Notes under the pieces: model-generated
Told to the model about the DNA's origin: nothing
Seen by the model: the letters and a program-made list of their open reading frames with translations, nothing else
Database searches by the model: none
Translations under genes and position numbers: made by a program
Part shown: piece by piece, positions 1-56,887 of the stretch
Position numbering within the stretch: position 1 is the stretch's first letter
How the letters are laid out: each line of letters starts with the position of its first letter
IMG/VR virus record: IMGVR_UViG_3300011189_000401
Location: 1-56,887 of that record
DNA length: 56,887 nucleotides
Reading direction: 5' to 3' (one strand)
Source: a virus
Lineage: Duplodnaviria; Caudoviricetes

Positions 1-188
1 GCATCTATCGGGGCCATATCGTGCCCCGCATATTTCGGATGGTTGAGCGCCGAGTCAATCCCTCCGAGATGAATCGGAGCAGTCGGGACGACAACCGAAG
101 GGCCTACAACCGAAGGGCCTGCTGGCCCCTCATCTCTTTGCCAGGGGAATAGCGCCTCATCACGCTTCGTAAAGTTTGCGTCTGCCAT
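1..188 (-). CDS. hypothetical protein, 5' part (runs off left edge)
   Basis: ATG at 188 preceded by AAGGAG; open frame MADANFTKRDEALFPWQ... to the window edge. Confidence 0.6.
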   Translation of the reverse strand, partial: MADANFTKRDEALFPWQRDEGPAGPSVVGPSVVVPTAPIHLGGIDSALNHPKYAGHDMAPID

Positions 189-378
189 GTATTCTCCTTA
201 TGCGATTGGTCACGCCACGGATGTTAGAATATAACCAATAGAATTAACCGGGGTTAATACTGAATTGCCGATACCACCTACCTATTGATTAGGTGTGATT
301 ATTTGGGAGCTACCGCTCCTGATTCGGAAGACGGCGAGCAAACGATGGCGTTATGGATGAAATGCCAGAAATAATACT

Positions 379-675
379 TCATAGATCTCCTTTGAGTGTG
401 TGTGAGCGGTCGCACGCGTCGCGTATTAAGCTGTAGCACAGACCGTGCTCGCGCATAAATTCGTGGTCTTCGGCCTCGGTCCCCGGTCGCATCTCGCACA
501 GCACGGCGTGTGTCACCTCGTGCGCCAGATGGTCGCGCCACCGGATGGCGTCGGCGTCGACGTAGATCGTCTGGGTCCGGCAGTGTGTCCAGCTGCCGCC
601 GTCGGGTCGGAGGTTCCACCGGTTAACCCCGGTTAACCACACTTGCTGCTTCCGCAGCTCTTGCAGATATAACAA
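379..675 (-). CDS. small putative zincin-like (HEXXH) protein; start uncertain (possibly GTG at 640)
   Basis: HLAHEVTHAV motif plus downstream DHEF; ORF overlaps the RNR 3' end. Confidence 0.4.
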   Translation of the reverse strand: MLYLQELRKQQVWLTGVNRWNLRPDGGSWTHCRTQTIYVDADAIRWRDHLAHEVTHAVLCEMRPGTEAEDHEFMREHGLCYSLIRDACDRSHTLKGDL

Positions 676-3152
676 CCTTCCTCAAACACCACGTTTCCAT
701 CGCCACAGTCATCACAACTTGCATCAGCAGTAGTGCCGTCTCGGACAGCACCTTTGAGGAACATGCGAACGGCGCTAAGCGTCGTACCAATGTAGTCGCC
801 TTCGATGCCTTCCAAGGACTTGATGATACGCGGCAGACCGGCGTTGTGCCGGAGTGCCATTGAGATGATCTTGCCTAAACGGGCGTGATGCTCGTCATCC
901 TTGATGGCGTCAATCTGGTCGAAGACCAAGTCGGTGTCGACTCCTGCTTTGACCAGTAGTTTGCCCACCGATTTTACAGCCCGGTTCAGGGTGACCCACT
1001 CCTTGTCCCCCAGACGATTCGAGTGGACCCAGAATGCAACCGGGTAATCCTTCGTAGAGTCTTCTTTGAGGTAGGACAGCATCAGGTAATACTTGCCGCC
1101 CTCGCGCCTCACAATCTTCATGTCACCACTACTGAACTCATCCGGCAGGTGGACGTTCTTGGTGACCACGTCGTCATCATTGGTCTTCAAATATAGACCA
1201 TGCTCCTGAGCGACGTGTTCTTCCAGTATCTCCAGAAGGCTCTCATAGTCGTTCTCAGGCGTTTCGTCACCTGATACGAGCACACCGTCGCGTGAACCTT
1301 CAACGTACACTGTGACGCCTTTCAGCCCCTTCTCCCACGCTCTCAAGTAGAGTTCACCGACCACCTCCGGCTTCGTGCCTCGTGGTAAATTGATGGTACT
1401 ACTGATTGAATGGTCGATGTACTTCTGTTGGATGGCCTGAAGGTCCACTCGTGCGTTCCAGTCGATCTGGTCGCTGGTCACAAAGTAGTCAGGTAGCTCC
1501 TTGCTGCGAGCTTCTTCTTCTGACATACCGAACACAACCTGAAGGTACTCGAAGTAGTCTTCAACATTGTGGTGATAGACCTTGAAGTGCTCCCAACGGT
1601 CTCCCATCCCGTCAACGCTGTCTGGTGTCCCTTTGTCTTCGTCAGACATCTTGCGCTTCCGTGTGTACGAGTTCCTGAAGACAGGCTCGACGCCACTGGA
1701 AGTCTGCGACTCAATACTCACTGACCCTGTTGGGGCACAGGTGAGTAAGGAGACGTTCCGGCGTCCGACTCTTGACATGCGATTTCGCAAGTCCGCAGGC
1801 AGTCGCTGGATATAGGCGTTGTCCACTTCCTTCTGCCAGTCAAAGAGCGGGAACGCTCCCCGGACTTCGGCGAGGTTGATACTCTCTTCGTAGGCTGCGT
1901 TTCGGAAGACGCGGTAAATTTCTTTGACAGTGTCGAGTCCGTCGTCACCATCATAACGGCGACAAAGACGAGCCAAGCAATCAGCGAGGCCGTGAGTGCC
2001 AAGACCCGTACGTCTCCCTTGTTCGGCTGCATCATATAGCTTCTCCCAAAGCTCCTTTTCATCCGGCGTATCACACGCCTCTTCTCGGATCTTTTCCAGG
2101 GCTTCTAGCTCAAGGTCGACAAGGTCATCGTTCAGGCGCATGGCCTTACGGACGACCAGTGCAAACCGGTCGTAGTCAAACTTTGCGTGAGCGCAGAAAG
2201 GATCTTGAACGAAGTTCTTGAGATTGATCGAGATAAGACGGCAGGAGTCATACGGACTCAGCGGAATCTCGGAGCACGGGTTGGTACTGACGTGGTCCCA
2301 ATACTCCTGAGCCGGAAGCTCCCGCTCAATGTTGTCCCACATGATGAGACCGGGCTCCGCGTTCTCAGTCGCCTGCTTTACGATGAGTTCCCAGAGATCC
2401 CGCGCCTGAATACTCTTGACAACCTCGGGTTCCTCAGCATCCACCGGCCACTGAAGAGTGTAGGCATCATCGGCCTTCACAGCTTCCATGAAGTCATCAG
2501 TGATCTTGACGCTAACGTTGGCCCCGGTGACAGCCTTTTTGTCGGCCTTCATCTCGACGAAACTTGCCACGTCGGGGTGGTTCACGTCGAGCGTAATCAT
2601 CAGGGCACCACGTCGGCCATTCTGACCAACCATGCGGCACACATACGAGTAAAAGTCAGCGAACGACCATGCACCACTGGTGGTACCGGCACTGTTGCTG
2701 ACGCGTTGGCCCTCGGGCCTGAGCTTAGAAATGTCGATCCCTACGCCACACCTGCGTTTGAACAGGTTTGCGAGGTCGCGGCCACGTTCAACGATGGAAG
2801 ACATGTTGTCCTCCGGGCCGTCAATTACAACACAATTGCTAAGCGATACGTTCTTGTAGGGATTACCGACGCCGTACATCGGTGATCCCTGCGGAACAAC
2901 GCAATCAAAGTTATTGAAAAGGTTGAAGATTTGGGTCTCGTCCATCGCCCACTCGCCACCGTGTTTGTACTCGATGCGAGCGAACTCCTTGGCCATGCGC
3001 CGATGCATGTCCTCGGGCGTCCGTTCTACGAACTGACCCTTTTCGTTTCTAAGTGCGTACTTCGTAACAAATACATTGGTCGCTAGCTGGTCGCCGTCGA
3101 AGTATTCCTCCGTTGCTTCCCTTACTTCTTGTTCGGTATATGTCTCAGTCAT
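633..3152 (-). CDS. nrdJ: class II (adenosylcobalamin-dependent) ribonucleotide reductase
   Basis: SNC, GQNGRRGA, TNPCSE radical cysteine, APTGS, DHSISSTIN, C-terminal CxxC...CxxC...SKC; no beta subunit gene nearby. Confidence 0.92.
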   Translation of the reverse strand: MTETYTEQEVREATEEYFDGDQLATNVFVTKYALRNEKGQFVERTPEDMHRRMAKEFARIEYKHGGEWAMDETQIFNLFNNFDCVVPQGSPMYGVGNPYKNVSLSNCVVIDGPEDNMSSIVERGRDLANLFKRRCGVGIDISKLRPEGQRVSNSAGTTSGAWSFADFYSYVCRMVGQNGRRGALMITLDVNHPDVASFVEMKADKKAVTGANVSVKITDDFMEAVKADDAYTLQWPVDAEEPEVVKSIQARDLWELIVKQATENAEPGLIMWDNIERELPAQEYWDHVSTNPCSEIPLSPYDSCRLISINLKNFVQDPFCAHAKFDYDRFALVVRKAMRLNDDLVDLELEALEKIREEACDTPDEKELWEKLYDAAEQGRRTGLGTHGLADCLARLCRRYDGDDGLDTVKEIYRVFRNAAYEESINLAEVRGAFPLFDWQKEVDNAYIQRLPADLRNRMSRVGRRNVSLLTCAPTGSVSIESQTSSGVEPVFRNSYTRKRKMSDEDKGTPDSVDGMGDRWEHFKVYHHNVEDYFEYLQVVFGMSEEEARSKELPDYFVTSDQIDWNARVDLQAIQQKYIDHSISSTINLPRGTKPEVVGELYLRAWEKGLKGVTVYVEGSRDGVLVSGDETPENDYESLLEILEEHVAQEHGLYLKTNDDDVVTKNVHLPDEFSSGDMKIVRREGGKYYLMLSYLKEDSTKDYPVAFWVHSNRLGDKEWVTLNRAVKSVGKLLVKAGVDTDLVFDQIDAIKDDEHHARLGKIISMALRHNAGLPRIIKSLEGIEGDYIGTTLSAVRMFLKGAVRDGTTADASCDDCGDGNVVFEEGCYICKSCGSSKCG

Positions 3153-3376
3153 TTTTTGGTGTCTTTGGTCTGCTGTGTTGGTGATCTTACCCCAATCGAG
3201 AAGCTATAGCCTCTATCAGAAATGCCAGCCTTACTGGCTTCCTCACGGAAGTTATTCTTCGCCTCCCTGAGTGTTGCGCCCTCCACAACTAATCGCTCAC
3301 CCCTGACCTCGAAGTTCGATTCCACTCGATACCCGTCCCCGTTCGGGACGATCTTTGCTCTATTCGCAAATTTCAT
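3149..3376 (-). CDS. HicB-like antitoxin N-terminal-fold protein
   Basis: 75 aa with VVEGATLREAKNNFREE, resembling the HicB GxTxxEAxxN motif; overlaps both neighbours by 4 nt. Confidence 0.45.
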   Translation of the reverse strand: MKFANRAKIVPNGDGYRVESNFEVRGERLVVEGATLREAKNNFREEASKAGISDRGYSFSIGVRSPTQQTKDTKK

Positions 3377-4233
3377 AATTCGTATATCCTCCGTGTGTCG
3401 GCGATCAATTCGCCGATTCTATTCTTTTGCTCCGGCTCCAGTACACGTCGGAAGGTGTAGACAGCCGCCTCAAAATCGTCTAGCGGCTTCCTCAGCGCTT
3501 CCTTGCACTGTTCCTCGACACCCCCACCAAGTGTCTCAAGATTGAGCGTAAAGTTCGGGCATAGCTGCTTGATGGCACACTGTAACCTGTACCAGCCTGT
3601 CAAGCCCCCGAATTTCATATCAAAGTTATGGAAGGGGTGAATACCCTCTCCCATTTCGCGATTGATGATATGAAGATTAGGACATGGAATCAGAAGTCGC
3701 GCCCCGACATCGAATGCATCGATCTTGTTCTTCAGCTGTTGTACGGGGTTTGTTCTAAATAGTTGGTCGACCATTTTACCTAGGTTAACTAGGACGTCGC
3801 GGCCAATGAACTGCGTGGTTTCGAGCACCGGAAGCTCCGTCTCAACGGTCAGCAATCCGATGTTCAGCATGAGCTTGTCTTCCGGTACCTTCTTACCGGC
3901 TGCGTGCTGGACCATGACCCCATAGAAGTGGTCAATCACCCTGAGTTGGTCGATGGTCAACTCTTCGTAGTCGTCGATAAGACGAACGCTCAGCGAGTTG
4001 CTCAGCGTCTCTTCCATTGATTCGAGATGTTCGGGCAGCGACATCCCACCGCCGTCGAACTCATCGGTCTCGATGAGCACATGGATGTCAGACCGCTTCT
4101 CCGGTATCTCACCATAAAAGATAACCTTCGGGTCGCTGTACTTCTCAACAGCGAGTTGACCCAGGTTAATTTCCCGGCGTCTTCTGGTATTGACCAACAT
4201 CTGGAATAGCTCTCTACGCAGTTCCTTTTCCAT
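3373..4233 (-). CDS. hypothetical protein
   Basis: 286-aa ORF in the operon; no motif recognised. Confidence 0.75.
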   Translation of the reverse strand: MEKELRRELFQMLVNTRRRREINLGQLAVEKYSDPKVIFYGEIPEKRSDIHVLIETDEFDGGGMSLPEHLESMEETLSNSLSVRLIDDYEELTIDQLRVIDHFYGVMVQHAAGKKVPEDKLMLNIGLLTVETELPVLETTQFIGRDVLVNLGKMVDQLFRTNPVQQLKNKIDAFDVGARLLIPCPNLHIINREMGEGIHPFHNFDMKFGGLTGWYRLQCAIKQLCPNFTLNLETLGGGVEEQCKEALRKPLDDFEAAVYTFRRVLEPEQKNRIGELIADTRRIYEL

Positions 4234-4630
4234 TCTTCTTGTCCCTCAGATCCTTCAAGATCTTGTAAGTACGATTGTTCTTATGGGCGTAACTCTTGAG
4301 TCGTGCCGTTTGCCGCCAGTCCTGCATCCTCTTGTCAAAGATCACCTTCACACAACGCATAAGCACCTTGTACTCATCTATCTTGCGAAGACAGCGACTA
4401 CAAGGTGCGTCATGGTAGCACTTGATGTCGTCGCAGCGATCAGTGATGAACGCAAAGCTGCGGAAGTTATCGCAAGGCTGGTAGCATCTCGTGATACAAA
4501 AGACCGTGGACATCGTGTGAGGGAACTGGTTGATCGGGCAAGCACATCTGGGAATGTCATCAAAGGACGTGTCTTCGAGCGCTACGTCAATCAACTCCTG
4601 TAACTCCAGCTTTCCCTTTGCCTTCCTCAT
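4214..4630 (-). CDS. Cys-rich hypothetical protein, probably metal-binding
   Basis: Many Cys in clusters (CAC, CITRC, PCSRC); basic C-terminus. Confidence 0.65.
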   Translation of the reverse strand: MRKAKGKLELQELIDVALEDTSFDDIPRCACPINQFPHTMSTVFCITRCYQPCDNFRSFAFITDRCDDIKCYHDAPCSRCLRKIDEYKVLMRCVKVIFDKRMQDWRQTARLKSYAHKNNRTYKILKDLRDKKNGKGTA

Positions 4631-4835
4631 GTCGGTCCTCGATTGCCACCGCTAAAACCCTGACAAGCCGTCTGATACCCGACATGATTGCTGCCGAGAG
4701 CCCTACGATCCAGTACAGCGATGTCACGCCGACGAATTCGACCAGTACAAGGGCACAAACGGCCACCAGTAGGCCAGCAGCAGCAGCCCCAAACGGAATA
4801 AGAACAATGCCTGCAAAAAGTTCGTTGTCTGTCAT
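4587..4835 (-). CDS. small membrane protein
   Basis: 82 aa with two hydrophobic segments; start overlaps the upstream stop. Confidence 0.65.
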   Translation of the reverse strand: MTDNELFAGIVLIPFGAAAAGLLVAVCALVLVEFVGVTSLYWIVGLSAAIMSGIRRLVRVLAVAIEDRHEEGKGKAGVTGVD

Positions 4836-5689
4836 TACAGCTCCTTCAGACGCGCTCGCGCCTCATAGTAGAAATCTTTGTCGTTTTCACTCAATTGTTT
4901 CAGCCCGGACCCACCGCCTCTCGAACCTGTGAACAGGTTGAGGATGGCTTCGAGTTCGTACTGAGGGATTCCCTCTTTTTCAGCGTCCTCTACGATGTCG
5001 TCGTAGCGCATCTTCAAGAGGTCGAGCAGGAATCGGTAGTCCGACTCTTCCTCGTACCACTTGCGCCAGTGCTTGAACATCTCGGCGACCACCGGAATTC
5101 GGGACGCAACTACAGCGGCACCGAATGCATCGGCCTCGTCATCGGTTGTGAACTTGTGCCCCCAGCGGTCAAACACTTCCATAAGGACGTGTGACTTCTT
5201 GGCTTCCGAGCCGCCCGTGGCCACCTTCTTCAGCGTGGACACGTTGGCTAGGACGCAGTACGGAATCTCGTAGTCATCTGCTTCCGCAGCTGAGGTCATG
5301 ATCTCGTACAGCATCCCACCGACTCGACACAGATCCATCATGGAAGAGATGTTGGTCGAGACGGTAACTGCCTCCCATGCAAGGATGCGTGGGGGGTACT
5401 CCCGGATGACCGCTTCCATTCGGTCTCCGATGTATTGAAGGCGTTCACGAGTCGTGCCATCTTTGGCCGCTGTCTCGATCGCCTCGCTGTAGAGCAGACG
5501 TTGTTGGTTGTCTACTACACAGATTCCGACACTCGTCAACGAGAAGTCAAAGCCAACGAAATACTCGTTGCCGTTGTCAAACTTCTCGAAGAGGTCGAAG
5601 TTCTCAAGAACCATCGCCCTCTGCTGTCCCGCGCTCCACTTCACTCTTCCCATTTTCTCGCTCCTTTTTGTACTCTTTCTCTTTATCAA
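4835..5689 (-). CDS. RuvC-like Holliday junction resolvase
   Basis: VGFDFSLTSVG, LAWE, STLKKVATG..AKK, DDEADA motifs; true start may be the internal Met of MGRVKW. Confidence 0.8.
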   Translation of the reverse strand: MIKRKSTKRSEKMGRVKWSAGQQRAMVLENFDLFEKFDNGNEYFVGFDFSLTSVGICVVDNQQRLLYSEAIETAAKDGTTRERLQYIGDRMEAVIREYPPRILAWEAVTVSTNISSMMDLCRVGGMLYEIMTSAAEADDYEIPYCVLANVSTLKKVATGGSEAKKSHVLMEVFDRWGHKFTTDDEADAFGAAVVASRIPVVAEMFKHWRKWYEEESDYRFLLDLLKMRYDDIVEDAEKEGIPQYELEAILNLFTGSRGGGSGLKQLSENDKDFYYEARARLKEL

Positions 5690-5924
5690 GGAGCTTGCTC
5701 AGATTGGCCGGAATAACAGGGGGTCGATCTCGGTCCTTGCGATTTGGCGCATAGGTGTTCCGAGCCCCTGGAATGATAGGCTTTTCGTTCTGACTTTCCA
5801 CTCCTTTCTTGCAAGATGGGCAAGTGGTCTTGTAACACTGAAACTCGCCGTTGTAGCTCATCTTGAAGAACTTCTTCGTCCTGAATTGTTCACCACAATC
5901 ACATCTGAAATTGACATAGCTCAT
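5604..5924 (-). CDS. FmdB-like zinc-ribbon protein
   Basis: N-terminal FRCDCGEQF...CPSC. Confidence 0.55.
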   Translation of the reverse strand: MSYVNFRCDCGEQFRTKKFFKMSYNGEFQCYKTTCPSCKKGVESQNEKPIIPGARNTYAPNRKDRDRPPVIPANLSKLLDKEKEYKKERENGKSEVERGTAEGDGS

Positions 5925-7837
5925 GCCGTCTCCTGAAACTGTCCTCGGAAATTCTTGTTTTCGTGGATGATCGACTCGCCATTCTCCTTGATAACGTGCA
6001 AGTTGGTATGGCCGTGAAAATAGTCGCTCATCGCCTTCTGGTGTCCGACGAAGATCAAGGTCTTGCCCTCGTTTTGTTCGAGGACAAACTCAAGGACGCG
6101 CTGGATGCCAGCGTCGTCCACTCCGTCAACGGCCTCATCGTCGATGATGAAACCGAGGTCCATCATGTTGTTCAGCGCTGTAGCAGCCGCCTTTGAAATC
6201 CTGGCTTTCTCTCCTTTCGAGAAGATGCCGTATGGGAAATACTTTCCCTTCTTGGACACGTTGGTGAAGACCAGTGATAACTCACTACCGTCCTCTCGGA
6301 GTTGACAGTGGTAGTCCCCATCTGTCATCGCATCGAGGCAGACGTTGATGTTCTCTTGAAGATTCAGGATGAACGAGTTGAACCGTGCCGCCTTCGTCTT
6401 CTTCATCGCGTCTTCGAGCGCATCACATGCGTCGATGTCCGTTCCGGCCTGTTCGATGGAATCCTTCAGGTCGTCGCGTACCCCCTGAGCCTCTGAGAGC
6501 GACGCACGCTTGTCCGTGAGGCTGGCCTGAATGTTGGCCGGTGTTTTCTTCTCCGTGCGCTCTACGCGGCTCATGAGAGCGCTGAGGCGCTTGTCGCAGT
6601 CCTTCACGAACTTCTCAGCCCGAACAAACTTGTCCAGCTTGTTCCCCAGCTTGGTGTACCGGGTAAGCTTGTCACGTCCGGCTTCCACCTCGGCCTCCAA
6701 TTCCTCAATCCTGTCGCTCAGGTCTGAAATCTTGGAGTCGAGCGTCGAGATGTCCACCTCGACATCAACCTTCTTGGCTTGATAGGCGTCCACCTTCTTT
6801 TGGTGCTGGTCGACCTTGGCCTCCAGCTTCTTGGAGTCACCAAGCAGGTTGCCGCAGACATCACACTCACCGGTTGGATTCGTGGTGAGGTTATCCAAGT
6901 TCTCCTTAGCCGACTGCATCGCGGCTTCAATCTTGGCCAGCTTATTCTGCTTACTGGTACGCCTCTTCTTCTGAGTGTCACGCTCCCGGCTCAACCGCTT
7001 CACAGCGGTACTCTTGTCTTCGAGCCCGCCGACCTCTTCCTCAAGCTCCCTGAGTTCCTTCTCAACACCCGGCTTCTTCTTTAGAAGCTCCGTGAACTCG
7101 TCTCGCTCATCTCGTTTGTCGGAGATGTCCGACTCAAGCTGTTCGATCTTCTCGGCCTTTTCTTCTTCAAAGGTTTCGAGTTGATTCTTGTAGTTCTGAA
7201 TGTCCTTCTTCGCGGACGCGATCATCTCGTCACGAGCTTGGAGAAGCTTCATGTCGGAACGCCGTTCTGACTCAAGGTCTCGGCGGCGACTACGCACTTC
7301 CTTAATCCACTTGTCATACCGAGCCGTGTTCAGGATCTCGGACACGACCTTGTTCAACTCGGTCGAAGTCAGTGCGACCAGTGGTTTCCGGTCACTGTCT
7401 GAGTAGGCGCAGTAGTACAACACGTCCTTACTCAGCCCCAGCTTCTCTTCGATGAGCTTCGTGGTTTCTCGCTTCGATGTTGCGTGTGTTCTGTCCTCTC
7501 CGTCCACGCTAAGGAAAACGTTGTTGCCTTCCTTGGGGTGGTTGCGAACACGCCGGACAACAACCTCTTGCCCGTCTACGTCAAAAGTCAATTTAACCTC
7601 GGTAAAGTCGTCGAACTCTCCGATGATATCGTCGCGACTCACGTCTTTGCGAAGGATATCCTCGAAGAGCGCCCAGACAAAGGCCGAACAGAACAGGCTC
7701 TTACCCGCTCCATTCGACCCCTGATTCTGCTCGTCCCGGTTGTCCCCGGTGACGAAGTAGACGCCTTGACCCAGGTTAAGTTCCACATCACTTAACAACA
7801 GGTAGTTGTGGATCTTAATCTGCGTCGGTCTAATCAC
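5921..7837 (-). CDS. SbcC/Rad50-like (gp46-like) recombination ATPase
   Basis: Walker A NGAGKS, long coiled coil with CDVC zinc hook, FSKGE signature, IIDDE Walker B, H-loop VGH. Confidence 0.92.
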   Translation of the reverse strand: MIRPTQIKIHNYLLLSDVELNLGQGVYFVTGDNRDEQNQGSNGAGKSLFCSAFVWALFEDILRKDVSRDDIIGEFDDFTEVKLTFDVDGQEVVVRRVRNHPKEGNNVFLSVDGEDRTHATSKRETTKLIEEKLGLSKDVLYYCAYSDSDRKPLVALTSTELNKVVSEILNTARYDKWIKEVRSRRRDLESERRSDMKLLQARDEMIASAKKDIQNYKNQLETFEEEKAEKIEQLESDISDKRDERDEFTELLKKKPGVEKELRELEEEVGGLEDKSTAVKRLSRERDTQKKRRTSKQNKLAKIEAAMQSAKENLDNLTTNPTGECDVCGNLLGDSKKLEAKVDQHQKKVDAYQAKKVDVEVDISTLDSKISDLSDRIEELEAEVEAGRDKLTRYTKLGNKLDKFVRAEKFVKDCDKRLSALMSRVERTEKKTPANIQASLTDKRASLSEAQGVRDDLKDSIEQAGTDIDACDALEDAMKKTKAARFNSFILNLQENINVCLDAMTDGDYHCQLREDGSELSLVFTNVSKKGKYFPYGIFSKGEKARISKAAATALNNMMDLGFIIDDEAVDGVDDAGIQRVLEFVLEQNEGKTLIFVGHQKAMSDYFHGHTNLHVIKENGESIIHENKNFRGQFQETA

Positions 7838-7845
7838 TCTGCCTC

Positions 7846-7923
7846 CTACCTAATCCAATACGATGCCAGCAATCCAGCGAAGAAGAAAAACCATATCAAA
7901 AAGATGATACGGTCAGTTTCCAT
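7846..7923 (-). CDS. putative 25-aa single-TM microprotein
   Basis: METDRIIFLIWFFFFAGLLASYWIR*; fills the gap between two genes and ends in the RBS of the SbcC-like gene. Confidence 0.4.
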   Translation of the reverse strand: METDRIIFLIWFFFFAGLLASYWIR

Positions 7924-8257
7924 TGCTTGGTGCTTGAGGCTTCTGGTTGGGGTTGAGGATGTAGTGCTTGATGAAGTAGCGACCCCGGCTCGTCAACTCG
8001 GGTTGAATCTCGGGGGTCTGTCCACGCTTTCGGTAGTATTCTTTGATGAGGTAGTGCTTGACCAATCCGTTCAGGATGGTTGCGGTCGCGATATACTCTT
8101 CGACCACAAGCTCTTTCTCTTCGTAGGTATCCACGAGAGCCTGAACGTGTTCGTCGGTCAGGTACAAGTGGAGGTGTCTGAGGTGATTGATCTCGATGTT
8201 GTCTCGAAGCGCCACCTGTGTGAAAGATGGTCGTCTAATCTGTCCAACTGCGTGCAT
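7913..8257 (-). CDS. hypothetical protein
   Basis: 114-aa ORF with AGGAG RBS. Confidence 0.65.
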   Translation of the reverse strand: MHAVGQIRRPSFTQVALRDNIEINHLRHLHLYLTDEHVQALVDTYEEKELVVEEYIATATILNGLVKHYLIKEYYRKRGQTPEIQPELTSRGRYFIKHYILNPNQKPQAPSNGN

Positions 8258-8266
8258 CTCTATCTC

Positions 8267-9289
8267 CTAAAAGTAATCCCAGCCATCCCATCGCTTCATC
8301 GTCAGGGTGTCTAGGAAAGATTCAAAACGGTTACTGTCAACTCGGGCCATCTCTCGCAAGACAGCTTCTTCATCATTGCCTACGCTCTGCCATCTGCGGC
8401 GGATGAATCCCTCCATTCCGCTTGAACCACGATGGATACTACCTGAAAACGCCGCTGCTACCATGCGTTCGGACTCAAAACCCAAGTCCTCCAACACAGA
8501 CAGGATTGGCTCAAGGTAGTCCTCTTCGGCCAACTCGCGTTGGATGGCTTTGAACTCAGGCACCTTTGCGAATTCCTCGAACTTGTCCGTCCAAGGTCGC
8601 TCCCAAATGTCAATCCATTCCTCTTGGTCGGTGGCCGGGTTATGGGCCGGTACCTTCTTGACTCGTGGTCCCCGTAACTTCCCGGTCTCCAAACCACTTG
8701 GGCCTTCTCTGGTTACTGTGAGAAGTAGAGCATCCCAAGTGGGGCCGAAGATACTCTTGAACTTCTCGGGGTTCTCCTTGGCGCAGCGCTTCAATAGCTC
8801 ACCAAGACTGCCACCGTCTTGCGTGAACTGGAGGACGCCGAAGCTCAACCCGATGTGGATCTCGCCTTCGGCCCGGTGGTCCTTGAAGTGTCCTCGGAAC
8901 TCACCGTCTTTGTTCATCGCCCCGTATCTGCCACCGGACTCCTTCCCGATGGTCGGCTCCATGACCCGTCGAACTGCTTGTTGCTTCGGTGTAAGTAAGG
9001 AATCGCTCATGATGCGCCATGTTTTCGGTCCAACGATCCCATCTGATACTAGCCCACGAGCACGCTGCCAATTCGTCACCCTCTTAACGAAAGAAGCGGA
9101 CTCAACGGTCGAGAGACGTGTCGTGCCGAGTGCCTTACAGATGTCACATAGACCCCACCCCAGCCTTTCTTGCCAGTACAGGTTCTTGTTGACTTTCTCT
9201 TCGGTCTTATCGTCCAACATATCTCTCTCCGTTGAGTCCGCTGTCTTTACGAGGGTCTTGACAGCCTTTATCAGCTGCGTCAACCACAT
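8267..9289 (-). CDS. endolysin-like protein: peptidoglycan-binding domain plus lysozyme-like domain
   Basis: WQRARGLVSDGIVGPKTW (PG_binding_1 signature); ESGG...GLSFGVLQFTQ lysozyme-fold-like motif. Confidence 0.8.
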   Translation of the reverse strand: MWLTQLIKAVKTLVKTADSTERDMLDDKTEEKVNKNLYWQERLGWGLCDICKALGTTRLSTVESASFVKRVTNWQRARGLVSDGIVGPKTWRIMSDSLLTPKQQAVRRVMEPTIGKESGGRYGAMNKDGEFRGHFKDHRAEGEIHIGLSFGVLQFTQDGGSLGELLKRCAKENPEKFKSIFGPTWDALLLTVTREGPSGLETGKLRGPRVKKVPAHNPATDQEEWIDIWERPWTDKFEEFAKVPEFKAIQRELAEEDYLEPILSVLEDLGFESERMVAAAFSGSIHRGSSGMEGFIRRRWQSVGNDEEAVLREMARVDSNRFESFLDTLTMKRWDGWDYF

Positions 9290-9654
9290 TACTGCTCCTT
9301 TGCTCGTCTCAGCTTGGCCACATTCGTGTCCATGAAGGTCTGAGAATCCCCATTCCCTTTGTTGATGACCACTTTGATATAGCGGTCGTGGGGATAAATC
9401 TGCTGTGCCCGCACGAAGCGCTGAATCATCTTCAGGTTCGCGAGCTTGCGCCCCAGAAAGAGCCCGATGTTCTTCGGGCTCTCGAAGTCCACCTGAACCA
9501 GAAGCCGTTTCTGGTTCTCATCTCCGGTGATCTCGAAGGGCACGTTTGGAATAATCATTCGCACGATGTGAGTCAGGGCCTCCAGCATCTCTTTGTAAGT
9601 GCCAAGGCCGAAACCTTCATCCCGTTCTACTTTGTCCACTGGTTCTGTCGACAT
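9289..9654 (-). CDS. KhpA-like (type II KH domain) RNA-binding protein
   Basis: EMLEALTHIVRMII...NIGLFLGRKLANLKMIQRFV matches the KhpA/UPF0109 pattern; the GxxG loop reads GRKL. Confidence 0.6.
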   Translation of the reverse strand: MSTEPVDKVERDEGFGLGTYKEMLEALTHIVRMIIPNVPFEITGDENQKRLLVQVDFESPKNIGLFLGRKLANLKMIQRFVRAQQIYPHDRYIKVVINKGNGDSQTFMDTNVAKLRRAKEQ

Positions 9655-9700
9655 ACCTAATCCTCAAGTGGTACTGCAAAAAGCGTTGCATCAATATCTC

Positions 9701-10780
9701 CTAATCACGATTGACTTCCTCAAAAATCTCGACTGCTCTCTTCTGGACCTTGCTGCCAACCTTCGCTCCGACCATCTGGGCTCGGATGAGGTCAACGTCC
9801 TTCTGTCCGTTCTCTTCAATGACATCGACCCGTACTTCCTTATCAGAACTGGATTCACGGGACAGTGGAGCAGTCAAACGATAGAAATGTTCCTTGTAGC
9901 CCTCAACCTCGATACGCTGGTCAGCCGTGGCTTCGCCCGTCACTTTCATGACGGTCTGGCTCATGGCTTCGTCAGTCCAATCGGTGCTGAGAAAGTCGTC
10001 TACGTCCATTTTCCTAATGTTGTACTGAACCGGGTTGTCAAGCGTGTTAAGCTCGTACCCGTCTTCAGTAATCACTAGCTCAGTTGCACTACGTTTGTAA
10101 TGCTCACCGAACTTCAGGTCGAAGGGCGCACCAACGTAATGCGCGTCCTCGTGAACTTCTTGTGCCCGGTGGAAGTCCCCTCCCAGACACAGGTCGAAGT
10201 TGGACGTTATTTCTTGACCTAGGTTAACTCCGCTGGGCGACGGCATGCCGTTGTCCAGCATCGCGTTCTTGGTCGGAAAGTGAAACAGCATGACGTTGTA
10301 CTGAGAGCTATCAGCAATTCGCTCATTGGTCTCAGCAATCTGCCGTTCCAACTCATCGTAGTCTGAGATGTACGGGAAGCAGTGGAAGTCCACGCCTCCA
10401 TGTCTTACCATCCGCTGATTCAGGACAACGTTGACGTTGTCCCCGTGTACCAGTTTGTCCGCTGCGCCAAGCACAGTGAACACGTTCCCTTTGTCGAGAA
10501 CGCAGTGGTTCCCCTCGATGAGCAAGGAGAATTTATCAGTCGCGGCGATACATTTGATCAAGTCGTTACTGTACGTCTGTACAATGGGGTCAAGTGTTGC
10601 TGCGTCGGTCCAATCACCGAGAAACAGCAACCCGTCGTAATCTTCTGTCCTCACCTTCTTGCACAGCCATTGAACAAAGTTGGACTGCGCGACAAGGAGG
10701 TGTGAGACTCCCTGTTTGTTGAGGTAGAACTTCGGGTTGCTGTTCGTCAGGTGAAGGTCGCTAAACACGAGATACTTCAT
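9701..10780 (-). CDS. SbcD/Mre11-like (gp47-like) metallophosphoesterase nuclease
   Basis: SDLH, LGD, GNH, GDFH, YVGAP motifs; partner SbcC-like gene nearby. Confidence 0.9.
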   Translation of the reverse strand: MKYLVFSDLHLTNSNPKFYLNKQGVSHLLVAQSNFVQWLCKKVRTEDYDGLLFLGDWTDAATLDPIVQTYSNDLIKCIAATDKFSLLIEGNHCVLDKGNVFTVLGAADKLVHGDNVNVVLNQRMVRHGGVDFHCFPYISDYDELERQIAETNERIADSSQYNVMLFHFPTKNAMLDNGMPSPSGVNLGQEITSNFDLCLGGDFHRAQEVHEDAHYVGAPFDLKFGEHYKRSATELVITEDGYELNTLDNPVQYNIRKMDVDDFLSTDWTDEAMSQTVMKVTGEATADQRIEVEGYKEHFYRLTAPLSRESSSDKEVRVDVIEENGQKDVDLIRAQMVGAKVGSKVQKRAVEIFEEVNRD

Positions 10781-10782
10781 TA

Positions 10783-11982
10783 TCAGTCAAACTCCTGGAT
10801 GACTTGTGGGCCTCGTTTCATACACTCCTTTTCGAGAAGCACACGGAACTTCACATCGTTGTGAATGAGCTTGCGTAGCTTCTTCTTCGTGTACTTGCCG
10901 TTCCATTCAGCCAGTTCGTGATCTTCATCCATGTCCAAGTTGTACGTCGAAGCGTACAACCCGGCGACGCCACTCATGTGAGCCGCATCAACCAATGAAC
11001 CGATGTAGTCCAGACCAAGGTTCTCATAGAACCGAATCTCTACTTCACCACTCAAGGCCATCTCCTGTCGGAGTTTCTTGAATCGAATCACGAAAGGCCA
11101 GCCCTTCCGATACTTGACATTGTTGCTCGACCTTTCAGACTGAAAGCTACGGTCGTAACCGCGCTTCAACTCCAGTCTGACAGACGGATAGTATTTCAGC
11201 GCTGAGTCGTGGGCCGGATTGTACTTCTTGTTGCCGTACCCGATGTTGTCCCTGTAGTGATTCGTATACAGGAATAGTACACCAAGTCGTGCGAACTCCA
11301 GTAGGTGGAGTTGGAAGAAGTTGTGTATCTCCGATGCCTTGCCGCCCACTTGCTTGCCGTCCTCGAAGTCGGTGCTCTTGCCTTTGACCTCGCCTTCGAG
11401 CCGTTGCCGGTCTCCGTGCGAGAGCAATGCACCCATCGAGTCAACAGCGATTGCAATTGGTGGCAGTTCTTCGTGAGGGTTATCCCCTGATTTCTCAATC
11501 TTCTCAGCGGCCTCTTTGTAAGGCTTGAGGATTGATTTCACCGTATCGTTAAGCTCTTTCATCGAAAGGATCGGTTTAACTCCGTACGGCAGATCATCGA
11601 CGGTCTCTTTGATGTTACGCTTTCGCAAGAAGCTAGTCGCATAGTCTTCATCAAAGTCCATCTCATAAGTGAGGAAGTAGCTATGACCGCCTCGCTTGAT
11701 GTTCTCTGCCAAAACTTCATAGCAGGTCCGCGTCTTGAGTGCGGACTGTGCGCCATAGATGTCACTGACCCGTCCGTATGGGAAACCCCATTCGGAGTTG
11801 TCGGGTGCGTGCATCATGTGCAAGTCCCAAGACGGATATCCGGTTGAGCAATAACCGGGAATTCCGTAGGTGTCCTGCATTTTGTGGAGTTGCATCATGG
11901 GATGACCCCCGGCACCGGAAACAGACTTGACTACCTCGTCGAATAGTCCTTCCATCAGGTCTTTCGACTTCTTCTTAGCCAT
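10783..11982 (-). CDS. RecA/UvsX-like recombinase
   Basis: STG, GFPYGRVSDIYGAQSALKT, AVDSMGAL, TNHYR, ALKYYPSVRLEL. Confidence 0.88.
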   Translation of the reverse strand: MAKKKSKDLMEGLFDEVVKSVSGAGGHPMMQLHKMQDTYGIPGYCSTGYPSWDLHMMHAPDNSEWGFPYGRVSDIYGAQSALKTRTCYEVLAENIKRGGHSYFLTYEMDFDEDYATSFLRKRNIKETVDDLPYGVKPILSMKELNDTVKSILKPYKEAAEKIEKSGDNPHEELPPIAIAVDSMGALLSHGDRQRLEGEVKGKSTDFEDGKQVGGKASEIHNFFQLHLLEFARLGVLFLYTNHYRDNIGYGNKKYNPAHDSALKYYPSVRLELKRGYDRSFQSERSSNNVKYRKGWPFVIRFKKLRQEMALSGEVEIRFYENLGLDYIGSLVDAAHMSGVAGLYASTYNLDMDEDHELAEWNGKYTKKKLRKLIHNDVKFRVLLEKECMKRGPQVIQEFD

Positions 11983-12028
11983 TTTGTCTCCTGTACTTCT
12001 TAACCGGGGTTAACCGGGGGTCACCTGC

Positions 12029-13156
12029 TCAGTCTGCGAGTTCTTCCTTGATGTCTTCAGCCTCTGCCATGTCATCGGTGCCGAGGACGTCCTCGTCATC
12101 GAAGTCTTCGTCGAAGCTGTCCGGGTCCAGTTCGCCCTCGTCCTCGTCGGCGTCTCCACCGTTGTCGAACTCGGGATCGAAGCTGTGATCCATCTCTTCC
12201 AGATACGCCTTCATCGTCTCCTTGTCGAACTTCTCCAAGGCGATGGCGCGGTCTTCGAGGCTGTCCGACTCCGGCTCGACGTTCTCCATGTCGACACCCA
12301 CTTCGAGTGCCATTTCCAGAAGGGCGTCTGCGTCCGGCTTCCACGACTTCGTCTTGCTCGACGTGGTGAATCGGACGGCGTACTCCTTCTTCTTGATCTC
12401 GCGACCACCGCGACCCGTGAAGGTTCCACCCTCGTTCGAGCGGACGATCTGAAGGAGGTACTTGTCGGGGTTCATCAGCGGATCTTCGTCCTCTTCCACA
12501 GCCTTGATCTCGCACTGCTCGCGGACTTCACCACCGACGCTCTTGTTCGTGCTGACGATGCCGGGGCTCGCGAGAGCCGCTGCCGCCATGTCGTCATCCA
12601 TGTCATCCGGGACCAAGTCTTTGGCCTCCTTCAGACCCTCGGGAGTCGACTTGTCCACGCCAACGATGGCGAGGAAGTCGTCGAGGTGCGCTTTGATCAG
12701 CTTCGCGTCAGACGTGGCGAAGCGCTTGGTCGAGTCGAGCTTGAAGAACGGCGTGAAGTCGATCGCCTGAAACTTGGCGCGATGGTTCTCCATGTCGTTC
12801 TTGAAGGTCTCCTTGTAGATGCCCGGAGCGCAGTCCGTAGCCTTCCAGTGATCCCATGCCGTCTGACAACGGAAGCAGTTGCTGAAGCTCTTGTCGAGCT
12901 TGTAGCCGCCGTCTTCATCGTTGTCCGGGACCGGGTCCGTCCGGCCACATCGGTGATAGGGACCGAAGTGCTCCAGCATGTCCACAACCGGTTCCAGCGT
13001 CTCGCCGATTCCGGGGAACACCCAATAGACGTTGAGTCCGTCGCCAATCTTGAGGCGGTGGTCTTCACCGCCACCCATCGCTTCCGCCTGCTTCTGGCGC
13101 TTCTCAGCGATTTTCTCAGCGAGTTCGTCGTTACGTGTGTTAAACCCTTTAGCCAT
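12029..13156 (-). CDS. single-stranded DNA-binding protein (gp32-like)
   Basis: Position between UvsY-like and UvsX-like genes; His/Cys cluster; very acidic C-terminal tail. Confidence 0.65.
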   Translation of the reverse strand: MAKGFNTRNDELAEKIAEKRQKQAEAMGGGEDHRLKIGDGLNVYWVFPGIGETLEPVVDMLEHFGPYHRCGRTDPVPDNDEDGGYKLDKSFSNCFRCQTAWDHWKATDCAPGIYKETFKNDMENHRAKFQAIDFTPFFKLDSTKRFATSDAKLIKAHLDDFLAIVGVDKSTPEGLKEAKDLVPDDMDDDMAAAALASPGIVSTNKSVGGEVREQCEIKAVEEDEDPLMNPDKYLLQIVRSNEGGTFTGRGGREIKKKEYAVRFTTSSKTKSWKPDADALLEMALEVGVDMENVEPESDSLEDRAIALEKFDKETMKAYLEEMDHSFDPEFDNGGDADEDEGELDPDSFDEDFDDEDVLGTDDMAEAEDIKEELAD

Positions 13157-13192
13157 TGCTTCTTCTCCTAGTTGTTCGTTGGATACCTAAAA

Positions 13193-13221
13193 GGTATACC
13201 AAATAGAACTTTGATTTTCAA
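13193..13221 (-). promoter_or_regulatory. possible sigma70-type promoter upstream of SSB
   Basis: Minus strand TTGAAA-17 nt-TATACC with TG extension in an AT-rich gap; the -10 is imperfect. Confidence 0.4.
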
Positions 13222-13263
13222 AAAACGATTAGAACAAAAGGTGTTTCTCAGCAATACGGGGCG

Positions 13264-13833
13264 CTAGTCTTCCAGCAACCCGGTTGCAATCTCGGCCAAC
13301 TTGCCGTCGACCTCTTCGGGGTCCACCGTTTCGATCTCGGTGGTACCGACGACGAGCATCCCGACCTCGATGGCCGACTCGACGGTCTTCTTGGCCGTCC
13401 ACAGGATGTTCTTGAAGGTCTCGATCTCTGCGATCTTCTCCTTGAACTCATCGTACTCGGGCTGCGAACGCATGTAGGCGTCGATGGCAGCGTTGGTCGT
13501 CTTGCCTCCCTCTTTGACCAGCGGGTTGCGGTCGTCTTTGAGGTTGAGGATTCGACCCTGTTCGGCACGCCAGATACGGAAGGCATCCTCGGTGCGCGAG
13601 CAGTATTCCTCAGCGCTGTACGCGAGGTTACAGATGCCTTGCTTGACCTTCAGTAAGAAGGTGAAGACTTCCGTGGGGTGTTCTTCCACAACCCGAAGGG
13701 TGTCGAGAACTTGACCCAGGTTAATAACGCTCGCTTCTCCGTCTTCGTCGATGACGATCTCAAGGTTTTCCTTGACCGCCTCGGGCATGATGTCTTCCAT
13801 GATCTCTCGTGCTTTCAGTGTGTGTCGACTCAT
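13264..13833 (-). CDS. UvsY-like recombination mediator
   Basis: Helical protein with KTTNAAIDAYMRSQPEY motif; adjacent to SSB and recombinase genes. Confidence 0.55.
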   Translation of the reverse strand: MSRHTLKAREIMEDIMPEAVKENLEIVIDEDGEASVINLGQVLDTLRVVEEHPTEVFTFLLKVKQGICNLAYSAEEYCSRTEDAFRIWRAEQGRILNLKDDRNPLVKEGGKTTNAAIDAYMRSQPEYDEFKEKIAEIETFKNILWTAKKTVESAIEVGMLVVGTTEIETVDPEEVDGKLAEIATGLLED

Positions 13834-16800
13834 TGATATTCCTCCAAATCCATTTCATCCCAGATGACGCGACAGTAGCTTCGCGGACTGTTGAGAACGA
13901 CTTGAACTCGTCCGTTCCATTCGTCCTTCTTGCCAGTCAGTTCGACTAGCTGTCCCTTCCACGGGCGGTGAATGACCCCGTTTTCGTCCGGGCGGTCTAA
14001 GTCCCGGCTCTCGAAGAAACCTGGCCACATCATCACAGTGTGTTCTTCACCTTCATCAACCAATGTCATTCTCGCATACCATCCTCCATTCTTGGTCTTC
14101 TCAACCCTCATGTCCTCGACGTACCCGCCGACAAACATCGCTTGGTCCTTCTTGACCCGCGACAGTCTGCTCTCGGGATACGACTGAACCTTGGGATGGA
14201 ATGGCGCAACCTCTTTCCAAGGCTTCACAATCATGCCGTACGCATCGTTCCGTTCTTGATACCACCGGAATTTGTTGCGATGCGACAGGTCGTAAGGAAT
14301 GCCACCATCCTTACGGCCATTGTCTTTGCGAATCTTGAAGTAGATTTCAGCCACTTCCCAAGGCGGGGCAATAGGGTCGAAAAACCCTGCTTTGATAAGC
14401 TTACCCATGACACCTTTGTGAACCTTCCGAAGATCGCACTCTTCCATCATCTCTTCAATGGAGGTGAATCCCCGGCGTCCGTCCTTGCATAGCTCGCCAA
14501 TGACGGACTGACCGATTCCGTTGATCGCTCGCAAAGGCCAGTAAATCTGGTCTTCGCCCTCGGCTGGTTCAAAGTCTGGCGCATACCCGTATATAGTCGG
14601 GTACACGATCTCGATGCCGTACTGTTTGACCAAATGCTTCAGGTCTTGAGGACTACCTGCGTCCTTTGAGCTATCGCTGTACTTGAGCACAGCGGGCCAG
14701 AACTCGACGTTGTGTCGAGCCTTGATATACGCCTGATAATAGCTCAGCAGCGTGTAGGCCACGGCGTGGCTCTTGTTGAATGAGTATTCGGCGAACGCCA
14801 CGATTTTCACCCACAGGGTCTCCATGAGTTCCTGTTCGTAACCGTTCTCCTTGCCGCCCTCGATGAAGACCTCTTTCCACTTCCTCATCGCCTTGAGCTT
14901 CTTCTTGCCGCAGGCTTTTCTGAGGTAGTCCGCTTGCGAACCGGAGAATCCGGCTATCTCGCGAGCGATCTCCATCATCTGTTCCTGATAGACTAGGAGT
15001 CCGTGTGTCTCACCGAGAACCTTCTTGAGATCCGGGTGATCGTACTCGGGCTCCTTGCTGCCATGCTTGATACGGGCGAAATCCGTGTGAGCATCCGCAG
15101 CAATCGGGCCGGGTCTAACCAGCGCGACCGCTGCAACAAGCTCGTCAAACCTGTCAGGCATCAGGTCTTGGAAGTAGTTTCGCTGAGACCAAGTGTTGAA
15201 CTGGAAGATACCCTGAGTTTTAACCTGGGTAAAAAGCTCCAGTGCCTTCGGGTCGTCCAGCGGGACATCCTCGATTGGAGGAATGTCCACTCCCTTTCGC
15301 TTCTTGATCAGTTGACCGGCGAACTCAGAAACGCTCACGCCTTCAACAGTCAGGAAGTCAAACTTCGGGTGACCAGCGGCCTCACAGTCCTGATATTTCC
15401 ACTGTGAAACCATTGCTCCACTCTTGTGTTCGTAGAGCGGAACGCACTCGTTGAGCGGGAACCTTGTGATAAGCGAGCCACAGGCGTGAACCTGTGTGAA
15501 GGTCACCATCTCTTGAAGAGGCATGATGACGTCCTCGATCCAGTCGCTGTGCATCGCGACGAAATCTTGGAACTCAGCACTGCCTTCGAGCCGTTCTTCT
15601 AGCTCAGCCCGCCCTCGGGCCGTAGCCTTGGCGTGAGTGTTCGAGAGCAGCGCTGTCAGCCTGCCAAAGCTGTACTGAACATGCTTCCCGTTGTTGTCGG
15701 GAATGGCATAACCATTGCTCGCAGCGACCTTCTTAATCGCTGATACAATCTTGAGTCGGCCATAAGCACCGATGTCACAGACGTATTCTTCTCCCCACTT
15801 GTCCTTGATGTGGTGTTTGATTTCATCACGGGCCTCGGCGCTAAAGTCGAGGTCGATGTCAGGCAGGTCGTTTCTATCAGGGTTGAGGAACCGCTCAAAA
15901 ATGAGGCCGTGCCTCAGCGGGTCAACCTTCGTGATGTCTAGTAGATAGGAAACGAGACTGCCAGCCGCACTACCACGCGCAAATCCACGGCCAAGCCCTT
16001 GTTCATCAATGTACGCACACAGGTAACGAATGATCTGGAAGTAATCGAGGTATCCCAGCTGCTCGATGATCTCGAACTCATACTTCAGACGGTCGAGGTA
16101 GACATCGAGGGTGTGCAGGTTATGCTCGAATATCTCCCTCGGTTCCGCTACCGCTGTGAGATACGGTACAGTCTTCTCGTACTCGACTTCACCCTTACTG
16201 GCGTGCTCGAATGCGTAGATATGACTGAATGCGTCCCTGTATGCTTCCAGTTCGTCAAGCGACTGTAGGTACTCGCCTTCGAAAGCGATGTCGGGACACA
16301 GCTTCTTGAGGACGCCTTCACCGATGTATTTCAACAGGTCGCCTTTGACGCTCCCTGTCTCGGTCTCCATCTCGGGCATGTAATACGTCCCGGTCTGAAT
16401 CCTCGCCTGACACTTCTCGGCGATCTCATCCAGATGGCTCATGCACTCGGCATCCAGTTCCTCGTCATAGACGATTTCGTCTCGTGACGGGAGGTAACCG
16501 TTTACCACGGTTCGGGGCAGGTTCTTCGTCATCCTGCCATCACCATCCATCCTGCGAACAATGTCGTAGAGATGAGACTGTCGCGCCTCGGGATAGTGAG
16601 CGTTGAAGGTGTAGACCTTCTTCATATCGAGGCCGCTCACTGCGGCGTTTCGCAGTTTGACCTCCTTGACTTCATCTTCAGCTGCGGGATTCATGCCCAA
16701 GTAGAAGTCATCTCCAAAGATGTTGAAGATATCGTACAGACGTTTCGGCACGTCCAGCTTCGTCGAGTTCGGTTCTACGTCACGTCCCCAACCGTCTTCA

Positions 16801-17213
16801 GTTGGCACGACGCACAGCAGACCTTCGCTGTGTTCCTCGATGACTTCGAGGTCAACCCTTGGCCGGTAGTAGAACCCCCGGCTCTTGTCATTGCTGAAGT
16901 TGTTGAGAGCGATGAGGTTCTTCAGCCCTTCATCATTCTTGGCGTACAGTAGAACGACGCCCCGAATGTTCTCCTTCATCGACTTATTCCGGGTCTCCAC
17001 GTTAGGCGAGACCAGGAACTCCGTTCCTAGAACGGGGTGGATGTCGTTCTTGTCACATTCCTTCTGGAACTCTAGGAGCCCCGCGAGGGTCTGCTTGTCG
17101 GTCAACGCCAGCGTCTCGTACCCGAGTTCCGCTGCACGGTTGACCCACCTCTTCGGCTCCATTGTCCCACTCTTTAGAGAGTAGGTCGAATAGTTCTGCA
17201 AACTCCATATCAT
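13830..17213 (-). CDS. dnaE: DNA polymerase III alpha subunit (family C)
   Basis: RGSAAGSLVSYLLDIT, FERFLNPDR, PDIDLDF, KFDFL, VYQEQ, YSFNKSHAVAY, C-terminal OB fold. Confidence 0.96.
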   Translation of the reverse strand: MIWSLQNYSTYSLKSGTMEPKRWVNRAAELGYETLALTDKQTLAGLLEFQKECDKNDIHPVLGTEFLVSPNVETRNKSMKENIRGVVLLYAKNDEGLKNLIALNNFSNDKSRGFYYRPRVDLEVIEEHSEGLLCVVPTEDGWGRDVEPNSTKLDVPKRLYDIFNIFGDDFYLGMNPAAEDEVKEVKLRNAAVSGLDMKKVYTFNAHYPEARQSHLYDIVRRMDGDGRMTKNLPRTVVNGYLPSRDEIVYDEELDAECMSHLDEIAEKCQARIQTGTYYMPEMETETGSVKGDLLKYIGEGVLKKLCPDIAFEGEYLQSLDELEAYRDAFSHIYAFEHASKGEVEYEKTVPYLTAVAEPREIFEHNLHTLDVYLDRLKYEFEIIEQLGYLDYFQIIRYLCAYIDEQGLGRGFARGSAAGSLVSYLLDITKVDPLRHGLIFERFLNPDRNDLPDIDLDFSAEARDEIKHHIKDKWGEEYVCDIGAYGRLKIVSAIKKVAASNGYAIPDNNGKHVQYSFGRLTALLSNTHAKATARGRAELEERLEGSAEFQDFVAMHSDWIEDVIMPLQEMVTFTQVHACGSLITRFPLNECVPLYEHKSGAMVSQWKYQDCEAAGHPKFDFLTVEGVSVSEFAGQLIKKRKGVDIPPIEDVPLDDPKALELFTQVKTQGIFQFNTWSQRNYFQDLMPDRFDELVAAVALVRPGPIAADAHTDFARIKHGSKEPEYDHPDLKKVLGETHGLLVYQEQMMEIAREIAGFSGSQADYLRKACGKKKLKAMRKWKEVFIEGGKENGYEQELMETLWVKIVAFAEYSFNKSHAVAYTLLSYYQAYIKARHNVEFWPAVLKYSDSSKDAGSPQDLKHLVKQYGIEIVYPTIYGYAPDFEPAEGEDQIYWPLRAINGIGQSVIGELCKDGRRGFTSIEEMMEECDLRKVHKGVMGKLIKAGFFDPIAPPWEVAEIYFKIRKDNGRKDGGIPYDLSHRNKFRWYQERNDAYGMIVKPWKEVAPFHPKVQSYPESRLSRVKKDQAMFVGGYVEDMRVEKTKNGGWYARMTLVDEGEEHTVMMWPGFFESRDLDRPDENGVIHRPWKGQLVELTGKKDEWNGRVQVVLNSPRSYCRVIWDEMDLEEYQ

Positions 17214-17410
17214 TCCGTGTCCTTTTTGGCCTCTCGTACAATGCCAACTACGTCTTGCCTGTCGAGGTATGTTGCATACACCCGACAGATTCCGCGAGCC
17301 CTCGAATCACACCGAAGGCACTCGGAGTGGTCGGCCTTATAGAGACCGTCGCTCGGTCGACACTGGAGTTCGTTCGAGTCGGTAGTTGGCTTGCTTTCGT
17401 TCGTACTCAT
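17210..17410 (-). CDS. small Cys-rich protein
   Basis: 66 aa, C...CLRC...C; stop overlaps the dnaE start. Confidence 0.55.
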   Translation of the reverse strand: MSTNESKPTTDSNELQCRPSDGLYKADHSECLRCDSRARGICRVYATYLDRQDVVGIVREAKKDTE

Positions 17411-18308
17411 AGATGGCCTCCAGATGCGCCACCGTTCGGTCGAGGTCGTTGTTGACCACGGTGTAATCCCAGCCCTCCAAGTCGTTGACTTCGGAAGCAG
17501 CCTTGGTCAGACGGCTGTTGATTTCGAGGTCGGTGCGACCGTCCCCAGCCATCCGCTTCTCCAACTCGTTGAGACTTGGCGGCACCAAGTGAACCCCGAC
17601 GACCTGACCCGGATAGGCTTCCCGGATCTGGTTGAGGCCGTTCTTGTCCACAACTGCGACCGCGTCTTTGCGCTGGAGGAAGATGTCGTCAACGGTCTCG
17701 GATGCGAAGCCGTACAGGTTGCCTGCGTACTCCGTGAACTCCAGGAATTCGCCCTCAATCTTCATGTCCTCCATCTCCCCGAGCGACAGGAAGTTGTACT
17801 CTTCTCCCTCAACTTCGCCATCTCGTGGTGGCCGGGAGGTGTTACTCACCGCAACCTCCAGCCCACCGACCTCTTCGGTCAACAGGTTTGCCACCGTGGT
17901 CTTACCGACGCCGCTAGGGCCAACGAGGCAGACGATAACGCCTTCGTCGACCATGCGCTGACGGAAGACCGGGAGGCCGAGGACGCACGTCTTACCGTGG
18001 CTTGTGGCGCGTTGCCACTCACGGTTTGAACCGGGTGAAGCGCCGTGCAGGCTCAGGAGCATGTCACAGCGGTCAAGCCAGTGAAAATCTTGGTCCATCC
18101 AGTCCTCGTAGCCTCGGGGATGAATCTTGTCCCAGAAGTGGAAGAGGTGAGGGATGAACACCTGGAATCCGAGATCCCGTACTGCGTTGCCGACGCCAAT
18201 TGCTGCCTCAGTACAGGTGTCGGGGTCGGAAGTGTAGGGGCCAGCGATGTACACTGAATCCACGTTTCTCAGGATTGCTTCCGCTCTCATAGCTTGTTCG
18301 GTCATCAT
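17337..18308 (-). CDS. fusion: nucleoside-2-deoxyribosyltransferase-like (DUF4406/DUF1937-like) domain plus guanylate kinase
   Basis: N-terminal SVYIAGPY...D..WLDRCD...SPGSNRE; C-terminal GPSGVGKTT, TSRPPRDGEV.GEEYNF, FLEFTEYAGNLYG, VVNNDL. Confidence 0.85.
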   Translation of the reverse strand: MMTEQAMRAEAILRNVDSVYIAGPYTSDPDTCTEAAIGVGNAVRDLGFQVFIPHLFHFWDKIHPRGYEDWMDQDFHWLDRCDMLLSLHGASPGSNREWQRATSHGKTCVLGLPVFRQRMVDEGVIVCLVGPSGVGKTTVANLLTEEVGGLEVAVSNTSRPPRDGEVEGEEYNFLSLGEMEDMKIEGEFLEFTEYAGNLYGFASETVDDIFLQRKDAVAVVDKNGLNQIREAYPGQVVGVHLVPPSLNELEKRMAGDGRTDLEINSRLTKAASEVNDLEGWDYTVVNNDLDRTVAHLEAIYEYERKQANYRLERTPVSTERRSL

Positions 18309-18317
18309 TAACCTCGG

Positions 18318-18671
18318 TTAATTGAGTTCACGTCGAATCTTTTTGGCATCCGGGGTTTCGATGTTGTCCCGGAAGTATTTCGTCACGTCTTCTTCCAACG
18401 AGTCCACAGCGGTGTAGAACCCGGCGGAATCGTCGTCGTCCTCAGCTGCCTCCAGCTTCAGACGGTCGATAACACCGATTCCATCGGGGAAGTCGACATA
18501 GGCTTCGATCACAAGGAGTCGAATCTCCCCTTTGTAGTAGCCCTCGATGATGTCGCCCTCGACCTTGTCGCCACCCTCGTACATAACGAAAGCCATGTGG
18601 GGTAGCGCTGAGTCCAGCTGGACCTTGAGGTCTTCCATGCTCGTCTGCTCTTGTTCGCCTTCGTCTTCCAT
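18318..18671 (-). CDS. hypothetical acidic protein
   Basis: 117-aa ORF with GGAG RBS. Confidence 0.7.
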   Translation of the reverse strand: MEDEGEQEQTSMEDLKVQLDSALPHMAFVMYEGGDKVEGDIIEGYYKGEIRLLVIEAYVDFPDGIGVIDRLKLEAAEDDDDSAGFYTAVDSLEEDVTKYFRDNIETPDAKKIRRELN

Positions 18672-18947
18672 CTAGTCTCCCGTTGCACCAGCCGCCGCCT
18701 CGATAAGAGTGCCGTATAGATCAACAACACTCTGGTGTCTCTGACGAAGAGCCACTGCCGCGTTCATCTTAGTAGTATAGTGAATGATTTCCTGAACAGA
18801 TGAGGCGTTTCCCAACTCTTGTTGAAGAAGCGTCTCATAGTCCTTGATGTCTTCAATTAGCCCCTCGCTGTCCTGCTTGTGAATCTTGAACAGGCTGACG
18901 ACGCGCTCTTGTAGTTCCTTCTCTTTCTTCTCAATGCCCTTATTCAT
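18672..18947 (-). CDS. hypothetical helical protein
   Basis: ORF 18672..18965; likely start at the ATG of MNKGIEK (18947). Confidence 0.65.
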   Translation of the reverse strand: MNKGIEKKEKELQERVVSLFKIHKQDSEGLIEDIKDYETLLQQELGNASSVQEIIHYTTKMNAAVALRQRHQSVVDLYGTLIEAAAGATGD

Positions 18948-18971
18948 GCCTTCTCTTCCCTTCACTCTAAC

Positions 18972-18999
18972 AATTGCATAACTCGCCTAACTTTTCCGC
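18972..18999 (-). promoter_or_regulatory. bipartite motif copy A (putative phage promoter)
   Basis: Minus strand GCGGAAAAGTT-N12-CAATT; same spacing as the copies at 24914 and 50939. Confidence 0.6.
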
Positions 19000-20078
19000 A
19001 TACGCCCAAGTTTTTTCATTTTTATTCTCAGTCTGTCTCGCTCCCCCTGAGACTTGCGTATGCGGTACTTGAAGTAGGTCAGGAACTGTTCTTCGCTCAA
19101 ATCGTCAGGGTCCATCCCCTTCTCAAACGGGAACCCCATCTGCCAATGCTTCTCGTTGATGCGCAGAATCGAAACCTTCTTGTCAGGAGCGAACTCGCCG
19201 ATCTTGGTCGCTATATCGCGGGCCTTCTTTTCAGTGCCATGATCCAGACAGACAACGATCTCTTCGGCCTTAGTGTCTGCTAGCAACCTGAGTTGGCGCG
19301 GACTAATATTGACCCCAAAGAGACTGGTCGCATAGGCTTCGAAGCTGAGCAGACGAGCGGAGTCAAAGATCCCTTCGCAGACGAACAGGATCTTACCGTT
19401 CTTGACCCTGTCATAATTGTACAGCATTTGAGACAAGATCTTGCCGCTCGGGTTGAGCGTCTTGCGCTCCAACGATCGGTCAACAGCGTAAGCCAGATAG
19501 GCCCGGTCGCCGTCAGACTTTACCTCGAAGAGAACACGCCCTTTGAACTGCCCCATCTGAGGTGGGATGTATAGCTCGTGCTGACTCAAGAAGGTATCAA
19601 CATCGTAGCCCCTGATATCCTTGATCCAACTCTCTACTTTCTCTCGAAGGGGGTGAGCCTTCAGCGGCTTCGAGCCTTGAACCCAGGTGTCAATCGACTC
19701 GTGCTCAGGTTCGACTTCCGAGCGCTTATGTCGGCGCTCAAACTGCTTCTCAAGAACCTGTAAGTCGGCCCTCAGTTCTTCGAGATTGCTCGCCTTTTCT
19801 CCACTGACGATCTCGACGGCTCGCTCAAACGAGACATCGAGGTAGTGCATCACGAACCACTCTACCGAACTACGCCAGTCACAGGTGGCACGCCAGCACC
19901 GGCAGGCCCCGGTAACCGGGTTGAGGTCAAAGACTGCCTCGGAGTTGTTGCCGCCGTGGCAGAACGGACACAGGAACCTGTACTCCACTCCCTGCCCACG
20001 GTTGTGCGCTGTTGCGTCCGGGAAGTGGGCTTCGACAAAGTCGATTATCTTGCTGGTTCTCTTCTCGTTCTGCTCCAT
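18987..20078 (-). CDS. DNA primase (zinc finger plus TOPRIM)
   Basis: CPFC...CWRATC, VCEGIFD, CLD, DPDD. Confidence 0.9.
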   Translation of the reverse strand: MEQNEKRTSKIIDFVEAHFPDATAHNRGQGVEYRFLCPFCHGGNNSEAVFDLNPVTGACRCWRATCDWRSSVEWFVMHYLDVSFERAVEIVSGEKASNLEELRADLQVLEKQFERRHKRSEVEPEHESIDTWVQGSKPLKAHPLREKVESWIKDIRGYDVDTFLSQHELYIPPQMGQFKGRVLFEVKSDGDRAYLAYAVDRSLERKTLNPSGKILSQMLYNYDRVKNGKILFVCEGIFDSARLLSFEAYATSLFGVNISPRQLRLLADTKAEEIVVCLDHGTEKKARDIATKIGEFAPDKKVSILRINEKHWQMGFPFEKGMDPDDLSEEQFLTYFKYRIRKSQGERDRLRIKMKKLGRMRKS

Positions 20079-20080
20079 AA

Positions 20081-20722
20081 CTACTCCACAGGTCTCAGCT
20101 TGAACTTCTCGGCGGCACGTTTCACATCCTTGCGGGTGCGCCAGACCACATCATCAACCTCAGTCCTCCACAGATCCGTTGCGTACTTGCGCCAAATGAG
20201 CCAGTGATAGTTCGCCGAATCCGTCTTGCCGTCTCGGGTGAACGAGATGCGTGGCAGAATGATGATGTTGTTGGGCGGGCGGTGCTTCAGGAGGTTCTTA
20301 CGATCGTTGCAAGGCTCCAGAAAGCTAGAGCGTACCAAGAAGGCGACACCCTTGCGGGCCACCTTCATAGCCTTCTTGACGAAGTCGGATGCCTTCTTGA
20401 GTTCCCCGTCGATCCGAATGGTGAATGGCGGGTTGGTGATGACCCAATCCGGCTGAATGTACTTCTCAACCGGTGCCTTCAGGAAATCAGTGGTGAGGTC
20501 AGCTTCGAGACTCGGGTCGATGTCATTGGTCTGAATCGGGTGCCCATACGCTCCGAAGACGTTCGCTACACCTCCGTCGCCAGCGCAGGGCTCTAGTACC
20601 CGCGACTTGCGGTTGAACTCATTCACGTCGTAGTCGAGGTATTCATACAGCAGGGCCACCGGGCCCGGTGGGGTGAAATATTGATTGAGATCCTTCTCCT
20701 TATCCGTCATCTCCTTGCTCAT
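20081..20722 (-). CDS. orphan amino (probably N6-adenine) DNA methyltransferase
   Basis: QYFTP, VLEPCAGDG (SAM binding), NDID, ITNPPF catalytic motif. Confidence 0.88.
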   Translation of the reverse strand: MSKEMTDKEKDLNQYFTPPGPVALLYEYLDYDVNEFNRKSRVLEPCAGDGGVANVFGAYGHPIQTNDIDPSLEADLTTDFLKAPVEKYIQPDWVITNPPFTIRIDGELKKASDFVKKAMKVARKGVAFLVRSSFLEPCNDRKNLLKHRPPNNIIILPRISFTRDGKTDSANYHWLIWRKYATDLWRTEVDDVVWRTRKDVKRAAEKFKLRPVE

Positions 20723-22166
20723 CCTTCTTTTTCCTCTTCTTGACGTTGAAACCTGCTACAGTCTCGTATTCCTTTTCTTTCTTCTTCTCTTTGGTAAACT
20801 TCTGCTTGAACTGGTTGATACGGTAGACCTTGTCCTCATCCGCCTCACCAGTCGGGTCTACGCTACCGTTGAACACCTCGTGCCACGGTAGCAACCGGTG
20901 GTTCTTCTCGAAGTAGAAGTAAATAATCTTGTTGTCAGTGGAGTTGTCACGAGTCTTCGTGACCTGAATTTTACCCCGGTTAAGTAGTCTATCCTCGGGG
21001 TCCACGTTGAACATGATGAGGTTGTCGCAGATCCTGGCGATGTCGTAGCTGCCACCGACGTCTTCAGACTTGACGCTGCCGTTTCCAACCGATGACGCCT
21101 TCATGGGCAGGGTACACAACATGATGAGCCCTAGCTCTTCAGCCAGCGCCTTGTTGTCCCAATACACCAAACCCTTGTTCTGCCACCACTGATCGCCTGC
21201 GTCGACCGGAACTTGATGATCCGGTGAGTCAATCGCGACAACATCAATGTCGATGCCACGATCCTCTTTGATTTCCTCGATCATCTGCCGGATGGTATCG
21301 GCAGTAAACTGGCGAGGTGTCACCTTCCCTAAGATGATCTTGCCCCACCCCTCCTTTTGAGCCGTCTTGAAGAATGAGTCACCCTCCGGGTCTTTCAGGT
21401 TGTTCTCATAAAGGGTGTCATATTCGCGATCCAACACGATAGCATCCAGTCTGGACGCTGCTTGGACCTTACGGTTCTCAGCAAACACGTAGAGAACGTT
21501 CATCCCGTTCTCGGGGTGCGCCGCTACGCGAATCAGGTTGGTGAGCAAGACGCTCTTACCGGCGTAGGTCGGACCCGCGACCGCCGTCAGTTCCTCGGGT
21601 TGGATACCACGAGGGAAATACTTCTTGAACGGGCTCATGTTCAAGGCCATCGACATCGTGATAGCAGAAGTCGTTCCCAACTCCTGACGCTCCATCTGTC
21701 GAGTCGACCAGTCCTCACTGTAGTCAAACAACTCATAGTCGCTTTCCTGAGCGTTGATCTCCCGTGAGCGACGCTGTAACTCCGGTAGGACTTGATCTAG
21801 ATCTTCCCCTTGAAGAAGACTGTTGGACATATCGCTCAAGAGACGGAACGCCTCTTGTTCTGCACGAACGTCCTTCAGCTTCTCAAGGGAGAACCCGGCC
21901 CCGACCGTACTCGAACTGGAAAGGGAGTCAACCAGTTCATTCAGCGCCTTCTTATCGTCTGAATCCTTTTTGTCGTCGAGTTGGATGTACTGCTTGACCA
22001 CCTCGGGGGCAGGTGTGTCAACCTTGCTGATTTCCAGCATCGCAGCGTAGAGGTACCTGTAAACTCCTTCCTCAAGGTGCTTCGGTTCCAGCTTGGCACG
22101 CCTGGCCTTCAGTAACACCGACTCGTCTTGCAGACACCCCGTTAGTAGTTTCTTTTCAAGACTCAT
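20700..22166 (-). CDS. DnaB-like replicative helicase
   Basis: AGPTYAGKS, FAEN, AIDSPD, VTKTRD. Confidence 0.88.
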   Translation of the reverse strand: MSLEKKLLTGCLQDESVLLKARRAKLEPKHLEEGVYRYLYAAMLEISKVDTPAPEVVKQYIQLDDKKDSDDKKALNELVDSLSSSSTVGAGFSLEKLKDVRAEQEAFRLLSDMSNSLLQGEDLDQVLPELQRRSREINAQESDYELFDYSEDWSTRQMERQELGTTSAITMSMALNMSPFKKYFPRGIQPEELTAVAGPTYAGKSVLLTNLIRVAAHPENGMNVLYVFAENRKVQAASRLDAIVLDREYDTLYENNLKDPEGDSFFKTAQKEGWGKIILGKVTPRQFTADTIRQMIEEIKEDRGIDIDVVAIDSPDHQVPVDAGDQWWQNKGLVYWDNKALAEELGLIMLCTLPMKASSVGNGSVKSEDVGGSYDIARICDNLIMFNVDPEDRLLNRGKIQVTKTRDNSTDNKIIYFYFEKNHRLLPWHEVFNGSVDPTGEADEDKVYRINQFKQKFTKEKKKEKEYETVAGFNVKKRKKKDEQGDDG

Positions 22167-22980
22167 CGAACCACTTCCTTCGTGTGCGTTTCCTGAACTG
22201 CCCGCCCTTCGAGAAACCGATGATGCGGTAGTTCGTGATTAACGAGTTGTACACTGAGTTCCCGTACCTTCCGAAGAACCCACCCTCTCGTTTCGAGCTA
22301 CCATCATCTTGCTGCACGCGTTTGTGCGGAAAGTTGATATTGGTAGCCATAATGGTGGGCTTCACTTCCTCGGTGCGATGCTTGACGATCTGCTCGAAGA
22401 CTCCGAGAACGTTCTCGGTCACCTTCGATTCCTTGCCTATCTCGTCAATCACGAGGAAGTCGCAGTCCTTGATGTACTGCCACATCTTGCTGGCTTCCGG
22501 CTCTCTGCCGAATTCAGCGTTGTTGTACAGGTTCAGCAGGTCTTTGAACGGAATGCAGTAGCCGCTCAGGCCACGCTCAATCGCCGAGCACAGCATGTGA
22601 ACAGCCGTGATCGTCTTGCCAGTCTCGTTCACTCCAAAGAACACGAACGAAAGCCCGTTGTCGTACACCTCTTGGTTGATACGGTTGACGTACTCGGAGA
22701 ACAGGTCTTCGTACCCCTTCATTGTCCCCGGAGCGGGCATCTCGTCTACAAGGTCGTACTCCTTGATAGTCCGCTCCATGATGTCTTCGTGCATCACCAC
22801 CTCAAGGTCGTGGTACTGGACGTTTGCTTGCCAGAACCGCGCCTTGTATGTGAACTCTCGTGTGGCCTCTTTTCGTTCCTCCTTGTTGCTTTCATCGTAC
22901 TTACCGAAGATCCGCTCCTTGTAGCGAGCGAGCCTTCCACCGTGATAGGACATCAGAAATGGATCGATGCCGTCTGCCAT
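22156..22980 (-). CDS. DnaC/IstB-like AAA+ helicase loader
   Basis: FFGVNETGKT, FLVIDEIG, TIMATN. Confidence 0.85.
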   Translation of the reverse strand: MADGIDPFLMSYHGGRLARYKERIFGKYDESNKEERKEATREFTYKARFWQANVQYHDLEVVMHEDIMERTIKEYDLVDEMPAPGTMKGYEDLFSEYVNRINQEVYDNGLSFVFFGVNETGKTITAVHMLCSAIERGLSGYCIPFKDLLNLYNNAEFGREPEASKMWQYIKDCDFLVIDEIGKESKVTENVLGVFEQIVKHRTEEVKPTIMATNINFPHKRVQQDDGSSKREGGFFGRYGNSVYNSLITNYRIIGFSKGGQFRKRTRRKWFDES

Positions 22981-22993
22981 CCGTTAACCTCGG

Positions 22994-23380
22994 TTAAAAG
23001 TCCCAGCTTGCTTCGTCGGAGCGTCCCGCGATTTCCAGGCCATCAGCTGCCGATGTGTCGGCACCCTCTGTGATCTGCTCGCCGCGAACGAAAATCTCAA
23101 TCTCGTCTTGCTTTTCCAAGAAGCCCAAGTAATTGCTACGCCTCTTGCTATCCCACTTCAGCCATTCCTTCGTCTTCTCAGTGACGTACTTCATCATCAT
23201 GTCCAGCACCTCATCGAAGCGCGAGGCGTCACGTATCCCCATCGCTTCCGAAGTGTAGGTGAACATGTTCTTGACTCTCCCTTTCTCACCGCGCTTGAAC
23301 TTGAAGGTCATCCCTACGTTCTCGCGGTAAGCGCTGGTGAATCTGGAATACAACTTAGCCAGTCTCTTGCCTCTCAGCAT
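22994..23380 (-). CDS. hypothetical protein (replication module)
   Basis: 128-aa ORF with AGGAG RBS, between the SF2 helicase and loader genes. Confidence 0.7.
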   Translation of the reverse strand: MLRGKRLAKLYSRFTSAYRENVGMTFKFKRGEKGRVKNMFTYTSEAMGIRDASRFDEVLDMMMKYVTEKTKEWLKWDSKRRSNYLGFLEKQDEIEIFVRGEQITEGADTSAADGLEIAGRSDEASWDF

Positions 23381-23388
23381 ATCTTCTC

Positions 23389-24870
23389 CTATTTCAAAAG
23401 ATCATCTACATCGACATACTCTAACTCGTGCTCTTCAGCCTTGTACGTTCTGATCCGGCGTCGAGCGTGTTTCGCGAACCACGGATGCCCGTTGTCCTGA
23501 AAGTCGACGAATGTGACCGTTTCTTCACGGTCAGTGTTGACCTCGCCGTTGGCCATCTTCTCTTTGCGCAGGATGCGACCAATCTCCTGTTTGGTCTGGA
23601 TACCGGACTTACCGGCACCAGCCTTGATTCCCAGGTCGCAATGAAAGTTCAGCCCCTCGGAGAGCACGGTTCCAAACAGGATAGGCAGGTCGCCCTGCTT
23701 GAACGCCTCGATGTCCTCGTCTCGTGAGTATGAACTTCCATGAGCGAAGGCCATCCCGTCCTTCGGAATGCCGAAGTCGGTGGCCATCATATCCATGAGC
23801 CGTTCACCATGCTCGATCCGTGTGACAAACCCGATGGTCTGACCGTTGTCCTTGAACTCCGACAGCGTCAACTCACAGATAGCCCGGTTGCGGAACTCAT
23901 CGCCCACAATGATCCGGTCGTACTCTTTGTTGTAGGTCAGTGGGTTGGAGTCGAAATACACGTCGTTGCGCACCACTTTGATGAGAGGCCGTGCAAGCCA
24001 CCCAGCGTCGATGAGCCACTTCGTTGATATCTCATGAATGGTAGGGCCTAGGTAGCCCTCCAGAAGTCCGTCTCGGTTACCCTCAGTGCCGTCTGAGCGC
24101 TTGATAGTAGAGGTCTCCGGTGTACCAGAGAACCCGTGGCGTAGCGAAGCGTTCTTGCAGGACTTCGAAATTGAGCGCCATGTGTTCGACTGGAGGTGGT
24201 GAACCTCATCAAAGATAAGGTACTCGACGCTCTCCAGATACTTCTTGATGCGCGCCCGCTTCTTCTTGCCTTTTGACGATGTCAGCGTTTTGTCGATGGC
24301 GACGGTGAACTGCTCGGGTTGCCATAACCCATCACCGATGAACCCCACGGGCTCATCCATGTACTCTTCCAGTTCGCCCCGTAGCTGCTGAGCGAGATCC
24401 TTGGAGTTGATTACGACGAGGGTCTTCTTGCGCCACGTCTTGACCAGCGCAGCCATGATGACTGTCTTACCGGCACCAGTAGCGAGGTCGAAGATACCTC
24501 GTGTCTTCTTGTAACCCCTGACCAATGACTCAAGCTGGTAGTCCCTGAGCTTCAGCGGGTTGCCGCCGATCTCCATGTCATCGAGGTGAAGCTTGGCGAC
24601 ACCCATGTCTGGCATCTTGCGAATGCGCCTCTTGTCCTCGATTTTGTACTCAACGCCAGCACGCTTCATCAGCGTGACGACGCGAGGCAGGAACCCGGTG
24701 AGAAAGCTGCCTTTCTTGGTGACGAAGTATTTGTACTTCGGCATCCTTGGATTGTGCTTGCGCGCCCAGAAGTCATTCTCTTGGCGCAGGTACCTACGAA
24801 GGATCTTGATAAGTTTTGTCGTAACCCCGTTTAGCTGCGACCTGTAGTCGTTAACCTCGATTAAAACCAT
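23389..24870 (-). CDS. superfamily II DNA helicase (UvsW-like)
   Basis: LRDYQ, ATGAGKT, DEVH, SGT, QEIGRILR. Confidence 0.92.
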   Translation of the reverse strand: MVLIEVNDYRSQLNGVTTKLIKILRRYLRQENDFWARKHNPRMPKYKYFVTKKGSFLTGFLPRVVTLMKRAGVEYKIEDKRRIRKMPDMGVAKLHLDDMEIGGNPLKLRDYQLESLVRGYKKTRGIFDLATGAGKTVIMAALVKTWRKKTLVVINSKDLAQQLRGELEEYMDEPVGFIGDGLWQPEQFTVAIDKTLTSSKGKKKRARIKKYLESVEYLIFDEVHHLQSNTWRSISKSCKNASLRHGFSGTPETSTIKRSDGTEGNRDGLLEGYLGPTIHEISTKWLIDAGWLARPLIKVVRNDVYFDSNPLTYNKEYDRIIVGDEFRNRAICELTLSEFKDNGQTIGFVTRIEHGERLMDMMATDFGIPKDGMAFAHGSSYSRDEDIEAFKQGDLPILFGTVLSEGLNFHCDLGIKAGAGKSGIQTKQEIGRILRKEKMANGEVNTDREETVTFVDFQDNGHPWFAKHARRRIRTYKAEEHELEYVDVDDLLK

Positions 24871-24933
24871 TTTAGCCCCTAGGTCCAGTGTCCTTTTATT
24901 CCGTCAATAAAAGAATTGAACCTAGGGGCTAAA
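24871..24933 (-). promoter_or_regulatory. long stem-loop covering the helicase RBS
   Basis: 14-bp perfect arms 24871-24884/24920-24933 plus 8-bp inner arms 24893-24900/24906-24913, ending immediately before the ATG. Confidence 0.7.
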
Positions 24934-24945
24934 CTTTCCGCTCAG
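24914..24945 (-). promoter_or_regulatory. bipartite motif copy B (putative phage promoter)
   Basis: Minus strand CTGAGCGGAAAGTTT-N12-CAATT. Confidence 0.65.
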
Positions 24946-24966
24946 GGCCGAATTTTCTAAATTAGT

Positions 24967-27900
24967 TTAGGACGGCTCGAAGAAGGTGCTGCAATCGTCT
25001 GACTTGGAGGGAACGATATCGCGTGTGTAATCCTGAACATCTGCGAAAATGTTCGGGAAGCGCACAACCTCTAGCTCCATCTTGTGCCACCCTTCTTTGA
25101 TCGACTTGATCATCACCGGTTCCTCTACGATGTCATACGGCGGGTATGTCATCGGCACGAACTGACCGGGGTAAAACGAGATCCCCTTGTCATAACGAGC
25201 CTCACACTTATACGAGATCTTACGAGATGAGTTGACCCGAGCCAGCCGAGTTACCACGTCCCGCGCCACATTTGGCTGGTGGACGAAGTCGGCCTGAACA
25301 CTGAGTTCACTGGCTTGCCCCTTCGCCTTGTCGGCTCTTCGGCAATACTCGTTGTTCGAGGCATTCAGAAGGATTTCACCTTCGAAGGTGTCTGTGATTC
25401 GGTTCTTACGGTATTCGTAGACCACCCGGTTGTACAGGCTTTGATACCCCTGATCGCCCTCACTAATCTTGTTTCCAAGGTTCAAGTTGTAACACAGCGG
25501 GTTGTTCCAGTCCGGCACCTGCTTGATATCCAGGACTCCGAACTGGAGCTTCCCGTCTCGCATGTACCAGAAGAACCCGAACTGGTGACAGATCTCTTCG
25601 ATGAGCTTCGAGCTATTCCAAGGCTGCGTCATGAAGACCGACGCCTCGTAGTGAGGGGTCTGCGCCTTGACCTTCTTGATGTTTGCTCGATCGATCAGTC
25701 GCTCACCAAATGGATACTCTCCATAAGTCGAGATATGATAATCCAGAATATCGAGCGGGTGAACTAGGACGCCGCCGCGCTCGATATACCTGCCTGCCTC
25801 GTCTACCTGTCCGGCAAATGAGGCGTAGAGGACAGATGAGCCCACACCGTTTCTGATAGCGAACCGTCTGTCAAGAGAGCCTAGCTTCCAGTTCCATTCG
25901 CCACCCCTCAGCTTGACGGCTTGAAGCCGCTGGCCGTCACGCGTCTCAGCGGTAGTCACCTTGTGATAGGGGTCGTAAAGCTTGCCTACATACTCAACAG
26001 ACCGGTGGGTCTCCCTCGTATATGGGTCTACAACCTCCCTGTGTTCCTCATAGTGGTTATCCAAGACCTTGGGGAAGGGTGAGTGTACCACATGCTTCTG
26101 TATGCCCCTCAGCTCCCTCTCAGACGGCCCCTCGTTTTCCTTCTTCCCTACCACGATGTCAATATCGGCTGCGCTCTCTACAGCACACTTGTTGGCAGCA
26201 TAGATATACAGGTCGTCACCAGCTGACAGGCTGTTGTTGAGCATCACCTTCTTGCTCACGGCCTGCATCATGGGGACGTTGTATTGGTGGCCGTACGCCA
26301 GTGGGAAATACGAACCGAGGTCAGCCCCGTTCTCGGGGACCGGCTTTCGAACTACCCTGAAATGACGGGCATGGAAATACTTCTCAGCCGTTTCCTCGTT
26401 CTCAAGGTCTGTACCCAACTCATCAATGTCCTTCTCAGTGAGGTCTCCGCGCTTGAACCTGAGCGTATTTACGAAGTCATCCTCGTCCGGCTTGTAGGAC
26501 TCGGTGTAGCTGTACGGATTCTCAGCCGGATCTCCGTTCTCGTCGAGTGCAACGTCTGGCTTCTTCAAGGCTTCATACCGGCTCCCGTATTCAGTGGGCA
26601 CCGAGAAGTAACACCTCTCGAACCAGTTGCCGGAGGTGTCCCGTCTCAACTCGGAGCTAATACAGACGCCAAACTTCCCTGAAGCCTGTCCCAGAAGAGC
26701 CCCGTTGAACTCCTTGTAGTTCACGTTCTCAGGGTCGTTGTACCCCGTTTTGACAACCGTCCCCTCTCTAACAAGACTGGAGAGCGGTCTCATCATGTCG
26801 AATCGCAGCCCTCGCAGCCTGTCTACAAACAGTTCTGCAATGTCATCACCGTTGCCATCTGGCACGAAGAGGTCATCGCCACCGGTCGTGTTGTCAACAT
26901 GGAAGTCGATGTGTCCAACTATGTACTCAGACGATAAGAACTTGAGCGGGTCGTGAGCCTGAAGCTGGCCGTACAGATCTCTAACCGTTGCCCGGTGAGA
27001 CAGCGCGTACTCATGCTTGTCTGACTCAGGAAGTGAATGGTTGTGGATCTCTAGCGCTGCAAACCCCGTTTGATCCATTGTCGCCGCAGCCCCGATGTCC
27101 TCAATCATCTTGAACCTGTAGATCTCCCGGATCTCACTGGTCACCGTCTGGGTATCAGACGTCGGGTCATCGTTATCGAACTCAAGGGTGTAGGTCTGGC
27201 CTGCGTCGATAAAGCCTGTAGACAACTCGGAGTCAGCTTCAGGGTCAAATGGATAGAACCCATTCAGTCTGATGTAGACCCTGTCATAGTTGTCAGTCAG
27301 TGCCCCGTTTGGAACAGGTCTTACGTGACAACCGCTTTCAACCAGTTGTCTGATCTCGGAGAGATAGCCGAGAATAGGGGCCGTATTTGGAAGTTCTAGC
27401 GCAAGCTTGTCGTCGTCATCGCCTCCATCCGGTGAGCCAATGGCCTCGTATGGAATGACACGGTAGTTCCCTTGGTGGGGTTGACCTAGGATAACTTCAC
27501 CGGGGCCTTCAGGGAACAGCTTCTTTTTCTCTCCTTTCATTTCACCGTAGTCACCTACATTGGGATCAAACGTCCACTCAATGAAGTAGTTGCCAACTCT
27601 CTCAGATCCAACGACTCTATCTCTAGGCATATTCAAGATGAGCATGTGGTCACCAAAGCCGTTATTGGCGAGCCTTTTAGCAGTAGTTCTCTTGAAGGTA
27701 GTAGCCCGCTCGTACTCCCCACCGCCTCTGATGACTTCGATCTTGTAGTGGTCACCGGGTTGCCACTCGTTGTTGTAGCCACCTTGAAGCGGCTCGTGAT
27801 AAATCGTCCACGGATCTTCGGGGGACTGGCTACCCAGCTTGGCCCAACTGCCATCATCAATGTTTGTAATGATGGTATTCGGTGCGTCGGTCTGCCAAGC

Positions 27901-28641
27901 GTGCTTAGTCTCAGCGTTCCCCTCCGGGAACGACGTCGTGGGGTCATCATCGGGGTATTCGATGTACGCCAAGAAGTATTCCAGCGGCAAGATAGCATTG
28001 GCCTCTGTCTTGTCACCCTCAACATCCCAATTCTTGAATCTGTCGTTGTAATAGTCTCCGCTACCGTCTTGCCAGTCGGCGACCTCGAACTCAGCTATTG
28101 ACGCTCCACCGTATACAACCGGATTCATCCGGCCACTTGCTACGGTCCAAGGGGAGTCATCATAAGGCGTAAAGTCGAGACCTACGTCGACCTCACGGGG
28201 TGCCATGATCTGAAAATACTGGAATGAACGAGGGGTGAACTTCGACATATAGCCGTCAGCCTTTGCATCCTCGTACATACGCACGGTAAAGCTGAGCACT
28301 CCTTCGCCAAAGTCTACGTCGGTCATGTAGCCCCGGAAGTCGCCTAGCACTTCCTTCCTGTCCTTGACGAAAAAGACTGTGACCTCGGCGGATTCATAGT
28401 CGACGTCACGAAACTCCTTCATGAAGTCGCGTACTCCATCCCAGACACCCACGTTGAGCGTCGGGACCGGGGAACCAGACTCGAAGCCTACCTCCATCTT
28501 AGCTGGCTCAAACTGTGTGACCAGTGGAAGGTAGTTCCCCTCGTAAGACTCGCCCCCGATCGTTTCCTCAATCGTCAACCTGTGAGTGGCGAACCTGTAA
28601 AGCTCGCCGTTCACCTTAATTCTGATTGCGTAATCCTTCAT
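24967..28641 (-). CDS. large tail-tip/hub protein
   Basis: 1224 aa, last gene of the tail block; FPLAYG and ICHQFGFFWYMRDGKLQF segments resemble tail hub proteins. Confidence 0.6.
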   Translation of the reverse strand: MKDYAIRIKVNGELYRFATHRLTIEETIGGESYEGNYLPLVTQFEPAKMEVGFESGSPVPTLNVGVWDGVRDFMKEFRDVDYESAEVTVFFVKDRKEVLGDFRGYMTDVDFGEGVLSFTVRMYEDAKADGYMSKFTPRSFQYFQIMAPREVDVGLDFTPYDDSPWTVASGRMNPVVYGGASIAEFEVADWQDGSGDYYNDRFKNWDVEGDKTEANAILPLEYFLAYIEYPDDDPTTSFPEGNAETKHAWQTDAPNTIITNIDDGSWAKLGSQSPEDPWTIYHEPLQGGYNNEWQPGDHYKIEVIRGGGEYERATTFKRTTAKRLANNGFGDHMLILNMPRDRVVGSERVGNYFIEWTFDPNVGDYGEMKGEKKKLFPEGPGEVILGQPHQGNYRVIPYEAIGSPDGGDDDDKLALELPNTAPILGYLSEIRQLVESGCHVRPVPNGALTDNYDRVYIRLNGFYPFDPEADSELSTGFIDAGQTYTLEFDNDDPTSDTQTVTSEIREIYRFKMIEDIGAAATMDQTGFAALEIHNHSLPESDKHEYALSHRATVRDLYGQLQAHDPLKFLSSEYIVGHIDFHVDNTTGGDDLFVPDGNGDDIAELFVDRLRGLRFDMMRPLSSLVREGTVVKTGYNDPENVNYKEFNGALLGQASGKFGVCISSELRRDTSGNWFERCYFSVPTEYGSRYEALKKPDVALDENGDPAENPYSYTESYKPDEDDFVNTLRFKRGDLTEKDIDELGTDLENEETAEKYFHARHFRVVRKPVPENGADLGSYFPLAYGHQYNVPMMQAVSKKVMLNNSLSAGDDLYIYAANKCAVESAADIDIVVGKKENEGPSERELRGIQKHVVHSPFPKVLDNHYEEHREVVDPYTRETHRSVEYVGKLYDPYHKVTTAETRDGQRLQAVKLRGGEWNWKLGSLDRRFAIRNGVGSSVLYASFAGQVDEAGRYIERGGVLVHPLDILDYHISTYGEYPFGERLIDRANIKKVKAQTPHYEASVFMTQPWNSSKLIEEICHQFGFFWYMRDGKLQFGVLDIKQVPDWNNPLCYNLNLGNKISEGDQGYQSLYNRVVYEYRKNRITDTFEGEILLNASNNEYCRRADKAKGQASELSVQADFVHQPNVARDVVTRLARVNSSRKISYKCEARYDKGISFYPGQFVPMTYPPYDIVEEPVMIKSIKEGWHKMELEVVRFPNIFADVQDYTRDIVPSKSDDCSTFFEPS

Positions 28642-28661
28642 AACTTCTCCATTAACCTGGG

Positions 28662-31600
28662 TTAAGCCTGGGTCACCTTCACAATACGCCCTGCAAGTTG
28701 ACCAAAGGCGAGGTACATATCCCCATCTGGGTCCACCTCGATTGCGTTTACTTGCTCGAACCCTCCAAATGAGTCTACACCGAAGGCGCCGTCTGAGTTC
28801 CAGACCGTTGAACCATCTGCCTTAGAGAGTCGGGCGAAAACAACAGAGTCCGATCCACCACCTGCCACCAAATCATAAGTGCCCACATACACGTCACCGT
28901 GCTTGTCTACCGCCAGCTTAGATGGAACCATGCTCACAGTGAATGGGTCAACAGACCAGTTAGGAGTCCCGGAGGCTGAATACGTGTAGGACTTAGTGGT
29001 GTCAAAGGAAGTAATCACGCCTGTATCGTCGCCCACATATACGGCGTGCGCCGCTCTGTCTACCACGATGGTGGTGATGGTGCCACTGACTGTCCCGAGT
29101 AGAGTAGTGGCACCTGTTTCACGATCTACTTCCCATACTCTATCCATACCGTCTGCGAAGAACACCTCTCCTGTCTCAGACACAGTGATGCAGTACGCGG
29201 AGAAGCCACTGTCTACGTCGATTGGCCACTGACCCGTTGTAATCTCTTCCAGCCAGCTGCCATCACTTGTCGGCTCGAACTTCCTGATAACGGTATCGTC
29301 TATTACGAACAGTTCCTCATCTCCGAGTGTGCTTCCACGCTGGGGGAGCCCATTCTTGTTCCAGACAGCAAACTGTCCTTCACCGAGGCCATAGTTTGCA
29401 ACGGGGACCGCAAAGTGTCCTTCTCCGCTGGCGTCACTGGCTCCAATCGTTCCGTCTTCATCCAGGTAGTAAACAAGAGCTTCAGGTGACAGATCTTGAC
29501 CGGAATTATCGGGGTCTACAGTCACAGAATCAAGCTCCAGAATAGGCCACCCCGAGTTATCGTATCCCCAGAATTCACCCGTCGTTACCACCGTGCCATC
29601 GAGGTCCATCCTCTTGACGCTCTCGCCGTCTGTAAAGGCCAAGAACAGCGTTTCAACTCCATTTTCCTCGCGACTAGTAAGAGTCATTCCTTTGATCGGA
29701 TCGTTGATGTCGAGCAACACCGTCTGCGTAATGGTTGCGCTGGGGAACCCAGCAGGTTCAGAAACAGTGATGGTGGCCGTCTCCGTGCGGCCAACCCTGT
29801 CCACAAAGTCAATCTCGTACTCTCCGTTGTAGCGAGGCGTGAGGATGAACGCAACCTCCCCGGTGATCATACTCTTGGTGAAAATCCACTCCGGGTTGTA
29901 CTCTCCATCTGCGTCATAACCTCTGACATCGAAGTGGTTGTACTCTCCGGTATCAGCGGTGATAGGCATGGAGTTGTCATACGTCACCGTACCCCCTTGT
30001 GCGTCCACACCCGTCACCGTTACTTTCACCTCGTTCAGTGTGTTGACCAGCGATGGGTAAGAAAGCGTGTAGCCCACGATTCCACTCTCTTCGACAAACA
30101 CCGTCATGCTTCTGATATCTGTGTACCCAGCGGTATTAGTCGCCTTGCACTGGACGGTGTAAGTCCCTAAGTCGTTGTACGTATGAGAGATGGCATCGTT
30201 CGTCGATGAACCACTCTGGGTACCCTCTCCGAAGTCCCACTCGTATGAGAGCGTGTCGCCCTGTGGATCGGTAGCGATGACTGAAAAGGTCAACTGTGTT
30301 CCGGGGAGGATCGTCGTTTTGTCAACCGAGATACTTTCAATTACTGGAGTCTTAGCCTTCTTGGTAGGGCTCTTGCCTACAGTCCAATCATGATCAATCA
30401 AGGGGACTTCGATCTCCTTGTAGATCCCATCTGGATCTGAAGAGAAGCCTCCTTCGACCGAGACGTAACGCGTCTCGATACCATCTGTGTGAGCGATGAC
30501 CAAGGGGAATGGCTTCTCTAGCTCGAACATCGAGTTTACCGAGTAAAACAGACGACCGTACTCTTCTGACTCCGGTGGCAGATTGTCAGCCGTCAGCGTG
30601 ATATGAGTGGCCACGCTGCCCTGATACGAAAGCTCAGGCATCAAAAATCCAAAGTCTGATTCCACGAGACCAAAGTTGCTGAACATCTCAGACTCAGATT
30701 CCACGATACAATCAGACCAGTCAATCCAACGGCCAAACACAGCCTCTCCAATCGAACGCCTTGCGGCAGACCCCGGACTCTTGAAGCGGATACCCATGTG
30801 CGTGTGCGCCGATGTGGTCATTCTTTCAGGTACATCAAACGAGGCTGCACTAGCCATCAGGTAAATCTTGTAACCGGAGGGAACCGAAGGAGAGCGATCG
30901 AGCACAATCACTGAATCGAAGCTCTCCTTGATGAGATACTGAGCGTCCCAAGTATTTGTGTCCGGGTTGTGAACCAGTATGCTGTAGCCCTTCAGGGCTC
31001 CTTCTTCAAAGGACTCTTCGATTGTCATACCTGTCCCTTGTGTGAAGCCGGTATGAGTCAACTCCACAGAAGGGAACGTGTATGAGGACACATCGGTGTT
31101 AGACCAACTGGTACCATCGTAGTTGCCGGTGATTAGGTCGAAACCGTAACAGCCCGTCAGGTTGATCATGCTGAGGCAATCGAAGAACTCCATGTTGGAA
31201 TTCTCGAAGACAATCTCTTCGTACCCCTTGTTGGTGTCGAAACGATCTGTGAAGTCGAAGATGGAGTTAGCCATCCCGTTCACAATATTGCCGATGTAGT
31301 TGACACCCCTTGTCGGGCCGTACACAAACTCGTCACCGTCTACCGAAGGAGATCCTCCCCCGCTGAACAAGACCGTGCTACCGTCTGCTAGCTCCACGGT
31401 GTCGCTGTACACCTCCATCCAGTCTACGTCGTCGAAAGCAGATACGTGACCTCGGGTGGTTCCTTCGATATCACCATCTGGTTGCCTGAGCCTCGTCGAT
31501 GTGAACACCGGTTCGTACAGCGGCTCGGTACTGATTTGGATGTCCCCGATGCCAACCTCGACGCCGCCATACCCGTTGCTATCCATGAAGCCGAAAGAGA

Positions 31601-34010
31601 TCTCACCGTTGCCAATCGGAAAGTCACCTGTGTCAGTAAGTTCCTGGGAACTCGGGGTCCATGTGTCAGATCCTAGCTCTCGCCACCACATCATCAACCG
31701 GTCTTCGTTAAGAGACACCATACTTCGACCGTAGTGTAATAAAACCTGATACCCCTTGGTCTCGTCTTGCTCACTGAACACAGTTCCCAGCTTGGTAGTA
31801 CCAGCCGAGTCATAGACCTCTAGCGTGCCCCCATAGGTCATCCTGAGCGTGTAGTCACCTATCTCAGCGATCTTGATGTCACCTGAAGATGGTGCGCTAC
31901 TAAAGTCGCGAAGCTTGAAATTGAATTTGATCTTGTAATGGCCGTAGATACTGCTACTTGAGCGATCCCACGCCGAGAGTAGCCCGGAGCTTCCAGACAT
32001 GGTACCATAGACGTAGTCACCAGAAGACGGTGCCTTGCACCAGTTGAACAGTTCTCCGTCAGCGTCCTCTTCCCACACAGTGTAGGAATTCGCATTCTTG
32101 TTCTGCTCAAAGCCCCACGATGTATGAGGAAGGATGAACCGAGAGGTGTTGAACTGATAGGGCTTAACCTCGGTTAAATTAGCGACAGGCGCTGAAACAG
32201 CGTACCCCTTCAGGGAGGACTTCCTCAGATATTCCTCCCTCTTCGCGGTGAATAAGTTCTGTCCCCTGTAACCGCACGCCGTAAGGTCGTGGAGCACAAG
32301 GTCAATGAAGCCGGTATTCTCCTGAACTCCTTTGGTCTGCATGCCTGAAATAGACCTGTTGACCGGGCTGGAGCAAAAGAGGTAGCGTTCGTGAAACTTC
32401 CCTCCAAACCCGACTGGAAGGACGTCGCTGCTCCCGCCTTTGATGAGGTTGTAATCCACAAAGGTGAACTCGCTGTGGACCATTAGTACGTCTTGCCGGT
32501 TAGGCGGCTCATTACCACCCCTTCCGCACCTCAGAAGCATGAGAAGGCTATTCTTTGTCCTACCGGGGATAACGGATACATCCTCGACCTTGAATTGATC
32601 ATTCGGCATCGAGGGCATACCGTTTCTGGCCCCACCGGATGTCCTGCCGGGCTTGATCTCCCATGAGACACATGGCTCCCAATTCAGGAAGTCACCGTCG
32701 AGGGTCTTCAGGCCCATCAGATAATTTGCACTATCGAGGTTTGTCCTAGTGGAATACGTGTCGGGGTCGCCTCCTTTTAGGATGACGAAGCTACCCATTT
32801 GTTCATCGAAGTACAGATCGAAATTGACACTGAATACGCCGTGATCTCTTTCGGCCTGAGTCATATACTCAGTAGGAGTGAAGTAAGAGAACAGACCGAC
32901 GTAACGATCGGACTCCGCGTATGAATAGTCACTACCGATTCTTGAGAACTGAGCGTAATGACTCTGATTGGTCTCCAGCGACAGGCCACGATCGTATGAC
33001 ACAAACGTTCTCATGTCTCGCAGCTGAGTCTTATCTGAATCGTCCCACTTCGTTCCGTAATAGACCAAGCACAGGGTGTCTGCACCAGCGGCTACTCTAA
33101 GTCTGAAGCCGTGATCCCCATAGGAGCCAATTGGATGGAGTTCGTTTGAGATGGAGTCGCTATCCGGCCTGTCGTAATCCACCCCGAAAGACCCGGTGAC
33201 CTCTTGAGACGAGTTCACCCACTCCACCATGTCAGGATCTGAGGTCTTCCATGTCGCGATGTAGTTCTTATCGTCTACACCCTCTTCGTCGATCCTCTCG
33301 ACGTAGCGGTATGCTACAATCAGTTCATCTCCTAGGGTACACATGTCTGGTGACCCGTGCTGCAACGTAGAGTCGCTGGCCGTCGTCACGCTCACGTCAT
33401 CAATAGGGATGTCGTTGAACTTCCTGACCAAGTCGAACAAATCTGTCTGCTCGTTGTGCCGATATAGACGAACGTGCTGCTTGGACGAATCCCTTGGGTC
33501 TACCATCTCACCCAAGAATAACAACTCTCCTTTGTGCGAGTGAAGCCGGGGGTTATCGATCGATGCCATCACAGACCCGTCGTCATCCCCGGACAGTTTC
33601 AGGCGTCTGTAGTCAACAACTCCTTTGTTACTCTGACCAAGAGTGCCGCCTTCAGACCTCTTCCCAAAGGAATACTTCAGGTCGAAGGGGTCACTGAAAC
33701 TTGACGGCATGACTCCCGACAGGTCGTCTTCCTCGATGTCACTAAGGTCGTCGAAACGGAACCCACTTTGGACAAACGAGCGTGGCTTGACTCGGCGTCG
33801 ATGATCCCCCGCGATGGGGAGCCAGTCATTCTTGCCCTTGAACGTCATATATGTAGGCACCACTCGGCTCAACTCGGACCCCGGAACCACGACGGTGGCG
33901 TCATAGGGGGTACTCGAATCCAGGGGTTGCAACTCGTACTCACCATCGTAAAACTCTTCTTTGTTTACGATGTCGGTTTCAATTGGGTGATTGATGGATA
34001 GTCTTTTCAT
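28662..34010 (-). CDS. large tail-tip protein with PKD domain and C-terminal beta-propeller-like repeats
   Basis: 1782 aa; ATDPQGDTLSYEWDFGEG...HTYNDLGTYTV (PKD); AVD.HGDVYVG-type repeats. Confidence 0.65.
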   Translation of the reverse strand: MKRLSINHPIETDIVNKEEFYDGEYELQPLDSSTPYDATVVVPGSELSRVVPTYMTFKGKNDWLPIAGDHRRRVKPRSFVQSGFRFDDLSDIEEDDLSGVMPSSFSDPFDLKYSFGKRSEGGTLGQSNKGVVDYRRLKLSGDDDGSVMASIDNPRLHSHKGELLFLGEMVDPRDSSKQHVRLYRHNEQTDLFDLVRKFNDIPIDDVSVTTASDSTLQHGSPDMCTLGDELIVAYRYVERIDEEGVDDKNYIATWKTSDPDMVEWVNSSQEVTGSFGVDYDRPDSDSISNELHPIGSYGDHGFRLRVAAGADTLCLVYYGTKWDDSDKTQLRDMRTFVSYDRGLSLETNQSHYAQFSRIGSDYSYAESDRYVGLFSYFTPTEYMTQAERDHGVFSVNFDLYFDEQMGSFVILKGGDPDTYSTRTNLDSANYLMGLKTLDGDFLNWEPCVSWEIKPGRTSGGARNGMPSMPNDQFKVEDVSVIPGRTKNSLLMLLRCGRGGNEPPNRQDVLMVHSEFTFVDYNLIKGGSSDVLPVGFGGKFHERYLFCSSPVNRSISGMQTKGVQENTGFIDLVLHDLTACGYRGQNLFTAKREEYLRKSSLKGYAVSAPVANLTEVKPYQFNTSRFILPHTSWGFEQNKNANSYTVWEEDADGELFNWCKAPSSGDYVYGTMSGSSGLLSAWDRSSSSIYGHYKIKFNFKLRDFSSAPSSGDIKIAEIGDYTLRMTYGGTLEVYDSAGTTKLGTVFSEQDETKGYQVLLHYGRSMVSLNEDRLMMWWRELGSDTWTPSSQELTDTGDFPIGNGEISFGFMDSNGYGGVEVGIGDIQISTEPLYEPVFTSTRLRQPDGDIEGTTRGHVSAFDDVDWMEVYSDTVELADGSTVLFSGGGSPSVDGDEFVYGPTRGVNYIGNIVNGMANSIFDFTDRFDTNKGYEEIVFENSNMEFFDCLSMINLTGCYGFDLITGNYDGTSWSNTDVSSYTFPSVELTHTGFTQGTGMTIEESFEEGALKGYSILVHNPDTNTWDAQYLIKESFDSVIVLDRSPSVPSGYKIYLMASAASFDVPERMTTSAHTHMGIRFKSPGSAARRSIGEAVFGRWIDWSDCIVESESEMFSNFGLVESDFGFLMPELSYQGSVATHITLTADNLPPESEEYGRLFYSVNSMFELEKPFPLVIAHTDGIETRYVSVEGGFSSDPDGIYKEIEVPLIDHDWTVGKSPTKKAKTPVIESISVDKTTILPGTQLTFSVIATDPQGDTLSYEWDFGEGTQSGSSTNDAISHTYNDLGTYTVQCKATNTAGYTDIRSMTVFVEESGIVGYTLSYPSLVNTLNEVKVTVTGVDAQGGTVTYDNSMPITADTGEYNHFDVRGYDADGEYNPEWIFTKSMITGEVAFILTPRYNGEYEIDFVDRVGRTETATITVSEPAGFPSATITQTVLLDINDPIKGMTLTSREENGVETLFLAFTDGESVKRMDLDGTVVTTGEFWGYDNSGWPILELDSVTVDPDNSGQDLSPEALVYYLDEDGTIGASDASGEGHFAVPVANYGLGEGQFAVWNKNGLPQRGSTLGDEELFVIDDTVIRKFEPTSDGSWLEEITTGQWPIDVDSGFSAYCITVSETGEVFFADGMDRVWEVDRETGATTLLGTVSGTITTIVVDRAAHAVYVGDDTGVITSFDTTKSYTYSASGTPNWSVDPFTVSMVPSKLAVDKHGDVYVGTYDLVAGGGSDSVVFARLSKADGSTVWNSDGAFGVDSFGGFEQVNAIEVDPDGDMYLAFGQLAGRIVKVTQA

Positions 34011-37000
34011 TCCGAACTCCTGAGTGTCATCTCAAATTTGTAATACCTCTCTCCGTCATCATCTAGCAACGGAGTGTACGTCGCCCCATCTTCAATGAAG
34101 CATTGGTAGACCTTCTCTTTGTAAGCTCCATTGTTCTCTAAGACCCACACGGCCTTGCGGCTCACACCTACCTCTTTGACCACGGATTGCAGCTTCGACA
34201 GCGTCTTCGCGTCAGTAAGGCTGTACTCTAGCTCAAACTCTTTTCTGAGGCTGTACTTCTTGGGGGTGTAAGGTTGCTCGTCAAACACGAAATTGACCTC
34301 AGTCTCTGCTTCCTGAGAAGCCCCGGTGCCTGCGTCATGGCCGTATTTCAGCGGGACCGACGAAGAACGACCGAAGTCAAACGAGTGCAGCTTGAACTTG
34401 CCTTCGTGAGTATGATAGGGATCAATCCTTATGCCGAGATACCTGTACCCAACGGGGTTATCGAGGACCAACGCTCCACGGTCTGCGAAAATCTCAGCCC
34501 GCTCTCCTTCGAACTTGTAATCGGCATTGGTATCGACCCAGATCGTAGAGCTAAACGACGAGGCGATCTTACCAGCCTTGTTCGCCGAAAGTGGATCAGT
34601 TCCACCTAGGTAGTGAACGAACTCGGAAAAGCGACCTTCCTCGAAGTCTGCCCTGTCAATCTTGATGATACTTCTGTTGACCGAAGGGTAGTTAACCGGG
34701 GTTAATAGATTGCCTGTCTCATACTTGCGAAGGTCGAGGGTATCCACATCGGTCCAGTTGTCACCGATGTTGTTTTTGCCAACAATCGTCACCTCGGGAA
34801 CGTTAGCGCCCGTGATGATGAAGGTGTCAGCCTCAAAGGTCTCAAGACCTGAGTCCTGAGCGTCTGCCCAGATGTGAACAGGTGTGTCGTCTGTGAGCGT
34901 CGTGTAATATCCGTGGACTCGATCCGTCTGAATGTCATGAGTATTTGACAGCACCTTCCTGTCTAGCATCCACCTATCGCTGTCAGACGAGACTTCTCCA
35001 GAAAAGAAGAACTCGAACCCATTTGGCCAGTGGTAGGTGTCTGACACCTTGCTACCCTGTCTTCCCTCGGAAACCCTGTAGGAGTAAACCGGCTCTTGAC
35101 CAGAGTGGCTAAACAGTTTGACATCATTGAAGTCTCTCCACTTCTCTCCATCAAGGACGATTTCCCCGCCAACTCCGACTGCCTCCCCGTTATTCTGTTC
35201 TCCATTAGCGAAGCTCTCATCAAACCCGATTACTTCGCTCAACAGACCGGGAGTCCTGAGTAGTCCCCATCCCATCTCGTGCAACAGGACTGCGTCGGTG
35301 TTATCAACTGTTGAGTTATCAAAGAAGCATGCGAACTCCGTGGCGTGATCGGCACCCGGCGCGCCAATAGTTTGAGCAACGCCGGTCCCCCTCTTGCTAA
35401 CAGCTTTCGTACGGAAGTCATAGGCATGAACGCCCTGAGACCTGTTCGCGTGCTCATTCGTCTTGACGAAGAAGATAGCCCTGAACCTACGACCTCGATC
35501 CTGAGCGTTGTCGTGGTGCTGCACTACGATATGGAAGTCCCGGATATCGGAAGCCCCGAGGCCACATAGTGTACCAACTGACGTCCAGCCTCCATCTCCA
35601 TCTCCGACTCGGCAGTCTACTTGCTTCCCGTTGTAGACCATCCTGCACCTAGCTTCTGTGTGCAGATCTGGTTCCCACTCCTTGACCGCCGTAGCCTCGA
35701 AGATGAAGTTGTTTGCAAAGTAGGTCTCATCCCCTTCTCGCTGCAACCGAGCCGAGAACCTGTAACCAGTAGGGGCCTTGTGCATGCGCTCGCTAACGGC
35801 ATCCAGCTTTCTGGACACCTTGGCTTGATGGATGTCTACGCCATCGTTGTAGCCATTCTCGATACGAGCGGAGTGCCATGTATCGGGATAGGGTCCATCA
35901 ACATGCTCTACCAAGTAGTCTGTATCGTCCTCATACTCAGGCAACCAGACCTCATCCAGTGGCACCCCGAAAGGCGCTTCGTCCTGCATGCAGCTTTGGT
36001 AGATCAACGGATACCTCTTAATAGCGTCCCCAGGTCTTGGATCTTCTGTGCCCAGCGTAGCAACGAGGTAGCCGTCGTCGAGCGTCAGGTGGGCAGACTC
36101 GATACCTAACCCACCGCCGTCAGCCTGCTGGTATGCGTTCCAAACCGGAAGGGTTTGAAAACGGTACAGATGCCCTGAGAAGCGAGCGTAGTCACCGTTT
36201 ACCGCCGTAGTGCCACGGCTGTCACCGAAGTTTGCTCCCTCCCATCTGTCACTCCCTGTGTTGGGGATATAGACCAGCGGCTCTTCTACAGCTGGATCAA
36301 TAACAGCTAGCTCACTGGTTCGCGGCGGGAAGTCTGCCGGAGCGGTAGGATACACGCCTCGTACGGCCAACGAGTAAATCATTCCGTCTGCGCCGTAACA
36401 TGCTGACAATGACTTCAGGTGTGTATACTTCTGGGCATCGTGTCCAACATTTCTGATACCTCCTGAATAAAAGTCGAAATGTCTTGGCAGTGCGACCTCC
36501 CTCCATTCAGAACCGCTGCCAGAAATGATCATGGGGGCGCGATTTCGCTGGTTCAACATAGCAACAAGGACTTCGTCTCGTGATTCATCATACTGCGCCC
36601 GCAGATAAGGGAAGGACGCGGGGTGAGTCGGATGATCCATGCTGGAGTTGATGTAGGACTCGGTGAAAAGCTCATCCATGCTGTACCCGTGGTGGTACAG
36701 ATTTGTAAGAGCCTCAGCCCCGCTTGTCGACTGGATAAACGAGCTTGACACCGGGGAGTAAATGGTGTCCCGACCAGTCTTGAACTCGAAGCCACTCATG
36801 TCGGCACCTTCGGTTGTAAGCTTGGCCGCAAATGTCAGGGGCTCGGAGGAAAGATCTGGGCTCCAAGCCTTTTTCTCGTCAAACTCAGGTGTGAGGATGA
36901 AGTGAACGTTGTCTTCTATTCTTACGGCGTCAAATGCGTTGATGCCAGCGCTATATTCCACGATGTAGCTAGGAAACCTCAGTGACTCCCGCGCCGAGAA

Positions 37001-38842
37001 GGTACCTGCATCAAGATCCAGAACCTTGTAAGCCAACTCACTCGACCGATTCTCCCAGACGTTGTAATCGTCCATCGCCTCGTAGATAAGAGCGACGTTC
37101 CCGTCTAGCGTCTCAACTGCTGCCAGACTGTCACTCCTGAGAGATACATCCAGCGCGCCTCCCATGTACGGTGTCATCGTGTTGTTGCAACGATCGTGAT
37201 GGAACACCACTAGCTCAGCCCTGTACTCCTTGACCTCGAAGAACATCTTGTGGTCTCGAAGACCTTCTGAGTAGTTGCCTTCACCCTCGGGGGTCGCCGA
37301 TGCTGACTCATCGCTGTCGTACCGACTGAGCATGTCAGGCATCGCTGACAGCATGTGGGAGCCTGCTGAACTCCAGAACACCTTGGCATCCGCGTTGGAC
37401 ACGGTGTAGTAATAAACACCCTTGTCCAGTGTTCTGCTGGCAGGAGCAGATGATCCAGTCGGGTCTGAATCTATCACAGCGCCCGTATCAGCACGCCCAA
37501 GCTCCCATGCGGGATCTTCCGAGCTAATAGGGTTGAACCCGAAGTAAATCTGTCTGGACTCAAGGGGCGTGTAGAGCACTCCGTAATAGACCCTATCACC
37601 GCTGTCCATCTCCAGCGTTCTCAGAAACTTGATGGTCCTGTCAGACGTGAACGAGGTACCCAGGTCGTGACTGATACGGCTGAAGTCAAAGTTCTCACCG
37701 TATTGCCTGACACTACCGTAGCCGTCGTTGAGAGCTTCTTCAACGATGAACTCCATCTTCTCGTCGCCCCGCCTCGGAGACGACGCCCTGCCAACACCTT
37801 TGCCACCGGTTGCCTCGACGAAGAGCTTGCTGTCATCCATAGCTGAGCCGTCACATACACACTCGTTGTGCATCTTGACGTTGCCATTGAAGTATTCAGC
37901 CTCTTCGCCAAATTCCTTACATCTGAGATCCGACTGAGCGTCGTCATACAGTTCCTCTACAGGTGATACCGCGAACCTCAGCGGGTCTTCGCCGATAGGG
38001 AGGTCTGTGAATTCGACCTCTGCGGTAGCGGTATCGGTTTGACCTAGGTTAACACCGGTTCCCCATAGGGTCGCCTCCATCGTTCCGGGGTAGGCCGGAA
38101 ACACGTCGTAGTAAAGAGTGGTGCCTACCGATGATGCGAACACCGGAGCCGTGGACGCGTTTCTGGAAGGTAAGTCCAAGTAAGGGATAGCCCTGAACAT
38201 ACCCAGCCTTATCTTTACCTCAGCGCTAGACTGAATGGCCAGCGCAGCATTCATCTGTGTGGCTGTGAATTTAGCTTCAAAAGCCTTGGTAAACTCACCA
38301 TCCTTAACGAACCCGGCCACAAAGTTGCCGCCACCCTTGATGACGATGCGACAATCAAAGCCTGGATCGTCTGAGTAGAAGGTCTTAGTGGTGTTACCCC
38401 CTGCTTCCTCGAACTGGACCCTGAGTTCATACTGGCTTAGATCCATGTCATAGGAGGCTCGGAATTCCAGCCTCTCACCAAACCCTCCTTCATCGAGGGT
38501 AAAGTTTGCATATATGTCGGTGCCACTACTAACACTTATGGGCTCATAGGCCCCCAGATACATGCTAAGCTCTTGACGGTCGTCCTGCACGTTGTAAGCC
38601 GTAGGATACTGCCAAACGGCTGAGTCTAAGCCTCCGTGCGTCTGAAGGTGAAATAGACCACCTCCAAGGGAAGCTACCGTGCCAGATTGCGATGAGAGGT
38701 CAAAGACCCCTTGGTTCGCTACATCCACAAATTCAGTGTCATGGGATCGATCATGTAGTTCCTGATCACTGGTCACCTTGATGTGACCGCCATCAATAGG
38801 AACGATGTTCGTTGTCGGGTAAACCTGACTGCGTACTTTCAT
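34007..38842 (-). CDS. large tail-tip/distal tail protein
   Basis: 1611 aa immediately downstream of the tape measure gene; AAGGAGG RBS. Confidence 0.6.
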   Translation of the reverse strand: MKVRSQVYPTTNIVPIDGGHIKVTSDQELHDRSHDTEFVDVANQGVFDLSSQSGTVASLGGGLFHLQTHGGLDSAVWQYPTAYNVQDDRQELSMYLGAYEPISVSSGTDIYANFTLDEGGFGERLEFRASYDMDLSQYELRVQFEEAGGNTTKTFYSDDPGFDCRIVIKGGGNFVAGFVKDGEFTKAFEAKFTATQMNAALAIQSSAEVKIRLGMFRAIPYLDLPSRNASTAPVFASSVGTTLYYDVFPAYPGTMEATLWGTGVNLGQTDTATAEVEFTDLPIGEDPLRFAVSPVEELYDDAQSDLRCKEFGEEAEYFNGNVKMHNECVCDGSAMDDSKLFVEATGGKGVGRASSPRRGDEKMEFIVEEALNDGYGSVRQYGENFDFSRISHDLGTSFTSDRTIKFLRTLEMDSGDRVYYGVLYTPLESRQIYFGFNPISSEDPAWELGRADTGAVIDSDPTGSSAPASRTLDKGVYYYTVSNADAKVFWSSAGSHMLSAMPDMLSRYDSDESASATPEGEGNYSEGLRDHKMFFEVKEYRAELVVFHHDRCNNTMTPYMGGALDVSLRSDSLAAVETLDGNVALIYEAMDDYNVWENRSSELAYKVLDLDAGTFSARESLRFPSYIVEYSAGINAFDAVRIEDNVHFILTPEFDEKKAWSPDLSSEPLTFAAKLTTEGADMSGFEFKTGRDTIYSPVSSSFIQSTSGAEALTNLYHHGYSMDELFTESYINSSMDHPTHPASFPYLRAQYDESRDEVLVAMLNQRNRAPMIISGSGSEWREVALPRHFDFYSGGIRNVGHDAQKYTHLKSLSACYGADGMIYSLAVRGVYPTAPADFPPRTSELAVIDPAVEEPLVYIPNTGSDRWEGANFGDSRGTTAVNGDYARFSGHLYRFQTLPVWNAYQQADGGGLGIESAHLTLDDGYLVATLGTEDPRPGDAIKRYPLIYQSCMQDEAPFGVPLDEVWLPEYEDDTDYLVEHVDGPYPDTWHSARIENGYNDGVDIHQAKVSRKLDAVSERMHKAPTGYRFSARLQREGDETYFANNFIFEATAVKEWEPDLHTEARCRMVYNGKQVDCRVGDGDGGWTSVGTLCGLGASDIRDFHIVVQHHDNAQDRGRRFRAIFFVKTNEHANRSQGVHAYDFRTKAVSKRGTGVAQTIGAPGADHATEFACFFDNSTVDNTDAVLLHEMGWGLLRTPGLLSEVIGFDESFANGEQNNGEAVGVGGEIVLDGEKWRDFNDVKLFSHSGQEPVYSYRVSEGRQGSKVSDTYHWPNGFEFFFSGEVSSDSDRWMLDRKVLSNTHDIQTDRVHGYYTTLTDDTPVHIWADAQDSGLETFEADTFIITGANVPEVTIVGKNNIGDNWTDVDTLDLRKYETGNLLTPVNYPSVNRSIIKIDRADFEEGRFSEFVHYLGGTDPLSANKAGKIASSFSSTIWVDTNADYKFEGERAEIFADRGALVLDNPVGYRYLGIRIDPYHTHEGKFKLHSFDFGRSSSVPLKYGHDAGTGASQEAETEVNFVFDEQPYTPKKYSLRKEFELEYSLTDAKTLSKLQSVVKEVGVSRKAVWVLENNGAYKEKVYQCFIEDGATYTPLLDDDGERYYKFEMTLRSSE

Positions 38843-38865
38843 TTATCCTCCTTAACCCAGGTTAA

Positions 38866-38889
38866 CCCCGCTGGCCGAAACCAGCGGGG
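38866..38889 (-). terminator. GC-rich hairpin with UUCG-containing loop after the tape measure gene (weak terminator or processing site)
   Basis: CCCCGCTGG-TTTCGG-CCAGCGGGG on the minus strand; no long U tract. Confidence 0.5.
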
Positions 38890-38902
38890 CTACCCATCGT
38901 CA

Positions 38903-41900
38903 TTAGTCATCTTTCATGGACTTAGCCAATCGGCTTTTACGGTCCTCTTTCATCTTGGCAAGCTGCTTGTCAATCTCAGTAGCCATCTCACGAGCGTACT
39001 TCTTGTCTTCTCGGCGGTTGCCGGAGCTTCCACCTTCGACCTTCATGTTCACTGTGTAGGTACTGTTATCGACGTACTCATTGTTAGTTCCACCACTTCG
39101 TGTGACGGACTTCGGATCATAAGAGCTAGTTGCAGACTTGTCACCGACCACACCACCATCGTGGTAAACCGGGACACCTTGTAGCTCTTGAAGCTTGGCA
39201 AAATCGAGCTTACCGCTATTGAGTGCATCGAGCGCGCCCCTGCCACCAAGCGCTCTCATTCCGCTTCTGGACAGCACACCTTCACCCTTCTGGGCCAGAA
39301 TTAGCTGTTCCTCTTCGTTGCCTCCAATCATTCCACCTTCGTGGAAGATCCCACCGATACCTCGTCCTAGCATGCCGCCCAGACCAGCGCCAATTGAGCC
39401 GCCCTGAAGGCCACCGACTAGTGCTCCACCGACACCACCGACGATGGTGCCGATAACCGAACCGACCTTCTCGCCGGTCGGGGCATCGCTTGCCATAGCT
39501 TGAATCAGGTTGATCCCAGCCATTGCGATACCAACTGCGGACACCGCTGCTTGCATGGCTCCTTCTGAAGCCCTAGCACCCTGCTCTGCCCCCTGAGCAG
39601 CACGCCTCGTGCCCTTCTTGGCCTCGTCGATAGTCTGGCTGGCGTTCTTTGCAGAACTAGCAACCTGACCAGTCTGTTGGGCCTGGATTTGCTCCAGTGT
39701 GCTTCTCATCTCGATGGCGTTGTCACGCTCCATCTGGAGGTTTACACGCTGGAAGTTTAAGAGTTCAGCCTTGGTTGCCTCAGAAGAAATAGCTGACTCC
39801 GTCGCGCCTTCCCACGCGTACATCATTCCGGCCATCGCCAAAGCAATGGTGACAATTCCACCAGCTGGGCCGTTGCTAAACAAGCCAACGATGATGTCAA
39901 TGATAGATTCGAACACAGCCTTGATGACTACAATGATAATCTCAGGCAGCTTGGCGAGCAACTGCGCGATAAGAGTGGGGATAACCCCAGTAATTGAACC
40001 GAGAATCGTAGGCACCTGTTCGATGATGAGCAGGAAGAAGTCAATGATAAGCGGGAACACCTGTTCAACGATGCGTGGCAGCGCACCAGCAAGTGTTTCC
40101 ACGATTTTAGGCAGGCTATCCTCAAGGGCCGTGATGATACCACTGATAACCTCGGGGAAAGCCTCGATGAAGGAGTCCACGATCTCGGGCAGATTATCAC
40201 TAATCGCCTCAATCATGGTCTCAAAGTTCTCACTGAACTCATTGGTGAATTCCTCGATTGCTCGGGGGAGTTCCTCAATGAACTTCAGGTAGAAGACCCT
40301 CATCCTGTCTGCATCACCACTCAGTGTCATCTCGACGATTCGAGAGATACCGGTTGTGAGCATTCCGGCCATTGACGATGCGGCAGCGGCGAACGCTGAA
40401 CCGAAGACGCTAGTGGCCGAATCGAGGATTTCATAGGTTCTGAGAGCGAACTCATTTTGGATGAAAGCCTCGTCGGGCAATGAATCAAGGAAGCCCTTGG
40501 TCATCTGCTCTTTCGCCATCTTGAGACCGATGTCACCCTCGACATCATCGCTGAACATATCAGTAAGGCTCTTCTTCAACTCGGGGCGAAGCTCATCGAA
40601 CGTCCTGCTAGCAGACTCGGACAAATCCATGCCCATTTCAGTGAGCTTGCCTTTAAGGAAGTCGGTACCAGCTTCAATCAGTCGATCCGAAGCCACGTCA
40701 AGCGCTCCAGCAAACTGGTTCAAGCTAGTCTCAAGGTCTGGTGCTCCAAACAAGCCTTGCGTGAACTGTCCCATGATGCTACTGACAGCCTTCGCGTTGA
40801 ACACCTGTTTGAATGCCTCTCCAAACTGCTCCTTGATGACGTCCTTGGTCTTCTTCAGGCTTTCCCTGTACTGCTTCTGAGCGTCAAGGATGGATTGCTG
40901 ACGTTGCTTCTCAGCGTCCATGATGGAATTGAGGTAGCTGTAATAGGTCGACTCGTTCCGTTGCAGGCCATCGATCGCCGTACTCACATTCCGCTTGTAC
41001 TGCACACGGATGTTTTCTAGTTGCTCGATGTACTGCTCGTACACCTCGGCGTTAGCCTTGGCGAACTCGGGAACGAAGACGCTATCAAAGAAGCTGGAAA
41101 GCGTTTCTCCAGCGTTCTTTGTGAACATCTCCATACCTTCTTGGAGGCTCTGCCAGACGAAGCTGTTATCAATGACATCTGATCCACGATCTTGGAGAGC
41201 TTTACCACGTCCGGCTTCCATCGCGGCAACGCCCATCTGCCAGCCAATGACAGCCTTTGCGGCATCTGCTTCAATACCTCTGACCTTGTCTGTAAGCTCC
41301 CTATCAACATCTTGAGGCTTAGTGGTCTTGGCTACGTCGCTGAGGCTCTTAGTGGTCTTCTCGACCTCCTTCATAGCCTTGCTTGCCTTCTCACTAGTGG
41401 CCCCCATGTCATCAAGGTTCTTTTCGAGGGCCTTGGCCGACTCTCCGGTACCACTAACCTCTTTGGAAGCCTTCGATGCTTCTGTCATGCCAGCCATCGC
41501 CCTACCATCACGGCTTGTTACTTCGTTGGCGATTCGCTGGATGTTGCTGTCAATGTTGCTCAGGTGATCATTTCTGACTGATGCTCGGCCTTCCGCGTTA
41601 CGAAAGATATCCATTCCCTCGCCTTCAAGGTTCTTACGAATCTCTTGGGCGAACTTCTTGGGATCGGTGATACCATCCGGCAGGAAGCTAAGCTGTCGAT
41701 CGCCAATCTCTTTCACCTTGTCGTCAATGACATCAAGCAGCATCTTAATGGCTTGCAGCCCCTCGTCGTCGAACACCATCTTGTACTTCTTTTTAGAGGT
41801 GCTGACTTGCAGTTCTGCGAGCCGTTCAGCTGCCTTCGTCGCCCATTCGAGCGAACCCGTCAGAGCCGTAGGCGAATCCTTGTACAACTTCTGCGCAGTA

Positions 41901-44900
41901 CCGACGTAGGTGTCAAGGGCCTTCTCAGCCTCTTTGACCTCACCTGCGTCAAGGTAACGGGAGAGCTGCCCTTGCGAGCGGTCCAGCTTGAACTGGCGCA
42001 GCTCCCTCAGCCGGTCGTTGACCTTCTCCTGCTCCCTTCTGTACTCTCGGGCTCGATTGGCAACTGTCGCCATCGCGCCATCGAGTTGACCCAGGTTAAC
42101 TCGTCCGCTCCTGACTCCAGCCACGAAGTCATTGACTGCACCCTCGGCATCACCCATCGTCGAAACGATGTCTCTACCAAGTGACTCTGACATCTGACCA
42201 ATAACCCCCATCCTATCGAAGTCCAGGGAGTCGGTCAGGGTGTCATTGATTACGTCTGCGAGTTCATCTGCTTGGCCACCGAGGTGTTCAGACAGCTTCT
42301 CATAGAGATCGATCCGGTTGTCAACGTGTTCGTTGATCTCCTTCTCAGTCTCCTTAGTCTCTTCAGCCAATTTGTTGAATTCCTCCCATACCTTCAGCAC
42401 TTGGTTGTCCAACCGGATCATCTCCGACTGATACTGAGCCATGCTGATACGGTGTTCTTCAGACTTCGCTGTCAACTGCTCTTGACGCAAGACCCTCATC
42501 TTCTCGATGTGGTTGATCTTACGGGCCCAGCCAAGAACCTTGTACTGGACGCCAGCGTGCTTGACCTGTGGATTGAGGATCTTCTCAGTGAGTTCAAGGT
42601 TCTCGAACAACATCTCGTTCTCTTCGCGCACAGCACTGAGTGCCTTGTAGCGAAGCGCGATCAGATCGTTCTGAAGCCCCTTAATCTCCTGAAGCCCTTC
42701 TATGCTAAGGAGGTATTCACTCGCCCTCATGTCGCCATGCGGGCCATTCTTGACGACCTCGTTGAGATCGTCCTGCTTAGCGATAAGCTTCTCGGTCGCC
42801 TTCAATTCTTCGAGGCGAGCGTCCACTGTTTCGTCAAGCTGCCTTGCTTCCTCGGTTACAAGCGACAGGTTTCCTTTCAGATTCCTGTTGGTGATACCGA
42901 TCTGAGTGTTCTTCTCCTGAATAGCATTGATCCCGGCTTGGATCTGGAGAAAGATATTCTTGGCAACCTCGTACTCGTCGGCGGAAAGTTCCGCGTTCTT
43001 TCTGCGGATTTCAAGAAGCTCGAAGCCAGCCTCTAGGGACTTGTCGAACTCTTCCATCGCAAAGTCTGTAGAGTCAGGCGAGAAGTCGAAATTGAGGTCA
43101 TCGATCTTCTTCTGCAAGTCTTCGTTTCCGAGACCTATATCACCGCGAAGCAGTTGCTCCTGTCTCAACTCTTCCCATTTCATATACTGCTTAGCAAGAG
43201 AGTTGAGGGTCTTCTGACGCTTCGCAGCATCATCCATCAGGTCGATGTATTCCCTGAAAATATCATTTCGCCTTTGGTCCAGCATCGTGGTGATCTGGTC
43301 GTTCTGAATCGCATTACGAAGATCCTTGACCTGATCTGCCGTATCACTGACGCCCTGCCCTGCCTTGCTTGCGGCCTCAGAAAATATCTCCGTAAACTCC
43401 CCTAGGCCCTGCATATTGACATTAAACAGACCGGAGTTCTTAGCCATTCTCCCCATGTCGTCAGCTATGTCAGCCGCGTTGTCGGAAGAATCAATCAAGT
43501 TGGCTGAAACGCCTTGTGTAACCTCGACAAGCTCAGAAGCGACAGCTTCGTCGCTCATGTCCTCGACTGCACTCCTGCTGTCTTGGAACGGCTTCATGGC
43601 TTCTTTCAGGATAGGCGTCTTGACGTTCGCCTCCCTGATTCCACGAAGGATCGCACGCTGTGTATTGATCCCCAGCGCCTTCGCTTGATCCCCCATCGTC
43701 TTCTGCAACGCTGGAACATCCATGAGCATCGTGGCCTCGGAATGGATGTCAGCCGAGTCCATAGTAATGAAGTCCCCAAGAACTTTCTCCGTGTCCTTGA
43801 TATCTTCTTTTAGTTCGTTCAACTCATGGCGAATCCTCATGAAGTTCTTCATGGGGACAGGGGCATCCATGATGTCGAACAGCTTGTTGAGCAACGCAGA
43901 TGTTTCACGAACAGGGTCAACTTCGAGCGTCTTCATGACATTGAAGTTGACACCCTCCATCGTCTCAGCAATGCGCAGGATGTTTTCGTGGACTTCCTTG
44001 ACATTGAAGAGCAACCCGTCAACTCCTTCGACGGTGGCCATCTCTTCCACGTTGAAGTACAGCGCGTCTTCAAGCTCTTTTCTAGCTCTTACGACCTCAG
44101 CCGCAGTCTTGCCGCCAACATTATTTAGCAGGCCATTAAGGCGCGCGCTGTACTCTTCCTCCATACCTCTTGCGAGGTCATCGAGCAGACCATCATTCAA
44201 CAATTTCTGAATCTGCTTGCCATGAGTCTTCCATTCCTTGTTGGCCTTATCGCTGACAAGGTTACCAGACGCAGTGATACGCAGATCTCCGACCTTCTTG
44301 ATGTTATCGAGGCTCATCTTCAGCACCTCGATTTTGTCCTGCACATCTTCTATAGGTCGGTCATCCCAGATGTCAGCCCACTCAGCAGCGAAGCTATTCG
44401 CCGCTTCGGACAGCGTGAAGAAAACACTGCTAATCACCCCTTCCTGAGCTTTGAATGCCGAACGCTGCTTACCAAACTGGCGGTCTAACATCTGAGCAGA
44501 TAGACTGATCAGCTTGTCGTTGCTCTCTAGGATGTCACTGTTGATGTTGTTTACTCGCTTGCCTACCTCAACCCGGACCTGCTCATAAATCCTGGGCAAT
44601 TCATTGACAAGGTCTTCATCCGACATCGTCAGAACTTCGTTCTCCATCGAGAGTTCAGCACCGGAATTCTTGAACAGGTCTCTCACTTTATCAGCGGCGA
44701 CACTGGTCTCAGTGCTGAACAACCTCACCTCATCATTGATACTGCCAAGATCCTTCCTGAATTTCTCAAGCTCGTTAGTCTTGGTTGTCATCTTGGCGAT
44801 AGATGCAGCCGTCTCATCAAAGGACTCTTGCATGTCCTCAATTGAGTCGACCATATAGCCAATCGCAGCCACAAGCCCAATCATAGCGACTGCGATGAGC

Positions 44901-47900
44901 CCAACAGCTCCCGCAGACAAGCCCTTGCTAGCAACAGCGGCTCCACCAGTTCTTGAGGCTGCGGCCCTAGCACTGGCTAACTCACTCTCACTCGCGGCAG
45001 CGATTCTAGCCGCCTGAGCTTCTGATAGGTGAGCCTTGGCGTGCCTTTCGGTGACCGCAGCGGATACAAGCAGTGAGTCAATATTAGCGTTTACCGACCT
45101 CTCATGAGTGAAGAGAGCGGCAGTGGAGGTGATGACTGAGCTAACAGCATTCTTCATGGACGTGAACAGAGTTCCGAACACCATGATTAGTGCGCCGATA
45201 CCCTGTGTTAATACGATAGCAGCGCCTCCCCATACAACGAAGTTGGAAATGAGCTTATCCAGCCCAAGCATATCCATCGCCTCTTGGAACTGTTGCAAGG
45301 CATGAGTAATAGAGATCAAGGCTTCTTTAGCAGGATCTAGCCCGTTTCTCATGAACTCAAGCAAAACCTGCTTTGCAGACTCAAACTTTCTTGCAAGCGT
45401 TTCTTTGACGTTCTCAGAAAGGTTCCTGCTTAGACCAGCGGAATCGTCCCTGAGTTCAGTGATAGTGGATTTCACATCGTCTACGTTGCCAGCCAAGACC
45501 TCGAAAGCCTTAGCACCACGCAGTCCGAACAATGAGAAGCTTGCGTTCAAGTCCCTAAGCGTCGTCTCTCCACTTCTCAGCTTCTTGTTGACCTCTTCCA
45601 AGACCGCGAGAAACTGCTTGTCGAGACTCATGTTGGGATCAACTTCAACGTCAAGAGCCTCTTTGAACTGACCAGTCTTAGCAGCGAACTGTGCGAACAC
45701 GCGCTGCAAGGTACGACCAGCCTGACCGCTCTTGATCATGTTGTCGTTCAGGACGGCGAGAAACGCCGAAAGTTCCTCAAACTGGAAGCCTGCAACTTTA
45801 CCAGTTGCGGCAACAAATTTGAGACCCTGAGTCATCTCATCAAGCTCCGCCTGATGGTTCCGGTAGACGGAGGTAAGAACGTCGGAGATACGATTCATCT
45901 TCTGGAGCTTCGATGTCGCGTTGTCCATCGAATCGCCGAAGACGTTGTACATACCAGCCATCGACCGAGTCGTGGCTTCAGCGTCTGCCGACGTGGTTGT
46001 GATGAGTCGCATAGCAGCGTCGAGACCGGCCATTGACTCTTCGAGAGTCAGACCAGCTGAGCCGAACTGTTTGACGACCTCGGCAACTTCCTCAGTTGCC
46101 TCACCGAACTCAATTGCGGTCTCACGAACCCGCGTCTTAACCTCGGTTAACATTTCCTCGAAGTCCTTCGAGGCAGATCGAGCAACAGTCATCACACGAG
46201 CGTATGCGCGACTCTCTTCAAGGATCTCCATGAAACCCATCGACAGACCCATGAGGCCAGCCATGATGAGGGACATAGAGTTGATGAACTTAAAGTTGTT
46301 GCGCACAGAATCAGCAAGCTCCATGCGGTAGAGGCGGAACCCCTTACCGGCGCGCTTGGCCGACTTCTCTACTTTATCAAGGGCGTAACGAGACTTGTCT
46401 ACTCTAGCACCCATCTTACTGAATGCCTTGTTGAGCCTGAGAGCTTGCCTTAGCAGCTTGCTCTCTACCTTGGTCAAATCCTTGCCCTCTCTTTTCATCT
46501 GACGGAAGGTATGGACAACGTAGGCCGTCTTGTCACGCATCTCTTTTGCGTTGCCACCCAGCTTTTTCATCTTCTGGGCACCAACGAGGGCAGCATTGCC
46601 GCCTTGGTCGATAGCCTTGTCGGCCATGTTCATCTCACGGCGCATGCGCGTGATCTGATTCGAGAATTTCGTAATGTCAGATTCAGCATTCTCGAAATCC
46701 TTACCCATAGCGCGAATACTGCCGCGCTTCATGCTAGCTTGCCCGCCAAGCCCACCCACTAGTTGTTTCCTAGCGTTGCGAACTCTCTTTAGTGCGACCT
46801 CTGCCTTGCGGCCAGCTTCAGTAGAGCTTCCACCCATGCGGATGAACTCTTGTTCAAGCTCTTCGATGCTATTCGACAGGCGCTTATAGTCCTTGTCGAT
46901 GTCCTTGGCCGAACGCGCAGCACGCTTGTAGGCACCTGCGGTGTCTATTGTCGCTTCGCCAAGGATCTTCTGGCGAGCGATGAGTTCCTTGGTTTTATTC
47001 TCTACTTTCTTGAGCTTGTCAGAAGCCTTAGCCATCTCGTCGAAGGCGTTGGCTTTCTTTTCAAGGGCGTTCACAGCGCCACCTTTCGACAGCGTGTGCT
47101 CAAGGCCCTTCGCCTCACGGCGGGTGTGCTGGATCTGCTGATCGATCGACTTGTACAGCGACTCGATCATCTCCAGCTTGCGAGCCTCTTTTCCAGACTC
47201 GTCCAGACCCGCGAAGTTGCCGCCGCCGCTAGCTGCTTCAGCTTCGATGGCGCGCTTCCCAATGATCTTTTCTTTCTGGAGCCGAGCAATAGTCGACTGA
47301 GTCTTTTTGAGATCCGACTGGAACCTCTTGATGAGGTCACGGGACTCCAAAAGGGTAGCCTTGTCGAAGATCCCCTCTCGGGTGCGCTTCTGAAGCGCCT
47401 CAAGGGCTTCCTCATTTGTGTCAATCGAGAGATGGAGCTTCTGGTAGTCTCGACGACCTTTCTGAAGCTCGTTGTAGTACGTCTTCAACACGTCACGGTT
47501 TGCCCTGTACTGTTGCTTCTGCTTGTTCAGGGTGGCCAGCGATCGCTCAAGGCTGTGCTCATCCTTCTTGTTCACCTTGATCGACTTCTCGACTTCCTTG
47601 CGACGCTTGTCGATTGCCTTGATCTCAGTCTTGATGGCAGCAATGCGCTTCATGCCCTCTCTGTTGGGCTTGATATTCTGCGCCTGAACCTCCAACTGGT
47701 CGCGACTATTCTTGAGTTGCTTAGACTCATTTTTGAGAGCCCGGACTTGGTCGCGAATCTCGTTGATACCAGACGCAACCCGAGTTCCAGTACGCTCGAT
47801 CGATTTACCAAATGCCTCCATTGAGTGGAGGTCTTGGTTCTTCATCGCCTTGGCTAGTTCTCTACCAGCCTTGGCACTGGTATCACCCAGCTCTTGGAGC

Positions 47901-49180
47901 AAGCCCCTAGCGCGCTTGTCAACACTGATTTGACGCTCGGTGTTCTCGGTCCTCAACTCGATACGCTTAGCCAGTAGCTCGGTAAGCTCAGCGGTCTTGC
48001 GAAGTTCCTGTTGCTGCTTCTTTTCAGGACTGCTTTTCAAATCTCCTTCGAGATCTTGCTTGACCTTCTCCAAGTCCTTGTAGGTTCCGGGATTCTTTTT
48101 GACAACATTTCGCTTCTTCCCGATCTCACTTTGTGCATCCTTGAATGCGCCACCGGGAGCGACCTGCTGCATTGCTCTCTTTTCCAGAGCCAGGATCTTC
48201 TTTAGCTCCTGACGACGACGCTCTAGGGATTTAACCACCTTGTCAGATTGGTTTTTGACGCGCTTCTCTTCCTTGGCAAGATGCTCAACAGCAATGCGTT
48301 GCTTCTTGAGTTCTGAATCTTTCTCAACAGTAGAGTTTTTAATAGCAGCCTTGCGCATCTCTTCATAGCCTTCCTTGGCCTGCTTTAACTCCTTCTGGAT
48401 GTGGTCAAGGCTGTTGCTTTTAATCTCCTTGTTAACCTTGGTTAATTGCTTCTCAGTCTTGCTAACACTGCTGCTGAGATTATCCCAGGTCTTAGTCCAC
48501 TGTCTCGCCTCATTGAATGCAGACTTGTTGGACCGCATTTCCATCTCAACTTCTTCAAGCTCAGCCTCGGTCTTTTTGATAGCCGCGTTGACCTTGCGAA
48601 GCTCAGTGACACCGACGTCACCAACTTCTTTAAGCTGCTTCTGAATCTTCTGGAGGTGAGCAAGAGATCCGCGCTCGATTCCCTTGGTCGAGAACCCTTC
48701 CATGCCGTCAGCGTTCTTGCGGACACCATCGGCGTCGAGATCAGGAGACCCCTTGCCACCACCAGCGCCGCCGCCACTCTTGGACGCCTTGCTGAACTTC
48801 TTACCGGCCTGAGTTGCGTCCTGCTCAAACTGTTGACCGAGCCCCTTCATCCGTTTTTCCATCTTATCAAGCGCCTCTTGAAAGGCACCTACTAAGACGT
48901 TCTCGATCTGTTTGCCGTCGTCTTGGAGCTTCAACTTGACGTTCGAGTTCGCAGCCAAGGTCTTCGACAGACGGTCGATGGCTTGATTGAACATGCCGAT
49001 CAACTTCCTGAACGATTCGAGGCTACTCTTGTCGAACTTGATGTCACCGTCGAAGTCAACCGACTTCAACGCCTTGTCCACTTGGTCAACAACTTTGCCC
49101 AGCTTCTCGGCAACCTTGTTGATGCCCTGTACTTCCTTTACAACTACTTCAACGCCAATCTTGATATTGCTGTTTGCCAT
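38903..49180 (-). CDS. tail tape measure protein
   Basis: 3425 aa helical/coiled coil; TP901-type core (ETAIEFG...ELSAFLAVLNDNMIKSGQAGRTL), hydrophobic segments, C-terminal FHEGG/EGVL motifs; follows the chaperone genes. Confidence 0.92.
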   Translation of the reverse strand: MANSNIKIGVEVVVKEVQGINKVAEKLGKVVDQVDKALKSVDFDGDIKFDKSSLESFRKLIGMFNQAIDRLSKTLAANSNVKLKLQDDGKQIENVLVGAFQEALDKMEKRMKGLGQQFEQDATQAGKKFSKASKSGGGAGGGKGSPDLDADGVRKNADGMEGFSTKGIERGSLAHLQKIQKQLKEVGDVGVTELRKVNAAIKKTEAELEEVEMEMRSNKSAFNEARQWTKTWDNLSSSVSKTEKQLTKVNKEIKSNSLDHIQKELKQAKEGYEEMRKAAIKNSTVEKDSELKKQRIAVEHLAKEEKRVKNQSDKVVKSLERRRQELKKILALEKRAMQQVAPGGAFKDAQSEIGKKRNVVKKNPGTYKDLEKVKQDLEGDLKSSPEKKQQQELRKTAELTELLAKRIELRTENTERQISVDKRARGLLQELGDTSAKAGRELAKAMKNQDLHSMEAFGKSIERTGTRVASGINEIRDQVRALKNESKQLKNSRDQLEVQAQNIKPNREGMKRIAAIKTEIKAIDKRRKEVEKSIKVNKKDEHSLERSLATLNKQKQQYRANRDVLKTYYNELQKGRRDYQKLHLSIDTNEEALEALQKRTREGIFDKATLLESRDLIKRFQSDLKKTQSTIARLQKEKIIGKRAIEAEAASGGGNFAGLDESGKEARKLEMIESLYKSIDQQIQHTRREAKGLEHTLSKGGAVNALEKKANAFDEMAKASDKLKKVENKTKELIARQKILGEATIDTAGAYKRAARSAKDIDKDYKRLSNSIEELEQEFIRMGGSSTEAGRKAEVALKRVRNARKQLVGGLGGQASMKRGSIRAMGKDFENAESDITKFSNQITRMRREMNMADKAIDQGGNAALVGAQKMKKLGGNAKEMRDKTAYVVHTFRQMKREGKDLTKVESKLLRQALRLNKAFSKMGARVDKSRYALDKVEKSAKRAGKGFRLYRMELADSVRNNFKFINSMSLIMAGLMGLSMGFMEILEESRAYARVMTVARSASKDFEEMLTEVKTRVRETAIEFGEATEEVAEVVKQFGSAGLTLEESMAGLDAAMRLITTTSADAEATTRSMAGMYNVFGDSMDNATSKLQKMNRISDVLTSVYRNHQAELDEMTQGLKFVAATGKVAGFQFEELSAFLAVLNDNMIKSGQAGRTLQRVFAQFAAKTGQFKEALDVEVDPNMSLDKQFLAVLEEVNKKLRSGETTLRDLNASFSLFGLRGAKAFEVLAGNVDDVKSTITELRDDSAGLSRNLSENVKETLARKFESAKQVLLEFMRNGLDPAKEALISITHALQQFQEAMDMLGLDKLISNFVVWGGAAIVLTQGIGALIMVFGTLFTSMKNAVSSVITSTAALFTHERSVNANIDSLLVSAAVTERHAKAHLSEAQAARIAAASESELASARAAASRTGGAAVASKGLSAGAVGLIAVAMIGLVAAIGYMVDSIEDMQESFDETAASIAKMTTKTNELEKFRKDLGSINDEVRLFSTETSVAADKVRDLFKNSGAELSMENEVLTMSDEDLVNELPRIYEQVRVEVGKRVNNINSDILESNDKLISLSAQMLDRQFGKQRSAFKAQEGVISSVFFTLSEAANSFAAEWADIWDDRPIEDVQDKIEVLKMSLDNIKKVGDLRITASGNLVSDKANKEWKTHGKQIQKLLNDGLLDDLARGMEEEYSARLNGLLNNVGGKTAAEVVRARKELEDALYFNVEEMATVEGVDGLLFNVKEVHENILRIAETMEGVNFNVMKTLEVDPVRETSALLNKLFDIMDAPVPMKNFMRIRHELNELKEDIKDTEKVLGDFITMDSADIHSEATMLMDVPALQKTMGDQAKALGINTQRAILRGIREANVKTPILKEAMKPFQDSRSAVEDMSDEAVASELVEVTQGVSANLIDSSDNAADIADDMGRMAKNSGLFNVNMQGLGEFTEIFSEAASKAGQGVSDTADQVKDLRNAIQNDQITTMLDQRRNDIFREYIDLMDDAAKRQKTLNSLAKQYMKWEELRQEQLLRGDIGLGNEDLQKKIDDLNFDFSPDSTDFAMEEFDKSLEAGFELLEIRRKNAELSADEYEVAKNIFLQIQAGINAIQEKNTQIGITNRNLKGNLSLVTEEARQLDETVDARLEELKATEKLIAKQDDLNEVVKNGPHGDMRASEYLLSIEGLQEIKGLQNDLIALRYKALSAVREENEMLFENLELTEKILNPQVKHAGVQYKVLGWARKINHIEKMRVLRQEQLTAKSEEHRISMAQYQSEMIRLDNQVLKVWEEFNKLAEETKETEKEINEHVDNRIDLYEKLSEHLGGQADELADVINDTLTDSLDFDRMGVIGQMSESLGRDIVSTMGDAEGAVNDFVAGVRSGRVNLGQLDGAMATVANRAREYRREQEKVNDRLRELRQFKLDRSQGQLSRYLDAGEVKEAEKALDTYVGTAQKLYKDSPTALTGSLEWATKAAERLAELQVSTSKKKYKMVFDDEGLQAIKMLLDVIDDKVKEIGDRQLSFLPDGITDPKKFAQEIRKNLEGEGMDIFRNAEGRASVRNDHLSNIDSNIQRIANEVTSRDGRAMAGMTEASKASKEVSGTGESAKALEKNLDDMGATSEKASKAMKEVEKTTKSLSDVAKTTKPQDVDRELTDKVRGIEADAAKAVIGWQMGVAAMEAGRGKALQDRGSDVIDNSFVWQSLQEGMEMFTKNAGETLSSFFDSVFVPEFAKANAEVYEQYIEQLENIRVQYKRNVSTAIDGLQRNESTYYSYLNSIMDAEKQRQQSILDAQKQYRESLKKTKDVIKEQFGEAFKQVFNAKAVSSIMGQFTQGLFGAPDLETSLNQFAGALDVASDRLIEAGTDFLKGKLTEMGMDLSESASRTFDELRPELKKSLTDMFSDDVEGDIGLKMAKEQMTKGFLDSLPDEAFIQNEFALRTYEILDSATSVFGSAFAAAASSMAGMLTTGISRIVEMTLSGDADRMRVFYLKFIEELPRAIEEFTNEFSENFETMIEAISDNLPEIVDSFIEAFPEVISGIITALEDSLPKIVETLAGALPRIVEQVFPLIIDFFLLIIEQVPTILGSITGVIPTLIAQLLAKLPEIIIVVIKAVFESIIDIIVGLFSNGPAGGIVTIALAMAGMMYAWEGATESAISSEATKAELLNFQRVNLQMERDNAIEMRSTLEQIQAQQTGQVASSAKNASQTIDEAKKGTRRAAQGAEQGARASEGAMQAAVSAVGIAMAGINLIQAMASDAPTGEKVGSVIGTIVGGVGGALVGGLQGGSIGAGLGGMLGRGIGGIFHEGGMIGGNEEEQLILAQKGEGVLSRSGMRALGGRGALDALNSGKLDFAKLQELQGVPVYHDGGVVGDKSATSSYDPKSVTRSGGTNNEYVDNSTYTVNMKVEGGSSGNRREDKKYAREMATEIDKQLAKMKEDRKSRLAKSMKDD

Positions 49181-49201
49181 GCCGTCCTCTCCTTTGAGCG
49201 G

Positions 49202-50110
49202 TTATTTATTCCGCTCCTTTTCCATCTCTTCGTGCTCTACTGCACCGTACTCACTCTTGACTACTTTTGAAGCGCGAAAAATCTGGTAGGGCTGATCGGC
49301 AATCCCACCGCTAAAGAACGGCATGTCTGATTTCTCAGCATGATACATTGCTTCCCCGACAACCTTCACCCATTCGTCAATCCATGACACCGGGCACTCG
49401 GGGTATCTGTAGCCGCCAACCATGATGAAACCCTGGCGACCCTTTGGTCCTTTGAGTTCTGTGTTCTGCTTCGCCTCTTCCTCGGCTCTCTTCTGCCGGT
49501 CATGTCGGCGCCTCTTACGCTGCCTACGGAGTTTGTCATTGCCATACGCCTTACGACCCTTGACCCTCTTAGCGGCGACCTGAGCGGCCTCCTGAGCGGC
49601 TGCTACGGCCTTTGCGCGGCGCTTCTCAAGGTAGGAGCGGCGATGCTCCATGCTGTACTCTCCGCAGGGCCGGTTCACGGCCATCCCGCTTTCGAGACAG
49701 TTGTCGCAATCGAATGACTTGAGTTGATTCCTGTTCTCTTCATCCGAACTCCAGTACAAGAACCGGATGAATCCGCGTAGCTTCGAGGCGTCTTCATCAG
49801 ACAGCGTCGTAAGCTCGTGGTAAATGTGTTTCCCGATATTGGACAGCGTCTTCTCGTCAAGCCAGTCACCGTCCATGTGTTCTTTGTACTCGAACTTGGA
49901 CAGGTTCCCGTCTTCATCTTCGGCGTACAGGTTCTCCCAACCGAGCAGGCCGCAGTGTCCAACCTCCATGTAAAGGCTGTTGCCCATCTTCAAAAGGTTC
50001 TGGGCTGCTAAGTCGGCGTACTCACCAACTGTGAGACCTCGGACAAAGAACGTCGCCCCTTCGTATTTGAACTCTCGGACAAAGTCGCCCAACCGTCTCT
50101 TGAAGCCCAT
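49202..50110 (-). CDS. tail assembly chaperone (G+T-like)
   Basis: Directly upstream of the tape measure gene; GLLGWENL motif, CxxC...C...CP, GGIADQP. Confidence 0.65.
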   Translation of the reverse strand: MGFKRRLGDFVREFKYEGATFFVRGLTVGEYADLAAQNLLKMGNSLYMEVGHCGLLGWENLYAEDEDGNLSKFEYKEHMDGDWLDEKTLSNIGKHIYHELTTLSDEDASKLRGFIRFLYWSSDEENRNQLKSFDCDNCLESGMAVNRPCGEYSMEHRRSYLEKRRAKAVAAAQEAAQVAAKRVKGRKAYGNDKLRRQRKRRRHDRQKRAEEEAKQNTELKGPKGRQGFIMVGGYRYPECPVSWIDEWVKVVGEAMYHAEKSDMPFFSGGIADQPYQIFRASKVVKSEYGAVEHEEMEKERNK

Positions 50111-50128
50111 GCTGCCTCCCTGATACTA

Positions 50129-50167
50129 CAATGGCCCCATCTCCAGTGAAAGGAAATGGGGCCATTG
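50129..50167. other. intergenic hairpin between the two chaperone genes
   Basis: CAATGGCCCCAT...ATGGGGCCATTG 12-bp inverted repeat. Confidence 0.6.
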
Positions 50168-50185
50168 GAAATAGATGCCTGACGC

Positions 50186-50596
50186 TTACTCCGCGTCTTC
50201 GTCCTCGACATCTTCTTCATCTGCGTCTTCTTCTTCGTCCTCGTCCGCACCAGCCGAGCCGAACTTCTCCATCAACTCGTCTTGAATCTCGTCCGGCAGG
50301 TAGTCGAAGCTCTCTTCCGGGTCTTTCGGGTTGAAATCGACCGGGGCACCAGTGGCGTCCACGATCCCCTGCCAACCGGCAAGCTGTTCGAGCACGAGGT
50401 TCAGCGACACCTGATTGCTCTTGAACTTGTTGACGCGACCTTTTTTGTTGAGGCCGACCATTCCATCTCGAATCTTCGCTTTGTCGCGTGCCCGCAGCTT
50501 CACAAGCTGGAACTCGGCGCGGTTCGGATCGTCCGCGTCCTCGGATTCTGGAACGTATGCAACCGGGGTGTTGGGTTTCTGAATCTGAATAGCCAT
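50186..50596 (-). CDS. tail assembly chaperone (G-like), 136 aa from MAIQIQK
   Basis: AGGAG RBS before the ATG at 50596; LAGWQGI motif; lies after the tail tube gene; the frame stays open further upstream. Confidence 0.7.
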   Translation of the reverse strand: MAIQIQKPNTPVAYVPESEDADDPNRAEFQLVKLRARDKAKIRDGMVGLNKKGRVNKFKSNQVSLNLVLEQLAGWQGIVDATGAPVDFNPKDPEESFDYLPDEIQDELMEKFGSAGADEDEEEDADEEDVEDEDAE

Positions 50597-50938
50597 ACTG
50601 TCTTCTCCTAGAAATCGTACTGCTGAATTGAAGTCTGTCACTGCTTCGTCGATTAGAACGCAGAACCAGTAAAAGAATTTTGTTGTTAATTTGATCGAGA
50701 GGGTGTATCGCCCGTCTTGTAACTGTCTTTTAGTTAAGCATAGGGAAGTTTGAAATGCAAACTTTGAGACCCAGCTTAGGACAGCCAGCGGCGCGCAATA
50801 CAGGATAGCTAGAAGCAGAATGCAACGTGCCCGGTGGAACACGGCGATATAAAACGCTAGAAGAGAGATGGCAATTGGGATAACTAATTGGTCGATAACA
50901 ACCTCCTTTTACAGTCATCCTTTCCCTTCACCTATACA

Positions 50939-50970
50939 AATTGCATAAGTAGGCAAAACTTTCCGCTCAG
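50939..50970 (-). promoter_or_regulatory. bipartite motif copy C (putative phage promoter)
   Basis: Minus strand CTGAGCGGAAAGTTT-N12-CAATT, just downstream of a terminator. Confidence 0.65.
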
Positions 50971-50994
50971 ACCCAAATTAACCGAGGTTAAGGC

Positions 50995-51024
50995 AAAAAA
51001 CCCCGCAGGGGTTACCCTGCGGGG
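50995..51024 (-). terminator. rho-independent terminator after the tail tube gene
   Basis: CCCCGCAGGG-TAAC-CCCTGCGGGG followed by TTTTTT. Confidence 0.88.
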
Positions 51025-51047
51025 TTAATCCGGGTCAAAGACTCAGA

Positions 51048-53003
51048 TTACTGCTCGACGTCCTCAGTTTGTCCGTTCACGAGGATGCAGATCAGGTCCG
51101 TGGTCTCGTACTCATCGTCCACGATGGCCGTGATAGGCATGTCGCTCTGGATGAAGCTACGGTCGCTGACGACCGGCGTCTCACCGTCAAACTTGCAACG
51201 AGGCAAGATGACGTACTGCTGAGGGAGGATGCCAGTGGCACCAATCTCAGCGCCTTGGGTCTCGGAGATGCATTTGAATTCGAGATAGAAGAAGCTTCCG
51301 TTTTTGAAGCGGTTGTAGTGCTTCCCGTCATCGAACTCCATCGTGAGCGTAGCGCTCACTTCAGCCTGCTCGGCGATGACAGCTAGTCGGTTCTTGGAAC
51401 CGAGGCCGTACTTGTCGGCGTTCAGGTTGTTCTCCAGCGAGACCTCTCCGCTCAGAACCTCTTCGTAATAACCGTCGATGTAGACCATCGACTCGAAGGA
51501 AGTGAGAGGGGCGTCCTTGCCGGTAACCGGGTCGGCCACGACGCGTGGCGTACGGTTGTCAACGTTCGATCCAGCGGGATGGAACATCTCAACTTGAGCG
51601 TTCGCACCAGAGTCGATGGTTCCATCAGCGTTGGAGAGGACCAGCTTGTAAACTTCGTCCTCGTCGGTGTAACCCTTGCCGTCACCAGCGCCAGCCAACA
51701 CCTTCTCGTTGTAGTAGATACCGGTACGCTCACCAATGGTGATCTCGGCGGCGTCCATCTCGGTGCGGCCTACGTCAGCCGGATTCGGGAACGCCTCAGC
51801 GTTCTCAATCAGGATGTAACCGGTAGCATCCACGTCATCCGGGTCACCGATAGGTGACGTAGCCGGGAGGACATCCTCCACGAGCGTCGCCATCGCGTGT
51901 TCCTTCTGACCGAGCAGTGAGGAAGTCGCGGTAACGATGCTGTTGGTCTCGAAGCTCCAAGTGAAGCTCGAACCCTTGCAACCCGTGTACATGAAGACCG
52001 CTGCGTCACGGTCGACCTCGACGGTCAGACCTTCAGGCAGGTAGCGGCCACGCTCGATGTGGTGAGTGAAGACACCGTTGTACTCGGTTTCCTCGTACTC
52101 ATACACGAAGGAGCCCTTCGCGGCCACGAGGTTGGCATTCACAGTGGACACGTCGGCCCATGCAAAGCCTGCGAAACCGAAGACGAAGTCACCGGCTTCA
52201 ACGGGGTTGGTACCCGTGTTGTCAGCGGGGACATCATTGGTGTCAAGGAACAGCTTGACGGTATCGACGTTGCCACCGTCAATCGTCACCTGTACTGCCA
52301 TTTGCCCGGTGTACTTGACCTTCCGACGAGATGGACCGATCTCAAGCAGGCCACCGTTGTCGTTGAATTCAGGTACATCATAGCCACTGCCGTCTGGTCG
52401 AGCAATCGGATAGATGGTGATAGAGGCACCACCGGTCGTCGCATCTTCCGGGTGATCGGAGTCAGTAGGGGTCACGCTGTGAACGTGGCTTCGCTCACTA
52501 CGGGTATAGGTATCGTACTCGTAACCAGTCGCGTCCTTGTCGAATCGGAGCGAGTTGTTAGCACCCGCTCGGTCAACCACTGCGAAGGTGCCGGTTGCAG
52601 CCAGGAATCCACCGGAGTGTTCCTTGGCCAGCGGAAGAACGCCTCGATCCGTGTCCTCACCGACCGCAGTCAAGACGTCATCTTCCATACGACCGTGGAC
52701 TCCACCGTCGCAATTAGGAGCCTTGATGTAGTCACCAAGGGTGTGTCGAATCAGCATTCCGAAGCCGGAAGCTGCTTGCTCAAAGGAGATGTCACCCGAG
52801 ATATCGAGGACACCGGGGATGATGTTATGACGACCACGGTCGCCTCGGATGGCTTCACTCTCAAGCGTCTCTTCCGACGCTGACAGACCTTCCGAAGTGA
52901 ACGCGAGAGCGTGGGTGGGGTTTACGGCCTCACCCCAGATGCTCTCTTCGCCGATAGCAACAGACGCCCTCGCGCCAGTTGCCTGCACTGTATTCTTACT
53001 CAT
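51048..53003 (-). CDS. major tail tube protein with large insertions
   Basis: GEESIWGE..LAFTSEGL..ESEAIRGDR, MYTGCK, SLENNL, ILPRCKFDGETP patterns; strong RBS and terminator. Confidence 0.8.
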   Translation of the reverse strand: MSKNTVQATGARASVAIGEESIWGEAVNPTHALAFTSEGLSASEETLESEAIRGDRGRHNIIPGVLDISGDISFEQAASGFGMLIRHTLGDYIKAPNCDGGVHGRMEDDVLTAVGEDTDRGVLPLAKEHSGGFLAATGTFAVVDRAGANNSLRFDKDATGYEYDTYTRSERSHVHSVTPTDSDHPEDATTGGASITIYPIARPDGSGYDVPEFNDNGGLLEIGPSRRKVKYTGQMAVQVTIDGGNVDTVKLFLDTNDVPADNTGTNPVEAGDFVFGFAGFAWADVSTVNANLVAAKGSFVYEYEETEYNGVFTHHIERGRYLPEGLTVEVDRDAAVFMYTGCKGSSFTWSFETNSIVTATSSLLGQKEHAMATLVEDVLPATSPIGDPDDVDATGYILIENAEAFPNPADVGRTEMDAAEITIGERTGIYYNEKVLAGAGDGKGYTDEDEVYKLVLSNADGTIDSGANAQVEMFHPAGSNVDNRTPRVVADPVTGKDAPLTSFESMVYIDGYYEEVLSGEVSLENNLNADKYGLGSKNRLAVIAEQAEVSATLTMEFDDGKHYNRFKNGSFFYLEFKCISETQGAEIGATGILPQQYVILPRCKFDGETPVVSDRSFIQSDMPITAIVDDEYETTDLICILVNGQTEDVEQ

Positions 53004-53022
53004 TTGTTCCTCCTGATAGTTC

Positions 53023-53565
53023 TTACTTCCTAGAGATTGTGCTCATGTCAACGAACGGATAAACGATTTTGATATTGACGTTTGAAACTGACCTCACCTC
53101 GTCGCCCACAAGCCGCCACTTGGGAAAGAGTTCACACTCTTCTAACGAAGGGGAACCGATTACAAATCCGTCGAGATCGAGGTTCCCATCGACAAGCTCA
53201 AACAACCACCATGCGATTTTCCGAAGCTTCTTAGACGCCGCCTTCGTCTCGACCTCGGGGATGATGTACTGAATCTGGCAGTAAAACTCGAACTTGCGTG
53301 ATACTTTGTGGGCTTTGCGCCCGCCGCCCATTCCACCGATGGAGTCACGACTTACACCAAACCCGCTGTTCCAAGCGTACAGTGCGGGCAAGTCAGCCAG
53401 CACAATCTCGTTTGGATTAACGTCATCAAATACGTTGGGTTGGTCCATGAACTTGAGGTAGGGGTCTTCTTCGAACCCTATCTCACACATGCGGATGATC
53501 TCTCTTTCGATATCGTTGATCAGCCCATCCTCGCTGACCTGTAGTGCTCTTCTCGATTTAGCCAT
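53023..53565 (-). CDS. putative tail terminator
   Basis: 180 aa directly upstream of the tube gene; DLPALY motif. Confidence 0.55.
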   Translation of the reverse strand: MAKSRRALQVSEDGLINDIEREIIRMCEIGFEEDPYLKFMDQPNVFDDVNPNEIVLADLPALYAWNSGFGVSRDSIGGMGGGRKAHKVSRKFEFYCQIQYIIPEVETKAASKKLRKIAWWLFELVDGNLDLDGFVIGSPSLEECELFPKWRLVGDEVRSVSNVNIKIVYPFVDMSTISRK

Positions 53566-53569
53566 AGAC

Positions 53570-54310
53570 TTACACCTTGAGTTCCAATTCGTTCAATGCG
53601 TCTACCAGTGGGGCTACAAAACCCTTCCTGACGAAGTTTTCCATCATCTCAGCAATCTGACTCCAGCGGTTGTTGTCGACCTGAAAGATGTCACCCTTGA
53701 GGATTCCCTGTTGTCGGAACCACTCGGTGAACGAAGGTCGACCGTCTCCACCTTGGAAATACAGCCTCGGGAACTCACCCTTGTTCATTCGGAAGCCACC
53801 GGACAGAAGCAGGTTGGTGGTGGAGAAATACTTATTACCTCCGTCGTCAAACGCCTCCATGATGCTGTCGTACATCAAGCCAGTCCAACGCGTGTGGTCG
53901 GTATACTTGATCTTTTTGTCAGCATGGTAGGCAGGATTGCCCTCATTCTTGCTCTTGTATCGAGTGTGAGGGGTGTGCTTCCCGAACTTGTTATCATGTT
54001 TGCTTTGAAGCTTCTCGAACCGCTCCTTCCAGATGTCTTTGTAGACGCTGGCGAGTTGCTGTCGGTAGAGATCGTTCCCATGCGATCCACCGGATGCCCC
54101 TTCGAACATGTCGCGGCGGTTCTTAAAGGCAATACCTGTCTCGAACATATCCTCGTTGACGAAGTTACTACCGAAGGTCTTCTTAGCCTTCCCGATGACC
54201 TCCTTCTTGGCAGCATCGAACTTCTGGTCAATCTTGTCCTTAATGGCCTGCCGCCCCCCATCATTGGAGAACCGCAGATTGAACATTCCGTTGTCTTCTT
54301 TGACTGACAT
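53570..54310 (-). CDS. putative neck/tail completion protein
   Basis: Synteny only (between adaptor and terminator genes). Confidence 0.45.
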   Translation of the reverse strand: MSVKEDNGMFNLRFSNDGGRQAIKDKIDQKFDAAKKEVIGKAKKTFGSNFVNEDMFETGIAFKNRRDMFEGASGGSHGNDLYRQQLASVYKDIWKERFEKLQSKHDNKFGKHTPHTRYKSKNEGNPAYHADKKIKYTDHTRWTGLMYDSIMEAFDDGGNKYFSTTNLLLSGGFRMNKGEFPRLYFQGGDGRPSFTEWFRQQGILKGDIFQVDNNRWSQIAEMMENFVRKGFVAPLVDALNELELKV

Positions 54311-55179
54311 TATTGAGTACCAGGGTTGAGTTTGCCGAAGATATCTTCAGTCTGCGCATCACGCTCAGTGTCGGCATTTTCAGCCATCGGAGCGAGGCCC
54401 GGACCCTCACCTTCGACACCCATCTGATCAATGAATTTGGGAAACGCCGCAGCCTCTGGTGGCGCATATCCTTCGGTCTCGATGTATGCCTTGACGTACT
54501 TTTCAGCGCGCTGTTTCCAACGAGCCGCATACGATCTCTTATCGGTGCTCGTTTCTTCTTTGTAGATAGAAGCGAACGTATCTGTGTATAGGTAGTACGC
54601 TGCTAGGTAGGTCGTCGCCACCGCGATAGCAGGTGGCACCGGTCTGGCCGGGTCCGTAGCCGTTGGGTCAAAGTGTCTGACCTCTCCATCCTCATAGTCG
54701 TCAACGGTCGAGGCTGACAACATCGTGTCAACCTGTACCTCGGCGTCTTCAATGTACTTCTCAGCTGCTTCATCTGAGATATGAGGGTCGAACTGAACCT
54801 TGACTTCATCTCCTGCTTCGATGGTCCCGAACCAGCAAGTTGAGGGCAAGGTGATAAGACCGTCTGGCGTCACGTAATCAGATGCGATACTCGCGCCCTG
54901 CGTAAGCAGGAATTCCTGATTAATGTTGTCGACAATCTTGTATGCATTGAACTCGGTAGGACTGGTGAACTTGATGACCAGTCTGAATTTCTTGTCAAAC
55001 GATGGGTCGAACTGGATAGCCTCAAAGTCGAACCCGAAGTCGGGATTGCCGGGTTGCCCTGGAGTGCTACTAGCAGCTTTCAGGTTGACGTTCACGATTG
55101 AGTCGGAAAACCGAATCACCTCGTTGTCACTGGCCTTCAAGATGCGTCTTACTTCGCTCAGCGTGGTATAGGTTGCCAC
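54310..55179 (-). CDS. putative head-tail adaptor
   Basis: YTTLSEVR at the N-terminus; YIEDAEVQVDTML...VPPAIAVATTYLAAYYLY; GTG start with AAGGAGG. Confidence 0.65.
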   Translation of the reverse strand: MATYTTLSEVRRILKASDNEVIRFSDSIVNVNLKAASSTPGQPGNPDFGFDFEAIQFDPSFDKKFRLVIKFTSPTEFNAYKIVDNINQEFLLTQGASIASDYVTPDGLITLPSTCWFGTIEAGDEVKVQFDPHISDEAAEKYIEDAEVQVDTMLSASTVDDYEDGEVRHFDPTATDPARPVPPAIAVATTYLAAYYLYTDTFASIYKEETSTDKRSYAARWKQRAEKYVKAYIETEGYAPPEAAAFPKFIDQMGVEGEGPGLAPMAENADTERDAQTEDIFGKLNPGTQ

Positions 55180-55198
55180 GAATCCTCCTTAACCCCGG

Positions 55199-55645
55199 TT
55201 AATCTTGACTCCTTCCTTCTGCCCACTTCCAGAAAAAGAACGACGCTGCCGTAAAGCCTGCGCCCATGACAAAAGTCACGTCAGGATTCTCATACCACTC
55301 TTCGACGGGCTCAGGCTTACGCTTGAACATCTCGTGTGCAAACTCGATCTCATCTCCTTGTCGGACTATGGTATCGGCCTGTATGTCAACGATGCCGTTC
55401 AGGATGAGCGCCTTCTTCTCAAGCGCTTCGTTTTCCTCAACGACCAGTGGGTACTTCCTGTATCTCTTCTGTAGTTCCTTGGACTTCTCCAACGTGGTGT
55501 AGAAGTAGACCTCGTCATCAATGATGATATGGTTCTTTCCACCTTCATCTTCTGGGATGAACTTACACTCCTGTGCCGCCCCCTGAACGGAGGCGAGGAC
55601 GCACAGGGCGATGGCGATGCTAGAAACCAAGTGCTTCCCACGCAT
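55199..55645 (-). CDS. secreted/membrane protein, possible spanin component
   Basis: Likely start MRGKHL at 55645 (AAGGAG RBS); signal peptide, coiled coil, C-terminal hydrophobic segment. Confidence 0.55.
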   Translation of the reverse strand: MRGKHLVSSIAIALCVLASVQGAAQECKFIPEDEGGKNHIIIDDEVYFYTTLEKSKELQKRYRKYPLVVEENEALEKKALILNGIVDIQADTIVRQGDEIEFAHEMFKRKPEPVEEWYENPDVTFVMGAGFTAASFFFWKWAEGRSQD

Positions 55646-55952
55646 CGTCCAACTCCTTGAGAGAGCCGTTGTCAACACTCTTGTCGACCGCAGCTTTCTT
55701 CTCTTCAATGGTCTGAATCTTCTTCTCCACGCCTTCTAGCTCTCGCTGCTTGGACGCCTTCTTGGTCTTATTCCGAGCGATGGCCTCCTTGGCCATGTCG
55801 AGGCGTTTCTCCATTGCCCACTCAGCTACCTTGCGTTCAGCGTCTGTGTCAGACCCCGAAACCACCTTGTAGATCAGGACTGTGGCAATGGCTGCAAAGA
55901 GAGCGAATGTGATCAGATGCCACTTATACTTCAGTATCGCATCTCTAATCAT
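55620..55952 (-). CDS. N-anchored coiled-coil membrane protein (i-spanin-like)
   Basis: One N-terminal TM helix followed by a charged coiled coil. Confidence 0.55.
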   Translation of the reverse strand: MIRDAILKYKWHLITFALFAAIATVLIYKVVSGSDTDAERKVAEWAMEKRLDMAKEAIARNKTKKASKQRELEGVEKKIQTIEEKKAAVDKSVDNGSLKELDDAWEALGF

Positions 55953-56356
55953 TTCGACTCCTTTGCGTACGTTTGAAACAGCATCTTGATGTGCTCCAAC
56001 TTCTCGTTGGCCACTTCTTGGTTGCCGTTCATTCGCTCCATTCTTACTTCAATATCATGGTAAGAGTCATTGAGGTCGCTTCGTTCTTCCGAAGCAGCCT
56101 TCATCCTCTTGTCAACGGTACTAAGCTCCTTGTTGACTTTGTCATCGATCTTGATGACGTCCTCTTCAAGATTGGTTACCCTGTGCTTCAGGGGAGCTAC
56201 ATCCTCCTTGATTACCCTTACATCTTCTCCCAATGTCTGAAGGTCACTACTGGTCGCGAAATGCGTTCCGAGCATTGTCATGACCAACATTAAGGCACCG
56301 AGGATCAGTGCCGAAGGGCTTTTGACGAGTTTTTCTGACAGCGATGTCAGATCCAT
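55949..56356 (-). CDS. N-anchored coiled-coil membrane protein (holin/antiholin-like)
   Basis: One TM helix plus a long coiled coil; GGAGG RBS. Confidence 0.55.
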   Translation of the reverse strand: MDLTSLSEKLVKSPSALILGALMLVMTMLGTHFATSSDLQTLGEDVRVIKEDVAPLKHRVTNLEEDVIKIDDKVNKELSTVDKRMKAASEERSDLNDSYHDIEVRMERMNGNQEVANEKLEHIKMLFQTYAKESK

Positions 56357-56367
56357 CTTAGCCCTCC

Positions 56368-56739
56368 TTACATAACTTCATCTTCTTCGATGTCGATTTC
56401 CAGGTCGGTAGCGATCTCCATCTTCTTCTCGATGAACTCACGAAGCCCTTTCAAGAGCCCCTTCATCATCTGGTAAGTGATGGCTGAGACCGAACCAAGG
56501 ATGACTCCGTCTCGTAAAACCTGCCGAACCGACTCCCCCTCTCCTAGAACTGCAACGGCGCATCCGACTACTATGCAGAGAACGCCCAGAACGAAGTCCT
56601 TCCATTCCGGCCAACGTTCCCTTACTTTCATGACCCAAGCCAGCAGTGAAACCAGTGCGAACACCGGCATCATCAGTGCTGGGGAGAAGCCCAATAGATC
56701 GATTGCAACGTCCCAAATTTTAGTGATCACCTCAGTCAT
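56368..56739 (-). CDS. putative holin
   Basis: 123 aa, about three TM helices, charged C-terminus. Confidence 0.6.
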   Translation of the reverse strand: MTEVITKIWDVAIDLLGFSPALMMPVFALVSLLAWVMKVRERWPEWKDFVLGVLCIVVGCAVAVLGEGESVRQVLRDGVILGSVSAITYQMMKGLLKGLREFIEKKMEIATDLEIDIEEDEVM

Positions 56740-56763
56740 TTTGTCCCCTTAAAGGGGCAACCC

Positions 56764-56887
56764 TTACTCGTCTTCAGCCTTTTCGTCCTTCTTGTCCTTC
56801 TTGTCCTTCTTGTCCTTCTTGTCCTTCTTGTCCTTCTTGTCCTTCTTGGACTTCTTTGGCTTCTTCTTTGACTTCTTGGAGTCACCC
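56764..56887 (-). CDS. 3' end of a Lys/Asp-rich protein (starts beyond the right edge)
   Basis: ...SKKSKKKPKKS(KKD)7EKAEDE* with stop at 56764. Confidence 0.65.
   Translation of the reverse strand, partial: GDSKKSKKKPKKSKKDKKDKKDKKDKKDKKDKKDEKAEDE
56785..56847. repeat. 9-bp tandem repeat (GTCCTTCTT)x7
   Basis: Seven perfect copies encoding KKD on the minus strand. Confidence 0.95.

Follow-up and report, generated by a model that had tools for sequence, protein, structure and literature searches.

Evenly dispersed 14-bp palindromes selected at the DNA level in the genome of an uncultured lake siphovirus

The stretch of DNA analysed here (the window, 56,887 nucleotides) is a genome fragment of an uncultured lake siphovirus, with a CheckV completeness of 41%, that encodes a tape measure protein of 3425 amino acids. 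Genes for recombination and repair (UvsX-like, SbcCD-like and RuvC-like) are found along with those for replication (DnaB, a DnaC-like loader and primase), for nucleotide salvage and for a 213-amino-acid DNA methyltransferase (20081-20722; PHROG 799, E=1.8e-35), and no phage RNA polymerase is evident among the scanned ORFs. Overlapping contigs extend the window to a composite of 74.3 kb, or approximately half of the genome, and a 65.7-kb composite was used for codon-preserving shuffles. The TerL protein has no close cultured relative, and the 57 relatives that it has among bacterial genomes are remote, sharing at most 35% identity. No integrase or repressor was found within the 74.3 kb (about half of the genome), and the phage is apparently virulent.

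Thirteen perfect copies of the two-fold symmetric, 14-bp palindrome TTAACCNNGGTTAA, which has a 6-N2-6 architecture, lie between positions 244 and 55202, and another 11 copies carry one mismatch, giving 24 sites (Table 1); the perfect copies lie at exactly the coordinates implied by the initial annotation, and both counts agree with it. None of 100 dinucleotide-preserving shuffles of the window contains a perfect copy (mean 0.00), and copies with at most one mismatch average 0.03 per shuffle, with a maximum of 1. The composition-based expectation for a perfect 6-N2-6 palindrome is 0.002, as had been roughly estimated before, and a control pattern formed by reading TTAACCNNGGTTAA backwards without complementing it has no matches in the window. 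As the initial annotation described, the sites occur both between and inside genes (9 of 24 intergenic or on a gene edge, 15 within genes) and in structural and replication modules alike, to which we can add an upstream, leftward-transcribed module. Three perfect sites reside in this last region, upstream of the terminase genes, and thus the array, which reaches 32 sites in the 74.3-kb composite, spans both directions of transcription. The flanks of the sites exhibit no conserved sequence, and the putative small terminase gene contains no site.

Table 1. Palindromic sites of the window, and one neighbouring terminator, with their genetic contexts
Feature	Position	Strand	Context
Perfect site, intergenic	244..257		First half also forms the -35 box of a minus-strand, sigma-70-like promoter candidate (TTAACC, 18 nt, TATATT)
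Perfect site	623..636		Supplies TAA stop of ribonucleotide reductase gene (633-3152, minus strand)
One-mismatch site, coding strand TTAACCTAGGTAAA	3775..3788		In 286-aa ORF, frame 1; mismatch removes in-frame TAA
One-mismatch site, coding strand ...GGTCAA	4156..4169		In 286-aa ORF, frame 1; stop codon avoided
One-mismatch site, coding strand TTTACC...	7593..7606		In SbcC-like gene, frame 0
One-mismatch site ...GGTCAA	7766..7779		In SbcC-like gene, frame 1; stop codon avoided
One-mismatch site ...GGTCAA	10214..10227		In SbcD-like phosphoesterase gene, frame 1; stop codon avoided
Perfect site, intergenic	12000..12013		Junction of 375-aa ORF (gp32-like SSB, judged by eye) and UvsX-like recombinase gene
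One-mismatch site ...GGTCAA	13711..13724		In 189-aa ORF, frame 1; stop codon avoided
One-mismatch site TTTACC...	15220..15233		In DNA polymerase III alpha gene, frame 0
Perfect site	18308..18321		Covers stop codon of 117-aa ORF and start codon of guanylate-kinase fusion gene
One-mismatch site ...GGTAAA	20970..20983		In DnaB-like helicase gene, frame 1; stop codon avoided
Perfect site	22984..22997		Supplies TAA stop of 128-aa ORF upstream of DnaC/IstB-like loader
One-mismatch site TTAATC...	24851..24864		Codons 3-7 of ResIII/DEAD helicase gene, frame 0
Perfect site	28652..28665		Supplies TAA stop of 1782-aa tail protein gene; next start codon 10 nt on
Perfect site	32164..32177		In 1782-aa gene, frame 0, read as L-T-E-V-K
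Perfect site	34692..34705		In 1611-aa gene, frame 0, read as L-T-P-V-N
One-mismatch site ...GGTCAA	38039..38052		In 1611-aa gene, frame 1; stop codon avoided
Perfect site, intergenic	38852..38865		Past tape measure gene and hairpin; GGAGG and start codon follow at once
One-mismatch site ...GGTCAA	42086..42099		In tape measure gene, frame 1; stop codon avoided
Perfect site	46137..46150		In tape measure gene, frame 0, read as L-T-E-V-K
Perfect site	48432..48445		In tape measure gene, frame 0, read as L-T-K-V-N
Perfect site, intergenic	50978..50991		8 nt downstream of intrinsic terminator that follows tail tube gene
Intrinsic terminator	50999..51026	-	12-bp stem, 9 GC pairs, T run; context of site 50978, outside the repeat
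Perfect site	55189..55202		Supplies TAA stop of 169-aa ORF; GGAGG and GTG start codon directly after

Neither sigma-70-like promoters nor terminators are enriched; only 1 of the 24 sites overlaps a plausible sigma-70 promoter, and the terminator in Table 1 is the only convincing intrinsic terminator found. The sites are spaced more evenly than random placement would produce, both in the window and in the 74.3-kb composite. The largest gap in the window is 4211 b, in agreement with the approximately 4.2 kb noted initially (p=0.0009 for the maximum gap), and the gaps average 2.39 kb with a coefficient of variation (CV) of 0.48 (p=0.00025). In the composite the CV is 0.46, a value reached by none of 50,000 random placements, and the evenness is likewise unmatched (0/50,000) when the null preserves the division of sites between junctions and genes. 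Close doublets of sites, 173-381 b apart, are present at three places in the composite.

The manner in which the sites are accommodated within genes reveals selection on the DNA itself. Every window site that lies between genes or on a gene edge (nine in all) is perfect, and all four perfect in-gene sites lie in frame 0, the sole frame in which the motif creates no stop codon, even though its TTA is the rarest leucine codon (3.4%). The GGTCAA and GGTAAA variants occupy, in 8 of 8 cases, the one frame where a perfect motif would introduce a TAA stop codon. A related phage (G006) exhibits the same behaviour, in that the TTAA half of all its frame-1 (8/8) and frame-2 (7/7) sites bears a mismatch that removes the in-frame TAA a perfect site would create. 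In codon-preserving shuffles (n=1000, 65.7-kb composite), sites within genes, allowing one mismatch, numbered 0.33 on average and 3 at most, versus 17 observed; for G006, 2.27 are expected and 18 are observed.

Relatives of the phage have arrays of equal density that are built on TGAACYNNRGTTCA or TTAAGYTARCTTAA and include the same stop-avoiding variants. The half-site is specific to the lineage (TTAACC in the window phage, TGAACY in G003/G004 and TTAAGY in G006, whose TerL identities to the window phage are 59% and 43%, respectively), whereas the architecture is kept: 14 bp, 5-N4-5, with an outer T[T/G]AA. In these lineages the sites often provide the stop codon of the upstream gene, and G006 also has a site at the junction between the 128-aa ORF and the DnaC/IstB-like loader. 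Its gaps average 2.55 kb with a CV of 0.52 (p=0.0002). A constant architecture whose half-sites change agrees with a phage-encoded protein that co-evolves with them. A search for the motif in related phages recovers the design but not the identical half-sites, and dispersed palindromes are absent from the collinear relatives G005 and G007 as well as from more distant relatives. Thus, members of the clade can do without the system, and the TerL tree does not establish the motif-bearing lineages as one clade. Genes common to the window phage and G006 but not found in the motif-less G007 are the 128-aa ORF, the SSB-like ORF, UvsX and a 121-aa ORF, a contrast drawn from a single complete genome and dependent on the BLAST thresholds. 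In addition, TTAACYNNRGTTAA is found in four unrelated viral contigs (G008, G009, G010 and G011), located at gene junctions or forming small clusters, so that this half-site is in repeated use.

Candidates for a cognate binding protein were sought in Pfam or PHROGs ORF scans of the 74.3 kb (about half of the genome) and of parts of the relatives, and no HTH, repressor or ParB families were recovered. Six-frame searches of five records from incomplete genomes likewise yielded neither ParB_N nor HTH_3 (0/5 each), and no partition genes were seen. The initial impression that the window holds no obvious binder consequently extends to these sequences.

Several known systems resemble the array in part. 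Lambdoid operators such as those of P22 c2 and 434 are two-fold symmetric elements of 14-18 bp and of the 5-N4-5 type, clustered at two control regions. The P22 operator core presumably resembles the TTAAG-N4-CTTAA variant of G006, which would fit a helix-turn-helix dimer, but the 14-mers are dispersed rather than clustered, and no HTH_3 protein was found in the five incomplete records. The KorB operators on RK2 and the Noc, SlmA and matS sites are 12-16-bp palindromes bound by dimers, scattered across a replicon, including tolerated positions inside genes, and the action of such proteins extends past the bound site. The 14-mer array is far denser than these, its replicon is an apparently virulent phage, and ParB_N was not found in the incomplete genomes.

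One of the two closest precedents is the 17-bp palindromic repeat 5'-TGTTCGGNNNCCGAACA of Cluster O mycobacteriophages (Corndog and relatives), of which Corndog has 34 copies genome-wide: 14 between genes, 10 near gene 5' ends and 10 mid-gene or toward 3' ends (PMC4351075). According to the excerpted report, the repeats are mostly away from promoters, and its authors suggest a dimeric binder but assign no function (PMC4351075). Like the 14-mer, the Cluster O repeat occurs genome-wide and has perfectly inverted arms around a free central spacer, although its architecture is 7-N3-7 rather than 6-N2-6 and the phages and hosts are unrelated. Even spacing, stop-avoiding variants and half-site switching characterize the window-phage lineages and are not among the Cluster O features in the excerpted report (PMC4351075). 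Given this precedent, the earlier designation of the array as an unrecognised system is too strong; what is supported in that interpretation is the existence of real, DNA-selected, regularly dispersed sites with a dimer-like two-fold symmetry. Protein binding, and the functions proposed with it (silencing, organisation, protection, self-marking, and ejection or packaging), would all be candidates, with no single function standing out.

The other is the stoperators of Cluster A mycobacteriophages (L5, Bxb1), with up to approximately 30 sites across the genome at which bound repressor terminates elongation, and with a motif that varies by subcluster together with the repressor (PMC6550527, PMC9283540). 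As described in the excerpts of these sources, stoperators are asymmetric, monomer-bound and oriented with transcription, and are found in temperate phages whose immunity repressor is known (PMC6550527, PMC9283540). The 14-mers share with them a genome-wide distribution and a motif that differs among related phages, but are palindromic, and the 74.3 kb (about half of the genome) exhibits neither a repressor nor a sign of lysogeny. Given this, and the distance of the TerL relatives in bacterial genomes, a stoperator-like immunity role is unsupported.

Among the alternatives to be weighed, the sites might load or nucleate a spreading, sliding or bridging DNA organiser of the ParB, KorB, Noc, SlmA or MatP kind that compacts, tethers or covers the phage genome. 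Fourteen-bp palindromes tolerated within genes, even gaps of at most 4.2 kb that would suit a limited spreading range, and doublets that could support looping all agree with such a function, yet we regard it as unlikely, since neither ParB_N nor partition genes were found in the incomplete genomes; it also overlaps with the explanation we prefer, and sequence alone does not separate the two. An outside chance is that the sites mark the phage's own DNA for its replication, recombination, nuclease or packaging machinery, and thereby serve to protect, restart or recognise it; this could mean Chi-like or roadblock protection against an exonuclease, periodic helicase or primosome loading, or terminase recognition. 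One even, gene-tolerated site per 2.3-2.5 kb resembles genome-wide signals such as Chi, motif differences among related phages would allow discrimination of self from non-self, and the phage encodes a suitable set of proteins (UvsX-, SbcCD- and RuvC-like, DnaB, loader, primase and nucleotide salvage), with UvsX, the SSB-like ORF, the loader-adjacent 128-aa ORF and the 121-aa ORF being the genes shared with G006 and not found in G007. However, the palindromic 14-mers differ from Chi, KOPS and primase sites, all of which are short and lack symmetry, the putative small terminase gene lacks a site, and the gene-content contrast is subject to the dependence given above.

It is very unlikely that the sites bind a host global regulator hijacked or titrated by the phage, with motif differences reflecting different hosts, since this would leave the even spacing and costly in-gene sites unexplained. 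Recurrence of TTAACYNNRGTTAA in unrelated viral contigs would be consistent with this, and there is a precedent in the phages of Alphaproteobacteria that collect host CtrA boxes, TTAA dyads that are enriched in phage genomes and lie mostly between genes (PMC9437464). In the excerpted account, though, these are TTAA-N7-TTAA elements concentrated in one gap region or in terminal repeats (PMC9437464), whereas the 14-mer has an N6 spacing, requires the inner CC/GG and is evenly dispersed. Palindromes are also typical enzyme targets, and the methyltransferase gene invites the view that the sites are modified, or are nicked as in T5-type genomes, by a phage enzyme. This seems highly improbable, because target status does not account for an approximately 7000-fold excess or for the even spacing, no homologue of the methyltransferase was detected by BLAST in G006 despite its array of the same kind, and a palindrome nicked on both strands would leave the genome broken. 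Equally improbable is an element acting in RNA or in transcription initiation, whether for RNA processing, as a translational-coupling hairpin or as the promoter or activator site of each operon. In favour of such a role, the upstream stop codon is part of 5 of the 9 non-coding sites in the window, several sites are followed immediately by a ribosome-binding site, one lies beyond a terminator and another coincides with a promoter-like -35. The hairpins predicted in RNA, however, have marginal stability (mean -1.6 kcal/mol, 8/29 unfolded), stop-avoiding variants disrupt pairing without compensation, the distance to the next start codon varies from overlap to 135 nt, and 15 of 24 sites are deep in genes; the promoter, terminator and RNA polymerase results above also argue against it.

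With these alternatives in mind, we tentatively favour, at somewhat less than even odds, the explanation that the 14-mers are high-affinity double-stranded DNA sites for a homodimeric, sequence-specific protein, most likely phage-encoded and lineage-specific, that acts genome-wide. We infer dimer binding, the phage origin of the binder and the effect of binding from the sequences, and a point against the stoperator likeness in this explanation is that stoperators are asymmetric and oriented. Selection would retain at least one site per approximately 4 kb (mean about 2.3-2.4 kb) across the whole phage genome, and the bound protein may then serve as roadblock, coat or silencer in a manner that depends on distance, much as in mycobacteriophage stoperators or KorB/Noc-type site arrays and unlike an operator placed next to a promoter.

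The 14-bp palindrome TTAACCNNGGTTAA occurs in 13 perfect copies within the 56,887 b of the window, and 24 sites are present when a single mismatch is permitted. Dinucleotide-preserving shuffles yield 0.00 perfect copies and 0.03 copies with no more than one mismatch, the composition-based expectation for the perfect palindrome is 0.002, and the same pattern read backwards has no match in the window. The initial annotation had proposed an array of this kind, with about 0.002 perfect copies expected by chance and with sites in structural and replication modules alike; our count and coordinates of perfect copies agree with it, our composition estimate equals its chance figure, and its module labels proved to be right. 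Of the 24, nine lie between genes or across a gene edge and 15 within genes, with the widest gap between sites being 4,211 b. Over its 52,245 b, a near-identical contig of the same phage (G001) carries 20 sites when one mismatch is permitted, including five past the window edge, and an overlapping metagenome locus (L181) adds three further perfect sites in a region transcribed leftward, such that the composite of 74,316 b holds 32 sites, 17 of them perfect. The array is real, strongly non-random and selected.

The sites are also more evenly spaced than chance would have them. In the window, the mean gap is 2,389 b with a CV of 0.48 (p = 0.00025; maximum gap, p = 0.0009), and a relative whose half-site is TTAAGY (G006) has 27 sites with a mean gap of 2,547 b and a CV of 0.52 (p = 0.0002). 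For the 74.3-kb composite (32 sites, mean gap 2,346 b, CV 0.46), none of 50,000 random placements was as even, and a stricter null, in which 12 sites were assigned to gene junctions chosen at random and the other 20 to random places in coding sequence, did not reach it either (0 of 50,000; mean CV under the null, 0.97). Two short records from a relative with TGAACY half-sites, G003 and G004, gave non-significant CVs of 0.96 and 0.69. Sites in the head module sit on successive gene junctions 1.6-1.9 kb apart, the space of the 10.3-kb tape measure gene is filled by three in-gene sites, and three close doublets (173-381 b apart) are found near the ribonucleotide reductase (RNR) end. When eight comparable junction sites of this phage were matched by hand to G006, four had a site at the orthologous junction there, which is not clearly above chance and carries no weight in what follows.

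The manner in which individual sites depart from the perfect palindrome is informative. All nine intergenic or gene-edge sites in the window are perfect, and in five of these the TAA serves as the stop of the gene upstream. A perfect copy has TAA in two of its three frames, and the four perfect sites within genes are all read in the single open frame, as Leu-Thr-x-Val-Lys/Asn. Each of the eight variants ending in GGTCAA or GGTAAA is read, as Asn-Leu/Arg-Gly-Gln/Lys, in the frame where GGTTAA would be a stop codon. Given this match between the variant frames and the stop-making frame, the mismatches stay as close to the perfect site as the reading frame permits. The same behaviour is evident in G006, where all eight frame 1 sites end in CTAAA or CTTCA, TTTAG or TGAAG opens all seven in frame 2, and three of the four in-gene sites in frame 0 are perfect. 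No leucine codon is rarer than TTA, which frame-0 sites use (55 of 1,620, or 3.4%). Among 1,000 codon-preserving shuffles, the mean number of in-gene sites with no more than one mismatch is 0.33 (maximum 3) compared with 17 observed, and for G006 the mean is 2.27 (maximum 9) compared with 18 observed. Thus, the two controls by which the initial annotation had suggested judging the array, spacing regularity and codon-preserving shuffles, both come out in its favour. No conserved sequence flanks the sites, and it is the DNA word that is under selection, which overrides protein coding. Among 40 listed variant positions from contigs of four sequencing runs, none falls in the seven sites of 36001-56000; with approximately 61 variants per 20 kb only about 0.3 would be expected there, and thus this comparison has no power.

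The window is an entire viral record, linear, with a CheckV completeness of 41%, which implies a genome of roughly 140 kb. Its credible genes are all encoded on the minus strand. G001 extends it by 8,839 b that encode both terminase subunits (small and large), the portal and the major head protein. L181, recovered with a profile of the large terminase (TerL) and 99% identical in that protein, adds 8,590 b upstream, where PhoH-PIN, ThyX and small ORFs are transcribed leftward and genes for a tRNA-His and a tmRNA are also found. These two RNA genes lie upstream of the gene for the large terminase, at a distance of about 9 kb, and tmRNA genes are unusual in phages. Tail length follows tape measure length at about 0.15 nm per residue, a rule that predicts tails of roughly 0.5-0.65 micrometres from the coding sequences of the window phage and two relatives; three more tail proteins of 1200-1800 aa follow the tape measure protein. 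We considered the 3425-aa ORF as an N4-type virion RNA polymerase and dropped this assignment, the PHROGs match being to tape measure protein. The domain fusion with guanylate kinase hints at unusual nucleotide metabolism. The depth spike and loose ends at the low-complexity stretch inside the 218-aa ORF are a repeat artefact and no phage feature.

Features of the window, in order of transcription where genes are concerned, and of overlapping, related or other contigs
Record	Position	Strand	Feature	Remarks
Window			Tail tube	Phage_tube_2
Window	38903-49180	minus	Tape measure protein	3425 aa
Window			Three tail proteins	1611, 1782 and 1224 aa
Window			ResIII/DEAD helicase, then 128-aa ORF	
Window			DnaC/IstB-like ATPase, DnaB-like helicase, DNA methyltransferase, primase	Methyltransferase of 213 aa
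Window	17337-18308	minus	Guanylate-kinase fusion	DUF4406/DUF7768 domain (nucleoside deoxyribosyltransferase-like) fused to guanylate kinase
Window			DNA polymerase III alpha	
Window			SSB-like 375-aa ORF, UvsX-like recombinase	Zinc motif and acidic tail in the SSB-like ORF, by eye
Window			SbcD-like, SbcC-like and RuvC-like genes, ribonucleotide reductase	
Window	299-619		106-aa Arg-rich ORF, apparently spurious	pI 11.9; small unit flanked by perfect sites 244 and 623
Window	379-675	minus	98-aa ORF in another frame	Overlaps the 299-619 ORF; HExxH motif, possible small metalloprotease; no Pfam match
Window	50196-50246		Low-complexity stretch in 218-aa ORF	Many foreign contigs align; depth spike up to 68
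L181	359-766	minus	Full-length tmRNA	Rfam RF00023, 137.6 bits; also by ARAGORN
L181	971-1043	minus	tRNA-His	Adjoins the tmRNA
L181	8493-8530		Three phased 10-bp repeats (T6GGAC-like)	In the divergent intergenic region; perfect site 8441 is about 40 b upstream
G006	15282-28190		Tape measure protein	4302 aa
G007	139431-149909		Tape measure protein	3492 aa
G005	50993-52070, 52624-53747		Clustered direct repeats	12-mer x10, many 77-78 b apart; 10-mer x11
G007	52824-53139, 114084-114425, 149928-150263		Clustered direct repeats	10-mer x17; one locus just upstream of the terminase module
G002	7, 83, 151		76-b unit with the exact 14-mer	One mismatch at 151; unit again in the terminal repeat at the other end

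No close cultured relative was found among 50,697 phage records searched by tblastn, where the best TerL match is 27.6% identical; DnaE searches of cultured phages returned distant matches at no more than 31% identity, and phage records contained nothing that matched 20 kb of the window in a megablast search. Sequencing runs with near-identical DNA are labelled as lake water or salt lake metagenomes, and no RNA run is among those listed. An RNR query for overlapping contigs found none, and a scan for the motif plus RBS returned contigs of the same phage and chance matches only. When bacterial genomes were searched with the TerL profile, relatives of up to 35% identity appeared, mostly in Myxococcota assemblies, and these point to neither a host nor a prophage.

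Related viral contigs were collected with the TerL profile and then scanned de novo for palindromes. The initial annotation had recommended a search for the motif in related phages, and the outcome is divided: the exact motif is absent from the TerL-related contigs, whereas the same design is present with other words. G003 carries TGAAC-N4-GTTCA, with 8 perfect copies in 26 kb against 0.023 expected and 12 copies with no more than one mismatch, and G004 is an overlapping contig of that phage whose TerL is 59% identical to that of the window phage. G006, with a TerL 43% identical, carries TTAAG-N4-CTTAA (9 perfect copies in 67 kb against 0.11 expected, and 27 with no more than one mismatch). 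A weaker example is L128, in which TTAATC-NN-GATTAA has four one-mismatch sites and no perfect site in 16.5 kb. A stop codon opens every variant, either TAA inside TTAA or TGA, and this is often the stop of the upstream gene. The G003 word resembles the Gram-positive LexA box (GAAC-N4-GTTC), and CRP/FNR-type boxes, PrfA and dehalobox sites and invertase hix/gix cores were considered as further likenesses; none of these was used as evidence.

No dispersed palindrome was found in the collinear, more distant G005 (103 kb), nor in G007 (177 kb, complete, with terminal repeats), L126, L131, L186 or L194. Clustered direct repeats at a few loci replace palindromes in G005 and G007, probably as arrays of promoters, operators or origin elements. 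In the TerL tree, the window phage and G003 are sisters (99/99), and the remaining motif-bearing lineages are mixed with motif-less ones with no resolved branching; as judged from this tree, the motif-bearing lineages may or may not share a single origin.

The word TTAACYNNRGTTAA is also used by four unrelated viral contigs: G008 (28.7 kb), with 11 sites on gene junctions within its first 14 kb; G009 and G010 (31 kb, complete), with three sites each, clustered upstream of small paralogous genes; and G011 (13.8 kb). Therefore, the half-site recurs as a phage regulatory word. Apart from RNR, no proteins are common to the window clade and these contigs. The exact 14-mer also lies within a repeated unit of G002, a complete viral contig of 37,140 b that is, by its context, unrelated to the window phage.

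Sigma-70-like promoters and intrinsic terminators show no excess in the window. One strong terminator lies 3' of the tail tube gene with a site 8 nt beyond it, one of the 24 sites (244) overlaps the -35 element of a plausible promoter, and the promoter-like sequence before the small terminase gene has no site. A site about 430 b upstream of this gene is located in a divergent intergenic region and adjoins three phased T6 tracts. The phased repeats of L181 look like a bent-DNA element, and two independent contigs of the window phage begin about 60 b past them. Between a site and the start codon that follows it, the interval varies from overlap to 135 nt, and this variability, together with the lack of signal excess, makes the sites unlike promoters, terminators or translation signals.

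We searched for a protein that might bind the sites. No HTH protein, repressor, ParB or similar protein was found with Pfam or PHROGs in the ORFs of the 74 kb, which is about half of the genome, or in the region upstream in G004; for the four giant tail proteins and several ORFs of the head module, this rests on PHROGs. ParB_N (PF02195) and HTH_3, sought in all six frames, gave no match in five records that are 12-48% complete, and control genomes scored in both searches. Four ORFs are present in G006 and were not found in G007, namely the 128-aa ORF, the SSB-like ORF, UvsX and a 121-aa ORF that is KH-like by eye. For the 128-aa ORF, located upstream of the DnaC/IstB-like gene, as few as five relatives were found, and its family gives a weak lead in the protein atlas (Phg_2220_C, 136 shared features against a guide value of 170). 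PDB sequence searches with three candidate proteins returned nothing usable; the pentatricopeptide entries for the 128-aa family lack a matched stretch and carry no meaning.

Taken together, symmetry at the free positions, selection that shapes proteins, even spacing at one density in two lineages and lineage-specific half-sites point to a dimer that binds double-stranded DNA. Such a dimer would be sequence-specific and needed at short, regular intervals throughout the genome, where the bound protein would form a roadblock, silencer or coat. Judged from these sequence patterns, we tentatively favour this as the most likely action, at somewhat less than even confidence. The stoperators of Cluster A mycobacteriophages are likewise dispersed in many copies through coding and non-coding DNA (here 24 sites over the window, 32 over the 74.3-kb composite) and vary among related phages (here TTAACC, TGAACY and TTAAGY); however, they are asymmetric and oriented, whereas the window site is a perfect palindrome with unconserved flanks (PMC6550527; PMC9283540). 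Stoperators are also tied to an immunity repressor of a temperate phage; in the ORFs scanned here, which cover about half of the genome, no repressor, HTH or integrase family appeared. A role at the level of RNA or promoters would have to reconcile the sites at stop codons and the one at a -35 element with weak folding (mean -1.6 kcal/mol, 8 of 29 unfolded), frame-forced variants that disrupt RNA pairing without compensation, 15 of 24 sites in genes and no promoter excess. The sites lack the stable, GC-rich, extragenic stems of terminators or REP-like hairpins, and also the fixed upstream position, asymmetry and cognate polymerase of sigma-70 or phage-polymerase promoters, with no RNA polymerase family found in the scanned ORFs; we regard this role as very improbable.

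A protein that spreads along or bridges DNA as an organiser would be in keeping with ParB, KorB and Noc arrays, whose 14-16-bp palindromic sites are like those here, and we consider this unlikely. We assign a similarly low standing to a self-marking signal for nuclease protection, restart of replication or recombination, or packaging; on sequence grounds, the roadblock, organiser and self-marking readings look alike. Chi is a short asymmetric motif with strand or orientation bias, whereas the present site is palindromic and 14 bp long. Reading of the sites by a host regulator is improbable: CtrA boxes in phages are TTAA-N7-TTAA and clustered in regulatory gap regions, whereas the present sites have an N6 spacer and are spread evenly (PMC9437464). 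A target for an enzyme is about as improbable as an RNA-level role. A more novel reading, also unlikely, is a genome 'bar code', in which a lineage-specific palindrome, spaced regularly at no more than 4 kb and read by a phage protein, would distinguish the phage's own DNA from that of the host or a co-infecting relative, for use in nuclease protection, packaging choice or mutual exclusion. With comparable reserve, we suggest that these very long-tailed lake siphoviruses may write such a palindrome into coding sequence in the closest form that the frame allows. If so, half-site switching between TTAACC, TGAACY and TTAAGY would define incompatibility groups.

Among descriptions in print, the closest is the palindrome of Cluster O mycobacteriophages, of which Corndog carries 34 copies (17 bp, TGTTCGGNNNCCGAACA), intergenic and in genes, mostly not near promoters and of unknown function (PMC4351075). 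Both systems have invariant inverted arms, a free spacer, tens of copies between and within genes, and few copies near promoters, whereas the motif here is another sequence and the TerL has no close relative among phage records. A literature search with the motif string returned no papers, and general searches on over-represented or regularly spaced palindromes of phages, with supplementary files outside their reach, found neither this clade nor its motif described.

The array is therefore of a known yet unexplained kind, dispersed phage palindromes having been on record since Cluster O was described, and it brings new testable properties and a new phage clade. New here are the evener-than-chance spacing, seen in two independent lineages, and the stop-avoiding variants, which are a clean signature of selection on a DNA word. 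Moreover, the relatives constitute natural specificity variants of one design, and these should, given complete genomes, point to the co-varying binder. If the sites prove to be operators or roadblocks, then the logic of stoperators would hold for symmetric sites too, and for phages that are large and apparently virulent. If they mark self DNA or load a genome-wide coat, phage genome biology would gain a new layer, in an uncultured and abundant group of lake viruses.

What the first reader, a model, noticed from the sequence alone, without database searches (positions are those of the whole stretch)
3775..48445. The palindrome imprints itself on proteins and deviates where it would create a stop codon
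Seen: in the frame NTT AAC CNN GGT TAA the perfect motif ends in a stop. All eight intragenic copies I found in this frame change that T to give CAA or AAA. This yields xNLGQ in six unrelated proteins (4156, 7766, 10214, 13711, 38039, 42086), VNLGK (3775) and LNRGK (20970). In the stop-free frame TTA ACC NNG GTT AAN, four copies are perfect (LTEVK at 32164 and 46137, LTPVN at 34692, LTKVN at 48432) and three carry one mismatch (FTEVK 7593, FTQVK 15220, LIEVN 24851), using AT-ending codons that look uncommon here. Inference: selection acts on the DNA site strongly enough to shape protein sequence, and position 3/12 of the site tolerates G or T.
Basis: partly seen in the sequence, partly recalled or inferred. 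Interest (0 to 1): 0.8.

Follow-up and report, generated by a model that had tools for sequence, protein, structure and literature searches.

The report
Evenly spaced palindrome written into phage genes
An uncultured lake phage keeps one 14-base palindrome about every 2.3 kb along its DNA, bending codons and even amino acids to carry it inside genes, which points to an unidentified DNA-binding protein that works across the whole genome.

Summary
TTAACCNNGGTTAA occurs 13 times perfectly and 11 times with one mismatch; shuffles give 0 and 0.03.

The DNA drives the peptides:
- All 8 of 8 [FLIV]N[LPHQR]G[QK] and 6 of 6 [LF]TxV[KN] peptides in the 40 ORFs are motif-encoded.
- Shuffled proteins give 0.31 and 0.86 such peptides.
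- Codon usage alone would yield 0.33 sites in the 15 peptides.

New here:
There the motif's first TAA is the stop codon of five genes.
- The sites are evenly spaced (CV 0.49, P about 2e-4).
- A distant relative (DnaE 41% identical) has none of this motif. It has 29 evenly spaced copies of another 14-mer, TTAAGYTARCTTAA, which holds a stop in all three frames.
- All 11 intragenic copies I could read there deviate in their in-frame stop triplet.
- Three of ten lie within 16 nt of a window site.

Best reading: docking sites for an unidentified dimeric DNA-binding protein. The nearest published case is the unexplained Cluster O 17-bp repeat. This scan noted similar arrays before, on unrelated phage DNA.

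The parts
244..257 (.). perfect site, non-coding, about 50 nt upstream of an SD and ATG of a gene that runs off the window
623..636 (.). perfect site; its TAA (positions 2-4, coding strand) is the stop codon of the RNR gene 633-3152
3775..3788 (-). intragenic (286-aa ORF), stop frame, T12>A, VNLGK
4156..4169 (-). intragenic (286-aa ORF), stop frame, T12>C, INLGQ
7593..7606 (-). intragenic (SbcC-like), stop-free frame, A3>T, FTEVK; 16 nt from the G002 site in the orthologue
7766..7779 (-). intragenic (SbcC-like, aa 20), stop frame, T12>C, LNLGQ
10214..10227 (-). intragenic (SbcD-like), stop frame, T12>C, VNLGQ
12000..12013 (.). perfect site between the 375-aa ORF and the UvsX-like gene, with an overlapping 2-mismatch copy at 12010-12023; G002 has a site at the same junction
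13711..13724 (-). intragenic (189-aa ORF), stop frame, T12>C, INLGQ; polymorphic in two lake runs (13723 A>G, synonymous, adds a second mismatch)
15220..15233 (-). intragenic (DnaE-like polymerase, aa 661), stop-free frame, A3>T, FTQVK
18308..18321 (.). perfect site; supplies the stop of the 117-aa ORF and abuts the start of the next gene
20970..20983 (-). intragenic (DnaB-like), stop frame, T12>A, LNRGK; 15 nt from the G002 site in the orthologue
22984..22997 (.). perfect site; supplies the stop of the 128-aa ORF upstream of the DnaC-like gene; G002 has a site on the stop of the orthologous 128-aa gene
24851..24864 (-). codons 3-7 of the helicase ORF as called, C5>T, LIEVN (would be intergenic if the true start lies downstream)
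28652..28665 (.). perfect site; supplies the stop of the 1782-aa ORF, 10 nt before the next ATG
32164..32177 (-). perfect intragenic site (1782-aa ORF), stop-free frame, LTEVK with the rare TTA codon
34692..34705 (-). perfect intragenic site (1611-aa ORF), LTPVN
38039..38052 (-). intragenic (1611-aa ORF, aa 264), stop frame, T12>C, VNLGQ; 10 nt (alignment-mapped) from a G002 site
38852..38865 (.). perfect intergenic site directly after a GC-rich hairpin and directly before GGAGG and the ATG of the 1611-aa ORF
42086..42099 (-). intragenic (3425-aa tape measure), stop frame, T12>C, VNLGQ
46137..46150 (-). perfect intragenic site (tape measure), LTEVK
48432..48445 (-). perfect intragenic site (tape measure), LTKVN
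50978..50991 (.). perfect intergenic site just after the only strong intrinsic terminator (51026-50999) and 7 nt before a 19-nt element
55189..55202 (.). perfect site; supplies the stop of the 169-aa ORF, directly before GGAGG and the GTG of the next gene

Best explanation
The 14-bp palindrome is a signal read on double-stranded DNA. Most likely it is the docking site of a dimeric, sequence-specific DNA-binding protein, with two 6-bp half-sites (TTAACC) and a free 2-bp spacer. The phage keeps a site roughly every 2.3 kb, and never more than about 4.2 kb apart, along all of its known genome.

At a gene junction the site is kept perfect, and its TAA often doubles as the upstream gene's stop codon. 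Inside a gene the coding sequence is bent to carry it: rare codons are used and particular amino acids are imposed. Whichever triplet of the palindrome would be an in-frame stop takes one substitution, nearly always at half-site position 3, the least important one.

Shown: the array, its even spacing, the codon and peptide imprint, and the same architecture with a different motif in a distant relative. Inferred: that a protein binds it. The binder and the purpose are not known. My order of preference is genome-wide transcription roadblock or silencing, then loading sites for a spreading or organising protein, then replication or recombination start sites.
For: Excess over chance: 13 perfect and 24 copies with at most 1 mismatch, against 0 and 0.03 in shuffles.

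Full sites, not half-sites: 16 of 20 TTAACC and 21 of 23 GGTTAA lie inside full sites. No copies exist with spacers of 0, 1 or 3.

Even spacing:
- Window: 24 sites, CV 0.49 against 0.96 at random, P about 2e-4; largest gap 4211 against a random mean of 8676, P about 1e-4.
- Window plus the 8.9 kb that near-identical contig G001 adds (terminase, portal, head genes): 29 sites, mean gap 2285, CV 0.48, P = 5e-5.

Codon and peptide imprint.

Independent replicate. G002 is syntenic, with 16 orthologue pairs at 20-41% identity.
- It has 0 copies of the window motif, and the window has 0 of G002's.
- It has 29 sites of TTWAGYTARCTWAA with at most 1 mismatch; the reversed control gives 0.
- Mean gap 2365, CV 0.47, reached in 0 of 20000 random placements.
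- In the 33.5 kb I could read, 14 sites: 11 intragenic, each deviating in its own in-frame stop triplet; 2 supply a gene's stop codon; 1 is intergenic.

Shared places. 3 of 10 intragenic G002 sites map within 10-16 nt of a window site; the null mean is 0.17, P = 1.5e-4. Two gene junctions are also shared.

Not a hairpin.
- RNA folds of the sites give 0 to -3.5 kcal/mol for 23 of 24 (one at -7.7 with its flanks). Five of the 8 position-12 variants do not fold at all, and none of the 8 forms the palindrome's own hairpin.
- G002 half-sites assort independently: positions 6 and 9 are complementary in only 5 of 15 exact sites (my count).
- Stop avoidance uses the internal position 12, never the terminal position 14.
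Against: No binder was found.
- Pfam and PHROGs give no DNA-binding domain in the window's unknown ORFs.
- ParB_N, HTH_3 and Trans_reg_C are absent from the three fragments, which are only 37-48% complete.

A pure spacing rule does not explain everything.
- 13 of 21 junctions with at least 9 nt of spare DNA lack a site.
- Site 7766 sits 58 nt inside SbcC, next to a free 75-nt gap.
- Three pairs of sites lie only 173-381 nt apart.

No sign of purifying selection among strains, although the test has little power.
- 15 of 15 shared sites are identical in G001, but G001 is 99.3-99.7% identical overall.
- Site 13711 carries a synonymous change that adds a second mismatch in 2 of 4 lake runs.

The co-location test assumes uniform placement. 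Proteins may offer only a few permissive spots, which would inflate its significance.

Not all non-coding copies are perfect: G001 5028 and 8613, and G002 50418, each carry one mismatch.
Confidence: 0.62

Rival explanations
1. The sites are targets of a site-specific nickase or nuclease, or start points for recombination-dependent replication or primosome loading. This would resemble the fixed nicks of T5-like and some Pseudomonas phages (recalled, no call).
For: Spacing is even and no long stretch lacks a site. The phage carries its own DnaE, DnaB, DnaC-like loader, primase, UvsX, SbcCD and RuvC. In both phages a site sits on the stop codon of the 128-aa gene just upstream of the helicase loader. 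That protein has weak leads to DnaD-type replisome organisers: Atlas score 0.94 to a Phg_2220_C cluster, and VIA Z 5.6 to a DnaD domain, which is within the noise.
Against: Known nick consensus sequences are asymmetric and strand-specific (recalled). A palindrome cut by a dimer would break both strands. Only contigs were available, so read ends could not be examined: table 6 is empty and uninformative. The fold matches are not above background.
Confidence: 0.13
2. The sites are bound by a host regulator that the phage exploits, for example a CtrA-like cell-cycle regulator that recognises TTAA repeats.
For: Both phages' motifs share the skeleton TTAA-N6-TTAA. No phage-encoded binder was found. 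Phages of Alphaproteobacteria are known to carry CtrA boxes (PMC9437464; passages read).
Against: The CtrA box is TTAA-N7-TTAA, and in phages it clusters in one intergenic gap or in terminal repeats (PMC9437464). Here the spacing is N6, there are 0 N7 copies in the window, and the sites are spread evenly. The inner six bases are strictly conserved within each phage and differ between the two relatives. That fits a co-evolving phage protein better than a conserved host factor.
Confidence: 0.1
3. The motif acts in the mRNA as a small hairpin, for processing, termination or translational coupling between neighbouring genes.
For: All genes are on one strand, so every copy is transcribed in the same sense. 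Junction copies lie between the stop codon and the Shine-Dalgarno sequence, 0-18 nt from the next start. Two follow hairpins or terminators.
Against: 15 of 24 copies are inside ORFs, including three in one 10-kb gene. The hairpins are marginal, and the 8 position-12 variants lose the palindrome's own hairpin (5 of them do not fold at all). Sequence, not pairing, is conserved. G002 half-sites are non-complementary in 10 of 15 exact sites. There is no Rfam match.
Confidence: 0.08
4. The copies are relics of a mobile or mutational process (insertion footprints, miniature elements) and have no function.
For: The TTAA ends recall target-site duplications (recalled, no call).
Against: 14 nt is not a multiple of three, so in-frame insertion is impossible. 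The spacing is far more even than random. The codon choices run against genome usage. A relative has the same architecture with a different motif.
Confidence: 0.03

Closest known systems
17-bp dyad repeat of Cluster O mycobacteriophages, 5'-TGTTCGGNNNCCGAACA (PMC4351075; section 8 read in full)
   Same: A short perfect inverted repeat with a free spacer. It occurs 34 times in one phage genome, both between and inside genes (14 intergenic, about 10 near 5' ends, about 10 deep in genes). The authors read it as a site for a dimeric protein of unknown role, with a transcriptional role judged unlikely.
   Different: The sequence, phage lineage and host are unrelated. That paper does not analyse spacing, reading frames, stop-codon avoidance or motif change between distant relatives. 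Here the motif also supplies stop codons.
Stoperators of Cluster A mycobacteriophages, L5 gp71-type repressor (PMC9283540; passages read)
   Same: More than twenty copies of one short site spread through the phage genome, many in short intergenic spaces. They act on DNA to stop elongating RNA polymerase.
   Different: Stoperators are asymmetric 13-mers bound by a monomer and work in one orientation only. Here the site is a palindrome, 15 of 24 copies are inside genes, and no repressor or sign of lysogeny was seen in the fragments.
KorB (ParB-CTPase) operators on plasmid RK2 (PMC11790492; search listing and start of abstract only)
   Same: Palindromic sites dispersed over a mobile genome, from which a clamp acts over kilobases. 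A site every few kb would let such a clamp cover the whole genome.
   Different: No ParB_N domain is present in the window, G001 or G002, though these are under half of each genome. The similarity of the G002 half-site TTWAGY to the KorB operator half-site is recalled from memory, not tested.
DNA uptake sequences of Haemophilus and Neisseria and their imprint on proteomes (PMC2817400; abstract read)
   Same: A DNA-level signal accumulates in coding regions, raises the frequency of the peptides it specifies, shows reading-frame preferences, and sits at poorly conserved residues.
   Different: Those are asymmetric signals with hundreds to thousands of copies, serve DNA uptake in bacteria and are not evenly spaced. 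Peptide enrichment there is about 2-fold; here it is 7- to 25-fold.

Membership tests
Phage genome-wide dyad-repeat arrays (Cluster O type) | one short inverted repeat with a variable spacer, tens of copies per genome | tested here: met
   24 copies in 56.9 kb and 29 in 65.7 kb with the G001 extension
Phage genome-wide dyad-repeat arrays (Cluster O type) | copies both between and inside genes, across all modules | tested here: met
   9 junction or non-coding and 15 intragenic copies, from terminase to RNR
Phage genome-wide dyad-repeat arrays (Cluster O type) | same sequence (TGTTCGGNNNCCGAACA) or related phage lineage | tested here: not met
   Different motif. No near relative in GenBank phages; DnaE under 32% identical. 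An analogue, not a relative.
Stoperators (Cluster A mycobacteriophages) | asymmetric site whose orientation follows the direction of transcription | tested here: not met
   The site is a perfect palindrome. The central NN bias is explained by codons and SD.
Stoperators (Cluster A mycobacteriophages) | L5 gp71-type immunity repressor encoded by the phage | not tested
   No specific search was made. General Pfam and PHROGs scans of the window's ORFs gave no repressor.
ParB/KorB-type site arrays | phage or plasmid encodes a ParB_N (CTPase) protein | tested here: inconclusive
   0 of 3 fragments match PF02195, but CheckV completeness is only 37-48%
ParB/KorB-type site arrays | 13-16 bp palindromic sites dispersed over the replicon | tested here: met
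CtrA boxes in phage genomes | TTAA-N7-TTAA spacing | tested here: not met
   14 TTAA-N6-TTAA and 0 TTAA-N7-TTAA in the window
CtrA boxes in phage genomes | sites clustered in one intergenic gap or in terminal repeats | tested here: not met
   Sites are more even than random. The published pattern is from PMC9437464.
RNA hairpin element (terminator or processing site) | stable stem kept by compensatory change | tested here: not met
   Energies are 0 to -3.5 kcal/mol for 23 of 24 sites. The position-12 variants lose the palindrome's hairpin. G002 half-sites are non-complementary in 10 of 15. No Rfam family matches.
Uptake-sequence-like imprint on proteins (analogy for the imprint only) | motif-specified peptides enriched, and encoded by motif codons | tested here: met
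   8 against 0.31 and 6 against 0.86. 14 of 14 peptides are motif-encoded. 15 sites observed against 0.33 expected from codon usage.

The most novel reading that the evidence does not exclude
A lineage of large lake phages carries an ancient genome 'ruler': about 60 docking sites per genome, at about 2.3-kb intervals, for a phage protein still unknown. The protein's specificity has co-evolved with all its sites (TTAACC half-site in one branch, TTAAGY in the other), while the spacing and several site positions were kept. This would mean an essential, undescribed genome-wide function, such as organised loading of a spreading clamp, replication or recombination entry points, or whole-genome transcription gating. 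It would not be ordinary operator control.
Probability: 0.3. Interest if true: 0.8.

Novelty: new variant of a known kind. Interest (0 to 1): 0.62.

Why it matters
Dispersed palindrome arrays have been seen in phage genomes, for example in Cluster O mycobacteriophages, and left unexplained. This case adds three things that make the problem tractable.

1. There is quantitative proof that the DNA site outranks codon preference and, in part, protein sequence.
2. There is a natural replicate. A distant relative changed the motif but kept the 14-bp length, the TTAA ends, the tolerant position, the 2.3-kb spacing and some positions.
3. There is a clear search image for the binder: a protein present in both phages whose DNA-reading residues differ.

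If the binder is found, it would define a genome-wide control or organisation system in uncultured large phages. It would also give annotators a rule: stop codons and odd peptides can be by-products of DNA signals.

Tried and rejected
Relatives.
- megablast of 20 kb against GenBank phages found none.
- DnaE tblastn gave only hits under 32% identity.
- Single-protein scans of viral contigs with P0011 and P0003 found nothing.
- The lineage-specific alignment A2 found only the two known contigs, and nothing in genome contigs.
- P0014 in genome contigs returned DnaE at about 30% identity, mostly from Patescibacteria MAGs.
- The contigs that hold P0002-P0018 could not be fetched.

Binder.
- No ParB_N, HTH_3 or Trans_reg_C was found.
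- The 128-aa protein was folded (pLDDT 82.8, all-alpha). It has no Foldseek match at E of 0.001 or better. VIA best Z is 7.5 to a ribosomal protein, and 5.6 to a DnaD domain, all within the background for helical models.
- The PDB phmmer hits to designer PPR proteins have 0 significant stretches. I take them as a repeat artefact.
- The 375-aa and 189-aa ORFs have no PDB relatives.

Expression and DNA ends.
- No RNA holder is listed among the sequencing runs, and all 22 runs are kept as contigs.
- Laying four runs gave no read-end information. The runs are mostly over 99% identical, so there is too little variation to test conservation of the sites.

Other.
- Sigma-70-like promoters and terminators are not enriched. 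Only one strong terminator was found.
- There are no tRNAs and no Rfam families.
- GTTAACNNGTTAAC in locus L126 is a local 8-bp tandem repeat, not an array.
- No paper in the library holds the motif strings. A search for evenly spaced palindromic sites in phage genomes listed 12 of 57 matching papers, and none of the 12 describes this pattern.
- Supplementary files of papers were not consulted.

Full report
WHAT THE WINDOW IS

The record is the whole window: one contig of 56,887 bases. By my own ORF calls, all of about 40 ORFs are on the minus strand and cover 97% of it. PHROGs names these genes, from high to low coordinates:
- holin and spanin-like genes
- a minor tail protein
- a 3425-aa tape measure protein
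- three giant ORFs of unknown function (1611, 1782 and 1224 aa)
- a helicase
- a DnaC-like loader
- DnaB
- a methyltransferase
- a primase
- a deoxyribosyltransferase/guanylate-kinase fusion
- a DnaE-type polymerase
- UvsX, SbcD and SbcC
- a RuvC-like protein
- ribonucleotide reductase

It is a fragment of a large tailed phage, with a CheckV completeness estimate of 41%. GenBank phages hold no near relative. Near-identical DNA occurs in lake and salt-lake metagenome runs.

THE OBSERVATION

TTAACCNNGGTTAA occurs 13 times perfectly and 24 times with at most one mismatch.

On the coding strand the 15 fully intragenic copies fall into two frames.
- Seven are in the stop-free frame (TTA ACC NNG GTT AAN). 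Four of these are perfect.
- Eight are in the frame that would end in TAA. All eight are changed at position 12: six to CAA and two to AAA.

In xxT TAA ..., the TAA at positions 2-4 is the actual stop codon of five genes (sites 623, 18308, 22984, 28652, 55189). The nine copies that are not fully inside ORFs are all perfect. They sit between the stop codon and the Shine-Dalgarno sequence of the next gene, or overlap them.

DOES THE DNA SHAPE THE PROTEIN?

Yes.
- TTA is the rarest Leu codon (3.4%), yet all four LTxV[KN] peptides use it. All 8 of 8 [FLIV]N[LPHQR]G[QK] and 6 of 6 [LF]TxV[KN] peptides in the ORF set are encoded by the motif.
- Residue-shuffled proteins give 0.31 and 0.86 such peptides.
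- Given the 15 peptides, genome codon usage would produce a site with at most one mismatch in 0.33 of them, not 15.
- The peptides are not conserved. In 18 DnaE relatives the FTQVK stretch varies, and the 79%-identical protein has FTDIK, which cannot encode the site.
- Against the syntenic relative G002, I count about 13 of 45 site-encoded residues as identical. That is no more than the proteins overall (20-41%).
- One nuance: the DnaB site reused a partly conserved peptide, LNRGK against LNRRR.

The statement that copies deviate where a stop would arise is partly true by definition. What carries information is the position chosen. Of seven possible sense substitutions, only those at position 12 are used, in 8 of 8 copies. 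Ten of all eleven single mismatches lie at position 3 or its mirror position 12.

THE ARRAY

Half-sites hardly exist outside full sites: 16 of 20 TTAACC and 21 of 23 GGTTAA are inside them. Other spacer lengths do not occur.

The 24 sites are much more evenly spaced than random placement:
- CV 0.49 against 0.96, P about 2e-4
- largest gap 4211 against a random mean of 8676, P about 1e-4

An IMG/VR contig, G001, is 99.3-99.7% identical to the window and extends 8.9 kb beyond it, through the major head, portal and terminase genes. All 15 sites shared with G001 are present there, and there are five more. One of these is an intragenic copy in the third frame, changed TAA>AAA at position 2. One is changed TAA>TTA at position 13. 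One supplies the portal gene's stop codon.

The merged array has 29 sites, a mean gap of 2285 and a CV of 0.48, P = 5e-5.

AN INDEPENDENT REPLICATE

The only other relative I could fetch is G002: 67 kb, GC 44%, DnaE 41% identical, 16 syntenic orthologue pairs. It has no copy of the window motif, and the window has none of G002's.

G002 does have 29 sites of TTWAGYTARCTWAA with at most one mismatch, against 0 for the reversed control. The mean gap is 2365 and the CV 0.47, reached in 0 of 20000 random placements.

Its ideal form, TTAAGYTARCTTAA, has the same 14-bp length, the same TTAA ends and the same tolerant position 3/12. It contains a stop codon in all three frames.

I could read 33.5 kb of G002, holding 14 sites:
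- Eleven are intragenic, and each deviates exactly in its in-frame stop triplet. One changes TAR>TAC at position 9. Five change TAA>AAA at position 12. One changes TAA>TCA at position 13. Three change TAA>TTA at position 3. One changes TAA>GAA at position 2.
- Two supply a gene's stop codon.
- One is intergenic.

Three of the ten intragenic G002 sites that lie in alignable orthologues map within 10-16 nt of a window site. These are in DnaB, SbcC and the 1611/1621-aa protein. The null mean is 0.17, P = 1.5e-4. This test assumes uniform placement, so the significance may be overstated. Two junction sites are also shared: the stop of the 128-aa gene before the DnaC-like gene, and the junction before UvsX.

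DNA OR RNA?

The evidence favours DNA.
- The RNA hairpins are marginal, at 0 to -3.5 kcal/mol for 23 of 24 sites. Five of the eight position-12 variants do not fold at all, and none of the eight forms the palindrome's own hairpin.
- Stop avoidance never uses the terminal position 14, which would hurt a stem least.
- In G002 the two half-sites assort independently. They are complementary at positions 6 and 9 in only 5 of 15 exact sites (my count).
- No Rfam family matches.

This points to recognition of two half-sites on duplex DNA by a dimer.

WHAT IT DOES

This part is inference. The density, one site per 2.3 kb, resembles that of the published arrays. Cluster O has 34 sites per genome (PMC4351075, section 8 read). 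L5 has more than twenty stoperators (PMC9283540, passages read).

The palindrome rules out membership of the stoperator family, which is asymmetric, monomer-bound and orientation-dependent. The CtrA box is excluded by its spacing (N7, against N6 here) and by its clustered distribution. A ParB/KorB-like clamp remains possible. However, no ParB_N, HTH_3 or Trans_reg_C domain is encoded in the three fragments, each under half a genome.

The 128-aa protein has a stop codon that carries a site in both phages. It folds confidently as an all-alpha domain but matches nothing above background. The DnaD/Phg_2220_C leads are weak.

WHAT DOES NOT FIT A SIMPLE SPACING RULE
- 13 of 21 junctions with spare DNA lack a site, while sites lie inside genes close by.
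- Three pairs of sites are only 173-381 nt apart.
- One site (13711) carries a synonymous second mismatch in two of four lake runs.

VERDICT

The feature is a further, well-documented case of the known but unexplained kind 'phage-wide palindrome array'.

The following aspects appear to be new, as far as the searches and the papers I read go:
- use and avoidance of the motif's stop codons in all three frames
- statistically even spacing
- a motif switch between relatives, with spacing and some positions kept

Earlier notes of this scan report similar evenly spaced arrays on unrelated phage DNA.

Noticed in passing
window 24927-24945 and 50952-50970 (minus strand): A 19-nt element occurs exactly twice (18 of 19 bases identical between the copies). 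Both copies are in intergenic DNA at the start of a gene module: one before the helicase gene, one after the only strong terminator and before the tail genes. Each has a palindrome site nearby (63 nt downstream and 7 nt upstream). It may be a promoter or regulatory box.
   Followed up: partly
window 56785-56841: Six overlapping copies of a 9-bp tandem unit (a Lys/Asp-rich coding repeat) lie at the window's end. The alignment to the near-identical contig G001 stops inside it at 56820, so the contig end is probably an assembly break at a variable repeat.
   Followed up: partly
window 22994-23380 and G002 40834-41220: A conserved 128-aa protein (33% identical between the two phages) sits directly upstream of the DnaC-like loader. 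Its stop codon is supplied by a palindrome site in both phages. The model is confident and all-alpha (pLDDT 82.8), without a clear structural relative. Leads to DnaD/Phg_2220_C-type replisome organisers are weak.
   Followed up: partly
window 38903-49180: The tape measure protein has 3425 residues, which predicts an unusually long tail. It is followed by three giant ORFs (1611, 1782 and 1224 aa) with no family match. The 1224-aa ORF is the best conserved against G002 (31% identity, E = 2e-115).
   Followed up: no
window 299-619: The 106-aa ORF called here is very Arg-rich and looks spurious. The region 1-298 holds an SD plus ATG of a gene that runs off the window's low end.
   Followed up: no
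G002 62496-62509: One G002 site is a hybrid. One half-site is of the G002 type and the other is GGTTAA, the half-site of the window's motif.
   Followed up: no
window 17337-18308 and 20081-20722: A fused nucleoside 2-deoxyribosyltransferase/guanylate-kinase-like gene and a DNA methyltransferase lie in the replication module. This may hint at nucleotide or DNA modification.
   Followed up: no
L126 13777-13808 and 15200-15240: An unrelated metagenome contig fetched through DnaE carries two short tandem runs of an 8-bp unit containing GTTAAC. This is a local repeat, not a genome-wide array.
   Followed up: yes
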